DNA of 64,000 nucleotides, taken from a virus. Positions within the stretch are counted from its first letter, which is position 1. Each line of letters opens with the position of its first letter. A program made the position numbers and the translations under genes. Below the pieces are notes generated by a model. It was not told the origin of the DNA and searched no databases. It saw only the letters and a program-made list of their open reading frames with translations. The stretch lies in IMG/VR virus record IMGVR_UViG_3300035660_000001, positions 32,001 through 96,000 of that record; one strand, 5' to 3'. This document shows positions 1-64,000 of this stretch, in pieces.

Positions 1-168
1 GAGAAGAAGCTGACCGTAGACGTCACGGAAATGATCACGGATGAGATTCAGCGTTGCGAGGCGAACGCCAAGACCTGGGCCCACTGCAAGTGCGCCACCT
101 GCCAGGGGATGGCGAAGGCGTTCCGTGCAAGGGCCGATCGCTTGCGGGACAAACTGAAGGGGCTGTGA
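1..168 (+). CDS. Partial hypothetical protein (5' truncated)
   Basis: Frame 1 open to TGA 166-168; Cys-rich HCKCATC stretch. Confidence 0.5.
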   Translation, partial: EKKLTVDVTEMITDEIQRCEANAKTWAHCKCATCQGMAKAFRARADRLRDKLKGL

Positions 169-320
169 TGCGGAAGAAGAACAAGCGGGGGAAACGGAGA
201 TGACGGACTTCACGCTCAAGTTCATGGACTGGACGCCGGTGCCTCCGGAGTATATGGAGAAGCTCGCCCCGCTCATTTCAGCGGCCGCCCGGTCCCAGGA
301 ACTCATGACCCCGGAGGAAC

Positions 321-641
321 TTGATGAGCTCGAAAAGACGATCCCCCGAAGCTGAGGCTTTGCTCATGGAGGCTACTTTGGCGACCCTTACGCCCAAGCA
401 GAAGCAAGCCCTGGCGATCGTGCGGGCCAACCCCGGGATCCGGCCTCAGCGGTTTGCGAAGCTGATGTGGCCGAACTCGGAGTGCTGGGAGAAGCGGTAT
501 CGGTGCGGGAACGGGACCCACAAGGGAGGCGGGATGCACACGGCGGGCGGAGCCTATCTCGGGAAGCTCCGGAAGCTCAGACTGGTTCATCTCGAAGGGG
601 AGTGGGGACATGAGGGCTACTATGTCTCGAGGAAGAGATGA
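321..641 (+). CDS. Hypothetical protein, possible winged helix
   Basis: LTPKQKQALAIVRANPGIRPQRFAKLM; stop overlaps next start; own start uncertain. Confidence 0.45.
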   Translation: MMSSKRRSPEAEALLMEATLATLTPKQKQALAIVRANPGIRPQRFAKLMWPNSECWEKRYRCGNGTHKGGGMHTAGGAYLGKLRKLRLVHLEGEWGHEGYYVSRKR

Positions 642-1120
642 AAAATCTACTTATAGATATTGCTAAATATTTTAATCTCAATGACCATTCCGATACGGTC
701 TTTTCCCGCTGGGCCCCCGGAATAGCTCAGGCTGTCATCTACGCCTATTTCACCGTGATGTTTTCCCGGGAGTATTTCGTGAGCCATAAGCCGTGGTATT
801 ATCTTCTTCTGTCCGCCGTCTGTTGCCTCGTTTCTGCTGGGATGATATCCCTCGCAATTTATAAGACCGTGTTGGAGGATAAGCTAAAGAACGTCCGCCG
901 AGCGATCGATGAGGCTTGCACTCGCTGTGGCGGTCTCGGTTATGTCGGGTTGGACGGCGATCCTTGTCCCGTCTGTCATCCGACCGATGATTTCGGATGG
1001 GTTGCGGATGGATGCGGGGACTGGATCATAGCTCGGGTTTTTAGGAGAAAGAAACGGGTCGTTCTTTCGGAGGACGATGGATCTCGGGAAGAGCAGTTCG
1101 GAGTGCGAGGGTATTTATAA
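638..1120 (+). CDS. Hypothetical membrane protein with Zn-ribbon
   Basis: Two hydrophobic segments, then CTRCGG...CPVC. Confidence 0.5.
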   Translation: MKNLLIDIAKYFNLNDHSDTVFSRWAPGIAQAVIYAYFTVMFSREYFVSHKPWYYLLLSAVCCLVSAGMISLAIYKTVLEDKLKNVRRAIDEACTRCGGLGYVGLDGDPCPVCHPTDDFGWVADGCGDWIIARVFRRKKRVVLSEDDGSREEQFGVRGYL

Positions 1121-1135
1121 ACGGAGGGATGCACG

Positions 1136-1588
1136 ATGGATATCAAGATGTTCGAGATCAGGGACGTGGGGACGCTTATTCCCGCAATCGGGATCCGGCT
1201 GAACCCCACCGATGGAGGCGAGCGATGGCTTCTGGCTCGGGCCGGATTCGGGCAAGACGTGGAAGGAGTGGATGGGCAGGGTTCTTACGTCCTTCTCATT
1301 TTTCTCACCAGGGACATAGCTCATTACGATCCGGCCCAGTGGGGAGACCGGACGATGCTTCAAGCCCACCTGTTCATCCGTGATAAGTGGTTTGCATTAA
1401 GGACCGGTGACGTGGTCGACGTGCAGTTCGTTTTGGGCGAGACGGATCATCCCAAAACTGCGGAACGGTGGGACCCATCCCTGTTGGAGCTTGCGGGGAA
1501 AGACATGCCTCGCCTTGAGAGAGCTTCGGCGTCTCCTGCGCCTCGGGCGGGACTTTCCGATGACAGTATAATCCCAGATCTTTTATAG
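1136..1588 (+). CDS. Hypothetical phage protein
   Basis: GGAGG RBS upstream; coherent 150-aa ORF. Confidence 0.65.
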   Translation: MDIKMFEIRDVGTLIPAIGIRLNPTDGGERWLLARAGFGQDVEGVDGQGSYVLLIFLTRDIAHYDPAQWGDRTMLQAHLFIRDKWFALRTGDVVDVQFVLGETDHPKTAERWDPSLLELAGKDMPRLERASASPAPRAGLSDDSIIPDLL

Positions 1589-1599
1589 GCGATGGGAGA

Positions 1600-1725
1600 A
1601 TGAGCCTGTCTGAGGTCAGCGAGGTCCGCCGGTGCAACAGGTGTAAGTATGAGTGGGAGGACGAGGGAGAGGAAAAATGTCCTCGCTGTGGATCGGAGGA
1701 TACCGAGGTTGTCCGGAGCGATTAA
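1600..1725 (+). CDS. Small Zn-ribbon protein (41 aa, not in ORF track)
   Basis: MSLSEVSEVRRCNRCKYEWEDEGEEKCPRCGSEDTEVVRSD. Confidence 0.55.
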   Translation: MSLSEVSEVRRCNRCKYEWEDEGEEKCPRCGSEDTEVVRSD

Positions 1726-1738
1726 CGGAGGAGACCGC

Positions 1739-2191
1739 ATGAAGAAGAGGAAGAGCCGAGAATACGTTCATTCCAACGTGGATGCCCTCCGGTTCCGGCT
1801 ACCCGAGCGGGGATCGGATGTTCCCTACGTCGGGCCCGCCTTTGCCCCTCAGTATGCCCGGCAAATCCCCCCCAAAGCCCCAGAATATGCCCTACGGCCC
1901 CTCTTCGTGACGGGTCCAGGGAGTAAGGCCTCCGACAAGGCCTACCCCCTCAAAGCCATCCCCGTGATGGAGATCGATGCGGGAGGCCGGGGCGTGTCGA
2001 TCTACGGGGCGGAGTTCAAGGTCTGCAAGCATTTCAAGAGCCGGGGGGACGTCCGGGTCGAGGTGAACGTATTCGACGTGAACGGGGCGTTCCGGACGAT
2101 CCCGTTCCTGCTGGACGAGGACGAGCCGGTCTACCGGATCAATTCCCGGCTTCCCGGCAAGGTCGTGCGGATCGGGGTAGTGGACATTTAA
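1739..2191 (+). CDS. Hypothetical protein
   Basis: GGAGG RBS before ATG 1739 (MKKRKSRE). Confidence 0.6.
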   Translation: MKKRKSREYVHSNVDALRFRLPERGSDVPYVGPAFAPQYARQIPPKAPEYALRPLFVTGPGSKASDKAYPLKAIPVMEIDAGGRGVSIYGAEFKVCKHFKSRGDVRVEVNVFDVNGAFRTIPFLLDEDEPVYRINSRLPGKVVRIGVVDI

Positions 2192-2207
2192 CCAGGAGGA
2201 TGCAGAC

Positions 2208-2497
2208 GTGGGACCGAACCAGATGACGGGACGGGTGAAGGCAGTCTCCTTCTCGATGGTGCAGGAAGGAGACAAGGAGGTCGTGAAGGCGAAGATCGCG
2301 TTCGAGTCTACGGCCTCGGAGGGATGGCAGACTATCTTACGTCCCTGCTCAAGAAGGAATGCCTCATGACTCTTCAGCCCGTGCAGTTATCCTTTGTGGG
2401 AAGTCCGGCCGCTCCGGAGCCACCGAAGGAGGAGAAGAAACCCGAAACCAAGCCGGGGGAGAAGGCGCCCCCAAAGGAGAAGGCTAAGAAGAAATAG
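2208..2497 (+). pseudogene. Small gene with an apparent 1-nt frameshift at ~2322
   Basis: AGGAGG then GTG 2208; at GAGGGATG the protein-like sequence continues in the -1 frame (MADYLTSLL...KEKAKKK). Confidence 0.45.
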
Positions 2498-2506
2498 CCG
2501 AGCAAG

Positions 2507-2540
2507 GAGGATCCCGCCCACCGAGGGCGGGTTCTCTCTT
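2507..2540 (+). terminator. GC-rich hairpin, possible terminator
   Basis: CCCGCCC-accga-GGGCGGG followed by ttctctctt. Confidence 0.4.
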
Positions 2541-2874
2541 GGGAAAGGAGAACGTGAACGACGTGCTTTTCAGGATTATGTTTTCCGGGTGCGGTTTGGG
2601 CCTCGGGCTCGTGGGAGTCATCACGATGCTCGTGATGCCCTGGGCCTTCAGGTTCGACAAGGACGAGATACACCACTTCTATGGCGGCTGGCTGATGACG
2701 ATCGTCGCCCCGATCCACCTCACCGTGTGGCCGGACTGGGTCGTCTGGACGGTCTACGGACTCGGCTTCTGGCTCATGGCGGACGACTGGTATCAGCACT
2801 ACCGACAGGTCAAGGATCCCGAATACCGGAGCCTCTGGCACAGAATTCTGTGGAGGCTGTGGTTGGTCTTTTGA
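2539..2874 (+). CDS. Hypothetical membrane protein
   Basis: Three hydrophobic segments, HHFYGG and DDWYQH motifs; start uncertain. Confidence 0.55.
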   Translation: MGKENVNDVLFRIMFSGCGLGLGLVGVITMLVMPWAFRFDKDEIHHFYGGWLMTIVAPIHLTVWPDWVVWTVYGLGFWLMADDWYQHYRQVKDPEYRSLWHRILWRLWLVF

Positions 2875-2895
2875 CGATAAATTACGGGAGGGGTA

Positions 2896-2925
2896 TTGAC
2901 AAAGGTAAACGATTTTAAGTAAACT
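2896..2925 (+). promoter_or_regulatory. Sigma70-like promoter
   Basis: TTGACA-N18-TAAACT in an AT-rich intergenic gap. Confidence 0.5.
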
Positions 2926-3022
2926 TATACCCATCAGCCGAAATGACCACAATATATTGAGGTCGGTTCTACGGAGAATACAAGCGGTGTGAACCCTCAG
3001 TCATTGAACGGAGGAGGAGCCA

Positions 3023-3184
3023 ATGGATACGTCCAGCGGTCATCCTCCGTTTTATCGCTGTCCGCATGCACAATCGGGGTGTCTCATTGTCTACTGCGAG
3101 CCGACGACGCGGGTGCCCTCGGTGGGCGTCCTGTTAAATCCGGAGAGTGATCTCACCGGAACAAAATGCGGGCCAACGCAGTAG
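3023..3184 (+). CDS. Small Cys-containing ORF (53 aa, not in track)
   Basis: GGAGGAGG RBS; MDTSSGHPPFYRCPHAQSGC... Confidence 0.35.
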   Translation: MDTSSGHPPFYRCPHAQSGCLIVYCEPTTRVPSVGVLLNPESDLTGTKCGPTQ

Positions 3185-3200
3185 ACCTTAAAGGAGTTAT

Positions 3201-3440
3201 GTGGAGACGTTAGTCGACATCATCCAGAGTGTGATCGAAAACATCTCGTCCCGAAAAGAGAGGGTTAACTGGACGTGGCAGGGGAAGATAAACGACCTGC
3301 CCGATTGGGTCGTTGAGAAGCTCAAGGAGTCAGAACGCCCGATCCATTTGACCGGGACGATCTGGGTCTGGGACGACAACGGGACCATCCGCTTGGGGAC
3401 GACGGGTTCTTATAGCGTCAGTCCCAAGAACCTGTCGTAG
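3201..3440 (+). CDS. Leader-bearing small protein (putative internal protein)
   Basis: METLVDIIQSVIENISS|R; AAGGAG RBS. Confidence 0.6.
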   Translation: METLVDIIQSVIENISSRKERVNWTWQGKINDLPDWVVEKLKESERPIHLTGTIWVWDDNGTIRLGTTGSYSVSPKNLS

Positions 3441-3444
3441 CATT

Positions 3445-3903
3445 ATGGACTCTTTAGTCGACATCCTTCAGAGCACGATCCGGAGCCTCTCCTCCCGGGC
3501 GGAGGTCGATTGGGACATCATGGGGTCGAAGCCGAACTTCCTCGACTTCGTTAAGAAACTAATCCGCACGGACGACGTCGAGGACGGGTTGCGGAAGGCG
3601 CTCGAGCGGGACGGATGGAAGCACACCTTTGCCTTTCTGCACCTGCAGTCGAGGAAGCCCGGAGTGCCCCGCTGGTCTGTGAAGGTCAAGTCGGACTTCC
3701 GGAGGGACGGAAAGAAGTGGACGGGCATTCGGGAAGACCGGGGAGAGATGGACGCCCTGGACCGGACGATCGCCAAGTTCTTTAAGCGTTATCCTACCCT
3801 GCGGTGGGCGGGCCTCGGGGCCCCCGGCCAGGGTTATCCCGGGTACGTCGATACGCAATTCGGGAACTTTGAAACCACAGGCGACTTGGAGGTGGACGAA
3901 TGA
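3445..3903 (+). CDS. Leader-bearing small protein (putative internal protein)
   Basis: MDSLVDILQSTIRSLSS|R, paralogous to the upstream leader. Confidence 0.65.
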   Translation: MDSLVDILQSTIRSLSSRAEVDWDIMGSKPNFLDFVKKLIRTDDVEDGLRKALERDGWKHTFAFLHLQSRKPGVPRWSVKVKSDFRRDGKKWTGIREDRGEMDALDRTIAKFFKRYPTLRWAGLGAPGQGYPGYVDTQFGNFETTGDLEVDE

Positions 3904-3909
3904 TTTACG

Positions 3910-4650
3910 TTGAGAGTCCGAACGAGTGGGATGAATATTCTGGAAGCTGAAAAGTTATATCTCCGGGATCTCTGGTCGATCAAGAAGATCGGTGACCATT
4001 TTGGCGTTGGTTATAAGGCCGCTCGGAATGCTCTATTGCGGGCGGGTGTTTCTCTTCGGAAACGAAATACATTGGGGCTTCATGAATTAAGTCGGATTAC
4101 CCGAGATAAGATACGGCAATCCTGCTTGGGAGACAAGAATCCCAATCATCGTAGTAGGCTCTCAGCTGAAAGGTGGGAACGTCTTCGTTCTATATTAAAT
4201 AGCATCCGTCCAAAGGAACGTTCTACTGAGGCAAGACAACATACAAGCCAAACTAGGATAGAGCGTGGTTTGGCTAAGGGCAACCGCAATCCCATGAGTA
4301 ATCCGGAGGCGATACGAAGGTGGGCGTTGTCAAACCGCCTTAGTCCTAATAGGGCGGAGCAAAGAATGAAGGTAATTCTCGATTCCGTAGCTCCCGGGGA
4401 CTATGCTTTCAATGTGGATGGAAGCGTCCTGATCATCGGCGGGAAGATTCCGGATTTCGTGAATATCAATGGACAAAAGAAGGTGGTCGAACTCTATGGG
4501 GATTTTTGGCATAAAGGAGAGAATCCCGATGACCGTAAATCATTGTTCCGGGGATTGGGTTATGATGCTTTAATTGTCTGGGAAAGTGAGCTCAAAAATC
4601 GGGAGTCCGTAATCCAGAAAGTAAAGGAGTTCCACTGTGATTTACATTGA
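3910..4650 (+). CDS. Free-standing homing endonuclease-like protein (HTH/NUMOD3-like plus Vsr/DUF559-type nuclease)
   Basis: GDKNPNH and GNRNPM motifs; IPDF...VELYGDFWH...GYDALIVWE; visibly AT-richer than flanks; start may be ATG 3931. Confidence 0.7.
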   Translation: MRVRTSGMNILEAEKLYLRDLWSIKKIGDHFGVGYKAARNALLRAGVSLRKRNTLGLHELSRITRDKIRQSCLGDKNPNHRSRLSAERWERLRSILNSIRPKERSTEARQHTSQTRIERGLAKGNRNPMSNPEAIRRWALSNRLSPNRAEQRMKVILDSVAPGDYAFNVDGSVLIIGGKIPDFVNINGQKKVVELYGDFWHKGENPDDRKSLFRGLGYDALIVWESELKNRESVIQKVKEFHCDLH

Positions 4651-5080
4651 ATCACCTACAGAATGGGACGGAGACCGACCAGCAGTATTTTTGGCTGGCG
4701 GCATTACGGGATGTGTTGACTGGCAGAAGGAGGTCGTCGCCGGACTGGCGGATCTCGATATCGCCGTCCTGAATCCCCGGAGAGAGAATTTCCCGATCAG
4801 CGACCCGACCGCCGCCCGTGCCCAGATCGAGTGGGAGTTCCGCCACTTGAGGAAGGCTCAGGCGATTTCGTTTTGGTGCCCTGCGGAAACCGCCTGCCCG
4901 ATCGTGCTGTATGAACTTGGGTCGTGGATCAGGACGAGCAAGAAGCTCTTCGTGGGCGTCCATCCGGACTACAAGCGGAAGCAGGACGTAGAGATCCAGA
5001 CGCTTCTGGTCCGGCCCAAGCTTGCGATCGTCTACTCCGTGGGCGATCTGATCGCCCAGATCAAGGAGCACTTCGCCTGA
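4637..5080 (+). CDS. Nucleoside 2-deoxyribosyltransferase-like protein
   Basis: VFLAGGI..DWQ, LNPRR, QIEWE, PIVLYELG motifs. Confidence 0.75.
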   Translation: MIYIESPTEWDGDRPAVFLAGGITGCVDWQKEVVAGLADLDIAVLNPRRENFPISDPTAARAQIEWEFRHLRKAQAISFWCPAETACPIVLYELGSWIRTSKKLFVGVHPDYKRKQDVEIQTLLVRPKLAIVYSVGDLIAQIKEHFA

Positions 5081-5082
5081 GC

Positions 5083-5535
5083 ATGTATGCCACGATCTTG
5101 ATTCACCGGGTGTTGGTCTACGCCTGGGGTCTGCTCGGGATAGTGATCGACATGAACTTCCGGTATCACCTGTATCTCGAGAGCCTCAAGAAGGGCGGTC
5201 AGGATCCCGCCAACGGGGACACCCTCAAGAAGTATGACGTCTGGCTGAAGGAGCATACCTTCGATCTGTGGACTGCGCTCGGGGTCTACACGGCCCTCTA
5301 CGGGATCTGGGCGGTCGGGATCCTCCCGGATATGCTCAAGCTCGTGGGATCGTTCTTCGGGTCGAGCGCCTACTGGCAACCGAAGGTGGATATGGTGGTT
5401 GGATGGTTCTCGGGGACTCCGAACTTCGCAACCATTTTCCTGGGGATGGGAGCCCTCGAGCTCTTTGAGTGGTGCGGACGTATCTGGAACACGAAAGTGA
5501 TGGGGCTGATAAACTCCCGGATGAAGAAACCATGA
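5083..5535 (+). CDS. Hypothetical membrane protein
   Basis: ATG 5083 just after previous stop; about three hydrophobic segments. Confidence 0.55.
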   Translation: MYATILIHRVLVYAWGLLGIVIDMNFRYHLYLESLKKGGQDPANGDTLKKYDVWLKEHTFDLWTALGVYTALYGIWAVGILPDMLKLVGSFFGSSAYWQPKVDMVVGWFSGTPNFATIFLGMGALELFEWCGRIWNTKVMGLINSRMKKP

Positions 5536-5867
5536 GCCAGTCCAACGATGCGTTCCTGAAAATGGTAGATGCAACGAAGTATGCGGTAGGTTCTGGTTAC
5601 CAACCGACCGTGAGCAGGACCGACCCGGACGACCCGCCCCGGGGAATCTCGGGCGTCCCTTCCTTGGCTCCGGTCGAGACGTCCCTGCAGGCCCTCCGTT
5701 GCCCTAACTGCGGGGCCCCACTGAACGTGAAGGGTCGGGCTCCTTATAACTGCGACTACTGCCATTGCACGATCGTCGTAGGAGGGTATGTCCCTCCCCG
5801 TCCCGCAGAGCACGTCGTTTTGCTCAAGCCAGACGAGAACCTTCCAATGGGGACCATTTTAGCGTAA
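5532..5867 (+). CDS. Zn-ribbon protein
   Basis: ATGA overlap; CPNCGA...CDYC. Confidence 0.55.
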   Translation: MSQSNDAFLKMVDATKYAVGSGYQPTVSRTDPDDPPRGISGVPSLAPVETSLQALRCPNCGAPLNVKGRAPYNCDYCHCTIVVGGYVPPRPAEHVVLLKPDENLPMGTILA

Positions 5868-5871
5868 TCCT

Positions 5872-7518
5872 ATGGCCTTTGATTTCCTAAAAAAGTGGTG
5901 GTCGGCAGAGAAGGGTAAGCAGGTCCCGACCGCTCGGGAAAAGCTTATCAAGATGTGGGACTTCCTCTCTGCCCTTGCGATGGGCGGGTATGATCTCTCG
6001 ACCATTCTCAAGATGGAGGAGGATCTCGTAGGCCGCTACATGGACTACGAGGATATGAACGACTACCCAGACCTCTCCTCTGCTCTGGACATCTATGCCG
6101 ACGAAACCAGCCAACCGAACATAATTTCCGGCGAGACGGTCTGGGTGGAGTCTGACGACGAGAACCTCGCTGGCGAGCTGAACGACATGTTCTCCAAGAT
6201 TTACTTGGATGACCACATCTGGTCGATCGCCCGGGGCGTCTGCATGTATGGGAACGAATATCACGAACTGCTCCTCAAAGAAAACGAGGGGCTTTGCGGT
6301 TTGTCCTTCCTTGCACAGCCGACGATGCGGTGTGTGATCGACCTGCGGGGCGATGTGATCGGCTTCATCCAGAACATCCGGGGGCAGTTCTCCCCCATGA
6401 CGGAGAAGGAGTTCCGGGCCAAGGTCGAAGGCAAGCAGACGATGGGGGACGGGGAGATCGTCTTTGAGGACTGGCAAGCCGTCCACTTCAAGCTCGGGGC
6501 CCGCCAACGCTGGGACGTCTACGGACGTGGCGTTCTGGATCCTGCCCGATGGATATGGAGGCGGCTGGTGCTGATGGAGGACGCCGCTCTTATCTACCGT
6601 CTTACCCGGGCGCCCGCCCGGTTCGCATTCTACATCGATGTCGGGAAGCGGTCCCCCGCCGAGGCCGAGAACTACATTCAACGCCAGATCGCCCAGTTCA
6701 GGAAGAAGAAGTTCGTGAACCCCAATACCGGGAAGCTCGACACTCGCTATAACCCTCTTGCCTCGGACGAGGACTTCTTCGTGGCTACCCGGGACGGGAA
6801 GAAGGCCACGGAGATCGAGTCCATCGGCGGCCTCGAGTGGAACAACATAGAGGATATCGAGTACTTCAAGGATAAGCTCTATGCCGCCATCAAGATACCT
6901 AAGTCGTACCTTGGCTTCGAGGAAGATGTGTCGGCGAAGAACATCCTGGCCTCGGAGGACGTCCGGTTTGCCCGCACGATCCTGCGGATCCAGCGATCGC
7001 TCCGGGAGGGCTTCAACCACATGTGCAAGATCCACCTGGCCGCCCGGGGGATCGATCCGGACAAGACCGCCGAGTTCGATTCCTACATGTCCGTCCCGTC
7101 GCTCGTGTTCGAGAAGAACTACATGGACGTGCTCTCCGTGCGGGCGAACGTCGCCTCGCAGATGAGGGAGTATGTCTCGATGGAGTGGATTCTCAAGAAC
7201 ATATTCCACTTCAGCGACGAGGAGATCAGGGACTACGCTGTGGCCAAAGGCGGAGCCACCGGCGAGATTCCCCCGGAGGAGTGGAAGAGCAAGACTCCCC
7301 CGCAGACGGAGGTCGACTTCCAGAAGCAGTCCGAGCGCATTCTCGGGGTTCACGGGACGAACCGTCAAAACCTCATGCTCGAGACCAAGATGCGCCGGGC
7401 GTTACTCGAAAACAAGGAGCTACAGCAGACCGTCAAGGTATTGAAGCCTCTCATGCTTGAGATCAGGGAAACCGTGAGGGGTTATGGTAAATACATGGCG
7501 AAGGGCGGTCGCAGATGA
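5872..7518 (+). CDS. Portal protein (T4 gp20-like)
   Basis: ALDIYADE, LMEDAALIYRLTRAPARFAFYIDVG, EDFF, IEDIEYF..KLY.A.KIP, EDVRFAR motifs. Confidence 0.95.
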   Translation: MAFDFLKKWWSAEKGKQVPTAREKLIKMWDFLSALAMGGYDLSTILKMEEDLVGRYMDYEDMNDYPDLSSALDIYADETSQPNIISGETVWVESDDENLAGELNDMFSKIYLDDHIWSIARGVCMYGNEYHELLLKENEGLCGLSFLAQPTMRCVIDLRGDVIGFIQNIRGQFSPMTEKEFRAKVEGKQTMGDGEIVFEDWQAVHFKLGARQRWDVYGRGVLDPARWIWRRLVLMEDAALIYRLTRAPARFAFYIDVGKRSPAEAENYIQRQIAQFRKKKFVNPNTGKLDTRYNPLASDEDFFVATRDGKKATEIESIGGLEWNNIEDIEYFKDKLYAAIKIPKSYLGFEEDVSAKNILASEDVRFARTILRIQRSLREGFNHMCKIHLAARGIDPDKTAEFDSYMSVPSLVFEKNYMDVLSVRANVASQMREYVSMEWILKNIFHFSDEEIRDYAVAKGGATGEIPPEEWKSKTPPQTEVDFQKQSERILGVHGTNRQNLMLETKMRRALLENKELQQTVKVLKPLMLEIRETVRGYGKYMAKGGRR

Positions 7519-7546
7519 CGTTCCGGTAAACATTTTCCCGAGCCCT

Positions 7547-7578
7547 CTTGATTTCGGTAAGTGGTTTTGTGGTAAGAT
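7547..7578 (+). promoter_or_regulatory. Candidate extended -10 promoter
   Basis: TG-G-TAAGAT with TTGATT upstream, in an AT-rich intergenic gap. Confidence 0.3.
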
Positions 7579-7684
7579 AGTTAAGTAACTCGATTCACCA
7601 ACCGTCGATTCTAGCGCGAAAGTCCATGATGGATTATTATCCTGGGCTGTCTTTTTGTGAGAAAAACGGAGGTCGGAGTCATCG

Positions 7685-8551
7685 ATGAAAATTTTACGGT
7701 TCACAGGTTCGGCGAACGAGTATCAGTCTGCTCTCATGGCTAGCATCGGGGGGTCGATCGAAGAGTTCATCGAGAACGTCGGTCTGGCCGTCGAGCGGGC
7801 GGGGTATCAGGATCCCGCCCTGGTGGCTACGACCACGAAGGACGTGATCTTCTCGAGCGGCGATCTGTGCTACAAGGCGGTGCTCCTGTGGAATGACTCC
7901 GGCAGACCAACGCTCGGGGATGTGAAGCCGCTCTCGGAGGAAACGAAGAAACTCGGGGAGGAAGTGAAGCTCGTGAAGGACAACGTCGAGGTGGTTACCC
8001 GGATCATGAGCTCGATCAAGTCGAGCGCCCCCTGGACGCAGTATTATCAGACCAACGAGAGTCGGATTCGCGACTATCTCCGGGACGACCTTCTGGACCT
8101 CGACAGCAATCGCCTGCGTCCGAAGTATCAGGCGATCTGCGATGAGGGGATCCCGGAGGTCTATGCTTCCTGGTGGGGCAAGCAGATCCGGGGCAGTCTG
8201 AGCTCTGCAGTGAAGCGGCTGAAGGACCTCTACGACGGGGTGGCCGGGCTGACGGCGGAGTTCGAGGAGAACTACTCGATCAAGCCGTTCATGAGCGTGG
8301 AGCGGGACACGGTGATTCAAGCGGTGACGAAGTTTGGGCATGACTATCTGAATAACGTAGAGGAGGTGATCGAAAGCTTCGACGAGTTGGGCTTGGATGA
8401 TGAAGGGGACAATCAACAGGTCTCCTCAAAGGCGATTGGCAAACTTCACGATGAGTTTGTTAATTGGCTCTACTCCGCAGAGGTAGTAGGGCGTTTGATC
8501 AGTAAGTTAGTTAAGAAACCGATATCCGTCGACATCAGGTTTCTGCGGTAA
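7685..8551 (+). CDS. Putative prohead core protein
   Basis: Between portal and protease; helical and acidic; many hydrophobic-x-Ser motifs. Confidence 0.55.
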   Translation: MKILRFTGSANEYQSALMASIGGSIEEFIENVGLAVERAGYQDPALVATTTKDVIFSSGDLCYKAVLLWNDSGRPTLGDVKPLSEETKKLGEEVKLVKDNVEVVTRIMSSIKSSAPWTQYYQTNESRIRDYLRDDLLDLDSNRLRPKYQAICDEGIPEVYASWWGKQIRGSLSSAVKRLKDLYDGVAGLTAEFEENYSIKPFMSVERDTVIQAVTKFGHDYLNNVEEVIESFDELGLDDEGDNQQVSSKAIGKLHDEFVNWLYSAEVVGRLISKLVKKPISVDIRFLR

Positions 8552-8578
8552 CCGTTTAACACGATAGGAGGACAAGCA

Positions 8579-9301
8579 ATGCCTTACAAGACGGGAAGAC
8601 TCTCCACGCTCGAGGAGGACTTGAAAGTTCTCGGGCTGGGTAAACTGCTGGTCGCAGAGGACCGGCAGGAAGAGCCCGGCATCGATCCGCCGAAGCCGGG
8701 GGAAGAGCACGACGATCCCCCGAAAGGGCGGACGGAGATCGAGCAGAGCCCGGCGCTGAATAACGCCGCCGAGCGGAAGGCCTGGCTGGCCAGCGACTTC
8801 GGTCGTGCGGCCTGTGCCCGGGCGGCCAAGCGGCTGGAGCTGGGGTCCAGCGAACAGCGCGAGACGATGTGGCGTCTCGAGGCGGCAAGGGTGCGCCTCG
8901 GTCGTCGCCTCGAAGGCGCGTCCGTGAAGGACAAGCCCGAAGACGTCATCGTCAACGTCAAGAAGATGATCGGCGTCCTGTCCAGCAAGTTCCGCATCCT
9001 GTCGGAGGAGGGGGTCATCGACAAGAAGGACGCGACGATGGCCACCGACGATCTCGACACGGCGGACAAGGAACTCACCAAGCAGGCGGCCGCTCAGAAG
9101 CCCGAGGAAGAGGAGATCAAGTCCTCGACCCAGGACGTGCTGGCCGTGATGGATCGGTTCCTGCAGGTGGCCCAGGAGGTCGACCAAGCGCTCGGCCCGG
9201 GGCCCCAGGCGGGGACCAGCAAGAAGCTCCACGACACCGACGATCCGGACAACCCGACCCTGGTCGACAAGAAGCCCAATCCGGAAGACATCCCGGTCTA
9301 A
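8579..9301 (+). CDS. Putative prohead core/scaffold protein
   Basis: Directly before protease; charged and low-complexity; AGGAGG RBS. Confidence 0.55.
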   Translation: MPYKTGRLSTLEEDLKVLGLGKLLVAEDRQEEPGIDPPKPGEEHDDPPKGRTEIEQSPALNNAAERKAWLASDFGRAACARAAKRLELGSSEQRETMWRLEAARVRLGRRLEGASVKDKPEDVIVNVKKMIGVLSSKFRILSEEGVIDKKDATMATDDLDTADKELTKQAAAQKPEEEEIKSSTQDVLAVMDRFLQVAQEVDQALGPGPQAGTSKKLHDTDDPDNPTLVDKKPNPEDIPV

Positions 9302-9336
9302 GCCGGGAGTAACCCGGTCTTAGGGAGAGGCTCGAC

Positions 9337-10860
9337 ATGGAGAAGTTACTCTTAACCACAGTCTACGACGCCCCAGGCTTGCAGTTAGTTGAGCAGGATG
9401 CGCCTGGCGGTGGGGCTCGCAAGGTGATCATGCGAGGGGAGTTCGCTTTGGCGGACAATCCAAACAAGAACAACCGAGTGTACCCCCATGCGCTCTGGGA
9501 GCGTGAGATCTCGAGACTAAGACCGTTGATGAAAGATCGGAAGCTCTTCGGATGCCTGGACCACCCCGCCGATGGCCGGACCCGCCTGAACGAGGTCTCG
9601 CACATCATTACGGACCTCCGCTGTGACGGCGGCAAGGTCATCGGAGAGGCCGAAGTCCTGGATACCGAGCGAGGGAACAACCTCCGGAGCATCCTTAAGT
9701 CGGGTGCGAAGGTGGGGATCTCGAGCCGTGGATTCGGGTCGTTGGCCCAAGAGGGTGACACATTTAACGTGAACGACGATTTCAGGCTCCTGACATTCGA
9801 TGCAGTATCCGAGCCCGCTGATTCTACCTGGCCAGAAGAGATCATCTTTAACGAGGAGATGTTGATGGGAAATGACGAACTTCGGAAAAAGCTGGTCGAG
9901 GAGATTACGGGCAAGATGAAAGAGATGCTCCACGAGGAAGTCGCGGCAAGCGTTAAGCTTAATCAAGTCGCACCTCTTGGCGATCCGGTCGTGTCGGAAG
10001 CGGAGAAGGACAAGGCCGTTGCTTCGTTGAAGGCAGAGATCGAACGGGTCACCAAGCTCGCTAACACCTACCGCTCCGAGTACAAGAACCTGGGCTTCAA
10101 GCTCTTCCTGAATCAGCAATATGGCCGGAGTCCGAAGGCTGGGGCTCTCATGGCCGCCCTGGGTGACCTGGGGAGATTCTCGGATATCAACGAGCTGACC
10201 AAGACCGCCCAGCAGGTCGCCGAAGCGATGGGGATCGAGAAGACGGACGAGGTGGACGAGAAGGACAAGACGGATGCCGCCGAGACCAAGAAAAAGCTGG
10301 AGGTCGAGCTCACGGGCAAGAACGCCGAGTTAGAGCAGGCCAAAGGCGTGATCGCCAAGGCCCAAGAACAGCTCGAGGTCATCAAGCGGGGTGTGGGGGA
10401 GGCCGACGAGAAGGAAGCCGAACTTACGTCCGAGGTGTCCCGGCTGACGAGGGAACTGAAGGTCGCTCGTGGGGATGTGGAAATTCTCAGGAACCAGGTG
10501 GCCGTCGAGAAGGAGAGTGCCACGTCTGCGCTGGGACGTGCCAAGAAGGCGCAGTTAATGTTGGAAGCTGAGAAGCAGATCTCTCATCGGTCTGACGTAA
10601 TCAACCTTCGAAACAAGCTGGGGATGCTCGTCGAGTCTGGCGACGTCTCCACGAACGTGCAGTTGCGGGAGTGGGTCAACCGTTCCCCGGACACCCCCGG
10701 ACCCCTTCTCTCGAGGGTCCAGCAAGGCATGCGGAGAGGGGTCACGTTGCTGAACGAGGACGTCGTTCTCGAGACTCGCGGTACGGGTCGAGGGACGGCG
10801 ATCGAACAGCTTACGGGGATGTCGATGGAGAGGCTCGCCCAGTTATCGGGCGAAGATTAG
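9337..10860 (+). CDS. Prohead protease (T4 gp21-like) fused to coiled-coil scaffold
   Basis: NKNNRVYP, GCLDHP, VSH, GISSRGFGS, TFDAVSEP motifs; long coiled-coil C-terminus. Confidence 0.93.
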   Translation: MEKLLLTTVYDAPGLQLVEQDAPGGGARKVIMRGEFALADNPNKNNRVYPHALWEREISRLRPLMKDRKLFGCLDHPADGRTRLNEVSHIITDLRCDGGKVIGEAEVLDTERGNNLRSILKSGAKVGISSRGFGSLAQEGDTFNVNDDFRLLTFDAVSEPADSTWPEEIIFNEEMLMGNDELRKKLVEEITGKMKEMLHEEVAASVKLNQVAPLGDPVVSEAEKDKAVASLKAEIERVTKLANTYRSEYKNLGFKLFLNQQYGRSPKAGALMAALGDLGRFSDINELTKTAQQVAEAMGIEKTDEVDEKDKTDAAETKKKLEVELTGKNAELEQAKGVIAKAQEQLEVIKRGVGEADEKEAELTSEVSRLTRELKVARGDVEILRNQVAVEKESATSALGRAKKAQLMLEAEKQISHRSDVINLRNKLGMLVESGDVSTNVQLREWVNRSPDTPGPLLSRVQQGMRRGVTLLNEDVVLETRGTGRGTAIEQLTGMSMERLAQLSGED

Positions 10861-10916
10861 GTCGGCTATCTCGGATAGCTGATTGTCTTTACACTAAGCA
10901 CATAAGGAGTTAGAGC

Positions 10917-12362
10917 ATGGAACAGTTTCTGACAGCCTGGAAGACTCCCGAGGCCCAGGCCCTGATGAGCAAGTGGAACCGTCTCACGAAGTCGATCGTG
11001 GAGCCGTACCGGAAGTTCTGCGTTTCCCGGCTCCTCGAGAACGAGATGGACCACCTGATCTATCTGGCCAGCGCCGGGAGCACGACAACCGGAGATGCGG
11101 GCTACTACACCAAGCACGTGTTCCCGGTGGTTCGGAGGGTCTGGCCGTTCCTGATCTCCAACGAGATCGTTTCGGTCCAGCCTATGAACGCCCCTGTGGG
11201 TGCCGTGTCCTACTTCAAGGTCAAGTATGGGACCGAGAAGGGACAGACCACGAAGGGCACGGAGATGATCGCGAACTTCGACATGTATTACTCGTCGGAG
11301 ACCGTGAGCGGAGAGGCAGTCGGAGCGTCGACCGCAGGGTCGGGGGCCGACAAGCTTTTCACCGGATCGCTGAACTTCTCCCCCGTGAAGAAGGCGACGG
11401 ATGCCGGGGCCGCCGCTCCGATCATCACCGTCGTGACCAACGAGACGTCCCCCCGGACGATCAAGTATACCGACCCGAACGGGTCGGGTACGCTGATCGG
11501 TGACACCGCCGGGGCATCGGGGTCGATCAATTACACCAACGGCTACCTCTTCGTGACGATCCCGACCCTGGAATCGCTGAAGGTGGGCGTGGTGACCGCG
11601 ACCTACGAATACAACAGCGAGCTCAACACGGCTGTCCCGGAAGTGGACGTGGCCGTGGAGATCGCCGAGGTTCGTGCGCGGAGCCGCAAGCTCAAGGCCG
11701 TCTGGTCGACCGAGTCCGCAGAAGACCTGCGGGCGTTGCACGGCATCGATGTGGAGTCGGAGCTCGTGGCCGGGGTTTCCAGCCAGATCGGCTTGGAAGT
11801 CGACCGCGAGATCATCAACGACATCTACACCCACGTCGATGCGGTCGTGAAGTATGCCTGGGATCGCACCGTGCCGTCCGGCATCTCCGACATCGACCAC
11901 ATCCGTTCGATCCTAACCGTCCTCTCGACGGCGTCGAATGCGGTCCACAAGCGGACGCTCCGTTCGCCCGCGAACTGGATCGTGACCTCGCCCGACGTGG
12001 CGGCTCTGTTCGATCAGTTCGCGACGCACCAGCTGTTCCGGCCAGCGGTGGGTTCCGTTCCCGAGACCGGGGTGCCCGTGACCCCGCCTCGGAGACCCGG
12101 GATCTACTTCGCCGGGACTCTGCAGTCCAAGTGGGCGGTCTACGTCGACCCCTACTTCACCTCGACGAAGATCCTGATGGGCCTGAAGGGGGATTACTGG
12201 ATGGATGCGGGCTACGTTTACGCCCCGTATATCCCGATCCAGATGACCCCGACGTTCATGGACCCGTCGGACTTCGGGTTGAAGAAGGGCCTGCGTACCC
12301 GGTACGCCACGAAGCTGATCTACACCGAGTACTACGCCCTGGTGACCGTCCTCAACCTGTAA
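10917..12362 (+). CDS. Major capsid protein (T4 gp23-like)
   Basis: RLLENE, VSVQPM, ARSRKLKA.WS.E...DL...HGID.E, VYVDPY, AGYVYAPYIP, G...RY motifs. Confidence 0.97.
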   Translation: MEQFLTAWKTPEAQALMSKWNRLTKSIVEPYRKFCVSRLLENEMDHLIYLASAGSTTTGDAGYYTKHVFPVVRRVWPFLISNEIVSVQPMNAPVGAVSYFKVKYGTEKGQTTKGTEMIANFDMYYSSETVSGEAVGASTAGSGADKLFTGSLNFSPVKKATDAGAAAPIITVVTNETSPRTIKYTDPNGSGTLIGDTAGASGSINYTNGYLFVTIPTLESLKVGVVTATYEYNSELNTAVPEVDVAVEIAEVRARSRKLKAVWSTESAEDLRALHGIDVESELVAGVSSQIGLEVDREIINDIYTHVDAVVKYAWDRTVPSGISDIDHIRSILTVLSTASNAVHKRTLRSPANWIVTSPDVAALFDQFATHQLFRPAVGSVPETGVPVTPPRRPGIYFAGTLQSKWAVYVDPYFTSTKILMGLKGDYWMDAGYVYAPYIPIQMTPTFMDPSDFGLKKGLRTRYATKLIYTEYYALVTVLNL

Positions 12363-12395
12363 TCACGAGGGACTAGAGAGAACTCTAAAAGGAAC

Positions 12396-12510
12396 CTGGC
12401 GGGGCCGTCCAAAGCTCTGCGATAAGAAGGGGCCTGTAACACGGCCCCGCCAGTCTAAGAAAATCATCATCATGCTTCCCCAGAGACCTGCCGAAAACAG
12501 GGCTTGGGGA
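12396..12510 (+). promoter_or_regulatory. Structured intergenic element after the major capsid gene
   Basis: Perfect 13-bp stem 12396-12408/12441-12453; second hairpin 12477-12510. Confidence 0.55.
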
Positions 12511-12533
12511 TTCTTGTCTTTATAGGAGGGCTC

Positions 12534-12941
12534 ATGAGTAAGGTTCTGATGAATGCGATATCGGAACTCGAGGGTTTTCTGAACGCCAGACCGCCCGTGA
12601 CGTCCCAGCGGGGATCGGGATTCGATCAGGAAATGTCGGATCTCGTCGCGAAGCTCGCCACAGAGATGGCGATCAAAATAGAAGCCGAGAAGGGCGACTT
12701 CTATACGATGCTTATGGAGGCGATCGGGGAGCGGTGGGAAGGAGCCATGAAGAAGGCCGGGCTCAGAGACGATGTCGATATCCTGGCGATCACGGAGAAC
12801 ATAGTCGATTGGCAGGCCGAGCATACTCAGGGAGGCATGGAGGCCGCGCTCTATGGTGTCCTCGACCGGCTCATCTCGGCTTGCAAGGCTACCGCACAGA
12901 ATCCCGTCTCGATGGCGAAGCGGGCGGGCGTCACTTTATAA
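12534..12941 (+). CDS. Leader-bearing putative internal protein
   Basis: AGGAGG then MSKVLMNAISELEGFLN|AR. Confidence 0.65.
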   Translation: MSKVLMNAISELEGFLNARPPVTSQRGSGFDQEMSDLVAKLATEMAIKIEAEKGDFYTMLMEAIGERWEGAMKKAGLRDDVDILAITENIVDWQAEHTQGGMEAALYGVLDRLISACKATAQNPVSMAKRAGVTL

Positions 12942-12950
12942 GGAGGCTCT

Positions 12951-13379
12951 ATGGACTATCTTTTGAACGTCATTAACTCCTGCCTCGTATCCCTGTCCGG
13001 AGAACCCAAGAGGGTCCGTCTCTCGAGTGCCACAAGCCTCAAGGACGTCTACGGGATGGGGCGGGGCGATCTCAAGCGGACGAAGGAGGTCTACGAGTGG
13101 CGCGACTCGACGTGGTATTCCATCGATGAAGCCGCTCGGCGTTTTGAACAAGCTGGGATCACAGAATACAACGAGTTCACCCCGAACAGCATCCGAGCCC
13201 TGAAGCGGATCGACCCACAGCTCGAGGTCCAGCTTGCCCGGGAGGGATCGCCGTGCGTTTACGTCAGGAAAGATGGGGCAGACCTCGAAGCGATTTCCGA
13301 GATGATCGAGGACTCCAAGAAGGTCGGGGCCGACGAGGTTCACGTTCGGAACAACGAGATCCGCCTCTGGTGGGACTGA
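12951..13379 (+). CDS. Leader-bearing putative internal protein
   Basis: MDYLLNVINSCLVSLS; RLSS|AT. Confidence 0.65.
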   Translation: MDYLLNVINSCLVSLSGEPKRVRLSSATSLKDVYGMGRGDLKRTKEVYEWRDSTWYSIDEAARRFEQAGITEYNEFTPNSIRALKRIDPQLEVQLAREGSPCVYVRKDGADLEAISEMIEDSKKVGADEVHVRNNEIRLWWD

Positions 13380-13380
13380 C

Positions 13381-13743
13381 ATGAAGAACCTTCTCGAGTC
13401 TCTGCGGAGCCTTGCGAGATCCCTTACGTCGGGGAAGCAGATTCTAACTTCCGGCCTCGAGAAGCACCTTACGGAGATTCTCGATGACGCCGGAATCGAA
13501 CGGAGCAGGTACGACTTCGATTGGTCGGATATCCCTGGGATAACGGTTTCCACCCCGAAGGATGCCGACGCCCTCATGAAGGTTATCGATGCCTCCAGGG
13601 AGATCGGGCCGACGAGGTGGAACCGGAGGAAAAAGAAAATTGAGCTGGGAACCCATGAGTCGCTCTTTAAGTCGACGACGGATGCCAAGACGATGACCTT
13701 CGACGAGTACGTGAAGAAGTTCAAGAACTTCGAGGTCGACTAA
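13381..13743 (+). CDS. Leader-bearing putative internal protein
   Basis: MKNLLESLRSLARSLTS|GK. Confidence 0.7.
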   Translation: MKNLLESLRSLARSLTSGKQILTSGLEKHLTEILDDAGIERSRYDFDWSDIPGITVSTPKDADALMKVIDASREIGPTRWNRRKKKIELGTHESLFKSTTDAKTMTFDEYVKKFKNFEVD

Positions 13744-14010
13744 GTGGACCTGCTTCTGTCCTCCGTTGATCGCCTGGGAAGGCTTCTAATCAACCAGGAG
13801 ATATCGCAGGCGATCGCCCAGCAGGTGCTTGAGGATATCGCCCCGGACTTCGACGTCGATCCGGAGCAGTTCCGGATGGGGCTTGCGGACGAGCTTGAAC
13901 ACTACGACGTCACCGGCGGGGATCTCGTGACCACGGGGCAGATCGCCCTGGCGCACCTCAAGGAGCATCCCGACTACTACACCAGGCTCAAGCAAGCGGG
14001 ACTGGATTGA
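13744..14010 (+). CDS. Leader plus DUF5661-like domain
   Basis: MDLLLSSVDRL leader; QFRMGL..ELEH...IALAHLKE.PDYYTRL. Confidence 0.7.
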   Translation: MDLLLSSVDRLGRLLINQEISQAIAQQVLEDIAPDFDVDPEQFRMGLADELEHYDVTGGDLVTTGQIALAHLKEHPDYYTRLKQAGLD

Positions 14011-14327
14011 ATTGTCTCCTCGTATGCACACGGAGGGTCTGTTCAGCGGTCGATCTGGCTCCGGCGAAGGCAGTCAAGGCCGTGGCCTTCGAGATAGACG
14101 GTCGGGTCTACGAGGGAAGGCCGGGAGAGACACACGCCCGGCTGTTAGCCCGGCTTCCCGCCAGCGTGGTGGATCGGTACTACGATCTGATGGAGGATCC
14201 CGATGAGGCGGGTTTCGTCGACGGGTTCGTCATGAAGAACGGGGAGTTCCTTACCCGAGGGGACGTGATGGTGAGAACGGGCAAGCCTGGGGAGTCAACC
14301 GCTCTCGGAGTGTCTCCCCGGCGATGA
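14007..14327 (+). CDS. Leader-bearing putative internal protein
   Basis: MNCLLVC... leader; GRVYEG..GETH...DGFV...GEFLTR domain. Confidence 0.6.
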   Translation: MNCLLVCTRRVCSAVDLAPAKAVKAVAFEIDGRVYEGRPGETHARLLARLPASVVDRYYDLMEDPDEAGFVDGFVMKNGEFLTRGDVMVRTGKPGESTALGVSPRR

Positions 14328-14791
14328 ACGGCCTCCTCCTGTTGGTCGGACAGATCGGGGATGAGCTCCGGTTTCAGGCCCGGACTGTGAAGCGTTCAGA
14401 AGACGAGCCGGACAAGAGGGTTGCTGGATGGCCCAATGCCGCCCGGGTCCCGTCGAGGGTGGAGTCCAAGAGCGAGTTTGAAGAAATCCTCGAGATGCTT
14501 CAGGAGCTCGGGAAGTCCGGGGAGTTCGAATTTACGTCACGCTATGGAGACCTGGACGATATCCCGAGGACGATAGAATCCCTGAAGCTTCAAGGCCGTG
14601 CGAATCCAGCGAGAGTCGACAAGACCGCCCAGGACATCATCCAGCAATACAAGGCCTATGGTTTCCCGACCGACTTCTATGGAATTCAGGACATGCTCCG
14701 CGACGCCGACTGGCCGGACGATGCGATCGTCCACGTGTGGGAGCGGGTGCGGGAGCTCGGCAAGAAACAGGGCATTCACTTTGTGGAGTGA
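14324..14791 (+). CDS. Leader-bearing putative internal protein
   Basis: MNGLLLLVGQIGDELRFQ|AR. Confidence 0.65.
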   Translation: MNGLLLLVGQIGDELRFQARTVKRSEDEPDKRVAGWPNAARVPSRVESKSEFEEILEMLQELGKSGEFEFTSRYGDLDDIPRTIESLKLQGRANPARVDKTAQDIIQQYKAYGFPTDFYGIQDMLRDADWPDDAIVHVWERVRELGKKQGIHFVE

Positions 14792-14797
14792 GGAATT

Positions 14798-15184
14798 ATG
14801 AAAGACCTGCTCGGTTTGGTCAATGCCGCAATGCCATCTCTGGCTCCGATGTCTCCGGCCTCCCCGACGAAGGACGTGCCGGACGACGAGTCCCGGAGGC
14901 GGATGGAGAAGAGGGACAATGAGAAGAAGGATGCCGTCCGGTCGGGGCATCTAACCTCGTCCTTCACTTATGCGAAACCGGAAAGGCATTATGATGTCGA
15001 AGATCTCCGAGGAAATACGTCCGGCTACATCGGCGGGGCGAACGTAGCCCGGAAGGCCTCGGACGATGAGCTTATCCTGATCGCCCAGCTCAAGGACGAG
15101 GCCGCAGGCTTCGCTAACCATGCGAAGGAGTTCTCGGATCGGGCCGAGTCGATCATGAGAGACATCGAAAGAAGGAAGGGATGA
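14798..15184 (+). CDS. Leader-bearing putative internal protein
   Basis: MKDLLGLVNAA; GHLTS|S. Confidence 0.6.
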   Translation: MKDLLGLVNAAMPSLAPMSPASPTKDVPDDESRRRMEKRDNEKKDAVRSGHLTSSFTYAKPERHYDVEDLRGNTSGYIGGANVARKASDDELILIAQLKDEAAGFANHAKEFSDRAESIMRDIERRKG

Positions 15185-15411
15185 AAAACCTACTGAGTGC
15201 AGTCGAAGCCCTGCAGTCCAAGGTGGACGAAGCTGATTTTTTAAGAAAGGCGCAGGATGCCTTCGACAATACCGAAGCGGCGGCGGGCGGGCTCATTGGC
15301 CTTCAGGACCATTTCAAGAGGGACAGTAGCGTGAAGAGGGAGCTGGAGAGGGACGTCGAAGAACTCGATCGGATCGCCAAGTTCATTACCAAAATCGCGG
15401 GGGTGAATTGA
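15181..15411 (+). CDS. Leader-bearing putative internal protein
   Basis: MKNLLSAVEALQSKV. Confidence 0.65.
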   Translation: MKNLLSAVEALQSKVDEADFLRKAQDAFDNTEAAAGGLIGLQDHFKRDSSVKRELERDVEELDRIAKFITKIAGVN

Positions 15412-15412
15412 G

Positions 15413-16291
15413 ATGGATAACTTGCTTCAAGCGGTCAAGAACGTAGCCTCCCAGGTGGGCCTGCAGTCTGCACGTGGTGGCGTAGACGATGACACCGCCC
15501 GGAGGTGGACGCATTCCTTCTACGCCCAGTTCGGCGGCATCACCTTCATAGTCATGAAGGACGAGAGCCCGTATGTGAAGATGGGCGATACCCTTACGGT
15601 CTCCACGGGCGGGGTTGTTCCGGAGGACATCACGGGGCCCAACAGCTACGTTTATCTTGAGCATGAGCTGGGGAGCGAAGAGCAGTGGGAGCAGTTTAAG
15701 ATCACGATCCCCGATCAGGAGAAATACTTCGCCCGCAAGACGGTCGGCAGGGATCAGTGGCAACTCCAATTCATAGCCGAGAACCTCAGTAAGGGAAAGT
15801 ATGTCATCGATGACGACCACCCCGACCGGATCAAACGGGAGTTCATCCAGTTTGTTGAGAGCATCGAAGAGCAGGACGACGATGACTTGGAGGACTCCCG
15901 GATCAGGCGTGGCCGGAGGCTGAACTCGGCCAGGGGTGACATTTGGCTGGACTCCGACGATGAGGTGAAGGCCCTCGGGAACTACGCTGAGGGATACGCC
16001 AAAGCCTTAACCGATCCGGAAATGGTCGATGCCATCAAGGATGCTTACGGCGAAGCCGTAGGCAAGCTTTCCGATGAGCTGATGCCTCCGTCGAAGGGTG
16101 ATATCGGATGGTCGGGTCTGGCCGACGTGTTCTACTATATCCTGAACCGTCAGACGGGAGGGGAGAATGGACAGCTCCGCAGGATCAAGGAGTTTCTCAA
16201 GGGTGAATTGGATGTCGCCAAGCAGATCGCCAAGAACCCGAGAAAAATGTTCGATGAAGCGGGCGGGATTATCAAGCCGAGGGGAGAATAG
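15413..16291 (+). CDS. Leader-bearing two-domain putative internal protein
   Basis: MDNLLQAVKNVASQVGLQS|AR; internal RRLNS|AR. Confidence 0.7.
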   Translation: MDNLLQAVKNVASQVGLQSARGGVDDDTARRWTHSFYAQFGGITFIVMKDESPYVKMGDTLTVSTGGVVPEDITGPNSYVYLEHELGSEEQWEQFKITIPDQEKYFARKTVGRDQWQLQFIAENLSKGKYVIDDDHPDRIKREFIQFVESIEEQDDDDLEDSRIRRGRRLNSARGDIWLDSDDEVKALGNYAEGYAKALTDPEMVDAIKDAYGEAVGKLSDELMPPSKGDIGWSGLADVFYYILNRQTGGENGQLRRIKEFLKGELDVAKQIAKNPRKMFDEAGGIIKPRGE

Positions 16292-16294
16292 GTC

Positions 16295-16645
16295 GTGAAT
16301 AAGGAATTCAACGAAGCCTTCGGACGGTTGGAGCAGATTCTCTTCCCCGGAGTAGCCGCAGAGAAGAAGGGCGAGTTTCCTGGGGTGGACGTTACCGATC
16401 CGGTAGCTTCCGCTGTAGCCCCCGTCGAGACCAAGCAGGTCGTCCAGTCTGCCGGGGAGCCCTTGTTCATGTGCCAGGAGTGCGGGAAGAAGTTCTACAC
16501 GACAGCTTCTGCCGAGCGGGCGACGAATAACGGTTGCCCGAAGTGCGGGGGTGTGGATATTGACACCTACGTCAAGAGCTCGAAAATCGGGCCGATGAAC
16601 GATCTGGTGGCGTCTCTGCGGTCAATCGAAAGGAGCCTCAGATGA
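16295..16645 (+). CDS. Zn-ribbon protein with a C-terminal leader-like tail
   Basis: CQECGK...CPKCG; ends MNDLVASLRSIERSLR. Confidence 0.65.
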   Translation: MNKEFNEAFGRLEQILFPGVAAEKKGEFPGVDVTDPVASAVAPVETKQVVQSAGEPLFMCQECGKKFYTTASAERATNNGCPKCGGVDIDTYVKSSKIGPMNDLVASLRSIERSLR

Positions 16646-16911
16646 GAACCTTACTGGAAGCTATGCAGGCCGTCGAGACGGGACTAGTCTCCGCCCGGTC
16701 AACGGACACGTTGCGGGGAGACTTCGCCGTCCGGGCCGAGAAGTGCAAGGGCATCCTCGTCCAGGTCGACAAGCTCCTCGACCAGATTGAAAAGTATGAC
16801 CCCTACGGGGACATGATCGAGAACTTCGCCGATCCCGACGCGGACAGTAAGCGCGACCGGGTAACGACGAGGTTGATCGGCCAGATCAACGGAGACCTGG
16901 GACGTAAATGA
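16642..16911 (+). CDS. Leader-bearing putative internal protein
   Basis: MRTLLEAMQAVETGLVS|AR. Confidence 0.7.
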   Translation: MRTLLEAMQAVETGLVSARSTDTLRGDFAVRAEKCKGILVQVDKLLDQIEKYDPYGDMIENFADPDADSKRDRVTTRLIGQINGDLGRK

Positions 16912-17264
16912 GAACCCTGCTGGAAGCAACCCGGGCGGTCGAGCGGGGTCTGGTGCTCTCGGCATTTCCGAGGCCCTCGGACTCGGAGCTACAGCGGAAG
17001 TGCGAGGAATATGCGAAGATGGCCGAACAGTTTCCAGAGTTTATGGACGAGGCTTACTTCGGGGAAGCCATCTTTAAATCCGAGCTGGGCAAGGATCACG
17101 ATGTGGCGATGGAGGTAGCGGAGATCTTCTGGTGGGCTCTCAGGGAAACGCCTCTAGGGAAGGGGCTCATGAGGAGAATAAACAGCCTTTCCAAGGAGAT
17201 GGCATCCTTCTGGCGGGATCTACAATCGAACGTCGCTAGCTGGCGGTCCAAGACAGGTCAATAA
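16908..17264 (+). CDS. Leader-bearing putative internal protein
   Basis: MRTLLEATRAVERGLVLS|A. Confidence 0.7.
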   Translation: MRTLLEATRAVERGLVLSAFPRPSDSELQRKCEEYAKMAEQFPEFMDEAYFGEAIFKSELGKDHDVAMEVAEIFWWALRETPLGKGLMRRINSLSKEMASFWRDLQSNVASWRSKTGQ

Positions 17265-17272
17265 GGAGAATC

Positions 17273-18223
17273 ATGAATACCCTTTTGGAATCTTTGGACT
17301 CCCTCCGCAAGATGCTCGTCCTCTCGAGGTTTGAGGACGACCTGGAACCCGAAGAGGAAGATGTCTTCATCCAGGACACCCGGGGTGGCGGGACGGAAGC
17401 GAACCAGGGCGGGAAGACGATCGCTACCTTGGATGACGACTGGGACAAGTTCTACAAGGACATCCTGGGCTGGATGAATAAGAGCAAGTTCTGGCCGACC
17501 GTCTGGGTGGTCAGCGATCACGGGAACACGGAGGTCGACACCGACTTCATCACCTACTCGAGGAAGCACGGGGGGATGAGGGCCGCCGGGGTCGAAGGCA
17601 TCTACTCGAAGGTCGGGCCCACCGGCGACCTCGAGAGCCCTTCCTACCGGGAGGTCGACCATGAGTTCATGCGGATCGAAACCATGAGCATCCCAGCTCT
17701 CCGGACCCGTATCACGAAGATAGGGAAGCCGGAGAAGATGTATGCCTTTATCTACGCCCTCGAGAAGCAGGTCGACATCTACGGGGCAAATAGCCCGCAG
17801 GGTCAGGACTACAAAGAGCTGGCGGACTCAGCCCGGAACTACCTGAAGATCTGGGGCTACGACACGAGGGGCCGGGTCATGTCCGAGAAGCTCACCAACG
17901 CCGGGGAGGACCCGACGGCTACTCACAAGGAAGAGCTCTACACCCTGGCCGGGTTGATGACGGGGGCCGTCATGCCAGGCGATCTCCGGCAGGATATCCT
18001 CTCTGTGATCAAGGAGAAGGTGTGGCCGGAGATCGATGAGAAGGCCCGGATGATCAACAAGAGTAACCCGAAGGATTTGGCCCGGATAGCCGGAGACGCA
18101 TTCGAAGAGACGATGGGAGGAAGAACGTCGGCTTCCGGGGAGCTCGGCAACGCCCTTCGGTCCATCCAGGATGCCGTCGATGAAGTGTGGCATGCTCTCG
18201 CAAGAGAATGGGGGAAGAAGTGA
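17273..18223 (+). CDS. Leader-bearing multi-domain putative internal protein
   Basis: MNTLLESLDSLRKMLVLS|R; internal MRA|AG and LTN|AG. Confidence 0.7.
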   Translation: MNTLLESLDSLRKMLVLSRFEDDLEPEEEDVFIQDTRGGGTEANQGGKTIATLDDDWDKFYKDILGWMNKSKFWPTVWVVSDHGNTEVDTDFITYSRKHGGMRAAGVEGIYSKVGPTGDLESPSYREVDHEFMRIETMSIPALRTRITKIGKPEKMYAFIYALEKQVDIYGANSPQGQDYKELADSARNYLKIWGYDTRGRVMSEKLTNAGEDPTATHKEELYTLAGLMTGAVMPGDLRQDILSVIKEKVWPEIDEKARMINKSNPKDLARIAGDAFEETMGGRTSASGELGNALRSIQDAVDEVWHALAREWGKK

Positions 18224-18576
18224 TGGAGAATTTCAAAGAATCGGCTGACTGGCTGGGCGTTCTCTGCGGGGAGAGCGACGGGACGGAGATCGGGGACAAG
18301 CTGATGTCCGTCCGGGGTGGTGAGCCTGCGGCCTTTATGGACGACCAGGACCAGGAGAAGCTCGGAGAGACAATCAAGTGGGGCAAGGCCTCCGAGCAGT
18401 TCTTGGCGGAGCTGGCGAGCAACATCCGGTATGCCATAGCGTCCTACGATCCCAAGCACAAGTCGGAGATGGAGGATGTCGTGAGGCTTCTGCAGAAGGC
18501 CGCGACCGCTGGGGAGGAAATGTCGCATCAGGTCAAGAAGGCCGTGGAAATTCTCGAGAACAGGGACTGGGCTTAG
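18223..18576 (+). CDS. Protein with type-2 (LCGE) leader
   Basis: TGATG overlap; MENFKESADWLGVLCGE...KLMS|VR. Confidence 0.6.
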   Translation: MENFKESADWLGVLCGESDGTEIGDKLMSVRGGEPAAFMDDQDQEKLGETIKWGKASEQFLAELASNIRYAIASYDPKHKSEMEDVVRLLQKAATAGEEMSHQVKKAVEILENRDWA

Positions 18577-18584
18577 GAGGGATC

Positions 18585-19083
18585 ATGAGAGATCAGGTGA
18601 TCAAAGCCCTGCAGGCGCTCGAGGCCACGATGAAGAAGGAGAGCAACATCATCGAATGGGTTTCCACTACCCTGCACAATGATGAGGCGTCATCGGATTC
18701 CGAGATGGCAGACCATTTCAAGAAAGAAGGTAAGGTCTCCAACGAGACGGCCTGGGATTTTGTCAGGCTCCGACAGAAGGCACTGAAGGGCCGCGATGTC
18801 ACTTCCGAGATCGCACAGATCCTCGAGAGGGGGGGGTTGGCCGATGGGGAGCTCTCGAGAGGGGAAGCCGTTGGAGAGTGGTCTTAGGAACACGAAGGTT
18901 CTCATGAAGACCCTGATGGACGATCGGAGCAAGCCGAACCTGCAGTATGTGGAGGAGACCCTTTCAGACGGATCGAAGGCCTATAATATCATCGTCGGGG
19001 CTTTTGAATATGCCGCCAAAGACCGGGACGATGCGGATGCGGTCTACGAGGCGATCTACACCGCCGTGGGCGAGAAAGGATAG
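18585..19083 (+). pseudogene. Leader-bearing gene split by a G8 tract (18829-18836)
   Basis: Starts MRDQVIKALQALE; removing one G joins it to ...KPLES|GLRN...EETLSDGSKAYNI. Confidence 0.55.
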
Positions 19084-19084
19084 C

Positions 19085-19459
19085 ATGAGCCAAGAGAATA
19101 AAGCCGTTTTAATCCTTGCCGAGCTTTGCGGAGAACCGATCGCGTCCGCAGGGCCCCGGGTCTTGGGCTACAAAGGCGTGGATCCCGCCGTCCTTCAGAA
19201 GACTGCCCTTCAGATAGCGAACGGGGGCGTTCTGGGTGATTCCCGGAAGCTCTTCGAGTATGTGCTGAAGTTCGTCAAGGATGCGGTCGGCCATTCCGGG
19301 GATGCCAAAGCCACTGCCGAGATCAATGACGTGCTCTTCCAGTACCTGCGGGACAATTCCGACTGCAAAGAGGGCATGGGATTGATCACGAATAAATTGC
19401 AGGAGGTCGTCCGTGAGATCGCAGAGAGCGACGACCCATTCGGTTTAAAGGGGACGTGA
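19085..19459 (+). CDS. Protein with type-2 (LCGE) leader
   Basis: MSQENKAVLILAELCGEPIAS|AG. Confidence 0.65.
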   Translation: MSQENKAVLILAELCGEPIASAGPRVLGYKGVDPAVLQKTALQIANGGVLGDSRKLFEYVLKFVKDAVGHSGDAKATAEINDVLFQYLRDNSDCKEGMGLITNKLQEVVREIAESDDPFGLKGT

Positions 19460-20085
19460 GAGACTTGCTCGAAGCTGTTCGAACCCTATCCAGCGGGATC
19501 TTCCTGGGGCTCTATCTCGATCCCAACCGGGAGAAGGAGTTTCAGGACCTCGAGCCGTCTACGCAGTTTATGATGATGGAGCTCTTCCGAAGGGATCGGG
19601 TCTACGGGGACTACGATCGGAACGTGAAGCCGGACTTCCGGAGCCGCTTGTCGGACTACGGGATCCAATGCGAGGACGTCCTCTGGGTGAGCCCGAAGAT
19701 GAGCTGGAAGGATGAAGAGGGAGACAGCCCGGACTACTACTTCAGGCCCGAGCGCCTCGTTCTCAAGAACGCAGTGGTCAAGGACGTCAGGCTCTTTCTC
19801 AAGGAGGCCGGGGCGAATCCGAACGATCCAGAGGTCCAGAAAGCACTGAACGATCGTCGGTCTCCGGTGAGCATCTCATTCTCGACCCGGGGCTACGCCT
19901 GTGTTCCCCCGACGATCGGCGGGGCCGACCTGACGGAATTCATCCAGGGGGTCGTAGAGGAACTGCTCGGGACCCTGCAGGACGAGTACGGGGATATGAT
20001 TGCCAACAACGACGTGGCCGATATTCTGGTGGACGGGGATACCTGGAAACAATACGCCCGGCAGGTGGGGTTGAAGGCCGCATGA
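19456..20085 (+). CDS. Leader-bearing putative internal protein
   Basis: MRDLLEAVRTLSS|G. Confidence 0.7.
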   Translation: MRDLLEAVRTLSSGIFLGLYLDPNREKEFQDLEPSTQFMMMELFRRDRVYGDYDRNVKPDFRSRLSDYGIQCEDVLWVSPKMSWKDEEGDSPDYYFRPERLVLKNAVVKDVRLFLKEAGANPNDPEVQKALNDRRSPVSISFSTRGYACVPPTIGGADLTEFIQGVVEELLGTLQDEYGDMIANNDVADILVDGDTWKQYARQVGLKAA

Positions 20086-20264
20086 AGGAATTATTGAACG
20101 CCATTACCGATCTCTCGCAGAATCTCAAGCTCGTGAACGTCTCCCCTCCGGGCTGGGGCGGGACCGTCCGGGCGATGAAGAAGCATAAGGACATCGACAA
20201 TCCCTTCGCCCTCGGCTGGTGGATGAAGAACCGGGGCGACAAACCGCACCACAAGGAGGACTGA
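20082..20264 (+). CDS. Leader plus small SPPGW...DNPFALGWWM domain
   Basis: MKELLNAITDLSQNLKLVN|VSPPGW. Confidence 0.65.
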   Translation: MKELLNAITDLSQNLKLVNVSPPGWGGTVRAMKKHKDIDNPFALGWWMKNRGDKPHHKED

Positions 20265-20265
20265 C

Positions 20266-20550
20266 ATGAAAAAGGAAACTCGAGCCGTTCAGCTTCTGTC
20301 AGAACTTTGTGGCGAGGGTCAACCCTTGTCGAGCGTCCGGATGGGCAAGGTCGAGTTCGAAGCCTCGCCGGACAACAAGACCGTCGACATTATTTCCCGA
20401 TTTATCAAGGAACTCACCCAATACGGCTGGGTCATTGTAGATGGGGTCGTGCAGGATGCCGGAACGACGACCCTCGGTCATGATGGCACGAAGCGCGCCG
20501 TGCTGGGGATCACCATCAGCATTGTCAGGCCGAGCGATACCACGATTTAA
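20266..20550 (+). CDS. Protein with type-2 (LCGE) leader
   Basis: MKKETRAVQLLSELCGEGQPLSS|VR. Confidence 0.65.
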   Translation: MKKETRAVQLLSELCGEGQPLSSVRMGKVEFEASPDNKTVDIISRFIKELTQYGWVIVDGVVQDAGTTTLGHDGTKRAVLGITISIVRPSDTTI

Positions 20551-20564
20551 AGGAGGATAGTGAC

Positions 20565-21005
20565 ATGAATAGAGAAACTCGTGCCGTCCAGCTTCTGTCC
20601 TCGATGTGCGGGGAGCCGCTCCTTGACGCCCGGGGGACGTCGGTCTGGGATGTCAAGAACAAGCTCTCCACGAGGGACTTCCTGAAGGCTGGCCGTTACA
20701 TCTCGGGAGGGTTCGGATTTTGGGCCCATTCTGCTCTCGCTACGAACCCCGAGCTGGCCGATGCGTGGATCGAAGCCCTCCGGCAGAAGGGCTACTCCGA
20801 TCTCGAGATCGTTCTCTACGGGGACTTCAAGGACGGAAGGATGATCGGGGACGAGCTGGAACCCGACGACATGACCAAAGAGAAGGCTATCCAGATCATC
20901 AAGAAGCGGTCGATCAGCCCGAAGGAAGTTCGTCGGATCGCAGAGGGCGAGGGAACTTACCAGAACGCTCTCGAGGATCCCGACTTCACGAAGTTCTTCG
21001 TGTAG
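20565..21005 (+). CDS. Protein with type-2 (MCGE) leader
   Basis: MNRETRAVQLLSSMCGEPLLD|AR. Confidence 0.7.
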   Translation: MNRETRAVQLLSSMCGEPLLDARGTSVWDVKNKLSTRDFLKAGRYISGGFGFWAHSALATNPELADAWIEALRQKGYSDLEIVLYGDFKDGRMIGDELEPDDMTKEKAIQIIKKRSISPKEVRRIAEGEGTYQNALEDPDFTKFFV

Positions 21006-21008
21006 ACC

Positions 21009-21440
21009 ATGAGAGCCTTACTCGAATCCATCCGATCCCTTGCCGGGCTCTTCTCGGTAGGACAGGGTTCGGCTGGGAGAGTCAGGACGCCGGACGACCT
21101 CGGGGAGTCCCCGTTCTACGCCCGGCTGAAGGATACGCCACAGCGGGACAAGAAGCTGGCGACCGATCTCATGAAGATCGACGAGGACATCTGGCGGAGC
21201 AAGGGTTGGGATGACGCCTCGGGTCCCTGGGGGAACTGGGATGACTACAAAGAGAATGTCGAGGTTGCCGTCCGGAGGATCGGGATCCGACCGGGCACTC
21301 TCTCGGAGCGGGTGTGGGAGATCCTCGAGAACGAGAACTACCATTCGATCAACGGGGCCCTCGATGACCTCGCGATGTATAAGGTCAAGCACTACACTGA
21401 CGCCCAGATCAAGAAGCTGTTTCGGAGCAAATCCCAATGA
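21009..21440 (+). CDS. Leader-bearing putative internal protein
   Basis: MRALLESIRSLAGLFS|VG. Confidence 0.7.
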   Translation: MRALLESIRSLAGLFSVGQGSAGRVRTPDDLGESPFYARLKDTPQRDKKLATDLMKIDEDIWRSKGWDDASGPWGNWDDYKENVEVAVRRIGIRPGTLSERVWEILENENYHSINGALDDLAMYKVKHYTDAQIKKLFRSKSQ

Positions 21441-21449
21441 GGGGGTGCT

Positions 21450-21725
21450 ATGGACATAACACCGGAGGAAGCAAGGGTCGTTCAGAAGGTCGAGCATTAC
21501 CTTCGGGGTATCGACTATCACAACATCGTGGGGATGCTCTCCGGAGGGATTTCCAACGATCTCAGGTTCGCCGGGGTTGATCAGAAGGTGAGCGCGAAAT
21601 TATCCCATCGGTTGGTAGCACTTATAGACGTGCAGTACCTGGAAGGGACCCGGCAGAAGCTCCATGATCTGTCGAATAACCAGGCCCTGCTTCTGGACCT
21701 CGTTCGGGCCTCAATGACGGCATAG
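21450..21725 (+). CDS. Hypothetical protein (no leader)
   Basis: Fits the operon packing; GAGG RBS. Confidence 0.55.
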   Translation: MDITPEEARVVQKVEHYLRGIDYHNIVGMLSGGISNDLRFAGVDQKVSAKLSHRLVALIDVQYLEGTRQKLHDLSNNQALLLDLVRASMTA

Positions 21726-21733
21726 GAGGACTT

Positions 21734-22051
21734 ATGAAGGAACTTCTCTTGGCGGTAACCTCGATTGATCAGATGGTTGGAGGGGCAAGGTTTCTCGGGT
21801 ATCCCGTGAAGGAGAAGCCGGTCCAGAGTGCCGTGGACGTTAACTCTATCTTGCGGTGGCTCGCCTCTCCCGACTCCGTGAAGATATGGATCGCCTCGGG
21901 GATCGGCTATCATCTCGAGGGCGTGGATGAGCTCCGTGGAAAGTCGAGACGGATCGGGGATCGGGTTGCAGAGAAGATTCCCCGTTCGGACATCCAGGCG
22001 ATTGCCGATGCCGTGAAGGACATACTACCCGATGTGATAGAAAGGGTGTAG
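21734..22051 (+). CDS. Leader-bearing putative internal protein
   Basis: MKELLLAVTSIDQMVGG|AR; PVQS|AV. Confidence 0.65.
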   Translation: MKELLLAVTSIDQMVGGARFLGYPVKEKPVQSAVDVNSILRWLASPDSVKIWIASGIGYHLEGVDELRGKSRRIGDRVAEKIPRSDIQAIADAVKDILPDVIERV

Positions 22052-22054
22052 AGG

Positions 22055-22672
22055 ATGAGATACTGGAAGAAGAATCCGAAATACGGTCAGATCTCCTGCG
22101 GGGGAAACATGTTCAGCTCCGGCTCGGTCATCGAAGGTGACCACTGGGCGATCTACGCCGCTCCCCCGGACGACCGTTTAATAGAGTGCGACGCTGGCGG
22201 TAATCCCTTATCGGCACCACCTCCACTTCCTGTGCTACATGCGCCGGTGTCCGACGCGCCGGTGCCTGGTCCAGCCGAAGGGATAATCTCCTCTGTGGCG
22301 TCGCCTGCCTCTCAGCCAGCGCCTCCGGAACCGGCTCCCGCCATGTCGCCTGCGCCCGAACCTCCGCAGGAAGCTGTTTTAGGAGTCGGGGATGGTCTTC
22401 AGTCGGAGACGACTGAGGCTGTGGAAGTACCTCTCCACACGATCGCCCCGGAGGCGCTCAAGGCTGAGGGCGAAAAGCCGCCCAAGGCGGGTCAACCCGA
22501 GCGGGAGGGGTCTGTGGCCGGATCGGAGGCCAAAGCCCCACCTGAAGCCCCTGGCGAAGCCCAGGGGGGCAAGAAGGAGGCATCCAAGCCCTCCAAACCC
22601 GGGTCGAAGCCCGTCCAGGTAGCATCCAAGACCCCCGGCAAGAAGGGCGGGCGGGGAACGGCGTATGTCTAA
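22055..22672 (+). CDS. Pro/Ala/Glu/Lys-rich low-complexity protein
   Basis: Small N-terminal domain plus long PAPE-rich tail; precedes neck gene. Confidence 0.55.
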   Translation: MRYWKKNPKYGQISCGGNMFSSGSVIEGDHWAIYAAPPDDRLIECDAGGNPLSAPPPLPVLHAPVSDAPVPGPAEGIISSVASPASQPAPPEPAPAMSPAPEPPQEAVLGVGDGLQSETTEAVEVPLHTIAPEALKAEGEKPPKAGQPEREGSVAGSEAKAPPEAPGEAQGGKKEASKPSKPGSKPVQVASKTPGKKGGRGTAYV

Positions 22673-22681
22673 CCTCCGCAT

Positions 22682-23407
22682 GTGCCTGCGGACATGACCG
22701 AAGCCGAACTCAAAGCGGAAGTTTTCACCAACCTCGGGTTCGGGACGAAAGTCCAGGTCGAGCTCGAGGACGATCACTGGGCGGCCGCTTTGCAGAACAG
22801 CCTGCGCTGGTTTAACTCGAGACTGGGGTCGGAGGTCCTGGCTCGGGAGATCCCGGTTACAAGCTGGGAGTATGAAGAGCATGTCCTGCCGAGCGGGACG
22901 ATCGGGGTGAGCGAAGTATACGCCGGGCTGGATTACCTCGGTCAATTCTCGTTTGATATGCCCGGGTTTGTCCTCTGGCAGGTGGGGCACGACTACCGGA
23001 GGTTGGGGCATCGGTTTTCCGCTCTCGTTCTCTACCTTCAGCACTCGGAGACGCTCGGACGGATTGCCGGAGGCTACGGATGGGAGTATGAGCCTGGGAC
23101 CAGGATTCTGCGGACGTGGAAGCTCCCGCAGACGATCAGCTCTCTTTTCTACGATGCCTGGGTCGTAGCCAACAAGATCGAGGATGTTCAGGCCGTGGCG
23201 GATATCGATCTCATCGTTCGGAGGGTGACGGCACGATGTAAGCAGACGCTTGGAAGGATCAGGGGGAAGTATAAGCAGTATCCCGGACCCGGCGGTCCGG
23301 TCGAGATGGACGCCGACAAGCTGTTGGATGAAGCCGCTGAGGAGATCAAAGAGACGGATGAGTATATCCTGAGTAGGGCTTCGCAAATCCCGTTCGTGAC
23401 GGGTTAA
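22682..23407 (+). CDS. Neck/head-tail adaptor (T4 gp13-like)
   Basis: LG...VQVELEDD; A.CKQTLGRIRGKY..YPGPGG.V.MD...L..EA..E; PFVTG C-terminus. Confidence 0.75.
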   Translation: MPADMTEAELKAEVFTNLGFGTKVQVELEDDHWAAALQNSLRWFNSRLGSEVLAREIPVTSWEYEEHVLPSGTIGVSEVYAGLDYLGQFSFDMPGFVLWQVGHDYRRLGHRFSALVLYLQHSETLGRIAGGYGWEYEPGTRILRTWKLPQTISSLFYDAWVVANKIEDVQAVADIDLIVRRVTARCKQTLGRIRGKYKQYPGPGGPVEMDADKLLDEAAEEIKETDEYILSRASQIPFVTG

Positions 23408-23434
23408 CGTTTAACGCTAGAGGAGGAATCTAAA

Positions 23435-23779
23435 ATGACGTTCGCAGTGACGCAGGGTCAGATCAAAGAGCATTACGCCCCGGGCGGCGCGTATCAGGCC
23501 GTCCACACCGCCGAGGAGACGTTGGACTTCAGGCTCGGCGACCTCGTTCCGGCTGTCAAGGAGTACCTGGCGCCGGACGACTTGTCCGCCGTGGCAAACC
23601 TGGCCGCTCTCCTGGTGGCGATCGACGCCACCGTGACGGGCGCTCTCAAGACGTACCTGGACGCCGTCATCGCCGCTCAGATGCCGATCATGTTCTCGGG
23701 GCGGGACGGCTTCGCCGGGACGATGTCCTTCGTGATCGCCATTCTGATCATGTCGGGCTACTACCTCAACATCACCTAA
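23435..23779 (+). CDS. Probable virion structural protein
   Basis: Strong GAGGAGG RBS; codon usage similar to major capsid and sheath genes. Confidence 0.5.
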   Translation: MTFAVTQGQIKEHYAPGGAYQAVHTAEETLDFRLGDLVPAVKEYLAPDDLSAVANLAALLVAIDATVTGALKTYLDAVIAAQMPIMFSGRDGFAGTMSFVIAILIMSGYYLNIT

Positions 23780-23783
23780 ACTG

Positions 23784-24003
23784 TTTCGGGGCGGGGGGTC
23801 TTCTTCATGGTTTCCATTGCTCCGGCTCTCACCTCCCTTCGAGAGCTCCTTGAAACCCCGGCCAAGCTCCCCGCCCCCGCAGTTAGGTTCGTCGACAAGG
23901 CTGATGAGGTAGGGCACAAGCCAGCAGATGAAGATCTGCCGGGAATTGGTTTCGGGGTTAGAGCTCGAAGGGGAGGTGGAAGCGGTGTTGGAGATAGAGG
24001 AGG
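23784..24003 (+). ncRNA. Candidate large structured RNA or 5' leader
   Basis: Long imperfect inverted repeat 23800-23871/23941-24003 covering the downstream RBS; alternative pairing 23788-23796/23869-23877. Confidence 0.4.
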
Positions 24004-24016
24004 TGGGGTCGAGAGC

Positions 24017-24607
24017 ATGAAGGAGTTAATGGCGGACATCCTGGGCGTTCTAGACACGATCAAACAGCGTCCCCATGCCATGAGGGTGACGGACGATGAG
24101 AAGCTCGAGAACCTCGTGACGAGGGATGCCTTCGGGAATCGCCTGCGTGGTCAGGATCAGTATATGGTCCGGCTTATCGGGCGGGGGCTGTGGCTTACCC
24201 CGAAGGGGCCGGGTAACTACACGGAGGATCCCGAGGACGCCTATCTCATGACTGGCTTCGAGGCCGAGCGATACATTCGGGGGAATTCCAACCTGGAAGC
24301 GATCTCCTACGAATCCTACGAGAAGCGGGGCTTGCGGTCGGATCGTCTGGATCCGAGGGATTCAGAAGGAACGCCTTTGAGGGAGGGTGATTACATCATT
24401 CGGAAGGCAGGCTCTTTCGGTCCAAGCAAGAGGACGGGGTTTGGTCTCCGGGCCGACAATGTTTATGCGGTGAAGAGCCTTTACGAAATGTCTGGGATAA
24501 CCTACGTTAATGCGTGGCCCATTACTCCTGGCCGGACGAAGACCGTTAACCCGGCTGTGATGTTCACCAAGATCACCGATGATGAAGTCCGGGCTTTGGA
24601 GAAATAA
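24017..24607 (+). CDS. Leader-bearing protein
   Basis: GAGGAGG then MKELMADILGVLDTIKQR; internal GLRS|DR. Confidence 0.6.
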   Translation: MKELMADILGVLDTIKQRPHAMRVTDDEKLENLVTRDAFGNRLRGQDQYMVRLIGRGLWLTPKGPGNYTEDPEDAYLMTGFEAERYIRGNSNLEAISYESYEKRGLRSDRLDPRDSEGTPLREGDYIIRKAGSFGPSKRTGFGLRADNVYAVKSLYEMSGITYVNAWPITPGRTKTVNPAVMFTKITDDEVRALEK

Positions 24608-25198
24608 GTGGAGCCCGAAGGACTTACCCTCCACGACGTCGGGACGGACAGCAAGGGCTGGTTCGTCGTCCTGCAGGATAAGGAGGGCGGGCTTGCCAAA
24701 TACTGGTTTCCAAGCCAGCGGTATACGAAGGCGTTCCTCGACGACTTCCGGTTCGATAAGAAGAAGGGAGTCGAGACCCTCGAGAAGCGTTCGACTGGCA
24801 CCGAGACGATCGGGGATAATCTCAAGGCCGAGGATTCGTTCAGCGTCCGTTTGATAGAGCCCGACAAGGGCGATCCGTTCTTTGAAGTTCAGCGGGGCGA
24901 CAAGAAGCGATACCGCTACTACGTTCCGAAGAAGGACATGATAGAGATTGCCCGGGAGCTTTCCGACCAGACGTCCACGGAGCAGTTTAATCGTGTTCTC
25001 GGTATGTTGAACGATGTCGCCTATCTCGTGCAGGTGGAGAAGGCCACGGGGACGGGAGACTGGGAGACCGTCCGGCAGGACAAGGAGCAGACTTACGATG
25101 ACCCCGTCCACCTGAAGCCGATCGACAGCCCCTACTTTACGGTAACCGTTTCGCATCATCTCGAGCACATGCTGGGACTGCTTTCTCATGGCCGATAG
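24608..25198 (+). CDS. Hypothetical protein
   Basis: Abuts neighbours on both sides. Confidence 0.6.
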   Translation: MEPEGLTLHDVGTDSKGWFVVLQDKEGGLAKYWFPSQRYTKAFLDDFRFDKKKGVETLEKRSTGTETIGDNLKAEDSFSVRLIEPDKGDPFFEVQRGDKKRYRYYVPKKDMIEIARELSDQTSTEQFNRVLGMLNDVAYLVQVEKATGTGDWETVRQDKEQTYDDPVHLKPIDSPYFTVTVSHHLEHMLGLLSHGR

Positions 25199-25670
25199 AT
25201 TCTTTGAAAATCCCCGTGACCGGAGAATGTTCGACGGCGTCGCACAGGAGGTTCCGGCCCTCAGCGGGTTCCACATCAGTTACTACTCCCTCAATCGTGC
25301 GGCCTCGATTCAGGACCCGCTGTATCAGGAGCCCACGACGGAGTCTGATTTCGTCTTTCTCGGACCTTACGACATCATCGGGAATCTCGAAGTCCCGACC
25401 TGGACGTGGGAGGAGAACGAGGTCGGAGGGATCGGGGAGATCGATGCGCTCGCCCACCTGCCCCGGAAGAGCATTGAGGACAATCACTGGCCTCTCCCGA
25501 AGCGGGGAGATATCCTGTTAGTTTGGAATACGCCACAGCCTTTATTTACGAAGTATGATATCGTGAAGGTCACGCCGACGGAGTTCTACTGGGGGACGGG
25601 TGACCACATGTTCTGGACTTGTGAACTTAAACGGCATGCCGATGCGCCAGGGGAGCAGAAAATACCATGA
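25188..25670 (+). CDS. Head closure/neck protein (T4 gp14-like)
   Basis: YYSL....DPLYQEP...F.GP, PKRGDI motifs; position in neck module. Confidence 0.6.
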   Translation: MADRFFENPRDRRMFDGVAQEVPALSGFHISYYSLNRAASIQDPLYQEPTTESDFVFLGPYDIIGNLEVPTWTWEENEVGGIGEIDALAHLPRKSIEDNHWPLPKRGDILLVWNTPQPLFTKYDIVKVTPTEFYWGTGDHMFWTCELKRHADAPGEQKIP

Positions 25671-26002
25671 GCTTAAAAGTTCTGTTAAATGAAGTGCAGG
25701 CGTTGGAGGCGGCGATCGTCTCCGGAGCGAAGACGCCGCTCAAGCAGTGGAAGCGAGTTCCTTACCGGAGGGTGCCCGTGACGTCTGGCAAGGTAGTATC
25801 CCCGTTCAGCAGGGACGCCCGCAGGGCTACCAAGAGGGTCGTGAAGTCCGATCTGGGCCTCACCATGCGCTCGAAGTCCCGCAAGGACAAAGAGCACAGG
25901 CTTCACCGGAAGGCCGTGGAGGGCGGACACACCCTGGCCGGACAGGTGAAGGGCCTCATGGACATTTTCAACTCGGTTGATCTCAAGGTGAGGGCGACAT
26001 GA
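25667..26002 (+). CDS. Leader-bearing basic protein
   Basis: MSLKVLLNEVQALEAAIVS|GAK; K/R-rich body. Confidence 0.6.
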   Translation: MSLKVLLNEVQALEAAIVSGAKTPLKQWKRVPYRRVPVTSGKVVSPFSRDARRATKRVVKSDLGLTMRSKSRKDKEHRLHRKAVEGGHTLAGQVKGLMDIFNSVDLKVRAT

Positions 26003-26304
26003 ACGATCTGCTTAAGTCTGTCGCATTGACAGAGGAGACCTTGAAGTCCGCCATCTCTCCCGGGGAAGCCGGGCTCAGGAGTGGGGATCCCGAGAAGCAA
26101 CAGGCCGAGATTGCAGAGAACGTCTCGAAGCTCGTCGGGGTCGTCGGGGAGATGAAGAAGCTCGCCAACGATCTCTATAACGAACAGGTGAAGGGGGATG
26201 GGGATACCAGGCGGATCGGGCGGCTCGCAAATAATTTCAAAGACGCCGTCCGGAGAGCCAGCGTTATGATCGTCGCCCTTACCGATATCACCGATCAGTG
26301 GTAG
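25999..26304 (+). CDS. Leader-bearing protein
   Basis: MNDLLKSVALTEETLKS|AI; GLRS|GD. Confidence 0.6.
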   Translation: MNDLLKSVALTEETLKSAISPGEAGLRSGDPEKQQAEIAENVSKLVGVVGEMKKLANDLYNEQVKGDGDTRRIGRLANNFKDAVRRASVMIVALTDITDQW

Positions 26305-26313
26305 GGTCTGTGA

Positions 26314-26700
26314 GTGCCAGGAGAGATCAAGTATCCAGGGTCGGACGTTACCTTCGCTTACCTCAAGAAGCTCAGGAAGGTTCCTCCTCTTCTGGCTCAC
26401 ATGATCAGGGCGATCTTCTTAACGGCGAAGGCCTTGAAAGGGGAGCCCTATCTCGAGCGGCTTCAGGCGGCCCAGAAGATAACGTTTGCTCAGCTTCTGA
26501 AATATGGATACCTTAAAAACTACGGGGGTCGTATCTTGTTGACCTGGAAGGGGATCAAGCGTAATCAATACCACTGGCGGGAAGGCTCTTTCAAGGACTA
26601 CCAGCTTTGGATGATCATCACGGCCGCTGAGAACAGGCTCCGTATGCTTCATAGGGCAAAGGAGCTCGAGCTCATGGGAAGCGTCCCGGGGCTGAGGTAG
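26314..26700 (+). CDS. Hypothetical protein
   Basis: Fits operon packing. Confidence 0.55.
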   Translation: MPGEIKYPGSDVTFAYLKKLRKVPPLLAHMIRAIFLTAKALKGEPYLERLQAAQKITFAQLLKYGYLKNYGGRILLTWKGIKRNQYHWREGSFKDYQLWMIITAAENRLRMLHRAKELELMGSVPGLR

Positions 26701-26703
26701 CCG

Positions 26704-27510
26704 ATGCCTGTCAAGTTCTTGGGTCCAGATCACGCTCGGATCGCCGCCTTCTTCCAGGAGGCCGACCAGCGTTTCGATGCGTTCAAGAGACGCTTCATCC
26801 GGGAGATCGCCAAGGAGTGTCTCGTCGTTTTGAAGCGGGCTCTTCCGGAGGGGGAATTCGACCTTTACCGAAATGCGTTTTCGGTGCGGGACATAGAGCC
26901 GGATAGGGAGATGGACGACGATAACATCATCGCCGCTGGGATTTATGGCGAGGCGAAAGAGGAGAATATCAATGACAAAGACGCCGTCACAACCCTCCTC
27001 TACTTCGATCTCAAGGGAGTCACGGTCCCTCCGTGGGGAGGAGTCTACGAACAGAACGAGCCATGGACGATGGATCAAGTTCCTGTTATCCCTGACCTCG
27101 AATTTTACCATATCATCTATCGTAACACGACGCCGGACGACGTGGTCGCCCGGAGAGAACAGCTCATCCCGATCGCCAAAGACGTAGCCGACCTGCTGTT
27201 CATGAATAACGTTCCTCTTCACTGGGGGCTGATCGGGTCGGGCCGTCCGGTCTACATGGACCTCGGCTTTAAGGCTGTTCAGACCGAGTTCGGGCTAGCC
27301 GGGGAGCGGTACATCGATCACTGGAAGCTGATGGTCTCGATGGTCCCGATCATCGTTCGCAGGGTGCTCTCTCGGGATCCTAAAATCCGGTCCAGGATTT
27401 TAGAGGATGGTTCTTACACGATGCATGACCTTAGAATAGAACCTAATGCGGTTCCGACCGAGCTGATGAGGGAGTCTGAGGAGTTCGTTAAAATGCTGAT
27501 CGGAGCGTAG
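26704..27510 (+). CDS. Hypothetical protein (neck/tail-completion region)
   Basis: Position before the tail terminator. Confidence 0.55.
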   Translation: MPVKFLGPDHARIAAFFQEADQRFDAFKRRFIREIAKECLVVLKRALPEGEFDLYRNAFSVRDIEPDREMDDDNIIAAGIYGEAKEENINDKDAVTTLLYFDLKGVTVPPWGGVYEQNEPWTMDQVPVIPDLEFYHIIYRNTTPDDVVARREQLIPIAKDVADLLFMNNVPLHWGLIGSGRPVYMDLGFKAVQTEFGLAGERYIDHWKLMVSMVPIIVRRVLSRDPKIRSRILEDGSYTMHDLRIEPNAVPTELMRESEEFVKMLIGA

Positions 27511-27520
27511 GAGATAGAAC

Positions 27521-28267
27521 GTGCCGTGGGCGCCAACAGACCCGCACATCATCGGGAACAGGATCGGGGAAGTATTTTTAAGGCACTTCGACGAGGGTGT
27601 GGCGAGGAGCCTTGGGGGAACGGTCGTGACGATGACTCCGGCCAGGGCCGCCGGGATGGGGATCGACCTGGCCAGGACTCCGGTCGTTCCTTCGGGGGGA
27701 GCGTGTTACACGGTAGTCGTTCCAGGTCTGGGGCAGGCCGCGTCGCCTCTCGAGGTTTTGGTTCACATCACCAATCCGGAGACATCCCTGCGGGATTACA
27801 TCATTCCCTCTTATGTGATCAAGCGAGGGAGCCCGACTCTGGCGATGGATCGGTTCGAGGTCGGGAAGCTGTCCTTCAGGGTTCCGGCCTCGGGATCCAC
27901 GCCTTCCGGAGTGGGCTACTCTGCCTACGCCGAGAGGGACGCCCCGTATCAGTGGGACATTCCCTACAGCATCCAGGGGCATGCGAGGAATCAGGGGCAG
28001 GGAGCGATCATGTTCCGCTTCATGCTCAGGAAGTTTCATCCTCTCGGGGCGATCTCCGTGTGGGATTCTCTCGGCATGGAGCGGGGCTACGACTTCGTTC
28101 TCGAGGGCGTTGAGGACTTGACCAACCTCGTGTCGTTAGCCAAGAGGGATGTTGCTTTCGGGGCGAGCATCCGAGTGTTAGGAGAGTTTGATCTTCATCC
28201 GGAAAGAGAGGAGAGGAGCGTGTGGGGCGAGGTTTTAACCTTTGATCAGGGAGTTCAACCGTCATGA
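27521..28267 (+). CDS. Tail terminator/completion protein (gp15-like)
   Basis: VFLRHFDEGV..SLG, IIPSYVIKR, PYQWDIPYSI; upstream of sheath. Confidence 0.55.
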   Translation: MPWAPTDPHIIGNRIGEVFLRHFDEGVARSLGGTVVTMTPARAAGMGIDLARTPVVPSGGACYTVVVPGLGQAASPLEVLVHITNPETSLRDYIIPSYVIKRGSPTLAMDRFEVGKLSFRVPASGSTPSGVGYSAYAERDAPYQWDIPYSIQGHARNQGQGAIMFRFMLRKFHPLGAISVWDSLGMERGYDFVLEGVEDLTNLVSLAKRDVAFGASIRVLGEFDLHPEREERSVWGEVLTFDQGVQPS

Positions 28268-28635
28268 AAGAATATCGCTACACTTCGACGACGCCGCAAG
28301 TTATCAAGTTTGCGGAGAAGAACGGGACGGTTGTTTATATCCGGCATTATGGCAACCACCAGACCACAACGCCGCCGTCCTTTCATCTCAACAAGCCCCT
28401 GCTCGAGAGTGGTCGACTCGTGTATGTCGGGGAATTTGAGAATGAAATCTTGGTGGTCGGCGTTGCCGAGCACGTGACGCACGAGAAGAAGCCGGACGTA
28501 CCGCCTCCTCCGAGGCCCACACCGCCGCCCGAGCCGAAGGTCGATCCGGGTGCTCTGAAGGCTGAGGAGACCAGGAGGGTAGAAGTCCCGCAATCCAGAC
28601 CCATGAAACAGCAAAGACCGAGAACGGATAACTGA
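28264..28635 (+). CDS. Hypothetical protein with Pro-rich tail
   Basis: ATGA overlap; directly before sheath. Confidence 0.5.
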   Translation: MKEYRYTSTTPQVIKFAEKNGTVVYIRHYGNHQTTTPPSFHLNKPLLESGRLVYVGEFENEILVVGVAEHVTHEKKPDVPPPPRPTPPPEPKVDPGALKAEETRRVEVPQSRPMKQQRPRTDN

Positions 28636-28649
28636 GAGGAGGATAAGTC

Positions 28650-30221
28650 ATGCCCGAATATTTGAGCCCTGGAATTTTCATCCAGGAGAAGAGTGAGGGC
28701 GCCCGGGCGATCGCTGGTGTCGGGACGTCTACGTGCGTTTTCCCTGGCATCGCAGAGCGGGGCCCTGTCGACGGGGCGAATGCGAACGTCCCGTACCCAC
28801 TGTTCATCGTGGGCTATGCCGACTACGAGACCAAGTTCGGCAGGATGAACCGCTACACCGACGGCGGGTCGGTCTACGAGTTCTTCGATCTGCCCCAGTC
28901 GGTGGCCATGTTCTTCAACAAAGGCGGTCTGCGGGCGTATATCGCCCGACTGATCGGAGCCGATGCCGCGACGGCCAAGATTGTCACCGGAGCCAACGAG
29001 TGGACGATCTGGTCCGGGAAGTGGTACGGGAAGAACACAATCAAGGAGCCCGGGAAGTGGGGCAACCGGGTGTCTGTGACCGTCACCCCAAATCTGGACT
29101 ACAGCCCGCTCAAGCATGACGTGGCTGTGTTCTACCAGGACACCCCGACCTCGGACGTCGTGCAGGTCGAGGCGTTCACGGCGGTCGACTTCCTGGATGC
29201 CGCATCCCCGTCTTATTTCCCGGAAGTGATCAATGCCGGGTCCAATTTCATTTGGGCGGCAAAGGGAATCGGGGGAGTTCCGGCGGCCCTTCCTTCCGGA
29301 ACGTCCTGCTCGGGCGGGACGGAGGGGACGGCGATCACCCAGGCCATCTGGGGGAGTTCGCAGTCCGGGGCGCTCGCAACCCTCAACATCATCGACGAGA
29401 TGTTCATGATCGTCGCTCCCGACGAGATGTGGTATTCCGATGGCGCCACAGCGGCGGCGGTCCAGGGAGCCCTGATCGACTACGCCGACTACCGGAAGTA
29501 TGTCTTCGCCATCTGCACACCTCCGAGCGGCCTTTCTCCGCAGGATGCCCTGTCGTGGATGCGGACGACACTCAACAAGAACTCCCAGAGATATGCCGTC
29601 TACTATCCCTGGGTGAAGATCCAGGACCAGCTCAACCTCGGCAGGCCGAAGCTCTTCCCGAACGTCGGCTTGGTCGCCGGGGTCTATGCCGCGACGGACA
29701 ACAACCGGAACGTGGCGAAGGCGCCTGCCGGGATCACGGACGGGGCATTGTCCGGGATCATTGACCTCGAGCGGACGCTGACGAAGGCCGAGCGGGATCT
29801 GATTTACCCCGCACGGATCAACCCCCTGATCAGCACCCCTCAGACGGGCCGCTGTGTCTGGGGCGCCCGGACCGGATCGCTCGATTCTCTCTGGCGTTAC
29901 GTGCCTGTCGTGCGGACGTTCCAGTTCCTCGAGAAGAGCACGTTCGACGCCACGCACTGGATCGTGTTCGAGAACAACGACGCCGGGACCCGGCTGAAGG
30001 CCAAGCTCCAGATGGAGAGCTTCCTGCTCTTCTACTACAACGAGGGCTACTTCGCCGGAAACACCCCGGAGGAAGCCTTCTTCGTGGTCTGCGACGACAC
30101 CAACAATCCACCGGAGGCTGTGGAGGCCGGATTCCTCTACATCAAGGTGGGGGTCGCCCCGCAGAGGCCAGCCGAATTCGTCGTGTTCCAGTTCATGCAG
30201 AAGACGACGAAAGCCCAATAG
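28650..30221 (+). CDS. Tail sheath protein
   Basis: EYLSPGIFIQE, YYPWV, KAPAG, INPL, VWGART, WRYVPV, VFENND, EEAFFVVCD..NN, APQRPAEFV. Confidence 0.97.
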   Translation: MPEYLSPGIFIQEKSEGARAIAGVGTSTCVFPGIAERGPVDGANANVPYPLFIVGYADYETKFGRMNRYTDGGSVYEFFDLPQSVAMFFNKGGLRAYIARLIGADAATAKIVTGANEWTIWSGKWYGKNTIKEPGKWGNRVSVTVTPNLDYSPLKHDVAVFYQDTPTSDVVQVEAFTAVDFLDAASPSYFPEVINAGSNFIWAAKGIGGVPAALPSGTSCSGGTEGTAITQAIWGSSQSGALATLNIIDEMFMIVAPDEMWYSDGATAAAVQGALIDYADYRKYVFAICTPPSGLSPQDALSWMRTTLNKNSQRYAVYYPWVKIQDQLNLGRPKLFPNVGLVAGVYAATDNNRNVAKAPAGITDGALSGIIDLERTLTKAERDLIYPARINPLISTPQTGRCVWGARTGSLDSLWRYVPVVRTFQFLEKSTFDATHWIVFENNDAGTRLKAKLQMESFLLFYYNEGYFAGNTPEEAFFVVCDDTNNPPEAVEAGFLYIKVGVAPQRPAEFVVFQFMQKTTKAQ

Positions 30222-30239
30222 GTGAATCGTGGATAAGGA

Positions 30240-30365
30240 ACGCGCCGCACAGAGCCCGGACGGTAAGCCCGCAGAGTGGACGCCCGTAGAGAGCGCCACA
30301 ACGACGGGTAACGTCCCCCCGCACTTGGGGGTCCCGCCGTTTCCGCTGGTGATGGTGCGGCGCGT
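30240..30365 (+). ncRNA. Candidate multibranch structured RNA between sheath and tube
   Basis: 11-bp closing stem 30240-30250/30355-30365 with inner stems. Confidence 0.45.
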
Positions 30366-30417
30366 CCCCCCGCGAGAAAAAGACGACGAACGAGACGACG
30401 AATAGGAGGACTTAAAC

Positions 30418-30945
30418 ATGGGCGCAAGAGCACAAGTAACGGACTTCCTCCAAGCATATCGCTTCCACGTGACGTGCGATGCGGGGGCCCCCGGCTACAT
30501 CAAGGACGCCTTCGGACCGCCTCATGGTGGCTTCCGGACCTGTAACTTCCCAGAGTTCAGCACGGATGCCGTGGTCTACAAGGAAGGCATCTGGCGGATG
30601 GAGAGGAAGTATCCTGGGAACACGACCGTTTCGGACTGCACCCTCGAACGGGGTGTGGTGAAGAGCAACAACGGGTTCTACGACTGGATCGTGAAGAAGA
30701 TCAACGGCCAGGACTACCGTGTCGACATCAACATCCTGCACTTCCACCGGGACGACTGGAAGAGCGACGCCAAGCATCCGGACCCCTGGCAGGTCAACAC
30801 CGGGTCGGCCAACCGGAGGGTCATCCTTCACGAGGCGTTCCCGATCCGTTGCAAGCTGGCGTCGGACTTCGACGCCACATCTGGGGAGATTTCCGTGGAG
30901 TCCCTGGACCTCGCCTTCGAGTGGATGCAACTCGACGTCGGGTAA
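30418..30945 (+). CDS. Tail tube protein (gp19/Afp1-like)
   Basis: DFLQAYRFHV, GF..C..P, YKEG, TLERGV, FDATSGEISVESLDLAFE. Confidence 0.9.
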   Translation: MGARAQVTDFLQAYRFHVTCDAGAPGYIKDAFGPPHGGFRTCNFPEFSTDAVVYKEGIWRMERKYPGNTTVSDCTLERGVVKSNNGFYDWIVKKINGQDYRVDINILHFHRDDWKSDAKHPDPWQVNTGSANRRVILHEAFPIRCKLASDFDATSGEISVESLDLAFEWMQLDVG

Positions 30946-30977
30946 TCGATATTCCGAGTAGAGGCCGGAGGTGACCG

Positions 30978-31559
30978 TTGGCAAGGAAGCATCGCTTTAC
31001 CGAGTTTCTTCAACCGAACGTTTTCTATGTCTTGGACTACTCGCTGGGAGAAACCAGCATGCTGGCCCAGCTCGTCCAGGCGGGCTTCCGGAGCATCAGT
31101 GCGCCGGAGCTCACCTTAGAGACAGCGGAAATCAAGGAAGGGAATTGGCCGTTCAAACGCAAGCTCATTACGGGGGCCGCAGTCAATACCCTGACTCTCT
31201 CGAAGGGGGTCACGTTCTTCGACAGCGACTTCTGGCGGTGGGCAAGCAGGGCCTCGGTAGGCGCGAAGACCTTCGGCCTCGATATCGGGATGTTAGGGCT
31301 CAAGAGCGGGTTTCGAAAGGACCTGTTCCTGATTCAGTTCCTGCGGGGCGTTCCGAACGCCATGAAGTTCTTCCTTCCCTTCGGGGGATGGGATCGTGGA
31401 TTGAATGTTTTTCCAGCCAAGATATGGATGCTCGAGAACACGATCCCAACCCGCTACAAGGTGGGAACGGATTTCGACGGATCGACGGGGGAGATATCGA
31501 TAGCCGAAATTGAGCTATCGATGGAAAACTTCGACGAAATAGCGATCGCTTCTCTCTGA
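30978..31559 (+). CDS. Second tail tube-like protein
   Basis: GFRSISAPE, IKEGNW, LTLSKGV, DFDGSTGEISIAEIEL; paralogue of upstream gene. Confidence 0.85.
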   Translation: MARKHRFTEFLQPNVFYVLDYSLGETSMLAQLVQAGFRSISAPELTLETAEIKEGNWPFKRKLITGAAVNTLTLSKGVTFFDSDFWRWASRASVGAKTFGLDIGMLGLKSGFRKDLFLIQFLRGVPNAMKFFLPFGGWDRGLNVFPAKIWMLENTIPTRYKVGTDFDGSTGEISIAEIELSMENFDEIAIASL

Positions 31560-31586
31560 TTTTTTTTGAACGGAGGTGTGTAACTC

Positions 31587-31943
31587 ATGGCGTATATAGA
31601 TGAGGAAACTTTTTACCAGATCAAGGCGGAGGTGGTCGCCAGGGACAAGGTCTGCCAGCACTGCGGGGGAGATCAGAACCTGGTGATGCACAAGGTCGAC
31701 CCGGAGGCCAATGGGCAGGCCATCGGGTACGTTCTGCTCTGCGAGTACTGCGACTTTGTCGCCGAGAGTGAGAAGGGGAGGAAGCGGTTCGGGGATAAGA
31801 TCCCAGTGCGGGCGAACTTCCTGCTTTCCCGGGGTCAGAGAGACCTGCTCATCGAAACCGCCCGTGCCCAAAACATCAGCGCCAGCGAGTTCGTCCGGGA
31901 TTTGCTTGACCGGGAGCTCAGGCCAGCGCACCTGCGGAGATAA
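31587..31943 (+). CDS. Degenerate HNH-like Zn domain fused to ribbon-helix-helix
   Basis: RDKVCQHCG..NLVMH...LLCEYC; ANFLLS...ARAQNISASEFVRDLL. Confidence 0.55.
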   Translation: MAYIDEETFYQIKAEVVARDKVCQHCGGDQNLVMHKVDPEANGQAIGYVLLCEYCDFVAESEKGRKRFGDKIPVRANFLLSRGQRDLLIETARAQNISASEFVRDLLDRELRPAHLRR

Positions 31944-31969
31944 CCTTTAGTCTGGATGGGATTGACTCT

Positions 31970-32389
31970 ATGACTTCCTTCGGCCCGTTTAGCCCAGCTT
32001 TCTGGGAGGCGGTATCGAAATACGGAGCCCTGACCGTTGTTGCGGTGGTTGTCATTCTCGGGGCGTTGTGGTTCGCGATGAAGACCCTCGATAGGCTGAT
32101 CAAGGACAAGACGGAGCAGAGCAACAAGGCTACCGAGGAGAGGAAAACCATGACGGAGAAGTTTCTGGCTTCTCTGGAAAGGGTGACTTCGGACTACAGG
32201 ACGGTGACGATCGATAACACCAGAATCCTGCAGGCCCTAGTAGATAGCATAAACAGAAGAGAGGAGGGATGCCTCGCTCACCAGCGGAAGCAGGATGAGA
32301 CGCTGTCCACCGCCGTTTCACAGCATGGAGTGATCGCCGAGCGGATGGTGAGCATCGACCGCAGGCTTGAGGGCATAGAGAAGAAATGA
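31970..32389 (+). CDS. Holin-like single-TM protein
   Basis: N-terminal hydrophobic helix plus coiled coil (BhlA/UviB-like layout). Confidence 0.45.
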   Translation: MTSFGPFSPAFWEAVSKYGALTVVAVVVILGALWFAMKTLDRLIKDKTEQSNKATEERKTMTEKFLASLERVTSDYRTVTIDNTRILQALVDSINRREEGCLAHQRKQDETLSTAVSQHGVIAERMVSIDRRLEGIEKK

Positions 32390-32794
32390 ATGAGCATTCT
32401 AATCGTGGACGACAACATGTTCGTTAGAGAGATGCTAAAAGACCTCCTCGAGCATAACGGGTACACCGTTTCTCTGGCGGATGGGGGGGTATCGGGATTG
32501 CAGAAGATCAAGGAGACCAAACCCCAGCTTGTGGTCTTGGACCTGATGATGCCGGACATGGACGGGTTTACGGTTTACGAGCAGATGAAACGGGACGACG
32601 AGATGAGAAACGTGCCCGTAATCGTGCTGACGGCATTACAAGAGTCCGATCTCAAGCCGGAGAAGAGAAGTATCCTGAGCGGCGTGAGGAAGTTCATCAC
32701 GAAGGGGACACCGGCGTTCAAACCAAAGGCGTTCTTGGAAGACGTCCACCGGATCGTTTCTAGCGATAACGGGGACAAGACGTTGGTCGTGTGA
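32390..32794 (+). CDS. Single-domain response regulator (CheY-like receiver)
   Basis: ILIVDD, LDLMMPDMDG, VIVLTA, FITKG. Confidence 0.9.
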   Translation: MSILIVDDNMFVREMLKDLLEHNGYTVSLADGGVSGLQKIKETKPQLVVLDLMMPDMDGFTVYEQMKRDDEMRNVPVIVLTALQESDLKPEKRSILSGVRKFITKGTPAFKPKAFLEDVHRIVSSDNGDKTLVV

Positions 32795-32830
32795 GGCCAA
32801 TAACTTTTGATGCAGAAAGGAGTCGGAGCA

Positions 32831-33577
32831 ATGGAAACACAGGAACTTAAGCACATCCTTCCCGGGGGTCTGATCAAGGAAGGGAAGCTGTATGATCGGG
32901 TTTGCCTCCGTGAGATGACGGGCGTGGAGGAGGACATCATGATCGACCGGAAGCTCTCGGTCGGTCGCCGGATGAATCTCGTCATGGCGAACTGCATGAC
33001 GAGCCTGGAAAGCGAGGACGGGGATGAGGTCGATGGGGTCATCGACTCGAAGGGGATGCTCGACGCCGTCCAGGACCTGACGGTCGGGGATCGGGTTGTC
33101 CTGATGCTTCTTATCAGGGAGGCGTCTCTCGGCCCGATGTTTCCCATGCGGGTGAACTGCCCGGAGTGCGGGGAGGCGGGGAACTACCAAGTCAACCTTC
33201 ATGATCTCGTGATCAAGGCTCTCCCGGACAAGATGGTTCGGGAATATACCGAGACCCTTCCGTCCGGACAGAAAGCGAAGCTCAAGATCATGACGGGTCG
33301 GGAGGAGGGGCTTCTGACGGCGAAGAGGAACGACCCGGACTTTCTGAGCCATGCCATCGGGCTCCGCTTGGTGGAGCTCGAGGGCAAGCCCGTTGGGAGC
33401 GTCCACCAGATCAAGGCTTTGTCCCTGAAGGATCGCAATGCCCTTCGGACGGCCTTCGAAGAGCATGAAGGGGGGGTCGACACGGACATCGACATCACCT
33501 GCGACAAGTGCGGTCGGGAGTCGACGGTCGTCCTGGATATCGCCCAGAAAGATTTTTTCTTCCCATCGGCGACCTAG
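32831..33577 (+). CDS. Tail assembly chaperone / baseplate hub assembly protein
   Basis: REMTG.EEDI, LTVGDR, CPECG and CDKCG, DFFF end; before tape measure. Confidence 0.75.
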   Translation: METQELKHILPGGLIKEGKLYDRVCLREMTGVEEDIMIDRKLSVGRRMNLVMANCMTSLESEDGDEVDGVIDSKGMLDAVQDLTVGDRVVLMLLIREASLGPMFPMRVNCPECGEAGNYQVNLHDLVIKALPDKMVREYTETLPSGQKAKLKIMTGREEGLLTAKRNDPDFLSHAIGLRLVELEGKPVGSVHQIKALSLKDRNALRTAFEEHEGGVDTDIDITCDKCGRESTVVLDIAQKDFFFPSAT

Positions 33578-33741
33578 ACCATCTCGAGCATGATCTCATG
33601 TTTTTCTTCGAAGCGTGGAGGATGCCATACCTGGACGTTATGGCTCTTCCGTGCTCTAGGCGCCAGCGGCTGATAGACCTGAAGGTGGATATGCGGAAGA
33701 GGGGGAAGGACTTGCCTGCTCTACTCGAAGAAGGAATCTAG
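33553..33741 (+). CDS. -1 frameshift extension of the chaperone
   Basis: Slippery T TTT TTC at 33553-33559; -1 frame reads ...EHDLMFFFEAWRMPYLDVMALPCSRRQR. Confidence 0.65.
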   Translation, partial: FFLPIGDLDHLEHDLMFFFEAWRMPYLDVMALPCSRRQRLIDLKVDMRKRGKDLPALLEEGI

Positions 33742-33747
33742 TAACTT

Positions 33748-36700
33748 ATGCCAACCTGGAATTTCCTAGTCGGTCTCGGCATCGTCGATCAGGGAACGGG
33801 TAAGTTCCTGAAGGACACTAAGAAAGAGCTCGATGGGACTACGGGTAGTTTCAAGAGCCTCGGGAATACCGCCGACGACGTAGCCGACCGGACCGCTAAG
33901 GGCGCCAAGCAGATGGCCGACGCCGTTGACAAGAGTTCCAGGGAAATGAGCCGATCGTGGAGGGATGCTGGGAAGAGCGCCCGGCAGATGGGCGGTGGCC
34001 GAGGTGGAGGCCGGGGAGGTCGGGGGGGAGATAAATACGGGTTCCTCGGTTTCGATATCAGGGACATAGGAGACAAGCTCAAGGGTCTGGGTAAGGCCGG
34101 GGGCGGTATTTTCACGGGTCTGGCCGGGGACTTCGGGGACATGATCGACACGAACGTCGAGTGGAGCTCGAGCTTTAAGGAGACGGCGGGGATATCCGAG
34201 AAGTCCGTAGCCCGCATGTCGACGTCTATCGTGACGCAGATGCATCGGGCCGGGATCGGGATCCGTGAGGCCAGCGGGGCGTGGGAGGATTTACGGGAGA
34301 ACCTGACGTCCGACGAGGCGGTCCGGGATATGAAGCGGGCGGTGGGCCTGAAGGAAGCCTTTGATATCCCGGCGTCGACGTATGCCACGTGGGTCGGGAT
34401 GTCGGAGACTTCCGGCCTGACCCAGAAGAACATGGCCGACCTGTTAGATACGTCTGCGGGCATGACCAAGAAGATGGGGCTTCCGAAGGGCTTTCTCAAG
34501 GAGATGATGGGGCTGTCGGAGACGGCCAGTGAGATCTCCCTCTCCTTTGGGTTAGCTCCCGAGAAGACCGCGAGCATGACGAAGAGCATGATGCGGGCCG
34601 CCGCGGCGATGCAGAAGACCCTCAAGATCGGGATCGAAGATGCAACCCGGTCAATTGAGAACATGGTCAAGAAAACGTCGGATCGCCGGAGGGAGATGCG
34701 GAGGTTCAGCCTCGGCCTCGGCGGGGATATGGACGCCGTTATGGACTCGGTAACGAATCTCGCTAAGGGTGTGGGGGATGCCGACTTTGCCTTCTCCCTG
34801 CTCATGGATCAGGACCCGACCGACGTTAAGAAGAAGCTGATAGATTTTGCCAAGACGATTCAGGGGGACACGACGGCGACCAACCGACTTTATGAAACCG
34901 TATCGGAAGCCTTCGGGGAGGACACGGCGAATGAGGTCGTCCGCCTGGGGAAGAAGATGGAGAAGAACCTGGGCGATGCCGCCAAGTCGCAGACGGCGAA
35001 CTTCGGGGAGATGGGGAAGTCTATCGAAGACGTCATGGCTACGGCGACCCGGGCGGAGAACCGGGCGAAGATGGCCGAACAGGTAAAGCTCTTCCAGGAG
35101 GGGTCGTTCTTCGTCGGGGAGTATGTGCGCCAGCTCGGAAAGTATGCCGACGCACAGGACAAGATCGCCAGGAAGACTACAGGCTGGGCGGGGGCCCACA
35201 AGAAGGCGATGGACTTCATAGCTAAGTTTGTCGTCGGCAAGCAGATGATGGAGTTCGCTGGCGGTAGGCGTGGTGGCGGGGGTTTTGCGGGTCTGATTCC
35301 TTCTCTCGGAATTGCGGGCGCGTCCATCGCTGGGTTGCTGGGAGGCTTTGGGGGGATGGGCAGAGGCGTGGGCCTCTTCGGAGGCGTGGCCGGGAAGTTA
35401 GGTGGAATCCAGCCGCTCGGATGGCTCAAGGGTCTCTTCGGAGCAGGGAAGGGTGTCGGGGCGGGAGCGAAGGGAGTCGGAGCGGCGGAAGAGGTTGCCG
35501 GGATGGGGGCGGGAGCCGCAGAAGCAACGGGAGGCTTTGCCCGGTTCCTCGGAGTGCTGGGAAAGGTGTCTGTTGTCCTGACGGCGATCGTCGCGGCCGC
35601 TGATTTCCTCTTCCGGGGGATCCCGAGGTTCGTCGGCATCTGGAAAGAGGGAGGGTCGATCTGGGAGAAGGGTTGGAAAACCGGAGTGGCCTACGCCGAC
35701 ACCGTGTCCCAGGTCTTGAACGATCTTACCTTCGGGCTCTACAAGTATATCGACATCTGGGGCTACATCCGTCGCTTTCTGGGCGATGACTTTCTTCTCA
35801 AATACCTTCCGAAGTTTTTCTCCGAGATCATGGGGCAGGCCGTGAGTCTTCTTAAGACAGTCATGAGCATCGGGGCAAGAATTGTCAAGTTCGGATGGGA
35901 TGTCAACGTAGCCCGGCCACTGAAGGTCGTCTGGGGTATTTTAAGGGGGGTTGCGGGAGCGATCGGATGGGCTGTTCAGAACCTCTGGAATCTCGACAAG
36001 GCCGTGTGGGGATGGGAGGCGTCTGTTGGAAAGGCTTTCGGGGGATTCGCCGTGAACCTTTTCAAATGGATTGGCCTTCCGATCGAGAACGTCGCTAAGG
36101 ATGCGATCGAGTGGGTCAAAGACATCATCCGGGTTCCCATGCAGTGGATACAGCAACACCTCGGTTGGATCAAGGACATCTGGGACAAAGCCTTCGGACC
36201 GATCAAGGATTATATCGAAGCTGTAAAGGCGTTCATCGATCTCCGGAAGGGGGAGATGGCAACCGAGACCGGGGTTGGTGGTGCAGGGACGTGGGGGAAG
36301 GATACCTGGGGGGACGTCCTTGGTGGTGGGGCCACAATGAAGCGGTTCGGGGGTGGCCCGAACGTCGCGGCCCTTCAAACGAGATTCGGCCCGGACTTTC
36401 TCGACAAGATCATGGGAATAGAATCCGCCGGGGGGAAGGCTGAGGGAAAGGCTTCTTCGAAGGGTGCCCGGGGGTTAATGCAGTTAATGCCTTCAGTTTA
36501 CGAACCCCACGGTTTGACTGCTGAAATGCTTTCCCAACCCGAAGCGGCGGCAAGAAAACATCTCGGCAAAGGAGCTTCGGAGCAGAGCATTAAGGCGATG
36601 GCCGAGACTTATCGCAAGCGGGGCGTCGAGGTCGGGACCGGGGAGCTCGTCCGCTATTACGACTCCTATCTCAAGCAGGGATACTCCCAGGATCAGGCTC

Positions 36701-37203
36701 AGGTTCTGGCGACGATGGCCTACAACATGGGCCCCGGGGGAGTAACGAAGTGGTTAAAAGGAGGAGCCCTCAATTCCGAAACCAGAAATTATATATCGAA
36801 GGCGTTCGGTGGACTCGACGTTGAGGCCCACCGGGCAGAGTATGTGACTCCCGGAGAAACTGCGGGAGGACTCGTTACTGGGGCACCAACCGTAACTGCG
36901 CCTGCCGGGTATGAGGGAGCGGATTATGATATGGGCGACGTCACTGCTGGGGGAATGCCCGAAATGCCTGGACTGCCCGGAGGTGGTGCCCCGGATATCG
37001 CTTATACTGGTGTTCCTGCCCGAGGCGGTGGTGGGGGGGGCGGGGAAGGGCTGGCGGGTGTTCTCGGGTCGATTGTGGACACCCTGAAGCGTCTCAAGGG
37101 GGATGTCTTTATGGATGGCAAGAAGATCGGCGAGGTCGTGTGGGGGAACATCAAGGACAAGGTCGATGCCGAGCTTCGTGAAGGGGTGTCCACTCGTGGA
37201 TAA
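33748..37203 (+). CDS. Tape measure protein with C-terminal lytic transglycosylase
   Basis: Long helical Ala/Gly-rich protein; IESAG, KGARGLMQLMP, AYNMG, ETRNY motifs. Confidence 0.9.
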   Translation: MPTWNFLVGLGIVDQGTGKFLKDTKKELDGTTGSFKSLGNTADDVADRTAKGAKQMADAVDKSSREMSRSWRDAGKSARQMGGGRGGGRGGRGGDKYGFLGFDIRDIGDKLKGLGKAGGGIFTGLAGDFGDMIDTNVEWSSSFKETAGISEKSVARMSTSIVTQMHRAGIGIREASGAWEDLRENLTSDEAVRDMKRAVGLKEAFDIPASTYATWVGMSETSGLTQKNMADLLDTSAGMTKKMGLPKGFLKEMMGLSETASEISLSFGLAPEKTASMTKSMMRAAAAMQKTLKIGIEDATRSIENMVKKTSDRRREMRRFSLGLGGDMDAVMDSVTNLAKGVGDADFAFSLLMDQDPTDVKKKLIDFAKTIQGDTTATNRLYETVSEAFGEDTANEVVRLGKKMEKNLGDAAKSQTANFGEMGKSIEDVMATATRAENRAKMAEQVKLFQEGSFFVGEYVRQLGKYADAQDKIARKTTGWAGAHKKAMDFIAKFVVGKQMMEFAGGRRGGGGFAGLIPSLGIAGASIAGLLGGFGGMGRGVGLFGGVAGKLGGIQPLGWLKGLFGAGKGVGAGAKGVGAAEEVAGMGAGAAEATGGFARFLGVLGKVSVVLTAIVAAADFLFRGIPRFVGIWKEGGSIWEKGWKTGVAYADTVSQVLNDLTFGLYKYIDIWGYIRRFLGDDFLLKYLPKFFSEIMGQAVSLLKTVMSIGARIVKFGWDVNVARPLKVVWGILRGVAGAIGWAVQNLWNLDKAVWGWEASVGKAFGGFAVNLFKWIGLPIENVAKDAIEWVKDIIRVPMQWIQQHLGWIKDIWDKAFGPIKDYIEAVKAFIDLRKGEMATETGVGGAGTWGKDTWGDVLGGGATMKRFGGGPNVAALQTRFGPDFLDKIMGIESAGGKAEGKASSKGARGLMQLMPSVYEPHGLTAEMLSQPEAAARKHLGKGASEQSIKAMAETYRKRGVEVGTGELVRYYDSYLKQGYSQDQAQVLATMAYNMGPGGVTKWLKGGALNSETRNYISKAFGGLDVEAHRAEYVTPGETAGGLVTGAPTVTAPAGYEGADYDMGDVTAGGMPEMPGLPGGGAPDIAYTGVPARGGGGGGGEGLAGVLGSIVDTLKRLKGDVFMDGKKIGEVVWGNIKDKVDAELREGVSTRG

Positions 37204-37299
37204 GTGGAGATAACTCATGATAAATTTTGATTTTTTTAGGGAGTTTTATCCACTTTTCCCTTACGGGGCAGTTTTACCAGCTACCAGGATTCCCCCGGC

Positions 37300-38625
37300 A
37301 TGAGAGTCCTGATTCTCGACACTGGGCTTGCCCTCGATCTGGCTAGGAGACTGGCCGCAGAGGGGGATGAGGTCTATTATTACCTCAACAAGATCAGGAA
37401 TTACCCGGACGAGTCCGAGGCCATCTACGGCAAGGGGCTCTTTGAAGAGTGGGGGGTCAAGCGGATCGATATGTATGAATCCGTTCTAAGCTATGTCGAC
37501 TACGTTATAGCAACGGATATCGGCTACGGGAAGCACCTCGACCACTTCCGGGCGAAGGGAACGCTGGTCTACGGAGCCCCGTTCCTCGGAGAGAGGCTCG
37601 AGACGGACCGGGAGTTCGGCAGAGAGACCCTCGCAGGTTACGGGGTGAAGGTCCCGGAGGTCACGGTCCACAACACCAAAGAGGACGCCGTCCAGCATAT
37701 CAAGAAGGATCCCGGGGGCTACGCCTATAAGTCGGATGAGTCCCGCAACAAAAAGACCTTCGTGACCAAATCTCCGGAGGCCATGATCAAGTTCCTTGCC
37801 GGGCTGTCCTCCTCGGCTCCGATCCGGCTTGAGAAGTTCATCGATGGTGTGGAGATCGCCGTCGGAGGCTTTTTCAACGGGCAAGAGTTCCTGGGGCCCA
37901 AACTGACTTCCTTCGAGTACAACAAGACCTTCCCCGGAGATCTCGGGCCGATGAACTCGGAGATCGGGACGGCGATGTATTACGACGAGACCGGAGGGAA
38001 GGCGTTTGCGGAGACCCTAACGAAGATCGAGCCATTCCTGCGGATGGTCGGCTACCGGGGCTATGTGGAGGTCTCCTGCATTGTCAACGAGAACGGAACG
38101 CACGTCATTGAGTTCACTAACCGCTTCGGCTACCCGGTCTACATGATTCAGATGACGCTTCACAAACGCTTCGGGGAGGTTCTCTCGTCGGTCGCCTACG
38201 GGACCCTTCTGGACCCACGGTTCAGGCCGAAGTGGGATATCTTGAAGCGCCGCTGGGCGATCGGGACGTGCTGGTGCGTGAACGGCTATCCCTACACGGA
38301 GGTCATGAAGGCCCGGGGCGGGGACTGGTCGATCGTCTACGGCATCGACAAGGCGATCAAGGAGGGATCCCGGGTCGGGTTCTTCGGGGTGGTTAAGGAG
38401 GATGGGAAGTATATCGCCCTCCCCGACTACGGTCGGACGGTCTGCATCACGGGACAGGGCCAGACGATCTCCCAGGCCATGCAGGAGATGAACGACAGCG
38501 CCCGGAAGATATGGATCCCGGACGGCTTCTACCGTTACGATATCGGAGCCCGCACGATCGCCGAGGGGCAGAAGCTTCTCGAGTGGGGCTACGTCGACAA
38601 GGACTGGGCGAAGAGCTTCCGATGA
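37300..38625 (+). CDS. PurD-like ATP-grasp ligase, copy A
   Basis: LETDREFG, EKFIDGVE.AVGGFFNG, EIGT, EFTNRFGYP, YRYDIG. Confidence 0.8.
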   Translation: MRVLILDTGLALDLARRLAAEGDEVYYYLNKIRNYPDESEAIYGKGLFEEWGVKRIDMYESVLSYVDYVIATDIGYGKHLDHFRAKGTLVYGAPFLGERLETDREFGRETLAGYGVKVPEVTVHNTKEDAVQHIKKDPGGYAYKSDESRNKKTFVTKSPEAMIKFLAGLSSSAPIRLEKFIDGVEIAVGGFFNGQEFLGPKLTSFEYNKTFPGDLGPMNSEIGTAMYYDETGGKAFAETLTKIEPFLRMVGYRGYVEVSCIVNENGTHVIEFTNRFGYPVYMIQMTLHKRFGEVLSSVAYGTLLDPRFRPKWDILKRRWAIGTCWCVNGYPYTEVMKARGGDWSIVYGIDKAIKEGSRVGFFGVVKEDGKYIALPDYGRTVCITGQGQTISQAMQEMNDSARKIWIPDGFYRYDIGARTIAEGQKLLEWGYVDKDWAKSFR

Positions 38626-38744
38626 GCTACACCTTCGACCCCGACGCCGTTGAGTCTTTGATCACGACAGAGATTTTTCTGCTGTCCCCGATCACCGTCC
38701 TGCTCGATATCGAATCATACATCCCGGAGGATGATAATGGCTAG
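38622..38744 (+). CDS. 40-aa peptide with S-x-I periodicity
   Basis: ATGA overlap; MSYTFDPDAVESLITTEIFLLSPITVLLDIESYIPEDDNG. Confidence 0.45.
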   Translation: MSYTFDPDAVESLITTEIFLLSPITVLLDIESYIPEDDNG

Positions 38745-39036
38745 GGTCTATCTCGGTCAGACTGCGTTGCGGATTCGTATAAATACGGGGGTCGATCTCA
38801 CCGGGGCAACGACACTCCAAGCCGCAGTCAAGAAACCGTCCGGGGCGGGGGTTCTGTGGGACTGTTCGGGCGAAGCCCCGCTGACGGCGGGAATCATGTA
38901 TCACGATGTCGTTACGGCCTCAGAGCTCGATGAGGCCGGGCAGTTTACTCTTCAGTCTTACGTTGTGTTCTCCGATGGCCGCTGGGCTTACGGGGACGAA
39001 GCCTTTATGATCGTTCATCCAATCTCTTCGGTGTGA
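38731..39036 (+). CDS. Small beta-sandwich virion protein (BppU-N-like)
   Basis: VDLTGAT...VKKPSG...ELDEAG.F.LQ.YV.F. Confidence 0.55.
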   Translation: MIMARVYLGQTALRIRINTGVDLTGATTLQAAVKKPSGAGVLWDCSGEAPLTAGIMYHDVVTASELDEAGQFTLQSYVVFSDGRWAYGDEAFMIVHPISSV

Positions 39037-39044
39037 GGTGAGCC

Positions 39045-39371
39045 ATGCCTGAAGGACCGAGCTTTATACAGCTTCCCGTAGACGGCCAGGGAAAGAAAAC
39101 CCGTTCGCACGTGCGGACCGTTGCGGGGGCGGACGTCCACGAGCAGTATGTCATTCTCGATACCCCGCCGTTAACGACCCGGGTAGATGAGGTGGACGCC
39201 AATACTTTCTATGTCGGGAAGGCCGCCATCGGGAGTGCCGAGACTGCGGCTGTGTGGCAGATCAAGAAGGGGATCAAGGTTGGGACGGAGACGAAGATTT
39301 TGGATCCAGTAACAACCGGAGATACGTTCGTGAATAGGTGGGATCAGCGGACTACTATAACTTACGCATAA
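39045..39371 (+). CDS. Small structural protein
   Basis: RVDEV....YVGKA..GS....AVWQIKK...W..R.T..Y. Confidence 0.55.
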   Translation: MPEGPSFIQLPVDGQGKKTRSHVRTVAGADVHEQYVILDTPPLTTRVDEVDANTFYVGKAAIGSAETAAVWQIKKGIKVGTETKILDPVTTGDTFVNRWDQRTTITYA

Positions 39372-39374
39372 GCC

Positions 39375-42300
39375 ATGTCTCCTGCGAAACCAGTTTTTAA
39401 CGGCGCAAGCTCCAACGTGATGAGCACCGGCCTTTTGGCTGGTGGCGTCCTGTCGGTCACTCCCGGTCACCCATCCTGGTTCGATATCAGTGATGGGTCC
39501 GGGGTTGTCGTTGATAACTATACCGACACGCTTCATCCCCGAAAGACGGTGGTGGCTTGGTCTGGGAAGACGGGCATTGAAGTTACGAATTTGCTTACAG
39601 CTTTGGTGACCTATGTGGCCCTCGACAAAAATGGGCATGTCATCCAGTCTACTGTAAACTTTACTCCCGATGAACGCCGGGATTTGATTGTCCTTGGCGG
39701 ACTTAGTCACTTTGGTCATGCGGTGATCGAATTTATTGCGAACTATCCTTCTGTCGCATACGATGATTCCGCTCAGTTTGTCGATTTCGCCGATGCAATC
39801 GGTCCCATAAATATCACCGGTAATGTCTATGGGCCAAACGGGATGAACCTGAACCTCGATAAGTCGGGGGGATCTTCGTTTAAGATCGGCAGTAATTATG
39901 TCGCCGACAAAAAAACTCCCAACGTCCATCCTGACAACACAGGGACTGCTCTTTACTTCTTTTACGATTATCATACTGGTCCGGGTACTTGGGGAACGGT
40001 AGGCCCTCTCAATATTATCGATCCCGACCACTACGACAACGGGCTTGGATTAGAAGACGTTCCGGAGGACATGTGGACGATCCAGATGATTTTCTACGTT
40101 CCTGCGGCTGGTCTGACTTCAATTCAATATGGTCAGGAGATATACGACACCAAGGAAACTGCTCGAGCACATCTCCAGGATCCCGTGGATATTCTTCCGG
40201 AGCTAGCTTCCGGGAACGCGCTGTTCCGGGGTTGGTTAATCGTCCGTCAAGGCGCTATCGATTTAAGTGATCCTACCTGGGCTCAATTTGACATAGCGGG
40301 TAAGTTTGGTCTTGTCTCTGAAATCACAGGAACAGGTGGCGGCGAAGCGAATACGGCATCGAACAATGGCTTGGCCGGAACGGGGCTATACCTTCAGAAA
40401 CAGGGAGTCGACCTTCAGTTCAAGAATATCCGGGCGGCCTCTTCTCAGATCACAGTCGCTGACAATCCTGCCCTTAAAACGGTAGACATCGATCTTGGGG
40501 CGGGGGCCTCCGGTCAGAGCGGGTACAGTGGTCACAGCGGGTACTCTGGACAGTCCGGATTTAGCGGAGCCTCGGGTCTCAGTGGAGCTTCGGGTCTTAG
40601 CGGTTCTTCCTTTGTCGGATCGTCGGGGTATTCCGGCTTCAGCGGGTTTACAGGAGCCTCTGGTCTTTCTGGGGCCTCAGGCGCCAGTGGAGCTTCTGGT
40701 CTTTCGGGGGCATCCGGGACCAGCGGTGCCTCGGGACAGTCTGGGTATTCTGGTGCCAGTGGGTTGTCAGGGGCCTCGGGAGCCTCCGGCCAGTCCGGGT
40801 ATAGTGGTTTCTCGGGTTTCACCGGGGCGTCTGGTCTGTCCGGGGCCTCCGGTGCCAGTGGGGCATCTGGTGCCTCGGGGAACTCGGGGTATTCGGGGTT
40901 CTCCGGGTTCTCTGGATCCGGGGCTTCCGGTGCTTCCGGAGCCTCTGGGGCTAGTGGGCAATCCGGCTATTCGGGTCTATCCGGCTTCAGTGGACTTTCT
41001 GGGGCCTCTGGTGCGTCCGGTGCGAGCGGGGCTAGTGGATCATCGGGTTACAGCGGGTTGTCAGGCCAGAGTGGCCTTTCCGGGGCATCTGGGGCCTCTG
41101 GTGCGTCGGGTCAGTCCGGTTACAGCGGGTTCTCTGGGTTTTCCGGTTTATCAGGGGCATCAGGGGCATCTGGCGCTTCCGGGACCTCCGGGGCTAGCGG
41201 GGCCTCCGGGGCCAGTGGCTATTCTGGATTTAGCGGGTTCAGCGGGGCTTCAGGACTCTCCGGAGCATCCGGGGCCAGCGGCGCCTCGGGGCAGTCGGGC
41301 TACAGCGGGTTCTCTGGGTTTACGGGAGCCTCGGGACTGTCTGGGGCATCGGGACTTTCAGGAGCCAGCGGGGCCAGCGGGGCTAGCGGGACTAGCGGGT
41401 ATTCCGGCTTCTCAGGATTTACGGGTCTATCGGGAGCTTCGGGCGCTTCGGGAGCAAGTGGAGCCAGTGGACAATCCGGATACAGTGGCTTCTCGGGCTT
41501 CAGCGGAGCCAGCGGTCTTTCGGGATCTTCGGGAGCGTCCGGTGCTTCGGGTGCCTCTGGCCAGTCTGGCTACTCGGGCCTTAGTGGACTCTCCGGTTCT
41601 TCCTTTATCGGATCGTCGGGCTACAGTGGGCAGTCCGGATTCAGCGGACTCAGTGGAGAGTCAGGCGCGAGCGGGGCTTCCGGGACCGGGGCATCCGGAC
41701 AGTCAGGATATAGCGGGTTCAGTGGTTTCTCGGGGTCAGGCGCATCGGGTGCCAGTGGAGCGAGCGGAGCATCTGGTCAATCAGGTTACTCCGGTCTCAG
41801 TGGGCTCTCGGGATCCTCCTTCTCTGGATCATCCGGTTACAGTGGACAGTCCGGGTTCTCCGGGCTCTCGGGTGCGTCTGGTTTGTCGGGTGCGGGCGGT
41901 GCTTCTGGTGCTTCTGGTGCATCGGGAGCGTCCGGGGCCTCGGGCTACTCTGGGTTTAGCGGGTTCTCGGGGGAATCGGGCCTTTCTGGAGCTTCCGGTG
42001 CGAGTGGAGCGTCCGGCGCCTCTGGTGCTTCTGGACAATCTGGATATTCAGGATTTTCTGGGTTTACAGGAGCATCCGGACTTAGCGGAGCATCCGGAGT
42101 AAGCGGTACATCCGGAGCTTCCGGGCTCTCGGGTTATAGTGGTTTCTCGGGATTTACGGGGGCATCTGGCCTCAGTGGGGCGTCTGGACTTTCAGGAGCC
42201 GGTGGAGCATCCGGAGAGTCCGGTGCCTCGGGAGCATCAGGGCTCTCGGGTTACAGCGGGTTTAGTGGGTTTTCGGGAATCTCGGGAGCCTCGGGACTTT

Positions 42301-43505
42301 CCGGTGCCGGCGCCTCGGGAGCATCAGGACAATCAGGCTACTCGGGCTACAGTGGTTTCTCGGGGTTTAGCGGTCTTAGCGGCGCCTCGGGAGCTAGTGG
42401 AGCCTCCGGCGCTAGTGGGGCATCCGGGCTTTCAGGTTACAGTGGATTTTCAGGGTTCAGCGGAGCTACGGGTATCTCTGGTGCTTCTGGGCTTTCGGGA
42501 GCAAGTGGGGCCAGCGGTGCCAGTGGGCAGTCTGGGTACTCCGGTCTCAGCGGACTCTCGGGGTCATCTTTCATTGGACAATCTGGGTACTCCGGGTTGT
42601 CTGGGTTCTCGGGTCTATCCGGAGCCAGCGGTCTTAGCGGAGATTCCGGGGCATCCGGGGCCAGCGGCCAGAGCGGCTATTCGGGATATTCCGGGTTCTC
42701 GGGTTTTACTGGGGCTTCAGGAGCTTCGGGGGCTTCGGGAGCCTCTGGTCTCTCCGGCACTAGTGGTGCTTCAGGTCAGAGTGGTTATAGTGGGTATGTG
42801 GGAACGCCTGGGTCTGGTGGCTTGCTTCTGATGACCGAGCTCGCTACTCCCGGAGCAGGAACTTGGACTAAAAACGCTAGTACTAATTTTATTAGGGTGA
42901 TCGGAGTCGGTGGTGGCGGCGGTGGTGGAGGAGCGAACTCAGCGGCGAATAACGCATCTGCAGGAGGTGGAGGTGGCGGCGGTGGATTCTTTGAAATCTG
43001 GGTTACTAGTCCTCCGGCCTCGCTTAATTATTCTGTAGGAGCCGCGGGAGCGAATGGCTCTGCTACTGGTGGGACTGCCGGAGGTGCTGGGGGCCCAACT
43101 ATCTTCGGAAACGACAATGGCTCCATCAATTGCAATGCCAACGGGGGGAATGGCGGGGTGGCGGGAGGAAATGCTAATGCAAGAACTATAAACGCAGGAG
43201 GGGCAGGAGGCGTTCCTACTTCGGCTGTGGCGGCGGCTCAGGCTGTTCTGGTCACTGGTTCTAACGGGACGGATGCCTTCATCTCCAATAAGGTTCTGTG
43301 TTGGAGTGGCAACGGGTCTACTGGCTTCTGGGGCGGCGGTGGTGGTGGAGCGTATGCTACAAACGTCATTGCGATGGCCGGGGGTAATGCTCAGACCAGT
43401 CAATACGGGACAGGCGGAGGTGGGGCGGCTGTTGGTAACGGAGCGAACAGTGCTCGTGGAGGGACGGGAGCACAGGGAGTTTTGATCATCTATGAATACG
43501 CATAA
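39375..43505 (+). CDS. Gly-X-Ser collagen-like fibre protein with Gly-rich C-terminal domain
   Basis: Globular N-terminus, LQFKNI linker, ~770-aa (SGX)n region, GGGGGGG-type tip domain. Confidence 0.85.
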   Translation: MSPAKPVFNGASSNVMSTGLLAGGVLSVTPGHPSWFDISDGSGVVVDNYTDTLHPRKTVVAWSGKTGIEVTNLLTALVTYVALDKNGHVIQSTVNFTPDERRDLIVLGGLSHFGHAVIEFIANYPSVAYDDSAQFVDFADAIGPINITGNVYGPNGMNLNLDKSGGSSFKIGSNYVADKKTPNVHPDNTGTALYFFYDYHTGPGTWGTVGPLNIIDPDHYDNGLGLEDVPEDMWTIQMIFYVPAAGLTSIQYGQEIYDTKETARAHLQDPVDILPELASGNALFRGWLIVRQGAIDLSDPTWAQFDIAGKFGLVSEITGTGGGEANTASNNGLAGTGLYLQKQGVDLQFKNIRAASSQITVADNPALKTVDIDLGAGASGQSGYSGHSGYSGQSGFSGASGLSGASGLSGSSFVGSSGYSGFSGFTGASGLSGASGASGASGLSGASGTSGASGQSGYSGASGLSGASGASGQSGYSGFSGFTGASGLSGASGASGASGASGNSGYSGFSGFSGSGASGASGASGASGQSGYSGLSGFSGLSGASGASGASGASGSSGYSGLSGQSGLSGASGASGASGQSGYSGFSGFSGLSGASGASGASGTSGASGASGASGYSGFSGFSGASGLSGASGASGASGQSGYSGFSGFTGASGLSGASGLSGASGASGASGTSGYSGFSGFTGLSGASGASGASGASGQSGYSGFSGFSGASGLSGSSGASGASGASGQSGYSGLSGLSGSSFIGSSGYSGQSGFSGLSGESGASGASGTGASGQSGYSGFSGFSGSGASGASGASGASGQSGYSGLSGLSGSSFSGSSGYSGQSGFSGLSGASGLSGAGGASGASGASGASGASGYSGFSGFSGESGLSGASGASGASGASGASGQSGYSGFSGFTGASGLSGASGVSGTSGASGLSGYSGFSGFTGASGLSGASGLSGAGGASGESGASGASGLSGYSGFSGFSGISGASGLSGAGASGASGQSGYSGYSGFSGFSGLSGASGASGASGASGASGLSGYSGFSGFSGATGISGASGLSGASGASGASGQSGYSGLSGLSGSSFIGQSGYSGLSGFSGLSGASGLSGDSGASGASGQSGYSGYSGFSGFTGASGASGASGASGLSGTSGASGQSGYSGYVGTPGSGGLLLMTELATPGAGTWTKNASTNFIRVIGVGGGGGGGGANSAANNASAGGGGGGGGFFEIWVTSPPASLNYSVGAAGANGSATGGTAGGAGGPTIFGNDNGSINCNANGGNGGVAGGNANARTINAGGAGGVPTSAVAAAQAVLVTGSNGTDAFISNKVLCWSGNGSTGFWGGGGGGAYATNVIAMAGGNAQTSQYGTGGGGAAVGNGANSARGGTGAQGVLIIYEYA
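40500..42800 (+). repeat. Degenerate 9-bp (Ser-Gly-X) tandem repeat
   Basis: SGA/SGL/SGY/SGF/SGQ units with varied synonymous codons. Confidence 0.9.
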
Positions 43506-43516
43506 CGGAGGATGCG

Positions 43517-44218
43517 ATGTGGCAGAAGCGTTCTAAAAAGACAGTGTTCACATTGAATTTAGACCCGGACAAGTATCGGGAGATCACCGATATGACCTAT
43601 CCCTTGCTGAAGGAGTATGCGAGGAAGATAGAGGCGGATTTTCATGTGATCTCCGAGAGAAAGTTCCCCGAATTCAAGAGTCCGACCTACGAGAAGTGCC
43701 AGGTCTATCAACTGGCGCAGGATATGAACAATGACTGGAACATCTTTTTCGACTGCGATGCTCTCGTCCATCCCGACACGCCGGATATCACGAACCTGCT
43801 CTCGAAGGATACCGTCCTGCACAACGGCTCCGACTTTGCTCCTCTCCGGTGGAGGTATGATCGGTTCTTCCAGCGGGACGGAAGGCATATCGGCTCCTGC
43901 TCTTGGTTGGAGATCGCAAGTGATTGGTGCATAGAGCTATTTAAGCCTCTGGATGATCTCACTCCGGAAGAAGCTAACGCGAACATCTTTCCGCTTGCCG
44001 GGGAGACAGCTTCTGGCTACGAACCATATCGGTTGATTGAGGACTACGTGTTCTCCCGGAACATAGCGAAGTTCGGTTTGAAGTTCATTACGTTCGAAGA
44101 CCTCATGGTGAAGTATGCCAAGCTGAAGGGGAACTTCTTCTGGCACAACTATGCTATTCCCATTGAGGAGAAGGTGGAGCAGATGAAGCAGATTCTCCGG
44201 GAGTGGAAACTGACATGA
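43517..44218 (+). CDS. GT-A-type glycosyltransferase-like protein
   Basis: YARKIEADF, YEK, WNIFFDCDA (DxD), C-terminal HNY. Confidence 0.6.
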   Translation: MWQKRSKKTVFTLNLDPDKYREITDMTYPLLKEYARKIEADFHVISERKFPEFKSPTYEKCQVYQLAQDMNNDWNIFFDCDALVHPDTPDITNLLSKDTVLHNGSDFAPLRWRYDRFFQRDGRHIGSCSWLEIASDWCIELFKPLDDLTPEEANANIFPLAGETASGYEPYRLIEDYVFSRNIAKFGLKFITFEDLMVKYAKLKGNFFWHNYAIPIEEKVEQMKQILREWKLT

Positions 44219-45672
44219 AGTCGATGATGGAGATGGACACGGTCCAGATAGAGATTACCGATGCCTGCCGTTTGCGGTGTTCTAACTGCACCCGTTTCTG
44301 CGGACACAAGAAGCCCTACTTCATGTCCTTCGACCAGTTCAAGGAGTCGGTCGACTCGATGGTTGGGTATCCCAAGATGGTGGGGATCATGGGAGGAGAG
44401 CCTCTGCTTCATCCGGAGTTCGAGAGGTTCTGCGCCTATGCACGATCCAAGATACCAAAGGTCCAGCTCGGGCTCTGGACCTCTCTTCCAGAAGGGCATG
44501 AGGATTACAGGACGGCTATCTGCGATACCTTTGAGCATATCTTTATCAATGATCATACCCGAGGGGACGTGATCCATCACCCGCCCCTGGTGGCCGCCGA
44601 AGAAGCCGTTCCGGATCGGGGGATCATGTGGAGTTATATTAACCACTGCTGGGCCCAGGAGAGCTGGAGCGCGTCGATCAATCCGCATGGAGCCTGGTTC
44701 TGCGAGATTGCCGCCGCTATGTCTATGCTCTTCGATGGGGGGCAGGGATGGAAGGTGGAACCCGGTTGGTGGTGGAGGATCCCGAAGGACTTTACGGAGC
44801 AGATGGAAATGTTCTGTCCCCGGTGCGGGTTTGCCATCCCATTGAAGAGGCGGGTGAGCACTGGCGTAGTGGACGACATTTCCCCGAAGAACCTGGAGCG
44901 GTTGACGGGTAAGTCCCTTAAGGTAGCTCGGGGCGAGTACGAAGTTAGCCCGTTGACCCTAGAGAACGACTTCAGGCCGATGGCGACCTACAAGGACACG
45001 GACTACCGGAACGGGATAGCCAGGCGTTACGGTATGTTCGTCGTCGTGAACCAGCAGAAGTTCTGGACCCCGCACCTACTGAGGAAGCAGGATAAGTCGG
45101 AGGCGCAACCGCACAAGCCCCTGTTGGAAGTTCTACGGGAGAGAAACCTCTACAAGGGGAACGGCATCGACGGTTTTATGGCGGACGACAACCTTGTCTG
45201 GCTATTCGATATTGCTCGGAAGATGAATAGCATAGTCGAGGTTGGATCATGGAAGGGGAGGAGCACCCACGCTCTGTTGAGTGGTTGCCCGGGGACAGTC
45301 TGGGCCGTAGACCATTTCAAGGGAAGCATGGCCGAGCGTGAAAGAACCCAGTCTCACTTTGAGGCCACAATCCGGGATGTGTCGGAAGATTTTCTGAAGA
45401 ATGTCGGGATGTTCCCGAACCTGAAGCTCTTGAAGGTGGATAGCATAGAAGCGTCCAAGCACTTTGAGCCCCAATCCATAGACATGGTCTTCATAGACGG
45501 CGGGCATACCTACGAGGATATTTATCTCGACCTTGAGGCCTGGACTCCCATTGCCCGGAAGATGATCTGCGGACACGATTATGGCTCCGAGGTCAAGGAT
45601 GCCGTCGACAAGAAGTTTGGCGAAGACAGGGTTGAGACCAGGGACTTTGGGCTCTGGATGGTGAATCTATGA
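44215..45672 (+). CDS. Radical SAM domain fused to class I methyltransferase (Methyltransf_24-like)
   Basis: CRLRCSNC, MGGEPLLHP; VEVGSWKGRS, VDHF, FIDGGHTYE, GHDY. Confidence 0.85.
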   Translation: MKSMMEMDTVQIEITDACRLRCSNCTRFCGHKKPYFMSFDQFKESVDSMVGYPKMVGIMGGEPLLHPEFERFCAYARSKIPKVQLGLWTSLPEGHEDYRTAICDTFEHIFINDHTRGDVIHHPPLVAAEEAVPDRGIMWSYINHCWAQESWSASINPHGAWFCEIAAAMSMLFDGGQGWKVEPGWWWRIPKDFTEQMEMFCPRCGFAIPLKRRVSTGVVDDISPKNLERLTGKSLKVARGEYEVSPLTLENDFRPMATYKDTDYRNGIARRYGMFVVVNQQKFWTPHLLRKQDKSEAQPHKPLLEVLRERNLYKGNGIDGFMADDNLVWLFDIARKMNSIVEVGSWKGRSTHALLSGCPGTVWAVDHFKGSMAERERTQSHFEATIRDVSEDFLKNVGMFPNLKLLKVDSIEASKHFEPQSIDMVFIDGGHTYEDIYLDLEAWTPIARKMICGHDYGSEVKDAVDKKFGEDRVETRDFGLWMVNL

Positions 45673-46571
45673 AAATTCTAGTGACTGGTGGCGCTGGATT
45701 TATTGGAGCGCATCTCTGTCGAAGACTGCTTCGGGATGATCATGAAGTGGTCTGTGTGGACAATTTTTCTACTGGGGAGCGTAAAAACATCGAAGACTTG
45801 CTGGGTAACACAAGATTTGAATTATACCAGCAAGATGTCACTGTCCCATTCGATGAGGACTTCGAGCAGTGCTTTAGTCCAAATCAGATATACAACCTGG
45901 CGAGTCCTGCGGCTCCTGGTCAGTACCGGAAGGAGTCTCTGAATACCGTCATGACGAATGTCGTGGGAATGATCAACGTGCTTAACCTGGCTCGATCCAG
46001 CTCGGCCACCGTCCTTCAGGTGTCCACATCGAAGGTCCGGAACGTGATCGATAACTGCGGGCTGGACGGATGTTACATTGAAGGAAAGAGGTGCGCCGAG
46101 ACGATCTGTGTGGAATATCGCAACAAATTCGGGCTGGACGTGAGGATCGCACGGCTGTTTAACGTCTACGGCCCGGGGATGTCGTTGGAGGACTCTCGGG
46201 TCGTCCCGCAGTTCATCATGAGGGGCCTTGCTGGAAGACCTCTGGTCGTCTGGGGAGATGGTACGCAGGAGGATTTGTTTCTCTACGTCGACGACGCAGT
46301 GGAGGCTCTAATCCTACTGATGAACGATCCTCTTTACTCCGCTCCCACCTACATCGGAGGAAAGGCCAAGATAACCATTCGGGACTTAGCCGAGCTGGTC
46401 GACTCGCTGTTGCCGAACCGCTGTGGCATCTCGTTTGAGTTTAACGAGAACGCCGGGGCATTGGAAGTCATCGTGCCGCCTATTTTCGGGTCTCAGGCGG
46501 TTCCGCTCGTCGATGGAATCCAGAAGACCATCAGTTATTTTAAAAGTGCTCTTCAGGAGAAGGCATCATGA
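45669..46571 (+). CDS. NAD-dependent epimerase/decarboxylase, UDP-glucuronate decarboxylase-like (variant)
   Basis: VTGGAGFIG, YNLASPA, CYIEGKR, IARLFNVYGP, GDGTQ. Confidence 0.85.
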   Translation: MKILVTGGAGFIGAHLCRRLLRDDHEVVCVDNFSTGERKNIEDLLGNTRFELYQQDVTVPFDEDFEQCFSPNQIYNLASPAAPGQYRKESLNTVMTNVVGMINVLNLARSSSATVLQVSTSKVRNVIDNCGLDGCYIEGKRCAETICVEYRNKFGLDVRIARLFNVYGPGMSLEDSRVVPQFIMRGLAGRPLVVWGDGTQEDLFLYVDDAVEALILLMNDPLYSAPTYIGGKAKITIRDLAELVDSLLPNRCGISFEFNENAGALEVIVPPIFGSQAVPLVDGIQKTISYFKSALQEKAS

Positions 46572-46936
46572 CTCTTTTCAAGACTGTAGATTTCGGTCCG
46601 GGCTACGAGAGCCTGGGGACGGTCGGATATGTCCTTTACAATCCCAACGGGTCGGTGAAGCAGGTCCGGACGACGTCGGGCGTAGTCAACATATCCCAGG
46701 CGACCTACGGATGCAACATGACGCTAGACGCCGACTGGAAGGGGAGCATCGTGTGGGACACGGGAGGAGCGAGCCCTATCTATGCCTCCGACGATTTTAA
46801 CTACGCCGAGGCTTCTCTCGGGGTGGCCGGGGCGGTCTGGGATCAGCCGACGAGCGCGCATGTGGGTGCGGGATCGTTCGGGGAGTGGGTCAAGAACGGG
46901 CTGTTATCCTTCGCCAAGTTCATCGGGCTGAAATGA
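46568..46936 (+). CDS. Small structural protein
   Basis: TVGY.LYN..G; AVWD.....H...GSFG. Confidence 0.55.
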   Translation: MTLFKTVDFGPGYESLGTVGYVLYNPNGSVKQVRTTSGVVNISQATYGCNMTLDADWKGSIVWDTGGASPIYASDDFNYAEASLGVAGAVWDQPTSAHVGAGSFGEWVKNGLLSFAKFIGLK

Positions 46937-47040
46937 TACATCCCCTCCTCGACATGATGTGGGCGGACCACTGGACGATCCTGGCCCGGGTGATCATCAA
47001 CCTCAAATCCTTCATCGCAAAGTCATGGCCTCATTCCTGA
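46933..47040 (+). CDS. 35-aa peptide (not in track)
   Basis: ATGA overlap; MIHPLLDMMWADHWTILARVIINLKSFIAKSWPHS. Confidence 0.4.
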   Translation: MIHPLLDMMWADHWTILARVIINLKSFIAKSWPHS

Positions 47041-48350
47041 TCATGGACACGGCCCTGGCGATGGCTCTCGCCAAGAGGCTTCGAGATGAAGGCCACAAGG
47101 TCTTTTACTGGGTGAACTGGGCCCGGGCACACCCGGAGATTTACGAGACGACCTACGGCAAGGGACTCTTCGAGGAGTGGGGAGTCAAGAAAGTGGAAGG
47201 GTTTCTCGACATCGCTAAGTCCGTAGACTGCGTGGTTTCCACGGACGTCGGGTTCGGGCAGGAAGTGGACGGCCTCCGGGAAGACGGAATCAAGGTCTTT
47301 GGGGCCGGGGGAGGGATTGCCAAGTGGGAGCTCGACCGGAAGCTGGGAAAGCAGGTTATGCGGGACGCAGGGATCCAGACACCCCACTCAGAAGCCTTCC
47401 AGGACGTCAAGAAGGCCATCCAGACCGTCCAGAACGGCAAGGTGGGCTACTGCGTCAAGGTTTCCGAGATGTTGGCCAAGGGGACGTATGTCGGCAGGGC
47501 CGTGGACGACACGGTTGATTACCTCGAGAAGGTGAAGGAGAAGGCCGGGGACAAGGCTGATCTCATCCTCGAGGAGAAGGTCGAAGGCGTGGAGATGGCG
47601 ATCGGGGGGTTTTACGACGGGAAGAAGTTTGTCCGGCCTCTCTGCTTGAACTTCGAGGAGAAACGTCTCGTGGCCGGAGGGCAGGGGGCCCTCACGGGCG
47701 AGATGGGGACAAGCCTCCGTTACGTTCAGGGCGGGAAGCTCTTCGAGGAGACCCTGGCGAAGCTCGAGGGGCTGATGTCCGAGGGCGATCGCTTCCGGGG
47801 CTACTTCGACATTAACTGCATCGTAAACGAGGAAGGCGTCTTCGGAATTGAATTCACGTCCCGGTTCGGCTATCCCTTGCTTCTCATTCAGATGGCCTTG
47901 CATAAGGATGGCGTCGGAGATCTGCTTATGAAATGCGCCTTCGGGGAGAAGGATATCAGTCCCCAGATCATGCGGGGTTGGGCGGTCGGGGTGACCCTCA
48001 ACATCGGGTCTTATCCTTTCGACGAGTGCTTCCCCCAATACGACTGGGAGGTCGTGAACGGGATCCCCGAGGCCGAACAGAACGGTTGCGATCTCCAACC
48101 GTTCGGGCTTGTCCTCGAGGACGGGGTCTACAAAGTTCTCCCCGGCATGGGGCGGATTTTATGCTCAAATGGCGTGGATGAGAAACTTCCCGAGGCCCGA
48201 AGGAAGGCGCTTGATGCATTCGACTACGTCTCAGTGAACGATGGCCACTACCGGAACGATATCGGCATGCGGGTGACCTACGCCGGGGAGCGGCTCAAGA
48301 AGCTCGGCTACTTCGATGACGAGCTTCTGAAGAGCGTGGAGGAAGCATGA
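47025..48350 (+). CDS. PurD-like ATP-grasp ligase, copy B
   Basis: WELDR, EEKVEGVEMAIGGFYDG, NFEEK, LTGEMGT, EFTSRFGYP, YRNDIG. Confidence 0.85.
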   Translation: MASFLIMDTALAMALAKRLRDEGHKVFYWVNWARAHPEIYETTYGKGLFEEWGVKKVEGFLDIAKSVDCVVSTDVGFGQEVDGLREDGIKVFGAGGGIAKWELDRKLGKQVMRDAGIQTPHSEAFQDVKKAIQTVQNGKVGYCVKVSEMLAKGTYVGRAVDDTVDYLEKVKEKAGDKADLILEEKVEGVEMAIGGFYDGKKFVRPLCLNFEEKRLVAGGQGALTGEMGTSLRYVQGGKLFEETLAKLEGLMSEGDRFRGYFDINCIVNEEGVFGIEFTSRFGYPLLLIQMALHKDGVGDLLMKCAFGEKDISPQIMRGWAVGVTLNIGSYPFDECFPQYDWEVVNGIPEAEQNGCDLQPFGLVLEDGVYKVLPGMGRILCSNGVDEKLPEARRKALDAFDYVSVNDGHYRNDIGMRVTYAGERLKKLGYFDDELLKSVEEA

Positions 48351-48634
48351 AGTCCATGCCCTTCGGGTCCAGGCTCAACAAGGCGACCTACCAGACAATA
48401 GGCAACGTCGCCTTCTGGGATTCGGACTTCGTCGACGTGGCCGGGAATACGGATGATCTCTTCGTAGCCTTCACCGGAGGGGATCGGCTTGACTTTATTG
48501 CCCACCGGGCTTACGGGACCGTCCACGGCTGGTGGGTGATCGCATCGATCAACCGGATCCAGCTTCCGGTGACCGACCTGCAGGCCGGGGATCTCCTGCG
48601 GATCCCGTCCTTTGCGAAGTTCGGGGCGATATGA
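48347..48634 (+). CDS. Baseplate LysM-like protein (tail X/gp53-like)
   Basis: GDRLDFIAHRAYG....WWVIASIN.I......L.AGD.LRIP. Confidence 0.8.
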   Translation: MKSMPFGSRLNKATYQTIGNVAFWDSDFVDVAGNTDDLFVAFTGGDRLDFIAHRAYGTVHGWWVIASINRIQLPVTDLQAGDLLRIPSFAKFGAI

Positions 48635-49875
48635 AGATTGACTACGATTTCACCACGCCCTTCTGGGAGGTTAGTTTTCTCCGTCCTGTGATCGGAAATA
48701 ACGAGGCACTCGATTGTCCCCGGAAGTTTAAATACGAGAAGCGATGGAATGAGGGGGACCAGACTTTTCCCTCCTTCCGTCCCTACATCGATGAGATGAG
48801 AGTAAACTACCGATTTGCCGATGGACTCTATGGGGGGATTTTTAGCGGCTCGATATCCTTGAGGCCGGATATCGAAACGATTCAGAAGTTCATGACCGAC
48901 CCCGACTCGTGGTGGAAGTGGCTGACCGGGATCCGGTTTCGCTTCGGCTATCGGGGTCCGAGCCCGAATGCCGCGACACTTCCCATTACGGCTTTTGCAA
49001 CAAACCCCAAAGGAGGACTTTCTCTAAGTCCGGATATCGGCTTCGAGTTCTCCTATATGGGTACTGGTTTTCGGATCGGAGTGGAGGAGGGAATTGTCCT
49101 GAAGGGGACGCAAACCGTAGAAAAGTTCCTATCGCAAATCGTGGATGCTTTCGATCTCAATGCCGACTTCTCCGAAGAAACCCAATCGATTATGAGCCAG
49201 TCGATTGCCCTCAAAGATGAAATCTCTTGGAAGAGGGGATCTAGGCTTCAGGACGTTTTGAATGCGTTCTTTAGTAAATTCACTCCCGACCTCGACTATA
49301 CCGTCATGCCGGGGGAATCCGATACTGATGAGAAGCCCTGGCTGAAAATATTTAAGAGGCCAGATAAGAAAGCAACATCCATCCCGAAGCCGGAAGTTAT
49401 GTTCGTCTGGGGAAGGCCGATCAACCTGCAGGCCGATCCTCCGGTTCTCCCGATTGAGGACTTCGAGACCGAGACGAACTGGAACTTCTTTACCAGGGCG
49501 TTCGCAAAATTAGAAGCCTCCGACGATGTTAACTATCTCACAAAAGCGAGAATGCAAGCCACCAGACGGATGAGGGCGAAGGTTCTTTACGATGCCTTCC
49601 CGGCTCGGGATCAAGCGACTCTATCGAAGAACGACGATGCCGCACAGAAGTTCGGAGATGCTGGACTCGTGTTGAAGGTTGCGGTGACTGTTCCTTCTAT
49701 TCCTCTTCTGCCAATCGGAGCGGCCGCTGGACTTATGATCGGGAATAATTTTATCGGAGGGCAAAACTCTCCCTGGCAGATATGGCAGGTTGAGCATACC
49801 CTTTCGAAATCCGGATTTAAATGCAAGGTTCACCTTCATGCCCGCCCGGTGTGGGCGGATGCGCTCGGGGGTTAG
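48631..49875 (+). CDS. Baseplate hub protein (gp27/GpD-like)
   Basis: RFGY, W.I..VEH.LS.SGF; lies between LysM-like gene and spike. Confidence 0.6.
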   Translation: MKIDYDFTTPFWEVSFLRPVIGNNEALDCPRKFKYEKRWNEGDQTFPSFRPYIDEMRVNYRFADGLYGGIFSGSISLRPDIETIQKFMTDPDSWWKWLTGIRFRFGYRGPSPNAATLPITAFATNPKGGLSLSPDIGFEFSYMGTGFRIGVEEGIVLKGTQTVEKFLSQIVDAFDLNADFSEETQSIMSQSIALKDEISWKRGSRLQDVLNAFFSKFTPDLDYTVMPGESDTDEKPWLKIFKRPDKKATSIPKPEVMFVWGRPINLQADPPVLPIEDFETETNWNFFTRAFAKLEASDDVNYLTKARMQATRRMRAKVLYDAFPARDQATLSKNDDAAQKFGDAGLVLKVAVTVPSIPLLPIGAAAGLMIGNNFIGGQNSPWQIWQVEHTLSKSGFKCKVHLHARPVWADALGG

Positions 49876-49877
49876 CG

Positions 49878-50684
49878 GTGGGAGCACTCGGAGAACTGTG
49901 GAATACAATCGCCACGAGGGGCTTGGAGGCTCTTGGTCGTTTCTACAGCGTCTACCGGGCGAAGGTCGTCGATAACAAAGATCCCGACTTCCTGGGTCGG
50001 ATTAAGGTTAGCTGTCCCTACATGAACCGGGGGGCCGACCTTCCGCAGTGGGTCGTTCCCATGCCCTCCTTTGCGGGAGCAGATCACGGGATTATCTTCG
50101 TGCCGGAGATCGGGGAAGGTGTTTGGATTAAGTTCGAGCGGGGCGATAAGGACTACCCGATGTATACCGCCCAATGGTGGGGAACGGGTGAGATGCCTGC
50201 GGACTTCAAGAAGAACCCGCCGACTGCCCGGGGGATCAGGACGAAGGCCAAGCACCAGCTCCTCTTCGATGACGATCCGGCCAAGCTCAAGGTCGAGCTC
50301 CGGACGTCCAAAGGCCACATCATCCAGGTGGACGAGATTGCCGAGACCCTTCTGATCAAAACGGTCAAGGGGATGAAGATGCTCTTCGAGGATAAGACCA
50401 AGAAGATCACGGTCACGGATGCCGGAGGGGACACCCTCACGATGTCCAACGGGGCGACGAAGATCGTCTGCAAGACCGCCCAGGTCGAAGCGAGTGCTAA
50501 GGCTTATATCAATAGCCCGAACGTCATTCTCGGAGGAACGTCCGGTGGACCGACGGAAAGAATTCTGAGGTATAAGGACATGGATAAGTTTAAGTGCCCG
50601 ATAACGAAGCAGGGTCACAACAAGGCGCCTATCCAGATTCCTCCGATTCCGGTTGGGTCTGGACCGGCAAAGGCGGTGGACTGA
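49878..50684 (+). CDS. Baseplate spike (gpV/gp5 OB-fold)
   Basis: YRAKVVDNKDP..LGRIKV, FVPEIGEGVWIKFE.GD, beta-repeat C-terminus. Confidence 0.9.
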   Translation: MGALGELWNTIATRGLEALGRFYSVYRAKVVDNKDPDFLGRIKVSCPYMNRGADLPQWVVPMPSFAGADHGIIFVPEIGEGVWIKFERGDKDYPMYTAQWWGTGEMPADFKKNPPTARGIRTKAKHQLLFDDDPAKLKVELRTSKGHIIQVDEIAETLLIKTVKGMKMLFEDKTKKITVTDAGGDTLTMSNGATKIVCKTAQVEASAKAYINSPNVILGGTSGGPTERILRYKDMDKFKCPITKQGHNKAPIQIPPIPVGSGPAKAVD

Positions 50685-50953
50685 TGGCACTCAATAGCGC
50701 CCGTCTCGGGGAAGCAATGAAGACCAAGATGGTGGGTGTTTCCGGCGGTGCAAGCATCGAAGAGGTGCTCGGACAGCTTGGATTGGCCTTAGCACAGGCC
50801 GTCGTCGAGGAGATTAACGCCCATGCGGAAATCCGAACGACCGGGACTGTGATTGCCGCGATAACCGGAGCCGGAGGTGGCGTTCCCGGACCGATACAAG
50901 GGACGACGATCGCCCCGGCCCAGGTGATTCTGCCGGAGGGATGCGTCAAATGA
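50684..50953 (+). CDS. Small spike-associated protein
   Basis: TGATG overlap; MALN..RL...LA.AVV.EI. Confidence 0.5.
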   Translation: MALNSARLGEAMKTKMVGVSGGASIEEVLGQLGLALAQAVVEEINAHAEIRTTGTVIAAITGAGGGVPGPIQGTTIAPAQVILPEGCVK

Positions 50954-51234
50954 TGATCAAGGCTGATCTCATTCAGGCGATCAAGACGTTAGTCGATTCC
51001 CGGGGAGAGCAGTGGACGAGGCTTGGTCTCAGCTCTGCCGGGTATGCCTGGGGGACGGACAAGGGCATGGACGCTATTCTCGAAGTGATAGTGGATGCCC
51101 ACAATGCTGATCTGGCCTTGCTCGACCAGATAAAGGCTAAACTTAACGAGCTAATCGACCAGCATAATCAGCTTCTGGCCGACCACAACAACAGCGTGAT
51201 TCCGTCGACTGCCCAAACGGTTCAGAGGATTTAA
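50950..51234 (+). CDS. Hypothetical coiled-coil protein
   Basis: Overlapping start and stop codons. Confidence 0.5.
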   Translation: MMIKADLIQAIKTLVDSRGEQWTRLGLSSAGYAWGTDKGMDAILEVIVDAHNADLALLDQIKAKLNELIDQHNQLLADHNNSVIPSTAQTVQRI

Positions 51235-51719
51235 TGCTGTTAGCAAACGATATCCATTATCTCACGAACCTCCTCTCCGGAGCAACCCCGGGTCGGATGT
51301 TCCTTCTGCTTGAGGAGCGATCGCTGAAGGAGCTACAGGGCGGCACCCCGAAGAAGATCAAGGGCCGGGCGGCGGATATCATCCCAATAATTCAGACGAT
51401 CACCCGGGACGGGCGATACATCTACAAGACCGTTACCCTGGCGAACGGGAATACCCACCAGTGCTGGGTGATGTCTTTCCCTCCGGACAGCAAGAAGCCT
51501 CTCCGGAGCATGACGCAGGACGTCCTCGTGTGGTGCGACTGCCCTTATTTTACCTATCACCTCGAGGTCGCCTTAACGCAGGACAATGCCAGCGTGATCG
51601 CCTACAGCAACGGTGCGGATCCCGTCGTGCGGAATCCCGGCAAGAGGAAGTATCTCTGTAAACACCTCTACGCCGTCCTTCGGGATATCAAAGACCGGGT
51701 CGGGGGCAAGGAGAAGTAG
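51234..51719 (+). CDS. SWIM zinc-finger protein
   Basis: CDCPYF...NP....LCKHLYAV. Confidence 0.75.
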   Translation: MLLANDIHYLTNLLSGATPGRMFLLLEERSLKELQGGTPKKIKGRAADIIPIIQTITRDGRYIYKTVTLANGNTHQCWVMSFPPDSKKPLRSMTQDVLVWCDCPYFTYHLEVALTQDNASVIAYSNGADPVVRNPGKRKYLCKHLYAVLRDIKDRVGGKEK

Positions 51720-51721
51720 AG

Positions 51722-52096
51722 ATGTGGAATGGCCTCTCGTTTCCGTTCCGGAAAGCCGGAGATGGATTTCCCCCGGCCAGCCAGGGGGATAGCCACATCT
51801 GGGAGAGCATCCAGCAGATCCTCTTGACCCGGAGAGGCGAGCGGGTGATGAACCCGGAGTTCGGGTCCAACCTTCAGGATATCGTCTTTGAAAATAACGA
51901 TGACGACATGGCTGTGGCTATGGGGGTCTTTGAGATCAAACAGTCCCTTGCCCGGTGGGAGCCTCGGATCAACATCATCGACGTGCAGGGGACGTCCGAT
52001 CCTGTCACAGGCTACGTCAATTTTGTAATTGAATATGAGGTCGCCGGGAATCGCTACGGCAATAATCTTCCCGTAGAAAGGTCGGTAGTGATATGA
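51722..52096 (+). CDS. Baseplate wedge protein (gp25/GPW)
   Basis: GLSFPF, ILLTRRGERVMNPEFGS, WEPRI. Confidence 0.92.
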   Translation: MWNGLSFPFRKAGDGFPPASQGDSHIWESIQQILLTRRGERVMNPEFGSNLQDIVFENNDDDMAVAMGVFEIKQSLARWEPRINIIDVQGTSDPVTGYVNFVIEYEVAGNRYGNNLPVERSVVI

Positions 52097-53868
52097 TCAT
52101 AGACGTCAGAGAGCTTTCATCTTTTCCGGACGATCCGCAGGACTACGATATCGTTTATCTCGCCCCGTCCGGAACGACCTATGTGTTCGTTTCGGGGTCG
52201 GGTTGGGTCGAGAAGACGTTTGACGCCCGTCTGCCGAGTGAGTTTCAGATGCGGGATCCCCTTACAAGGGTTTCCTACTACGGGCGGGACTACCAGACGA
52301 TCCTCGACGAGATGCAGGCGTGGCTGAGGGTGAAGTATCAGGACACCTACCAGGACTTCCTGGACAGCGATATGGGCGTGATGCTCATGCAGTTAATAGC
52401 CTACGTCGGAGATGGCCTGGCGTGGTATCAGGACTTCAAGGCCTCGGAAGCCTTTATCGGGACGGCTTCCCTCCGCAAGAACGTGGGTCGGGGAGCGTGG
52501 AATCTCGGCTACAAGGTTGGCCGGGCGATCGCCGCCCGGGCGGCGGTAACGATCGCTCTTACGCAGACCTACACCTTCGACGTGGTCATCCCGAGCGGGA
52601 CAGCCTGTGCGGGTCCAAACGACCTGCAGTTTACTCTGAACGATGACGTAAAGTTCTATACGGGAGAGCTCGTTCTTCGCCCGGTCGAAGCGGTGAAGGC
52701 TACCGTTACCGAAGGGCAGGTCATCCGCATGGCCTTTATCTCGGACGAAAGTTCCAATCAGAAATTCCCCCTCTCCGATCACCCCGCAGAAAAGTTCGTA
52801 GCCCAGGGAACGATGCTGGTTACGGTCGACGGCGTTCACTGGATGGAGCAGGATTACTGGACGTTCGACGGGACGAATCATTGCATCGTGGACTATAATG
52901 ATTCGCCGCCGACGCTCAAGTTCGGAGATGGGGTAAGCGCCCCTATCCCTCGGGACGGGGCGCAGATTGAAGTCTCTTGGAGGGCTTGTTCCGGAGCCTT
53001 GGGAAACGCGAAGAGCGCCTCCATCACGTCTTTCAAATCGCCCGTCTACGTCAAAGGGACGGAAATCCGGGCTACTCTCAACAACGTCCTCGGGGCTTCG
53101 GGAGGCGCCGACGAGGAGGACACCCGCCACGTCAAGGTTTACGCCCCCCGGATTTTCCTTACCAAAGACCGTGCGGTCACGATCGGGGACTACGAGACCC
53201 TCGCTATGAACTACGTCGACGTAGAGGGAAGCCTTGCGAGGGCCCGGGGCGTGGTGGTCAAGCAGGTTTTGGATGATGCCTACCTGCAGGGGCTTTTGAA
53301 TTTGATCACGGATGCCGGGACAAAGGCCGCCCTCACGAACTACCTTACCGGGATCATCGCCTCGGGTCGGGACGTGAATCTTATCAAGCTCTACGTTCTG
53401 TCTCTGGATGGCAGTGGGACCTATGTCGATCCGTCGACGAACTTCATGAACCGACTGTCCGATTATCTCGAGACGAAGAAGGTCGCCACCGTCGTGGTTC
53501 AAATTGTGGCCGGATCGACGCTCCTGCGGTTGGTGAATATCACCATCCAAATCGGAGTGCTCGATAACTACAACGCCGGGGACGTGATCTCCGCCGTGAA
53601 TGCCGCAGTGCAGGAGCTTCTCAAGAACAGGAACTTCGGAATTGCTCTGCGGGCCTCGCACGTTTATGAGGCCGCTCAGGAGGTCGCCGGTGTGGACTAC
53701 GTTCGGGTTACGCTCAGTCTTCCCGTGGGATCGACCGGGGTGAAGATGGACAGCGGGGACGCCATCCCTGATCCGCAGTATATCCTGGTGGCCGGGACCG
53801 TTAGCATCACCGGGACAATTAGGCCGAGGAATACACAGCCGCCTCGGGATATCAGGGCGACTTACTAA
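52093..53868 (+). CDS. Baseplate J / gp6-like wedge protein
   Basis: RDYQTI, DF..SD.G, LGYK, FGDG....IP, ASGGADEE, RAVT..DYE. Confidence 0.9.
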   Translation: MIIDVRELSSFPDDPQDYDIVYLAPSGTTYVFVSGSGWVEKTFDARLPSEFQMRDPLTRVSYYGRDYQTILDEMQAWLRVKYQDTYQDFLDSDMGVMLMQLIAYVGDGLAWYQDFKASEAFIGTASLRKNVGRGAWNLGYKVGRAIAARAAVTIALTQTYTFDVVIPSGTACAGPNDLQFTLNDDVKFYTGELVLRPVEAVKATVTEGQVIRMAFISDESSNQKFPLSDHPAEKFVAQGTMLVTVDGVHWMEQDYWTFDGTNHCIVDYNDSPPTLKFGDGVSAPIPRDGAQIEVSWRACSGALGNAKSASITSFKSPVYVKGTEIRATLNNVLGASGGADEEDTRHVKVYAPRIFLTKDRAVTIGDYETLAMNYVDVEGSLARARGVVVKQVLDDAYLQGLLNLITDAGTKAALTNYLTGIIASGRDVNLIKLYVLSLDGSGTYVDPSTNFMNRLSDYLETKKVATVVVQIVAGSTLLRLVNITIQIGVLDNYNAGDVISAVNAAVQELLKNRNFGIALRASHVYEAAQEVAGVDYVRVTLSLPVGSTGVKMDSGDAIPDPQYILVAGTVSITGTIRPRNTQPPRDIRATY

Positions 53869-53877
53869 GGAGGGAGA

Positions 53878-54300
53878 ATGCCGACCACTCAGAAGTGTCT
53901 TTTCGTCTATCCCCCTGAAGGAGATACCTCCTCGTATGCTACGCTAGAGAACCTCTTTCGGGCTTTCGACCAGTTCACCTACGGGAGTTACCGGAATCAT
54001 GGCCTCATTCCCATCCAGGATGGAGGGTTCGCCTACTCGAGCGGGGCCGCGACAGTCTCGTGGACGGAGGCTAAGTGGTTCAATCCCTTCAGCGGGCAGG
54101 TCTTGACTCTTGCCGCAGGAAGCATCGCCGTTGAGGATGGGCAGTGTCTCTACTTCAAAGTCTACGACACTTCCCTCGTCTTGTATGCGGGGTCCGTCGT
54201 TCCCGTCGAGAGCACGATCTACGTGCTGGGTGTTCGATGGGGGAATGCCTTCCTTGTTATTCCGGGTCGTCTGGCCGTCACAAATCTTCCGGCGCCATAA
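53878..54300 (+). CDS. Hypothetical tail protein
   Basis: AGGAGG RBS; position in baseplate module. Confidence 0.55.
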   Translation: MPTTQKCLFVYPPEGDTSSYATLENLFRAFDQFTYGSYRNHGLIPIQDGGFAYSSGAATVSWTEAKWFNPFSGQVLTLAAGSIAVEDGQCLYFKVYDTSLVLYAGSVVPVESTIYVLGVRWGNAFLVIPGRLAVTNLPAP

Positions 54301-54314
54301 TAGGAGGAGGAACC

Positions 54315-54887
54315 ATGTTAAACATTGCCGAGTATATCGTCCTTCATCACTCGTTCTCCCCGGATAACAATGTCACGTCCGACTGGGAGGGGATCAGAAA
54401 ATACCACAAGAGCTGGCGGTTCGATGGAAAGATCGTTACTCCGGAGATCGGGAAACAGCTCCAGGCGCAGGGGAAGCATGTCGAGGGTCCCTGGTCGGAT
54501 ATCGGCTATCACGGCGGCTTGGAGTTCGTCGACGGCAAACTCAGCTGGCGACGGGGGAGAATCTTCTGGACCGGTGGAAGCCATGCTCTTGGGTTCAACG
54601 ACCGGAGCCTGGGCTTCGTGGCGATCGGGGATTACGATCACAACCCCGTCCCGGATCCCGTGTGGCAGGGAATGCTCAAGATGGTTTTCGCCACCTGTTT
54701 CCTTTCCGGGATCCACATCTCGAACGTCCTCGGCCACAGGGAGACTTATGTGATGTTACATAAGCCCGTCGAGAAGCAATGCCCGGGGGCAAACTGGGAT
54801 ATGGACAAGTTCAGGGCCGATCTGAAGGCTATGCAACCGAACATCGAACAAATCATGGGGGTGTGTTATGGAGAAGGCGACTTATAA
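54315..54887 (+). CDS. N-acetylmuramoyl-L-alanine amidase (endolysin, amidase_2)
   Basis: IVLHHS, DIGYH, GSHA.G.N..SLG, GHRE, K.CPG. Confidence 0.88.
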   Translation: MLNIAEYIVLHHSFSPDNNVTSDWEGIRKYHKSWRFDGKIVTPEIGKQLQAQGKHVEGPWSDIGYHGGLEFVDGKLSWRRGRIFWTGGSHALGFNDRSLGFVAIGDYDHNPVPDPVWQGMLKMVFATCFLSGIHISNVLGHRETYVMLHKPVEKQCPGANWDMDKFRADLKAMQPNIEQIMGVCYGEGDL

Positions 54888-57800
54888 AACTGGCTTTATT
54901 GAGAGCATCCAGGATGTTGTAGCTCTCATTGAGCAAGCCGAGGTAGCGAACCTCAGCGCCCTTCTCGGCGCATCCATCAAGACCTACGGCGTGGCGATCA
55001 CGTCGTATGATACTTCGGGGGCCCCCTATTCCGACCTGCAGGTGGTCGATGTCGGACCGTGGTCGTCCTACACGCTCAGGCCCGGTTACGCCCTCACCCA
55101 GAATGGGAACGTGATCTGCGTTCCCTCTGGCGGGATCCCCGGAAATTCTTATCCTGTGGTGGACGGGACGTGGATCATCGCACTGCGTTACAAGGTCTAC
55201 AATAACCCTGCCGAGGATGTAACCTACGACGAGACCTACAGCCCGGATGGCCACACCTACAATCACAACAGTTATGAGATTGTCGTGGCCGCATCGTTCG
55301 GCCCGTCCGATACCGATGTCATCCAGCTTGCCGAAGTTCATGTCACAGGTGGAGTACCTGATGCGCTGACGGATGTTCGCTATCGGAATGTTCTCGTTTT
55401 CAAGGAGGGGACGGCTCGAGGATTATTTAAGCCACCAAAGCCTCTCCATGTATCCGTTCCGGAGACTGGGCTTGACCGAGATCTTCCTCCGGACAAACTT
55501 GATCAGCCGGGAACGAACCGGAACGTGGGGCCCCATGCTTACCTTCGTGTGGTGTGGGGTGACAAGGGCGTTGGAAACTGGTCTGGAAATACGTTCACGG
55601 TTACCACGAGCCGATGCGGAAGCTATAACTCTAACGAGTGGGCGGCCTCTGGACAGGCCGATGCTTGGTATCTCTACGACATATCCGCAAAAACCTACTT
55701 CAAAATCATTTCCAACGGTGCATCGGCGGTGACCGTCGAAGGGACTGGCGGGACCGGGTCGGGACCCTTTCTGATTTTGCCGAAGGACTGCCAGATGAAG
55801 GTCTACGTCACTCCCTACACACGTCTTGGAGTGGTTACGGTTGACGAGCTTACAGAGGTTTTTGAAAACCCGTCCTTCGTTTCGGTTCCTTCCCCGGAGA
55901 TGCCTGTCAACGGTTACCCCCCGTCGCAGACGGTTATCGTTGCCAACGAGCGTTATATTCGGGGGCTTTTGACCGGAACCAAGTATCGGGTCTACGTCAT
56001 CGCCACGAAGTTCAACGTCTCGAGCGATATTTCAACCGTCGTTGACAAGACCACGGCCAGCGACGGCCCCCCTCTCCCGAAGGGTCTTGTCATCACGACC
56101 GGGATCGACGAGGACCAGAAACAGCCGGAAATCGAATTTCCGATGTGCTCCCAGTCTAGGCAGATCCCGAAGACGGCCTGGATTAAGCTCAAGTGGGGAG
56201 ATACCGGAAGCGGTTCGTGGGCTCTCAATGTTTTAACAGATGTGGGAAAGTCGTGGCTGTCGGGCTACTGGATTGGTCAGCTGATAACCGATTCCATCGG
56301 GAAAAGACAATCTTTAGTCGACAGTGGAGTTTCCACCCTAGTTGTCCCGTCTGGATCAACGGGAGCGGATGGGTCTTATGCCGTGGGTCCCGGGGCCCTC
56401 GGCTATGAGGTTCAGCTCCAACCTATGAGTTCGGGGGGCGTTTCCGGGGTGGACGAAGAGGAAGAGCTCTTCCGGATAGATCCGGCTGGCGATCCTGCGG
56501 ATGCGGCCAAGTGGACGCCGATGTATTATACCAAGCACGGGCTGACCGTAGGAGTTAAGTACCGAGCTCGTGTCCGATCATCCAATGGGCCTTCCCCGGC
56601 ACAGAAGAGCGCCTGGTCTTCGTGGTTTCCTATCATCGCCGGAGCCAGAACTAGACTGCCCGCCCCAACAGGCGGCTACATGATCAAGAGGGTTGGAGGC
56701 GTAGACCTGAGCTGGAACGGCGTGGTGAATGCGAAGGGCTACGAGATAGCGTGGACGAAGGACGGGTCAACGCCGGATTACAACTCGGCCAACTCGTTCA
56801 TCCTGCATACGATCGGCACGAGGGTTTGGTTGGGGGCCGATCTCGCACAGATCTCTGGGGTGTCGCCCATCCCGCCAACGTTCAAGGCGATAATCAGGGC
56901 TTTCGATACCGGAGGGCAGGCCGGGGACGCAACAGCCGTCATTACCCTGCAGGCCGATCCCCTCACGATGGATCACGTTGCCGATGGTGCGATTTATACG
57001 AAGCTGAAGGCTGAGGTGGTCGCATCACTTGAGACAACGCAGGTGGCGGCCGCTGAGGTTGTGAGCGCCCGGGGGACGTTCTCCTCGATCGGGGAACGCC
57101 TGTCTGCCGCCGCCGCTCAGGGCGGGTTTGCCCCGGGGTTTACGAGGATCGTGGCGAAGGAAGGAGCCCAGTTCTCCGACCCGCAAGCGGCGATCAACGA
57201 CATCAAGTCTGCCGGGATCCCAGCCTCTAGGGATAACCCCTATGTCGTCATCGTGTATCCCGGCATCTACCAGACCAACCTTCTTCTCGAGAACCTCGAT
57301 GGAATTTACGTCGTGGGTCTCGATCCCAAGACGACGGTCATTAAGGGGGACATCACCGTTCTCCGGACCGCCTGTCTGCCATCCGGCCAGGTCTACACGC
57401 CGGAGGTCGGCCTCATGAACCTGCAAGTCTACAACATCAACTCGTCTTATGGACTCGACTACGAGGTAAGCTACCAGGAGGGGTCGATCTACCCAACGAA
57501 GCAGAGCCTGTATATCCGGAACGTCGACGTCTACCAGACGGATTCCGTCTACGAAGCCATGCTGGTCTACTGCTCGGGCGGGACGGCTGGCATACCGGAA
57601 ATTCTCGCGGACATCGATGCCGGGTATCTGAGGCTGTATCCCTACAACAACAACCCCCTGCGGATCATCTACTTCCCGGACGCCACGGCTCCCAACAAGT
57701 TCTGGTGGTATAACTGCGAGTTCGATCCGGTGCTTCTCTCGGATACCGGGTCCTGGGACGGGATCGTGTGGGACGCCCTCACGGACATCGATCTTGGAGC

Positions 57801-58029
57801 GAATGCCTACGAGAAACAATGGTTCTACCGGAGTAAGATTCGGTGCTATCCCCCGGGGGCTTACGGGCCGTCCTACCCATTCAGGAATCTGGGGGCCGCC
57901 ACGCAGTGGGTGAGGGTAACTCAGTGTGTGTTCGAGAAGACCAATTACTACGATGGGCTCTTCGCCTTTAGCGGAGGATCAACCATTATCACGCTTCCGG
58001 GAAGCGTTGCCCTTACGATGGCCACATGA
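54868..58029 (+). CDS. Large tail/baseplate protein (Fn3-like domains plus beta-helix-like C-terminus)
   Basis: DVRY, GLLTGTKY, KYRARVRS, LSWNGV..A.GYEI; VAKEGAQF.DPQAAI...VYPGIY. Confidence 0.65.
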   Translation: MEKATYKTGFIESIQDVVALIEQAEVANLSALLGASIKTYGVAITSYDTSGAPYSDLQVVDVGPWSSYTLRPGYALTQNGNVICVPSGGIPGNSYPVVDGTWIIALRYKVYNNPAEDVTYDETYSPDGHTYNHNSYEIVVAASFGPSDTDVIQLAEVHVTGGVPDALTDVRYRNVLVFKEGTARGLFKPPKPLHVSVPETGLDRDLPPDKLDQPGTNRNVGPHAYLRVVWGDKGVGNWSGNTFTVTTSRCGSYNSNEWAASGQADAWYLYDISAKTYFKIISNGASAVTVEGTGGTGSGPFLILPKDCQMKVYVTPYTRLGVVTVDELTEVFENPSFVSVPSPEMPVNGYPPSQTVIVANERYIRGLLTGTKYRVYVIATKFNVSSDISTVVDKTTASDGPPLPKGLVITTGIDEDQKQPEIEFPMCSQSRQIPKTAWIKLKWGDTGSGSWALNVLTDVGKSWLSGYWIGQLITDSIGKRQSLVDSGVSTLVVPSGSTGADGSYAVGPGALGYEVQLQPMSSGGVSGVDEEEELFRIDPAGDPADAAKWTPMYYTKHGLTVGVKYRARVRSSNGPSPAQKSAWSSWFPIIAGARTRLPAPTGGYMIKRVGGVDLSWNGVVNAKGYEIAWTKDGSTPDYNSANSFILHTIGTRVWLGADLAQISGVSPIPPTFKAIIRAFDTGGQAGDATAVITLQADPLTMDHVADGAIYTKLKAEVVASLETTQVAAAEVVSARGTFSSIGERLSAAAAQGGFAPGFTRIVAKEGAQFSDPQAAINDIKSAGIPASRDNPYVVIVYPGIYQTNLLLENLDGIYVVGLDPKTTVIKGDITVLRTACLPSGQVYTPEVGLMNLQVYNINSSYGLDYEVSYQEGSIYPTKQSLYIRNVDVYQTDSVYEAMLVYCSGGTAGIPEILADIDAGYLRLYPYNNNPLRIIYFPDATAPNKFWWYNCEFDPVLLSDTGSWDGIVWDALTDIDLGANAYEKQWFYRSKIRCYPPGAYGPSYPFRNLGAATQWVRVTQCVFEKTNYYDGLFAFSGGSTIITLPGSVALTMAT

Positions 58030-58625
58030 TAGACCTGAAGAACTTTAAGCTGACATCGAATCATGCCGTTATCGCCCTGGTCTTGACGATAATCGTCCTG
58101 TTGCTTGCAAGGGGAGGCAACGGCCCGCAGGTCGTGACCGTCGGTCCGGATTCGACATCGGCGGGGAAGATCGACAGCCTCACTAAGACCATCCAGATTT
58201 TAAGCGATAGGGTAATCGCCCTTTCGAACAATGGGACACAGGTGATCATCCAGAAGCCGCCCGAGGCGCACGTTACGATCATCCCCGGGAAGCCGGAGAC
58301 GACTTGGGTCTACAATTCGACCACCAAGGGGACGACTATGGTGGTCATCCAGAAGCCCCCGGACATCCAGATTCAACAGAGGGGATGGTGTCTTATCCCG
58401 GAGGTCTATGGAGGTTTCGACACGAGGGCAAAGTACCGGATCGGTGGGCGTCTTAAGTTCATGTTCAACCGGAAGTGGAACTGGGGAGTGGTCGGGACTC
58501 AGAGTTATTCCGGAATTGCCCCGGCCTACCACTTGACTCCCAACGTTGAAGCTACTTTTGGTGTTGGCTGGCTCTACAAGGGGCCGCCATGCGCCTTTGG
58601 CGGGGTTTCTATTCCACTACGATAG
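58026..58625 (+). CDS. Membrane-anchored protein
   Basis: N-terminal TM helix; beta-rich C-terminus. Confidence 0.5.
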   Translation: MIDLKNFKLTSNHAVIALVLTIIVLLLARGGNGPQVVTVGPDSTSAGKIDSLTKTIQILSDRVIALSNNGTQVIIQKPPEAHVTIIPGKPETTWVYNSTTKGTTMVVIQKPPDIQIQQRGWCLIPEVYGGFDTRAKYRIGGRLKFMFNRKWNWGVVGTQSYSGIAPAYHLTPNVEATFGVGWLYKGPPCAFGGVSIPLR

Positions 58626-58638
58626 GAGGTGAGAGAGA

Positions 58639-58947
58639 ATGAACGGATGGGATGCACAGCTGTTGCTGATCACGGGGGTTTGCTTAGGGGTTCTTCCGAT
58701 CCTGAAGAACCTTCCCTACATCGGAAAGTTTATCACCGGCCAGGTGGCCGTGATAGCCGATGTCGTTGTGGGGGTCGGGGCCGCCGCAGTCAGAGCCTAT
58801 TACTTCATGGACCCGTTCTACGGGGTGCCGCCGAAGATGTGGCTCATCGTGGCGGTCGGTTTGATCGGCGGGTTCCTGGCGTCCGGAGGTTACAAGACGA
58901 TCAGTGATCTGTTGGCGAAGGCAAACTCGAACAACGGCAAGAAGTAA
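58639..58947 (+). CDS. Holin-like 3-TM protein
   Basis: Three hydrophobic helices, GFLASGGY, charged tail. Confidence 0.6.
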   Translation: MNGWDAQLLLITGVCLGVLPILKNLPYIGKFITGQVAVIADVVVGVGAAAVRAYYFMDPFYGVPPKMWLIVAVGLIGGFLASGGYKTISDLLAKANSNNGKK

Positions 58948-58972
58948 CTTTCACTAGGAGGAGATCAGGTCG

Positions 58973-59743
58973 ATGCCTGGGTTTGGTCAGGATAGATTTG
59001 GGGAGGACCCGTTCGGTCGGGCGGCCTTTGGCTTTCCGGCCCTGTGGGGCGGAGTACCCGGAATCTATAGGGACAAAGACGACGATCGGGGAGGTGTTCT
59101 CAAGGACTTTTTCGATGTAGCCGCAACCCCCCTCGAGCGTCTCAAGGTGGCCGCCGATGGTTTCATGAGCCTTCGCGACCCCATGTCTGTCCGACCTGAT
59201 CTCCTCCACTACTTAGCCGAGATGTTCGCCATCGACGTAGACGTCCGCTGGTCAGACGATTTTCTCCGGGCGTTTCTGGACTCCTACGGCTACTGGACTC
59301 TCCGCAAGGGAGAGATATGGTGCTACGACTTCGTTCTGCGGATGACCGGGATGGACATCACAGTCAAAGACCTTTACGAGATTCAGGTCCAGCGGGGCGA
59401 TCCGGCGTCCTACTACCTTCTGCGGGCGGGCTACGAGGCGGTGGCCGGAGTGAATGAGGGGTTCGATGAGTGGATCATCTACTTTGCGGGATCTGGAAAC
59501 TGGGTTCCGAAAGAGGAGATTCCCATCGACCGTGAAGGCGTTCCCTTAAGCAAGGTTCAGGTCAACATTACGGAGAGCAATTCTCGGAAGAGAGCAGAGT
59601 GGAGTGCGGGAGATTTCAAGATGCTGAGACGTTTGGTCGGATGGATTCATCCTGCCCACGTATCGATCCCCCGGGTCCGGGTAACCTACGAGATTAACGA
59701 CCGTCTTTCGGCGTCCGATACCGTCAGCGCAATTCCATCATAA
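58973..59743 (+). CDS. Baseplate/tail protein I-like
   Basis: FG...FG.DPFG, LRDP....DLL.YLA, RKG, PAHV. Confidence 0.7.
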   Translation: MPGFGQDRFGEDPFGRAAFGFPALWGGVPGIYRDKDDDRGGVLKDFFDVAATPLERLKVAADGFMSLRDPMSVRPDLLHYLAEMFAIDVDVRWSDDFLRAFLDSYGYWTLRKGEIWCYDFVLRMTGMDITVKDLYEIQVQRGDPASYYLLRAGYEAVAGVNEGFDEWIIYFAGSGNWVPKEEIPIDREGVPLSKVQVNITESNSRKRAEWSAGDFKMLRRLVGWIHPAHVSIPRVRVTYEINDRLSASDTVSAIPS

Positions 59744-59755
59744 GGAGAAGGCATC

Positions 59756-60241
59756 ATGGAAGATTATTTGAATATGCGGGGGACTGTGGAGGTCGTTGCC
59801 CGGGAGAGTAACGGCGATGAAGTGTGGCGACGTATCTTTGAGAATACGATCGTGGACGTGCTCCGGACGCTCGTCCGCAGGCGTCTCGGGGACGGAACCC
59901 TCGGGGTGTTGCCTGTGATCAAGTATATCCGGTTTGGAAGCGATACCAGCGGCTTGGGGGTTGGCAATGTTGCTCTCGCCGGAGACTACGGGGTGAACCG
60001 GGCCGTGAACGCGCCGACGTATCCGAGCGGGACGCAGATTCAGCTTACTTACACCATCCCTCTCGTGGACGTTCTGAACGGAAAGTCTATCGGAGAGGCC
60101 GGGCTCTTCAGCGATACCGTCGTTGCGGATCCCGACTTTGGGTTGTCGGGGCAGAGATTGTTTGCCCGCGCCGTGTTCGTTCCTCCTCCCGCCAAGTCGG
60201 GGGCCATCACGCTCGAATACATCTGGACTCTCACGCTATAG
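59756..60241 (+). CDS. Tail fibre attachment/collar protein
   Basis: NTIV, I.FG, NG..I.EAGLF, LFAR.VF, K......L.Y.W. Confidence 0.65.
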   Translation: MEDYLNMRGTVEVVARESNGDEVWRRIFENTIVDVLRTLVRRRLGDGTLGVLPVIKYIRFGSDTSGLGVGNVALAGDYGVNRAVNAPTYPSGTQIQLTYTIPLVDVLNGKSIGEAGLFSDTVVADPDFGLSGQRLFARAVFVPPPAKSGAITLEYIWTLTL

Positions 60242-60250
60242 GAGATCACT

Positions 60251-62149
60251 ATGTCTGATAAATCGGTTCTCGAGAAGGGGAGTTTAGACTTCTTCGATTC
60301 TGCTCTTATGGCTCTCTACTGGATGATGAACGGGGAGCCTCTTGTGGCGTGGGACGGCACTGTGGAGGGGGTCGAAGCAGACGTCTTGAATCGGGTCGGG
60401 CGCCATATCAGCGACAATTCCCGCTGGCTCCGGCAGAGGCTGTTGTCGGAGATGCAGGTCAAGGTTTTCCCGCACTACTCGAAGTGCGTTAAGACCGATG
60501 CAAATGGATCGTATAATATCTCCATGAAGTGGTCGTCTGTTCGGATCAACGCTCAAGACCTGAGAGCAGAATATGGATTTGGAGAGGCGATCGCCATCAA
60601 CGGCAAGATCTGCCGGATCGAACATATCTGGGGGACGGGGTCTTACAATCCTCTTCCCGTCGATGGTCATCCCACGACGCTGTGGGTGAGTGGTTACGAG
60701 GCCATAATCCCCTCGGGATCCAGGGTCGAGTCCGGCCCGATCGTAGAGAGCGCGATGGTCTATATCCCTCCGTTCACCATTCCTTCGGGGTCATTGATCA
60801 GCGGGTCGCCGTGCTACCCGTCTCAAGACCTGAACTTGGGCGGGTTCTGGATGGACGCCTTCGAAGCAAGCATGCCGAATGCTTCTCTGTGGAGTTCTCC
60901 TGCCCTGTCCAACATCGCCGTTCCCGCCTCACAGCAGGGTGTCCCGCCGTGGTGCAATGTCAGTTACGATGCCGCCCTGCAAACTGCCGCAAGAAGAAAC
61001 ATCAACGGGCGGTTCGGCCACCTCATGAACGGCTACGAGTGGGCGACGATCCTGTGGCTCAATCTTATCTTTGGGGCCGACCAGAAGGGGTCGAATTACT
61101 ACGGCAGGGATTTTGGGGATGCGGCCGTGCCGGACAGTTACGGGATCCCCGACCCGACCTACGGGTCGAATCTCGGCCTCGAGTTCTCCGGGGGGAGTTA
61201 CCGGATGAACCGGCTTCTTACCGGGTCCGGCCCGAACAGGTGGATGCACAACAACCGGATCCCGGGAGTCTCCGACTTCTTCGGAAATGTGCGGGAGCTT
61301 CTCGATCTCACGATTAGCTCTTCCCTTCTGACGGTCTATCGTCACGGTCGGTTCGTCGCTCCGGCATCCGCAGGAGGCACGGCGGTTTCGGTGCGGATCG
61401 ATTACATCGACGGCCTGCAGGATACTGGGAGCATCACCCTCACGAATGCCGCTGGAGCCACGGAGAACGTTGCCTTCTCCGACACCGAGAACCTGGGGAG
61501 CAAGGTCTTCCGGTTTACGACTCCTCCCCTGACCCTGAACTATGCCGCAGGAGACTTCGCGCTCATTGCCGAGACCTTCCTGTGCATGCCAAGCGGATCC
61601 CGGGGGCTTCTCTACCAGGACGACATGCACGAGCCCGTCGACGGGGACGTCATCCGGGTGAATAACGTCATCTCGAATAGGCCAGCCGGGCAGGAGTTCC
61701 TCACGGGAGATATCCTGCAGATCGGAAACGAAGAGATGCTGGTGACTGCGCCATCCGGAACGGGAGGCGGAACTTGGTTGCTCTACGTCGAGCGAGCCTA
61801 CAACGGGACGACCGGAACTACTCATGCGATCGGTACGCCCGTCGTGGCCATCTGTCCGCAAATGACCAACCATCCGCTCACGAGCCCTCCCTATGTCGGC
61901 GGGACGATCGCATCCTTCATGACCGACGTTTTCCTTCAGGGGCTTCTCATCCCGACTATGGCCTCATCCACGGAGAAGGATATCTTTATCGCCCCGGCAG
62001 GATCCCGTGTGGCCATCCGGGGGATCAAGTGGAGCGACGGCGCCGGGCGATCGCCCTACTACCTGTCGTTTACAAAGGGGTTCGCCGATGCCCCGGGTCT
62101 GGATGTCGGCTTCCGGGTCTGCATTGACGAGGTGATGCCTAATGCCTGA
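60251..62149 (+). CDS. Mtd-like (C-type lectin/FGE-fold) receptor-binding protein
   Basis: FWMDAFEAS, PW.NVS, HLMN..EW, LTGSGP..W.HN, GVSD..GNV.E, RG..W.DG, VGFR. Confidence 0.75.
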   Translation: MSDKSVLEKGSLDFFDSALMALYWMMNGEPLVAWDGTVEGVEADVLNRVGRHISDNSRWLRQRLLSEMQVKVFPHYSKCVKTDANGSYNISMKWSSVRINAQDLRAEYGFGEAIAINGKICRIEHIWGTGSYNPLPVDGHPTTLWVSGYEAIIPSGSRVESGPIVESAMVYIPPFTIPSGSLISGSPCYPSQDLNLGGFWMDAFEASMPNASLWSSPALSNIAVPASQQGVPPWCNVSYDAALQTAARRNINGRFGHLMNGYEWATILWLNLIFGADQKGSNYYGRDFGDAAVPDSYGIPDPTYGSNLGLEFSGGSYRMNRLLTGSGPNRWMHNNRIPGVSDFFGNVRELLDLTISSSLLTVYRHGRFVAPASAGGTAVSVRIDYIDGLQDTGSITLTNAAGATENVAFSDTENLGSKVFRFTTPPLTLNYAAGDFALIAETFLCMPSGSRGLLYQDDMHEPVDGDVIRVNNVISNRPAGQEFLTGDILQIGNEEMLVTAPSGTGGGTWLLYVERAYNGTTGTTHAIGTPVVAICPQMTNHPLTSPPYVGGTIASFMTDVFLQGLLIPTMASSTEKDIFIAPAGSRVAIRGIKWSDGAGRSPYYLSFTKGFADAPGLDVGFRVCIDEVMPNA

Positions 62150-62822
62150 TCTCGGAAGCATCGCTTCCTCTGCCTTCCAGGGTTACTTCCTTAAGCGAAG
62201 AAGGAAGCTGGCTTCGGTTTTCATTCTTGCCAAAGACCCTGGCGGGGCCACTCTGTCGTCCACTCGGGAACTCAACAGGAAGTTCTACAACAGCAGTCTC
62301 CTAACCCTTAAATTGCAGTTTTTCCCGGAGACCTTGACCGACGACGGCGGTGGAGTAACCTGGGCGAACATCGACGTTCCCTTTGCCCCCGTTCCGATCT
62401 ACCAGTGGACGGGAGGAGGCGAGCGGACGGTTTCCTTTACGGCGGTTCTCTACCGTGAAGTCTACCGTGAGAATACCGATCTCTCTCCGATGAAAGAGAG
62501 TAAGTATAACGTCGACATCAACGAACACATCAAGGTTCTCCGGTCGATGAAAACGGGGCGTTACGACACCAGTTCAAGTAACCAACCTTTGCAGGCTCCA
62601 CCTCTCCTGCTTCTTTACTTCCCCAAGACCCATCTCCGGATTCTCCCGAAGCAGGGGGCGGATATCCTGCCGTGCGTGATGACGAACTGCTCGATTGGCT
62701 ACAAGGCGTGGTTCGAGGACGGAACGCCGAGGCTGGCGTCCGTGGAGCTAACCTTTACGGAGATTTCGCAGTATTCCGGAACAGTTCTTTGGTTGGGAAG
62801 GGAAAAGTTTACAAACCGATAA
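62142..62822 (+). CDS. Tail tube initiator (CIS tube/gp48-like)
   Basis: FFPETL, W....VP, QWTGGGERT.SF, PP, F.DGTPR.A.V.LTF.E. Confidence 0.75.
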   Translation: MPDLGSIASSAFQGYFLKRRRKLASVFILAKDPGGATLSSTRELNRKFYNSSLLTLKLQFFPETLTDDGGGVTWANIDVPFAPVPIYQWTGGGERTVSFTAVLYREVYRENTDLSPMKESKYNVDINEHIKVLRSMKTGRYDTSSSNQPLQAPPLLLLYFPKTHLRILPKQGADILPCVMTNCSIGYKAWFEDGTPRLASVELTFTEISQYSGTVLWLGREKFTNR

Positions 62823-62838
62823 AGAAAGGGGATGCGAT

Positions 62839-63243
62839 ATGCGAAACGGCGTCAAGGCGTTGTCCTATGAGCTTGTTTCTAATGCTCTGATTTCAGCTGG
62901 GAGATATGATGATGGCGAAGCGAAGGACTTCCTCAAGGGCTATCACGAGACGATCTGGAGCGAGATCCTGCCCGTCGACGATGACATGATCGATCGTGCT
63001 CTTCGGGCGAGGCTCAAAAGCTCCTCTCGGGTGAAGGAGTTTTTCGTCCACATAGCGGCCTTGAAGATGGCGGGGCGAGGGGGACTTACACCAACCCAGT
63101 TTGCTCTTCACCTGGGGATCACGGTTCCCAAAGCCTCCACAATTCTGACGGAGCTGAAGCGGCGCGGCAAGCTCAAGTGCGTATCCTGCAGAGGGATGCG
63201 AATCTACACTCCAAAGAATGGGAATGGCAACGGGCATAAGTGA
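62839..63243 (+). CDS. Winged-HTH protein
   Basis: LTPTQFALHLGITVPKASTILTELKRRG. Confidence 0.6.
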   Translation: MRNGVKALSYELVSNALISAGRYDDGEAKDFLKGYHETIWSEILPVDDDMIDRALRARLKSSSRVKEFFVHIAALKMAGRGGLTPTQFALHLGITVPKASTILTELKRRGKLKCVSCRGMRIYTPKNGNGNGHK

Positions 63244-64000
63244 GTCCGACTAATCCTGGTGACATTCGTGGAGAACGGAAGAGTCCGGATGGCGTATCCA
63301 AATCTCTTCCGTCTTCCATCTTCTCCTGGCATTTAAATAACGAGATCTACGGCCAGGGACTCCCGGCGCCTGTCGGGGCATCCGGCTATTCCGGAACCGA
63401 CAAGCACATCAGCCCGAGGGATCACGTTCACGAGGGCGTTCACTCGATCGGGATCATCTCGCCCGTCGCGCCTCCTGCCCTGCACGGAGACGTTCGCTTC
63501 CAGGGTTACAGCGGGATCGACGTTGTCCAGAGCGGCCAGACGATCGCCATCAGTGGGGCGTCCGGTGGATCGGGGACATCGGGGGCCAGCGGGTATTCGG
63601 GGTTCAGTGGATACAGCGGGCCATCCGGGGCTTCAGGAGCTTCTGGGGCCTCGGGCCTGTCCGGGGCTTCAGGCGTGTCCGGGGAGAGCGGTTATTCGGG
63701 GGCCAGCGGGGCTTCAGGGGCTTCAGGAGCCTCTGGGACGTCCGGGACGTCCGGATACTCGGGTCAGTCGGGGTTCTCAGGCCAGAGTGGCCTTTCCGGG
63801 GCTTCTGGGGCATCCGGGACCTCGGGAGCTAGCGGTCAGAGCGGGTATAGCGGGTTTTCCGGGTTTTCAGGCCAAACGGGGGCTTCTGGGGCGTCCGGAG
63901 CCTCCGGGTCGAGCGGATCATCGGGTTACTCGGGACAATCGGGCTGGTCCGGCCTTTCCGGGGCTTCTGGGGCTACAGGAACGTCAGGCGCCTCCGGCCA
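63240..64000 (+). CDS. Second Gly-X-Ser collagen-like fibre protein (3' truncated; not in track)
   Basis: GTGA overlap; MSPTNPG...SPRDHVH...ISGASGGSGTSGASGYSGF..., open to window end. Confidence 0.8.
   Translation, partial: MSPTNPGDIRGERKSPDGVSKSLPSSIFSWHLNNEIYGQGLPAPVGASGYSGTDKHISPRDHVHEGVHSIGIISPVAPPALHGDVRFQGYSGIDVVQSGQTIAISGASGGSGTSGASGYSGFSGYSGPSGASGASGASGLSGASGVSGESGYSGASGASGASGASGTSGTSGYSGQSGFSGQSGLSGASGASGTSGASGQSGYSGFSGFSGQTGASGASGASGSSGSSGYSGQSGWSGLSGASGATGTSGASG

Follow-up and report, generated by a model that had tools for sequence, protein, structure and literature searches.

Why do some 25 small proteins with unrelated bodies begin with the same kind of short peptide, and why do their genes stand within the late head and neck block of a phage? 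The question is raised by the window, the 64,000-nucleotide stretch analysed here, which belongs to the complete 160-kb genome of an uncultured T4 relative, a gp23-type myovirus.

The leader and the genes that carry it

The leader regular expression, ^M..L[LVM]..[VILMT]..[LVIATC], matches 16 of the 29 gene starts between 12.5 and 26.3 kb and 2 of the 176 elsewhere in the 160-kb genome (Fisher p=3.6e-14), the two being those at 3201 and 3445, just upstream of the portal gene, to which the preliminary description had also assigned the leader. When residues 2-30 of the proteins from this region were shuffled, matches averaged 0.09 and never exceeded 2, which bears out the claim that the motif is commoner than chance, and a six-frame scan of the window gave 15 matches on the plus strand and 1 on the minus strand. 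Of the 13 leaders first put forward as examples, 12 score 7.8-21.6 bits in a leave-one-out PSSM, and starts beyond the head module reach 5.1 bits at most, in agreement with the reported absence of the leader from tail and enzyme genes. The helix pattern of the consensus given at that time holds; its extent does not, as the leader is longer, at about 18 residues, and the consensus runs to 18 positions (M-[KRDN]-x-L-L-x-[AS]-[VIL]-x-[SA]-[LV]-x-x-x-[LVI]-x-[SL]-[AG]), with hydrophobic residues at 4, 5, 8, 11 and 15 and a mean helical hydrophobic moment of 0.445 versus 0.247 for other N-termini. The supposed leader gene at 24017 is best withdrawn: this Met is residue 71 within the gene 23807-24607, scores -1.4 and is probably no gene start.

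Variants enlarge the set. The leaders at 12534, 18585 and 25667 are offset by one or two additional N-terminal residues, and a type-2 leader, for example M-K-K-E-T-R-A-V-Q-L-L-S-E-L-C-G-E, retains A7, V8 and L11 and lacks the L-L; it heads the genes at 18223, 19085, 20266 and 20565 and fits loosely at 16295 and 21450. The genes at 18585, 18904 and 19085, absent from simple ORF lists, were found with a GC3 frame plot and translation, and those at 18585 and 19085 bear leaders. Once offset and type-2 variants are counted, about 25-27 genes are tagged.

All of these genes lie on the plus strand. Upstream of the portal gene are 3201-3440 (79 aa, M-E-T-L-V-D-I-I-Q-S-V...) and 3445-3903 (152 aa, M-D-S-L-V-D-I-L-Q-S-T...). 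After the capsid gene follow 12534-12941 (135 aa, one extra residue, leader end F-L-N↓A-R, the arrow marking the predicted cut), 12951-13379 (142 aa), 13381-13743 (120 aa, M-K-N-L-L-E-S-L-R-S-L, leader end L-T-S↓G), 13744-14010 (88 aa, GTG start, ATG in a sister phage), 14007-14327 (106 aa, TTG start, a weak leader), 14324-14791 (155 aa, of which the sister shares the first 77 only), 14798-15184 (128 aa), 15181-15411 (76 aa) and 15413-16291 (292 aa, leader end L-Q-S↓A-R). The 116-aa zinc-ribbon protein of 16295-16645, whose N-terminus is loosely type 2, ends in a copy of the type-1 leader: its last 16 residues (16595-16642), 15 of which are kept in the sister. Next come 16642-16911 (89 aa, M-R-T-L-L-E-A-M-Q-A-V-E, leader end L-V-S↓A-R), 16908-17264 (118 aa, with a leader near-identical to its neighbour's and an unrelated body), 17273-18223 (316 aa, an orphan with no homologue outside its own cluster among 5.8 billion proteins), the type-2 gene 18223-18576 (117 aa, ...W-L-G-V-L-C-G-E), 18585-18887 (100 aa, one extra residue, M-R-D-Q-V-I-K-A-L-Q-A-L), the type-2 gene 19085-19459 (124 aa, M-S-Q-E-N-K-A-V-L-I-L-A-E-L-C-G-E), 19456-20085 (209 aa, GTG start), 20082-20264 (60 aa, interrupted by an intein in the sister), the type-2 genes 20266-20550 (94 aa) and 20565-21005 (146 aa), 21009-21440 (143 aa), the loose type-2 candidate 21450-21725 (91 aa, weak membership) and 21734-22051 (105 aa). 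The genes of 22055-25670 have no leader, nor have the tail and enzyme genes; 22682-23407 and 25188-25670 are neck-module genes conserved in relatives. Downstream of the neck genes the leader returns on 25667-26002 (111 aa, two extra residues, leader end I-V-S↓G) and 25999-26304 (101 aa, leader end L-K-S↓A). The array lies between capsid and neck genes in the late head/neck block, with which it forms a tight operon (median gap 2 nt, overlaps at 11 of 34 junctions).

It is conceivable that the likeness of the leaders is a signal in DNA or RNA, for translation initiation, a promoter or a recombination site, and that the peptide is incidental; in at least one case, a deletion that separates the sister phages used two leader-coding stretches as recombination substrates. 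However, this is very improbable for three reasons: first, pairwise identity at the three positions of leader codons 2-16 is 0.34/0.53/0.29, whereas control codons give 0.30/0.28/0.34; second, all six Leu codons are in use at leader position 4; and third, the 30 nt upstream are unconserved save for a weak ribosome-binding site. The codon-position identities effectively refute a nucleic-acid signal. Given that second-position identity is raised and third-position identity is not, and that six Leu codons serve, the sequences indicate that selection on the leader acts on the peptide, not on the DNA.

Bodies and their turnover in a sister phage

As first claimed, the proteins behind the leader are unrelated: BLASTP among the bodies gave no pair better than E=0.05, and the proteins that carry them are 60-316 aa long. 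In two cases the body is a domain found elsewhere with no leader. That of 13744 is DUF5661 (PF18905 at aa 38-84, E=8.7e-15), and homologues of the 15413 product begin at query aa 13-30. The latter protein opens with a leader helix (2-20) and a linker, followed by a folded domain (26-150), an acidic patch and a C-terminal region, and its AF2 model shows the leader helix separate from that domain. Acidic bodies predominate; that of 25667 is basic (pI 11.6).

In the sister phage the leader profile finds 15 matching places, all between capsid and neck genes. Five cassettes are missing there (3201, 3445, 13381, 20266 and 21734) and one is extra, and the 16908 protein is only 38% identical to the sister allele. 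At the place of 20266 and 20565 the sister has a single leader, a chimera of the two, the outcome of a deletion by recombination between these leaders. Such turnover resembles, on these comparisons, that of accessory genes and, together with the unrelated bodies and the at least two that are found untagged, agrees with the modular gene set originally proposed. The genes of the array are evidently real and under selection, since dN/dS versus the sister is 0.20 in leaders and 0.24 in bodies; conservation between the two phages is no higher in the leader than in the bodies. Six relatives with capsid proteins 43-49% identical have no such leader array, so deep phylogenetic support is lacking.

The tandem arrangement could also reflect an old, tandemly duplicated family whose bodies have diverged past recognition, leaving the helix as the most constrained element with no addressing role, and the near-identical leaders of the adjacent pairs 16642/16908, 20266/20565 and 3201/3445 would fit such a history. 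This is nevertheless improbable, given the spread of body lengths, the lack of similarity at E<0.05 and the families to which the 15413 and 13744 bodies belong, which are found with no leader. Furthermore, likeness within the adjacent pairs ends abruptly past about aa 17, and as leader and body evolve at an equal rate between the sisters, this boundary is unexplained by differential decay alone.

Head assembly, the predicted cut and the role of the leader

Pfam upholds the claim of T4-type head assembly. A gp20 portal (5872-7518, PF07230 Portal_T4, E=1.7e-70) is followed by the gene of a 288-aa acidic protein (7685-8551, pI 4.9), a candidate prohead-core component that matched no family in Pfam or PHROG, and by that of a 240-aa acidic candidate core protein (8579-9301), whose clade-wide N-terminal motif S-T-L-E-E-D-L-x-x-L-G-L also occurs, in the relatives L004-L006 and L010-L012, on proteins that follow the portal and are 90-1160 aa long. 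Next are a protein that joins an S77/gp21-family prohead protease (PF03420, E=1.9e-16; aa 1-165) to a scaffold-like coiled coil of about 340 aa (9337-10860), an architecture kept in 66 homologues, and the gp23-type major capsid protein (10917-12362, PF07068, E=5.7e-68). The protease-scaffold fusion is presumed to be both docking partner and processing enzyme for the leader proteins.

The T4 capsid protein is cut at F-L-T-E65↓A (PMC9026906), and the aligned maturation site has hydrophobic-x-Glu in 18 of the 18 relatives compared; the predicted site is L-A-S↓A-G (aa 50-54) in this phage and L-A-N↓A-G in the sister. At the protease/scaffold junction, 30 of 31 relatives have Glu and this phage has I-F-N. 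The corresponding motif, hydrophobic-x-[SN]-[AG] starting at residues 8-22, occurs in 9 of 21 leaders versus 12 of 164 other N-termini (p=6.9e-5); the strict Ser/Asn form is limited to those 9, and type-2 leaders end in C-G-E. That leader ends share the motif that replaces the capsid protein's Glu site, so that the two appear to co-vary, argues for processing of the leaders by the head protease. Two conserved hydrophobic-x-Glu sites of the protease-scaffold protein, L-V-E19 and L-V-E433, retain their Glu in this phage, so any switch of specificity may be incomplete, and the scaffold domain shows no enrichment of the hydrophobic-x-Ser/Asn↓Ala/Gly motif.

On balance, the sequences make it probable that the leaders are cleavable, lineage-specific capsid-targeting propeptides, the functional counterpart of the T4 capsid-targeting sequence (CTS). 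The leader proteins would be made late, alongside head proteins, and the amphipathic helix, through the face formed by L4, L5, V8, L11 and L15, would dock on the assembling prohead core, likely on the scaffold-like coiled coil that is joined to the S77 protease or on the inner face of the shell, such that about 25 unrelated proteins are enclosed when the gp23-type shell closes. The prohead protease would then cut the leader end, between hydrophobic-x-Ser/Asn and Ala/Gly near residue 17-19, at the motif that seems to have replaced the ancestral hydrophobic-x-Glu of the capsid protein. We infer docking, cleavage and packaging in this way. The freed bodies would be packed alongside the DNA within the head and might be delivered to the next host; ejection with an anti-defence or takeover role is the weaker step and is suggested only tentatively. 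The propeptide reading is preferred because the portal, S77 protease-scaffold and gp23 machinery is present, because the tag keeps to the head module and its genes form one operon with it, because selection acts on the peptide, because the bodies are unrelated and some have leaderless homologues, because the leader-end motif co-varies with the capsid-protein site, because the genes are real, selected and turn over in an accessory-like way, and because the T-even phages offer a precedent (PMC3012670, PMC9026906, PMC12373910).

The leader copy at one C-terminus, which looks functional, fits a docking peptide and not an N-terminal propeptide, and raises the possibility that the leader serves more generally in docking or oligomerisation, at a hub that is not the prohead. 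Candidates for this hub are a host target, the inner membrane (the site of T4-type prohead assembly) and a phage chaperone, and the proteins would then act unpackaged in the infected cell. The heptad-like hydrophobic pattern of the amphipathic helix, the lack of a conserved Glu cut site in the leaders and the mainly acidic bodies agree with this. We consider it unlikely, given that the tag lies strictly within the late head module, translationally coupled to head and neck genes, and that the leader-end motif is that of the phage's own capsid-protein maturation site. Counted against the propeptide reading itself were the acidity of the bodies, the dissimilarity of leader and T4 CTS, the strict motif in 9 of 21 leaders, leader conservation no greater than that of the bodies, the scaffold domain devoid of motif enrichment, the Glu retained at L-V-E19 and L-V-E433, the six relatives with no array and the C-terminal leader copy.

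Comparison with known systems

RiPP precursors such as prochlorosins likewise combine one conserved N-terminal leader with many hypervariable downstream sequences in a cluster, and the genome encodes both a radical-SAM protein (44203-45672) and, at 37300-38625, a protein of GARS/ATP-grasp type, which raises the possibility that a modifying enzyme, whether a radical-SAM/methyltransferase or an ATP-grasp ligase, recognises its substrates by the leader. The chance of this is small: both candidates lie 11-18 kb off in the tail-fibre region, with no modifying enzyme adjoining the array in its virion head module; the radical-SAM protein has Radical_SAM and methyltransferase domains in Pfam and no SPASM; the relative L005, which lacks the array, also has an ATP-grasp gene in its structural block; and the 60-316 aa products are folded proteins, not core peptides.

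Encapsulin cargo-loading peptides are short, stand at either terminus, as the C-terminal leader copy recalls, and send unrelated cargo inside an HK97-fold shell. However, they are extended rather than helical and usually serve one to a few cargo types, and a portal, scaffold, protease and DNA are all absent from encapsulins, so the likeness is best taken as an analogy of working principle, not membership. The phiKZ-like phages (phiKZ, 201phi2-1, SPN3US) resemble the propeptide system proposed here in their many head-internal proteins, N-terminal propeptides and gp21-related protease (PMC9026906, PMC7411985), but their ejection and inner-body proteins have long propeptides instead of one common short tag, are cut after Glu (S/A/G-x-E or A-x-E) and include several paralogues, whereas the phage here is a 160-kb gp23-type myovirus.

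The closest comparison is with the T4 CTS and internal proteins. Both have a T4-type head with gp20, gp21 and gp23 homologues, a short N-terminal peptide on unrelated, dispensable-looking small proteins, a gene set that varies among related phages and a leader-end motif in agreement with the site at which the phage's own capsid protein matures. The tag is a different one, as first stated: the leader profile has no match in T4 or in RB43, and the T4 CTS (MKTYQEFIAE or MKTFKEFTST) resembles M-x-x-L-L-x-A-V-x-x-L-x-x-x-L only in M-K/R-T-hydrophobic-x-E, being 10 residues long where the leader has about 18 in a clear amphipathic helix. T4 has Glu at the cut, as opposed to the predicted Ser/Asn, and basic internal proteins (PMC9026906), as opposed to the mostly acidic bodies predicted here. 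Its three genes lie at scattered loci, with 'at least 10' internal-protein genes across the T-evens (PMC12373910), and here about 25 form one contiguous array in the head/neck block. The original reading as T4-like internal proteins gains from the head machinery, the peptide-level tag and the matching motif, and it is no novelty in kind: T-even internal proteins, mutually unrelated, are already known to have only a packaging leader in common (PMC3012670, PMC9026906, PMC12373910). If the propeptide reading is true, the array is a T4-type head-loading tag used on a much larger scale.

A shared leader on otherwise unrelated proteins

Between 12.5 and 26.3 kb, 16 of the 29 gene starts match the pattern ^M..L[LVM]..[VILMT]..[LVIATC], compared with 2 of the 176 elsewhere (Fisher p=3.6e-14), and the only matches outside this array are genes 3201 (3201-3440) and 3445, directly upstream of the portal gene. 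Shuffling of residues 2-30 leaves a mean of 0.09 pattern matches, far below the number observed, and the - strand of the window holds one occurrence. The preliminary description, which had reported such a leader at the gene starts of the array and at 3201 and 3445, is borne out on both points. A leave-one-out PSSM separates 12 of the 13 examples that it listed (7.8-21.6 bits); the other, 24017, scores -1.4 bits and was rejected as a gene start, being an internal Met of 23807-24607. This gene encodes 266 aa in the window phage and the orthologue in its sister phage (G001) ends after ~175 aa, leaving a C-terminal extension of ~90 aa in the window; the supposed leader at 24017 falls in the part shared with the sister.

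The consensus first proposed holds as a pattern but not in length, as the leader extends past the written motif and ends near residue 18; positions 4, 5, 8, 11 and 15 are hydrophobic and 17-18 are occupied by small residues. The mean helical hydrophobic moment is 0.445 for leaders versus 0.247 for other N-termini. Three genes (12534, 18585 and 25667) carry a variant with one or two additional N-terminal residues, and a second type, which retains A7, V8 and L11 and ends L-C-G-E, is found at 18223, 19085, 20266 and 20565 and, loosely, at 16295 and 21450. Genes 18585, 18904 and 19085 were detected only via a GC3 frame plot. The tally of ~21 type-1 and 4-6 type-2 leader genes therefore agrees with the earlier figure of about 25. 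Genes from 22055 to 25670 have no leader, and 22682 and 25188 are the only proteins of the array region with counterparts in distant relatives, where that of 22682 is annotated as gp13-like. Junctions within the array are tight (median gap 2 nt; 11 of 34 overlap; 29 of 34 are <=12 nt), so that the array, together with the genes for capsid and neck, makes up a single, closely coupled unit. A scan for sigma-70 promoters and terminators over 9-28.8 kb gave counts that did not differ from those of shuffles.

The zinc-ribbon protein 16295-16645 also ends in a full copy of a type-1 leader, M-N-D-L-V-A-S-L-R-S-I-E-R-S-L-R (16595-16645), which coincides in part with both the start of the following leader gene and its ribosome-binding site and is kept at 15 of 16 positions in the sister. 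Either a lost cassette left this copy behind, fused to the zinc-ribbon gene, or it works as a tag at the C-terminus.

The similarity between leaders could lie in the nucleic acid, as a signal, or in the peptide. When codons 2-16 of the leaders are compared pairwise, identity is 0.34 at the first position, 0.53 at the second and 0.29 at the third, versus 0.30, 0.28 and 0.34 for control codons; all six Leu codons are in use at Leu4, and the 30 nt upstream of the leader genes contain only a weak ribosome-binding site. The leader is therefore selected as a peptide, and a nucleic-acid signal, effectively excluded by the codon-position and Leu-codon analysis, can be set aside.

The bodies (residues 23 to the end), described earlier as unrelated, proved to be so by sequence comparison: in an all-against-all BLASTP the best match had E=0.056. 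Given the near-identical leaders of 16642/16908 and of 20266/20565, the leader genes might be read as an old paralogue family. In global alignments of these pairs, however, similarity stops sharply at about residue 17, and neither BLASTP nor global alignment detects homology across the bodies, as would be sought for a single family; such an origin is improbable. When 33 proteins were scanned against Pfam and PHROGs, the only matches were to DUF5661 (aa 38-84 of 13744-14010), to a zinc ribbon and, once, to a head-tail adaptor, leaving nearly every body an orphan in these collections, and no homologue of 17273-18223 was found beyond its own cluster. For 15413-16291, residues ~24-165 match leaderless proteins of 114-1202 aa, the free-standing versions of which begin right at the domain, and the AF2 model comprises a helix at 2-20 (low confidence), a linker and a confident domain at 26-150. 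Together, the leaderless homologues and this layout favour the view that the tag was joined to proteins that arose independently. A fold search of the model against the PDB gave nothing at E<=0.001, and weak partial SH3-like matches were disregarded.

Head machinery and the predicted cleavage site

The virus record is complete (160,139 bp, with direct terminal repeats), the window covering bases 32001-96000; every gene is encoded on the + strand, and third codon positions have a GC fraction of ~0.75. The head module, also on the + strand, consists of a T4-like portal (5872-7518; PF07230), two acidic proteins without a family (7685-8551 and 8579-9301), a 507-aa protease-scaffold (9337-10860), the first ~165 residues of which are a gp21-type Peptidase_S77 (PF03420) and the rest a Glu/Lys/Ala-rich, scaffold-like coiled coil, and a gp23-type major capsid protein (10917-12362; PF07068). 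All three Pfam matches exceed the curated cut-offs, and head assembly uses the gp20 portal, gp21 (S77) protease and gp23 capsid protein system. The protease-scaffold fusion is kept in 66 homologues. The capsid protein is ~30% identical to those of its nearest cultured relatives, and a search of 5.8 billion proteins identified one sister at 91% identity, the next match being <=49%.

Two further features of this module were seen in the distant relatives. Protein 8579-9301 shares an N-terminal motif, [ST]-[LMV]-x-E-D-[LF]-x-x-[ILM]-G-[LI], with post-portal genes L004:5039-8521, L005:7127-7399, L006:6849-7571, L010:6579-8090, L011:6894-7352 and 7387-8151, and L012:6971-8266; it lies within the first ~35 residues of proteins of 90-1160 aa, the two L011 genes start identically, and across the clade it may serve as another tag, for address or for cleavage (L-x-E↓D, the arrow marking the putative cut). 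Inteins interrupt the portal genes L004:1172-4927, L005:4865-7000 and L011:1702-5865 (Intein_splicing; LAGLIDADG in L011), and the window portal has none.

In T4, the leaders of internal proteins and gp23 are cut after Glu in L/I-x-E (PMC9026906), the gp23 site in the T4 record being F-L-T-E65↓A-E-I-G-G. In an alignment of capsid-protein N-termini, the conserved site nearest to the mature core on its N-terminal side is hydrophobic-x-Glu in 18 of 18 relatives (Y-L-T-E, G-L-E-E, K-L-H-E etc.), and the same site reads Y-L-A-S↓A-G in the window phage and Y-L-A-N↓A-G in the sister. The flanks are unambiguous (H-L-K-Y-L-T-E versus H-L-I-Y-L-A-S), and by analogy with T4 we infer that this site is the true cut. 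The protease/scaffold junction reads I-F-N in the window phage; of 31 relatives, 30 carry Glu there and 28 have a hydrophobic P3. Several leaders end in a motif like that of the capsid protein (L-V-S↓A-R, L-Q-S↓A-R, L-T-S↓G-K, I-V-S↓G-A, L-K-S↓A-I, F-L-N↓A-R): 9 of 21 leaders, versus 12 of 164 other N-termini, have the strict form hydrophobic-x-[SN]-[AG] starting within residues 8-22 (p=6.9e-5). No conserved Glu is present in the leaders (E at position 6 in 6 of 20 and at position 12 in 5 of 20), and by eye T4-type L/I-x-E sites have no consistent position in them. The likeness of these leader ends to the phage's own capsid-protein site suggests that the leaders may be recognised by the head protease, which would place the proteins inside the prohead; it is the strongest indirect argument for packaging. 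That the amphipathic helix docks onto a hub other than the prohead is unlikely. The apparent change of motif is not uniform: at the other conserved hydrophobic-x-Glu positions L-V-E19 and L-V-E433 of the protease-scaffold the Glu is retained, type-2 leaders end C-G-E and not in the Ser/Asn motif, and this motif is not enriched in the scaffold domain.

Within the protease domain (aa 43-172), the window phage and its sister share 12 substitutions at sites with 80-100% conservation among 31 homologues (T43N, E73C, R86E, A118S, G142T, Q146N, F156A, A158S, A165W, Y166P, P167E and E172N), which are candidates for a changed substrate specificity. R86E, near the catalytic His, was considered as the cause and dropped because the L004 group has the same change yet has Glu at the capsid-protein site.

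Turnover of the array between related phages

The array of the sister is syntenic with that of the window, and a leader profile not trained on the sister finds 15 matches in its genome, all between the capsid and neck genes. Leaders and bodies are 0.864 and 0.883 identical in amino acids between the two phages, and dN/dS of 0.20 (287 codons) and 0.24 (2074 codons), respectively, indicates equal constraint. The leader genes are real and under purifying selection, and the leader is maintained as a pattern, not as a fixed sequence.

Gene content differs between phages whose capsid proteins are 91% identical. The sister lacks 3201, 3445, 13381, 20266 and 21734, its allele of 16908 (16908-17264) is only 38% identical, and it has a leader gene of its own (~113 aa, M-R-E-L-L-S-S-L-V-L-V-E-G-S-L...) at ~3660-4000 of L008, a stretch of the sister genome, adjoining a shortened orthologue of 14324-14791. 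Where the window has two type-2 genes, 20266 and 20565 (20220-20620), the sister has one (L008:10586-10700), with a chimeric leader, its 5' portion matching the 20266 leader and its 3' portion the 20565 leader. As read from the two sequences, this difference is a deletion (or, in reverse, a duplication) by recombination between leader-coding DNA. Separately, the sister orthologue of 20082-20264 (L008:9485-10627 = G001:C1:142485-143627) is split by an intein of ~321 aa that includes an HNH endonuclease (PF14890, E=3.5e-9; PF13392, E=3.5e-6), the exteins matching the intact 60-aa gene of the window; an intein inside so small and accessory-looking a protein is unusual.

In the six distant relatives (L004-L006 and L010-L012; 43-49% capsid-protein identity) the interval from the capsid-protein gene to the gp13-like neck gene holds only 1-5 genes, and across these genomes the best real hit of the leader HMM (5.1 bits) is below that of a reversed-sequence control (8.0 bits). 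Having few genes here and no leader signal above noise, they indicate that the array is a lineage-specific expansion. In L012, whose capsid protein is 43% identical, two genes of this interval (L012:14729-15631 and L012:16348-16626) have in common an N-terminal L-E-S-I-S-K-x-L that recalls L-L-E-S-I-R-S-L of the window; the likeness may be chance and was not counted, because the HMM misses it. Against 50,697 phage records, neither a nucleotide search with the head module nor tblastn with a 24-aa leader gave a match.

A putative packaging tag and its T-even counterpart

On the strength of these sequence patterns, the leader is probably, by a modest degree of confidence, a packaging tag. The amphipathic helix would dock onto the prohead core, the shell would then close around the docked proteins, the leader would be trimmed by the S77 protease at hydrophobic-x-Ser/Asn↓Ala/Gly, and the bodies would remain with the DNA and might then be ejected. 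That the bodies are injected and act as effectors is conceivable but falls short of probable. Co-folding of the leader (alignment n=22) with the full protease-scaffold (n=33) scored 0.00 in both runs, made with no controls, and speaks neither for nor against binding.

Alternatively, the leader could be a recognition signal for a modifying enzyme (RiPP-like or radical-SAM). The nearest candidates are in the tail-fibre region, namely a GARS/ATP-grasp-type protein (37300-38625) and a radical-SAM and methyltransferase fusion (44203-45672), and none is encoded beside the array; furthermore, the radical-SAM protein, from the only such gene, showed no SPASM domain and the leader profile has no match in RB43. 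This role is very unlikely. A similar ATP-grasp gene adjoins gp13 in the relative L005.

A more speculative proposal is that the P1 preference of the protease has shifted or broadened from Glu to Ser/Asn together with the capsid propeptide, the protease/scaffold junction and ~20 leaders, that leaders serve as recombination handles for swapping cassettes, and that an arsenal of ~25 proteins is delivered with the DNA; we hold it only tentatively. The three internal proteins of T4 are the textbook case of head-carried, injected anti-restriction proteins, each blocking a different nuclease. If ~25 proteins are tagged likewise, they would be a large untapped set of candidate early counter-defence or takeover proteins, and the leader would add, independently of the T4 tag, another means of addressing foreign proteins to T4-type capsids. 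The phage would also be a natural experiment on a protease that changed cleavage motif in concert with its full set of substrates, and the leader-to-leader deletion between the sisters shows a route for reshuffling such arsenals.

The internal proteins of T-even phages are unrelated, share only an N-terminal packaging leader and act as injected inhibitors of type IV restriction, with three in T4 and 'at least 10' across relatives (PMC3012670, PMC9026906, PMC12373910); the kind of system is therefore already known. The likeness to T4 put forward in the preliminary description stands in that the window phage has a gp20/gp21/gp23-type head, a short N-terminal peptide on otherwise unrelated proteins, and genes that are dispensable and polymorphic between related phages, as seen against the sister. 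As that description also said, the tag differs from that of T4. The likeness does not extend to homology with the T4 capsid-targeting sequence MKTYQEFIAE (leaders read from NC_000866), the leader profile having no match in the T4 genome at E<=10 and the two sharing only a loose M-[KR]-T-hydrophobic-x-E resemblance, or to the L/I-x-E end after which T4 leaders are cut and which the window leaders lack. In summary, what is new relative to the T-evens is the number of tagged proteins, ~25 in one genome and contiguous inside the head/neck block, the different and longer helical tag, and, at the predicted cut, an apparent change from Glu to Ser/Asn that parallels the one in the capsid protein.

Follow-up and report, generated by a model that had tools for sequence, protein, structure and literature searches.

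A Gly-X-Ser collagen-like phage fibre and an adjoining set of sugar enzymes between two conserved ATP-grasp genes

Introduction

In the tail region of an uncultured phage of about 160 kb, known from a metagenome alone, two ATP-grasp ligase genes bracket a collagen-like fibre gene and several enzyme genes. Do all these genes form a single pathway acting on the fibre, as an earlier note on this DNA had proposed, or does a separate set of sugar enzymes accompany the fibre between flanks that do not belong to the pathway? We examined a stretch of 64,000 nucleotides from this phage, called the window throughout. The fibre gene is directly followed by a sugar-enzyme set consisting of a GT-A glycosyltransferase (GT), a SpeY-like radical SAM domain, a methyltransferase and a nucleotide-sugar SDR. 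This part of the proposed interpretation was supported, but its extension to one pathway was not.

Layout of the region

All genes of the region lie on the plus strand, with ends that overlap or abut (Table 1), and no promoter- or terminator-like sites were found in it above chance. The gene order and coordinates given previously were right, except that ATP-grasp B starts at 47025 and not at 46959. The earlier description was borne out in part: the order and most family calls stood, but what was said of the peptides and of "structural" small genes did not. The tape measure gene, a conserved neighbour upstream of ATP-grasp A, and the small baseplate gene, where the conserved baseplate module begins, are included in Table 1 as context.

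Table 1. Features of the region, with window positions and the evidence for each assignment
Feature	Position	Strand	Evidence
Tape measure protein with SLT lytic transglycosylase domain	33748..37203	+	Pfam SLT E 3.7e-7
ATP-grasp A, PurD-like ligase, 441 aa	37300..38625	+	GARS_A, GARS_C matches; TIGR00877 79 bits
Peptide A (doubtful gene), 40-codon ORF, ATGA overlap	38622..38744	+	read from sequence
g101, small protein	38731..39036	+	47% identical to L003:3496-3789
g108, small protein	39045..39371	+	43% identical to L003:4271-4615
Fibre, 1376 aa	39375..43505	+	Pfam Collagen 295 bits
Fibre N-terminal non-repeat domain, residues 1-376	39375..40502	+	phrog_16641 tail fiber E 7e-18, residues 17-316
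Fibre Gly-X-Ser collagen-like stalk, residues 377-1151	40503..42827	+	Pfam Collagen E 7e-90
Fibre C-terminal Gly_rich_2 domain, residues 1152-1375	42828..43505	+	PF21722 47 bits vs 24.3-bit cut-off
GT-A glycosyltransferase, GT34-like, 233 aa	43517..44218	+	AF2 pLDDT 94; invariant DxD motif
Radical SAM domain, residues 1-312, twitch/SpeY-like	44203..45138	+	CxxxCxxC, GGEP, 4 further invariant Cys
Class I SAM methyltransferase domain (Methyltransf_24), fused to radical SAM	45139..45672	+	PF13578 E 2.5e-15
Nucleotide-sugar SDR, UDP-glucuronate decarboxylase-related	45669..46571	+	UXS1 E 2.5e-61
g122, small protein	46568..46936	+	32% identical to C-terminus of L003:9085-9564
Peptide B (probable remnant), 35-codon ORF	46933..47040	+	first 10 residues = start of 146-aa ORF L003:9561-10001
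ATP-grasp B, PurD-like ligase, 441 aa	47025..48350	+	TIGR00877 120 bits; 92% identical to L003
Small baseplate protein	48347..48634	+	phrog_7145 baseplate wedge subunit E 1.5e-9; 87% identical in L003

The three small proteins gave no family match that would make them structural: g101 and g108 matched nothing in Pfam, PHROG or NCBIfam, and g122 matched no family. The C-terminal 64 residues of g122 are conserved in the related phage L003, and its matches in the Atlas were viral hypothetical proteins, with a weak BppU_N-like structural lead (TM 0.57). Neither of the two "peptides" is conserved in L003. Peptide A has no counterpart behind ATP-grasp A of that phage, and its status as a gene is doubtful. 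Peptide B is unrelated beyond residue 10 to the L003 ORF whose start it shares, and is probably a remnant.

Conserved ATP-grasp flanks and different cargo

The two ligases bracketing the region are indeed PurD-like paralogues, 37% identical to each other. DNA identity with L003 amounts to 87-92% through ATP-grasp A, ends at base 38621 and starts again at base 47034, at the start of ATP-grasp B. L003 encodes a beta-helix protein and one of 814 aa between its ATP-grasp genes, and neither a GT homologue nor a Gly_rich_2 domain was found in its whole record of 159.5 kb. The L003 copy of ATP-grasp A contains an intein, inserted between the EFT and NRFGYP parts of a motif. At locus L006 the ATP-grasp genes are nearly adjacent: a single 114-aa gene separates them, and no fibre is present. 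A search within 10 kb of 79 other ATP-grasp loci detected no GT, radical SAM enzyme, SDR or collagen at any of them. Hundreds of phages have the family in their tail and ejection modules. At 46 of the 73 other phage loci compared, the gene immediately upstream of it encodes at least 550 aa, a length reached by 12% of all ORFs. Since the pair is kept while the cargo is swapped, and sugar genes are absent from all 79 loci, the ATP-grasp pair is outside the sugar pathway, of which it had been thought to form part.

The fibre and the sugar enzymes

The gene product described as a collagen-like Ser-Gly fibre proved to be one. Its stalk consists of about 775 residues of Gly-X-Ser repeats, with Ser at 235 of 261 Y positions, one Pro and 239 Ser-Gly dipeptides; at the DNA level the repeats do not form a clean tandem array. 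The C-terminal Gly_rich_2 domain is homologous to the fibre tip of another phage, L096, and also to the N-termini of large proteins encoded 3' of the GT in other phages.

The putative DxD transferase gave a confident model of the GT-A fold, even though the 233-aa protein has no Pfam match. Its best fold match in the PDB was PBCV-1 A064R-D1 (2p6w, E 1e-7), COLGALT1 and UGGT coming next, with moderate TM-scores (0.53-0.58), and its matches in BFVD were GT34-like. The protein has no obvious membrane segment. At least 134 viral contigs carry members of the family, versus 16 of 185,579 species genomes, all 16 of them MAGs, indicating that the family is largely phage-borne.

The fusion of a radical SAM domain to Methyltransf_24 was confirmed. 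The radical SAM domain model (AF2 pLDDT 90.6) matched SpeY with Z 17.0 (243 residues, 3.3 Å) and BtrN with Z 11.9 in the fold comparison (VIA), all other matches being at or below 9.6. SpeY and BtrN are dehydrogenases of the twitch radical SAM type that take part in making aminoglycosides and aminocyclitols. At no fewer than 21 further phage loci the radical SAM enzyme has a gene of its own beside the GT, and the methyltransferase is elsewhere either a separate gene or, in 12 loci, fused to the GT.

The SDR had been called UXS-like, and human UXS1 is its best solved relative (211 bits; next best 87), but its catalytic Thr-Ser-Glu reads Thr-Ser-Lys and the loop after this motif is about 10 residues shorter. 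None of the seven cassette SDRs keeps the catalytic Glu; they have Arg, Lys or His in its place. As the UXS assignment fails at this residue, the idea of proteoglycan-style xylosylation loses its basis.

Neighbours in other phages

The GT survey covered 80 viral loci, and the GT ORF was recovered in 69; all co-occurrence figures are raw contig counts that ignore kinship. Using tblastn, the radical SAM part was detected at no fewer than 23 of the 80 loci and the methyltransferase part at no fewer than 16. Among the 69 loci, a radical SAM gene lay at most four genes from the GT in 18, a methyltransferase was near or fused to it in 19 (12 being GT-methyltransferase fusions) and an SDR was near it in six. 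A Gly_rich_2 protein directly adjoins the GT in 17 of the 69 loci (0 of 79 ATP-grasp control loci), and the major capsid gene lies within four genes of it in 16, whereas collagen was present at one of the 80 loci. Neither radical SAM nor methyltransferase partners accompanied the GT in 35 loci, where many contigs are short. Virion structural modules that contain the GT come in at least four unrelated gene orders among phages, and the order in L096 mirrors that of the window, with a Thr-rich collagen ending in a Gly_rich_2 tip, the GT, a radical SAM gene and an SDR. These results indicate that the genes for the GT, the radical SAM enzyme and the methyltransferase move as a group, beside Gly_rich_2 or capsid genes and not beside collagen, at variance with the proposed tie between these enzymes and Ser-Gly repeats. 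Gene adjacency alone does not name the acceptor of a GT.

Conversely, at 78 other Gly-X-Ser collagen loci the GT family of the region was missing, bar one weak match. These loci carried a GT2 in 38 cases and a GT9 in 30 (0 of 159 control loci), and their GT2s fell into nine clusters at 70% identity. The expected co-occurrence of Ser-Gly repeat proteins with the enzyme families thus holds for phage glycosyltransferases of the GT2-GT9 type but not for the GT family of the region. The present phage genome also carries a GT2-GT9 pair and a second Gly-X-Ser protein, the pair lying about 67 kb downstream, outside the window. Taken over hundreds of phages, this distribution suggests that phages widely glycosylate their fibres with enzymes they encode themselves.

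Discussion

We hold with moderate confidence that the region is a host-range cassette, in which a glycan-tailored fibre sits between fixed ATP-grasp flanks, and not one pathway. The ATP-grasp pair would belong to the conserved tail backbone beside the lytic tape measure, and receptor-binding cargo would be exchanged between these fixed flanks. In this phage the cargo would be a chimeric fibre made of an N-terminal anchor, a Gly-X-Ser stalk nearly free of Pro and a Gly_rich_2 tip, with dedicated glycan-tailoring enzymes encoded directly 3' of it. The enzymes' folds and families, the ends of the cassette and the co-occurrences across phages are observations; the acceptor, the sugar and a glycan on the virion are predictions. 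The radical SAM enzyme may oxidise a sugar hydroxyl, the domain fused to it may be a sugar methyltransferase, and the UXS-related SDR may supply or edit a UDP-sugar. Expressed late and acting in the cytoplasm, the enzymes would decorate the fibre before assembly, the likeliest target being the Gly_rich_2 tip and the likeliest decoration an oxidised, methylated sugar. The Ser-rich stalk may be glycosylated separately, by the GT2-GT9 pair encoded downstream. Judging from gene content, virion glycosylation in this phage is plausible.

The earlier proposal, that the two ATP-grasp ligases and the other three enzymes all act on one fibre through UDP-xylose, Ser-Gly xylosylation, glycan methylation and amino-acid addition, would account for the tight coupling of the genes, the abundance of Ser-Gly dipeptides, the kinship of the SDR to UXS1 and the presence, in four to seven of the 80 GT loci, of an ATP-grasp gene of this family some 7 kb upstream of the GT, within one structural module. 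We consider it very unlikely, given that the ligases persist at 92% identity beside different cargo and without sugar genes in L003, stand nearly side by side without a fibre in L006 and have none of these partners at 79 further loci, that all seven SDRs have a basic residue for the catalytic Glu, and that the other Gly-X-Ser collagen loci lack the GT family apart from the one weak match. A different role, in which the radical SAM enzyme, perhaps with the methyltransferase, modifies protein by epimerisation, cross-linking or C-methylation in the Gly-rich tip, independently of the GT, also seems quite unlikely. The best NCBIfam matches of the N-terminal 80 residues are mostly SPASM/twitch peptide and cofactor maturases, SuiB, PqqE, CteB, anSME and EpeE appear in the fold list (Z 8-9.6), the four extra invariant Cys are compatible with an auxiliary cluster, and the Gly_rich_2 domain next to it, unusual and dense in Gly, would be a candidate substrate. 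However, the carbohydrate or cyclitol dehydrogenases SpeY and BtrN clearly head that list, and the radical SAM gene is nearly always beside the GT, with the SDR behind in six loci, which is the signature of a sugar pathway.

The enzymes might instead alter a host surface glycan late in infection (LPS, teichoic acid or S-layer), for example to prevent superinfection or to keep released particles from binding to debris again. Serotype-changing phage glycosyltransferases are well known. Those cited in PMC12619734 offer a precedent, and the genome has many further GT2, GT9 and nucleotide-sugar genes typical of surface-polysaccharide loci; this explanation is nevertheless unlikely for a small GT without obvious membrane segment, which is encoded within late structural operons of four different gene orders, adjoins one virion domain, Gly_rich_2, in a quarter of the loci (17/69) and is nearly absent from cellular genomes. 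Glycosylation of phage DNA appears extremely improbable: although DNA-hypermodifying phage GTs are common, according to work cited in PMC12619734, and an N6 DNA methyltransferase sits in the second sugar cluster of the genome, the cassette lies in a tail operon by the fibre, its neighbours in other phages are capsid or fibre genes and not replication genes, and the fold of the GT is matched best by GT-A enzymes that act on proteins or glycans.

Comparison with known systems

The ATP-grasp proteins are homologous to PurD along its full length (profile match to 2yw2, E 1e-44) and keep the Lys, Glu and Arg residues of the ATP-grasp fold without exception. They differ from it in scoring far under the TIGR00877 (PurD) equivalog cut-off of 288 bits, in reading TGEMG or NSEIG for TGGMG and EFTxRFGYP for EFNxRxGDPE, and in being encoded in tail or ejection modules. 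The SDR resembles UXS1 (related to ArnA and UAXS) over its full length, including the Rossmann GxxGxxG and the conserved Tyr-x-x-x-Lys, but departs from it at the catalytic Glu and in the shorter loop. The radical SAM domain shares with SpeY and BtrN the fold, the CxxxCxxC motif and extra conserved Cys, whereas identity is 12-15% and the phage enzyme is encoded in a structural operon instead of an antibiotic cluster.

Bacillus BclA and the collagen-like proteins of giant viruses are glycosylated collagen-like surface fibres. As in those systems, the phage repeat is rich in hydroxy amino acids and dedicated glycosyltransferases are encoded together with it; the phage system differs in its Gly-X-Ser repeat with virtually no Pro and in its partner enzymes, which are a GT2-GT9 pair. 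We know of no report that links glycosylated mycobacteriophages to a radical SAM enzyme, a UXS-like SDR, a collagen stalk or Gly_rich_2. Their virions are glycosylated (Freeman et al. 2023, Cell Host Microbe, as cited in PMC12619734), with phage-encoded glycosyltransferases decorating capsid and tail proteins of tailed phages (PMC12619734); as far as the citing paper shows, the GT families differ, and glycans were demonstrated there, whereas in the present phage they are predicted.

The closest parallel to the GT is A064R of chlorovirus PBCV-1, which comprises a GT-A rhamnosyltransferase (D1), a second GT (D2) and a methyltransferase (D3) and builds the capsid glycan (PMC9614988). Both are virus-encoded soluble GT-A (GT34-like) domains with a DxD motif, and the joining of a GT to a class I sugar methyltransferase in A064R (PMC9614988) recalls the 12 phage fusions. 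Identity to the phage GT is just 13-16%, however, and A064R has a eukaryotic host, an N-linked glycan and no radical SAM partner. Since A064R-D1 extends a glycan, from xylose, and does not start on protein (PMC9614988), the first sugar on the phage fibre may need another enzyme.

Gene organisation of the island

The window (bases 32001-96000) is part of a 160,139 bp IMG/VR record with direct terminal repeats, from an uncultured phage known only from metagenome. The island sits in a myovirus-type tail operon, preceded by a tape measure gene whose 1151-aa product contains an SLT domain, and followed by genes for a small baseplate protein, a gpV-type spike and homologues of gp25 and gpJ. The gene order described in the earlier note was reproduced exactly (Table), all genes lying on the plus strand with stop and start codons abutting or overlapping throughout, and a scan of the region did not detect promoter- or terminator-like sites beyond those found in shuffled controls. 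The start of ATP-grasp B was set by comparison with ATP-grasp A, which makes the two proteins equal in length and 37% identical. Megablast against 50,697 phage records did not return any DNA-level relative of the whole island. Two genes downstream of the baseplate module, coding for an Amidase_2 protein and for a large protein that weakly matches fn3, may supply additional lytic or fibre components.

Table. Features of the island and of associated regions (window positions unless a locus is named)
Feature	Position	Strand	Length or remark
ATP-grasp A	37300-38625	+	441 aa
Small ORF (peptide A)	between ATP-grasp A and the 101-aa gene	+	40 codons
Two small genes	before the fibre	+	101 aa, then 108 aa
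Fibre	39375-43505	+	1376 aa
GT	directly after the fibre	+	233 aa
Radical SAM-methyltransferase fusion		+	489 aa
SDR		+	300 aa
Small gene, then small ORF (peptide B)	before ATP-grasp B	+	122 aa, then 35 codons
ATP-grasp B	start 47025	+	441 aa
Amidase_2 protein and fn3-like protein	54144-58029		247 aa and 1053 aa
Second sugar cluster	L163:1330-17200 = G000:C1:99329-115199		same phage, outside the window

The ATP-grasp genes are a conserved backbone

Both ligases gave GARS_A and GARS_C matches, their profile aligned to PurD positions 1-410 (E 1e-44), and residues K145, E190, E276 and R280 were invariant in 21 sequences, both paralogues included. Homology to PurD thus covers the full length, but the family falls below the PurD equivalog cut-off (TIGR00877, 288 bits), A scoring 79.1 and B 120.3 bits, and lacks the PurD substrate motifs: the family profile reads TGEMG and EFTSRFGYP, as compared with TGGMG and EFNVRLGDPE in 2yw2 (consensus EFNxRxGDPE), and the A copy has NSEIG at the TGGMG position.

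The earlier note had placed these ligases and the sugar enzymes in a single fibre-modifying pathway. We compared the window with L003, a 159.5 kb record from a related phage. DNA identity was 87-92% through ATP-grasp A up to its stop codon at base 38621, then collapsed, and was regained at base 47034, shortly after ATP-grasp B begins; the product of this gene is 92% identical in the relative. Between these boundaries, L003 keeps diverged homologues of the three small genes (101, 108 and 122 aa), while the fibre and enzyme genes give way to two others, which encode a beta-helix protein of 521 aa and a protein of 814 aa. Neither the GT nor the Gly_rich_2 domain was present in the whole L003 record. 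The ATP-grasp family was found on at least 542 stretches of viral contigs, and no GT, radical SAM enzyme, SDR or collagen lay within 10 kb of the ATP-grasp gene in any of the 79 loci examined. Membership of the ligases in a sugar pathway is therefore not borne out, the pair being kept in L003 where the cargo differs and sugar genes being missing from its surroundings elsewhere. The ATP-grasp pair is conserved backbone, not cargo.

Other partners for the ligases were considered. In 46 of 73 loci, the gene directly upstream of the ATP-grasp gene encoded 550 aa or more, a length reached by 12% of ORFs overall. On podovirus-like contigs this neighbour was an ejection or internal virion protein; it bore an SLT domain in one group of neighbours and matched M15 weakly in another. 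A large lytic, injected or tape-measure protein is the consistent neighbour of the pair and a likelier partner than the sugar genes. The proposal that the two small ORFs encode peptide substrates of the ligases was abandoned because these ORFs are not conserved: peptide A has no counterpart in L003, and peptide B shares only 10 residues with a 146-aa ORF of that record. A RiPP system of the ATP-grasp type would call for a conserved precursor peptide, which was not found. The gamma-glutamyl modules of phiRIO-1, LUZ24 and PhiM6, known from the literature on phage ATP-grasp and amidoligase modules, belong to a different family and a different context.

At another viral locus (L006, ~8600-11338), two paralogues of the family are separated by a 114-aa gene alone, an arrangement which suggests that the pair was originally adjacent. 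In L003, ATP-grasp A is a 786-aa ORF containing an intein of ~330 aa (LAGLIDADG_3 and Intein_splicing; L003:1776-2767), inserted between EFT and NRFGYP, as would fit a conserved, functionally important site; the ATP-grasp A of the window carries no intein. A tblastn search of phage records with ATP-grasp B mostly returned bacterial purD in contaminated or mislabelled records, the few real-looking phage matches coming from spring and Aquificae viruses. Named homologues annotated as PurD occur in MAGs of DPANN archaea, Halobacteria, Patescibacteria (CPR) and Elusimicrobia (P0016, P0020, P0027-P0032, P0041, P0070); they may represent mis-binned viral contigs or a cellular branch.

Domain structure of the fibre

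The first 376 residues of the fibre match a tail-fibre PHROG, residues 377-1151 form a collagen-like stalk (PF01391, 295 bits), and residues 1152-1375 correspond to Gly_rich_2 (PF21722), with a score of 47 bits against a gathering cut-off of 24.3 and an alignment over profile positions 3-224 of 226 (46.3 bits in the genome search). Gly-X-Y periodicity extends over 783 residues, with short breaks. Ser occupies 235 of the 261 Y positions, and the X position is usually filled by Ala, Leu, Phe, Tyr or Gln. The usual stabilisers of the triple helix (Pro/Hyp and charge pairs) are all but lacking: the 775 residues include a single Pro and hardly any charged side chains. The DNA encoding the stalk is not a clean tandem array, indicating that the repeat is old and maintained.

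Enzymes encoded downstream of the fibre

The GT, which did not match any entry in Pfam, NCBIfam or PHROGs, is one of over 800 metagenomic proteins that form a tight family, and D79 and D81 of its DxD motif were invariant in an alignment of 22 sequences of 56-72% identity. The AlphaFold model (pLDDT 94) has a GT-A Rossmann-like fold. Its best PDB match was 2p6w, the capsid glycosyltransferase A064R-D1 of PBCV-1 (Foldseek probability 1.00, E 1e-7), followed by the collagen galactosyltransferase COLGALT1 and UGGT, then by B3GNT2 and GT8; the best viral models, in BFVD, were GT34-like proteins. The family was detected in 16 of 185,579 species of cellular genomes, all of them MAGs, and on at least 134 viral contigs.

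In the fusion protein, the CxxxCxxC cysteines (C22, C26, C29) and the GGEP motif (G64-G65-E66) of the radical SAM domain, which scored 36 bits with PF04055, are invariant or nearly so, and C149, C167, C205 and C208, candidate ligands of an auxiliary [4Fe-4S] cluster, are invariant in the alignment. The model of this domain (pLDDT 90.6) superimposed on SpeY (7wzv) with a Z of 17.0 over 243 residues at 3.3 A (model residues 6-286), as compared with 11.9 for BtrN and at most 9.6 for peptide maturases. The likeness to the twitch dehydrogenases SpeY and BtrN extends to the C-terminal auxiliary-cluster domain. Methyltransf_24 makes up the C-terminal half of the fusion protein. Sequence searches of the PDB gave a marginal methyltransferase match alone, and the ESM Atlas returned unnamed viral radical SAM clusters only. 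Among the GT loci sampled, the fusion was found in the window only. To our knowledge, no radical SAM sugar enzyme has been described in such a setting.

The SDR had been called UXS-like, and human UXS1 (4gll) is indeed its closest relative, with 211 bits against 87 or less for the next solved SDR family. The Tyr-x-x-x-Lys dyad is conserved (CYIEGKR aligned with CYDEGKR), but the catalytic Glu in the Thr-Ser-Glu motif of UDP-glucuronate decarboxylase is missing: STSKV aligns with STSEV, the following loop is shortened, and all seven SDRs of the cassette type have Arg, Lys or His at this position. For these reasons we did not file the protein as a UXS. No UDP-glucose dehydrogenase, which would supply UDP-GlcA, scored above cut-off in the phage genome.

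The GT is associated with the Gly_rich_2 tip

We examined 80 viral loci carrying the GT family and recovered the GT ORF in 69; all counts are raw and ignore kinship of the contigs. By tblastn, the radical SAM part adjoined the GT in at least 23 of the 80 loci and the methyltransferase part in at least 16. A radical SAM gene lay within four genes of the GT in 18 of the 69 loci, an SDR was near it in 6, and a methyltransferase was near or fused to it in 19. Twelve of the latter encode GT-MT fusions, single proteins of ~420-450 aa (L089, L090, L094, L097, L098, L102, L109-L111, L121, L123, L153). The GT was always located inside a structural module, in the window and in four other gene orders: ATP-grasp, portal, capsid, GT; portal, capsid, GT-MT, head closure; portal, capsid, 142-aa gene, GT; and terminase, 186-aa gene, GT, large fibre-like protein.

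BLAST of the N- and C-terminal fibre domains against the neighbouring proteins gave no match; the relationship came to light with an HMM made from the Gly-rich domains. With this HMM of the tip domain, a Gly_rich_2 protein was found directly adjoining the GT in 17 of 69 loci, as compared with none of the 79 ATP-grasp control loci. The collagen stalk was also considered as the partner of the GT and was rejected, since a collagen occurred in one of the 80 GT loci and the GT was missing from Gly-X-Ser loci but for one weak match among 78. That single collagen (L096) is Thr-rich (Gly-Asp-Thr-Gly-Thr-His) and ends in the same tip domain; it is followed by GT, radical SAM and SDR genes, as in the window.

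A GT2-GT9 pair is associated with Gly-X-Ser collagens

A stalk segment used as query identified at least 172 viral stretches with a GYSGFSGF-type repeat, of which 78 loci (L181-L258) were examined. These contained one weak match to Gly_rich_2. A homologue of a 297-aa GT2 was present in 38 of the 78 loci and one of a 320-aa GT9 in 30 (raw counts, kinship ignored). In all 30 loci with both, the two genes were neighbours, GT9 being downstream of GT2; neither was found in 159 control phage loci. The GT2 proteins fell into 9 clusters at 70% identity. The earlier note had proposed, as a check, the co-occurrence of Ser-Gly repeat proteins with the enzyme families of the island; the Gly-X-Ser collagens examined co-occurred with the GT2-GT9 pair, and with the GT of the island in one weak match only.

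The phage encodes its own GT2-GT9 pair outside the window (L163:15291-17200), within a 16-kb sugar cluster. The cluster begins with a second Gly-X-Ser collagen-like protein of this genome, 749 aa long and bearing ConA-like/3-keto-disaccharide-hydrolase domains, and also holds an Eco57I-type N6 DNA methyltransferase, an MT-GT9 fusion, a double-GT2 protein, a methyltransferase, a GT2, a PseB-like Polysacc_synt_2 dehydratase and a UDP-GlcNAc 2-epimerase, before the GT2 and GT9. The relative keeps this cluster, with a 79% identical PseB-like gene and a Gly-X-Ser orthologue of 1861 aa. An ORF of ~293 aa in the relative's cluster (L164:7920-8800, G001) has a Cys-rich start resembling a radical SAM motif.

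Discussion

Virion glycosylation is the best-supported function of both enzyme sets, on the grounds of fold, position and specific co-occurrence; the acceptor and the sugar we infer. The island is best read as a host-range cassette with a conserved ATP-grasp gene on either side. In this reading its fibre is chimeric, joining a Gly-X-Ser stalk typical of the lineage to a Gly_rich_2 tip that brings its own set of GT, radical SAM-MT and SDR.

A more specific reading is speculative and rather unlikely. Tailed phages would possess two undescribed, widespread fibre-glycosylation modules. The GT2-GT9 pair would O-glycosylate Ser/Thr at the Y positions of Pro-free Gly-X-Ser/Thr stalks, the sugars standing in for the hydroxyproline that stabilises the helix in animals; that sugars on these residues stabilise a Pro-free triple helix is an idea drawn from glycosylated collagens. 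The GT34-like GT, the SpeY-like oxidase, the methyltransferase and the non-decarboxylating UXS relative would place a keto- or methyl-sugar on the receptor-binding Gly_rich_2 tip. Finally, cassette and tip would move between phages as a unit of host-range exchange.

The two enzyme sets recur beside specific fibre or capsid genes, on at least 134 viral contigs for one and in 38 of 78 Gly-X-Ser loci for the other. Provided that virions are their target, glycans on fibres would form a widespread and mobile layer through which phages recognise hosts, keep stable or evade immunity, with a bearing on host-range prediction and on the engineering of receptor-binding proteins. The tip domain with its three enzymes and the collagen stalk with the GT2-GT9 pair are clonable candidate enzyme-substrate pairs, and the enigmatic PurD-like ATP-grasp pair is now set apart from the sugar genes.

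Chloroviruses, giant viruses and, since recently, mycobacteriophages are established cases in which viruses encode the glycosylation of their virions; among phages it is still deemed exceptional. The GT-MT fusions of the 12 loci echo the chlorovirus protein A064R, in which GT and methyltransferase are likewise combined in one protein: its first domain, A064R-D1, acts on the capsid glycan as an Mn-dependent rhamnosyltransferase with a DxD motif, and its third domain is a sugar methyltransferase (PMC9614988).
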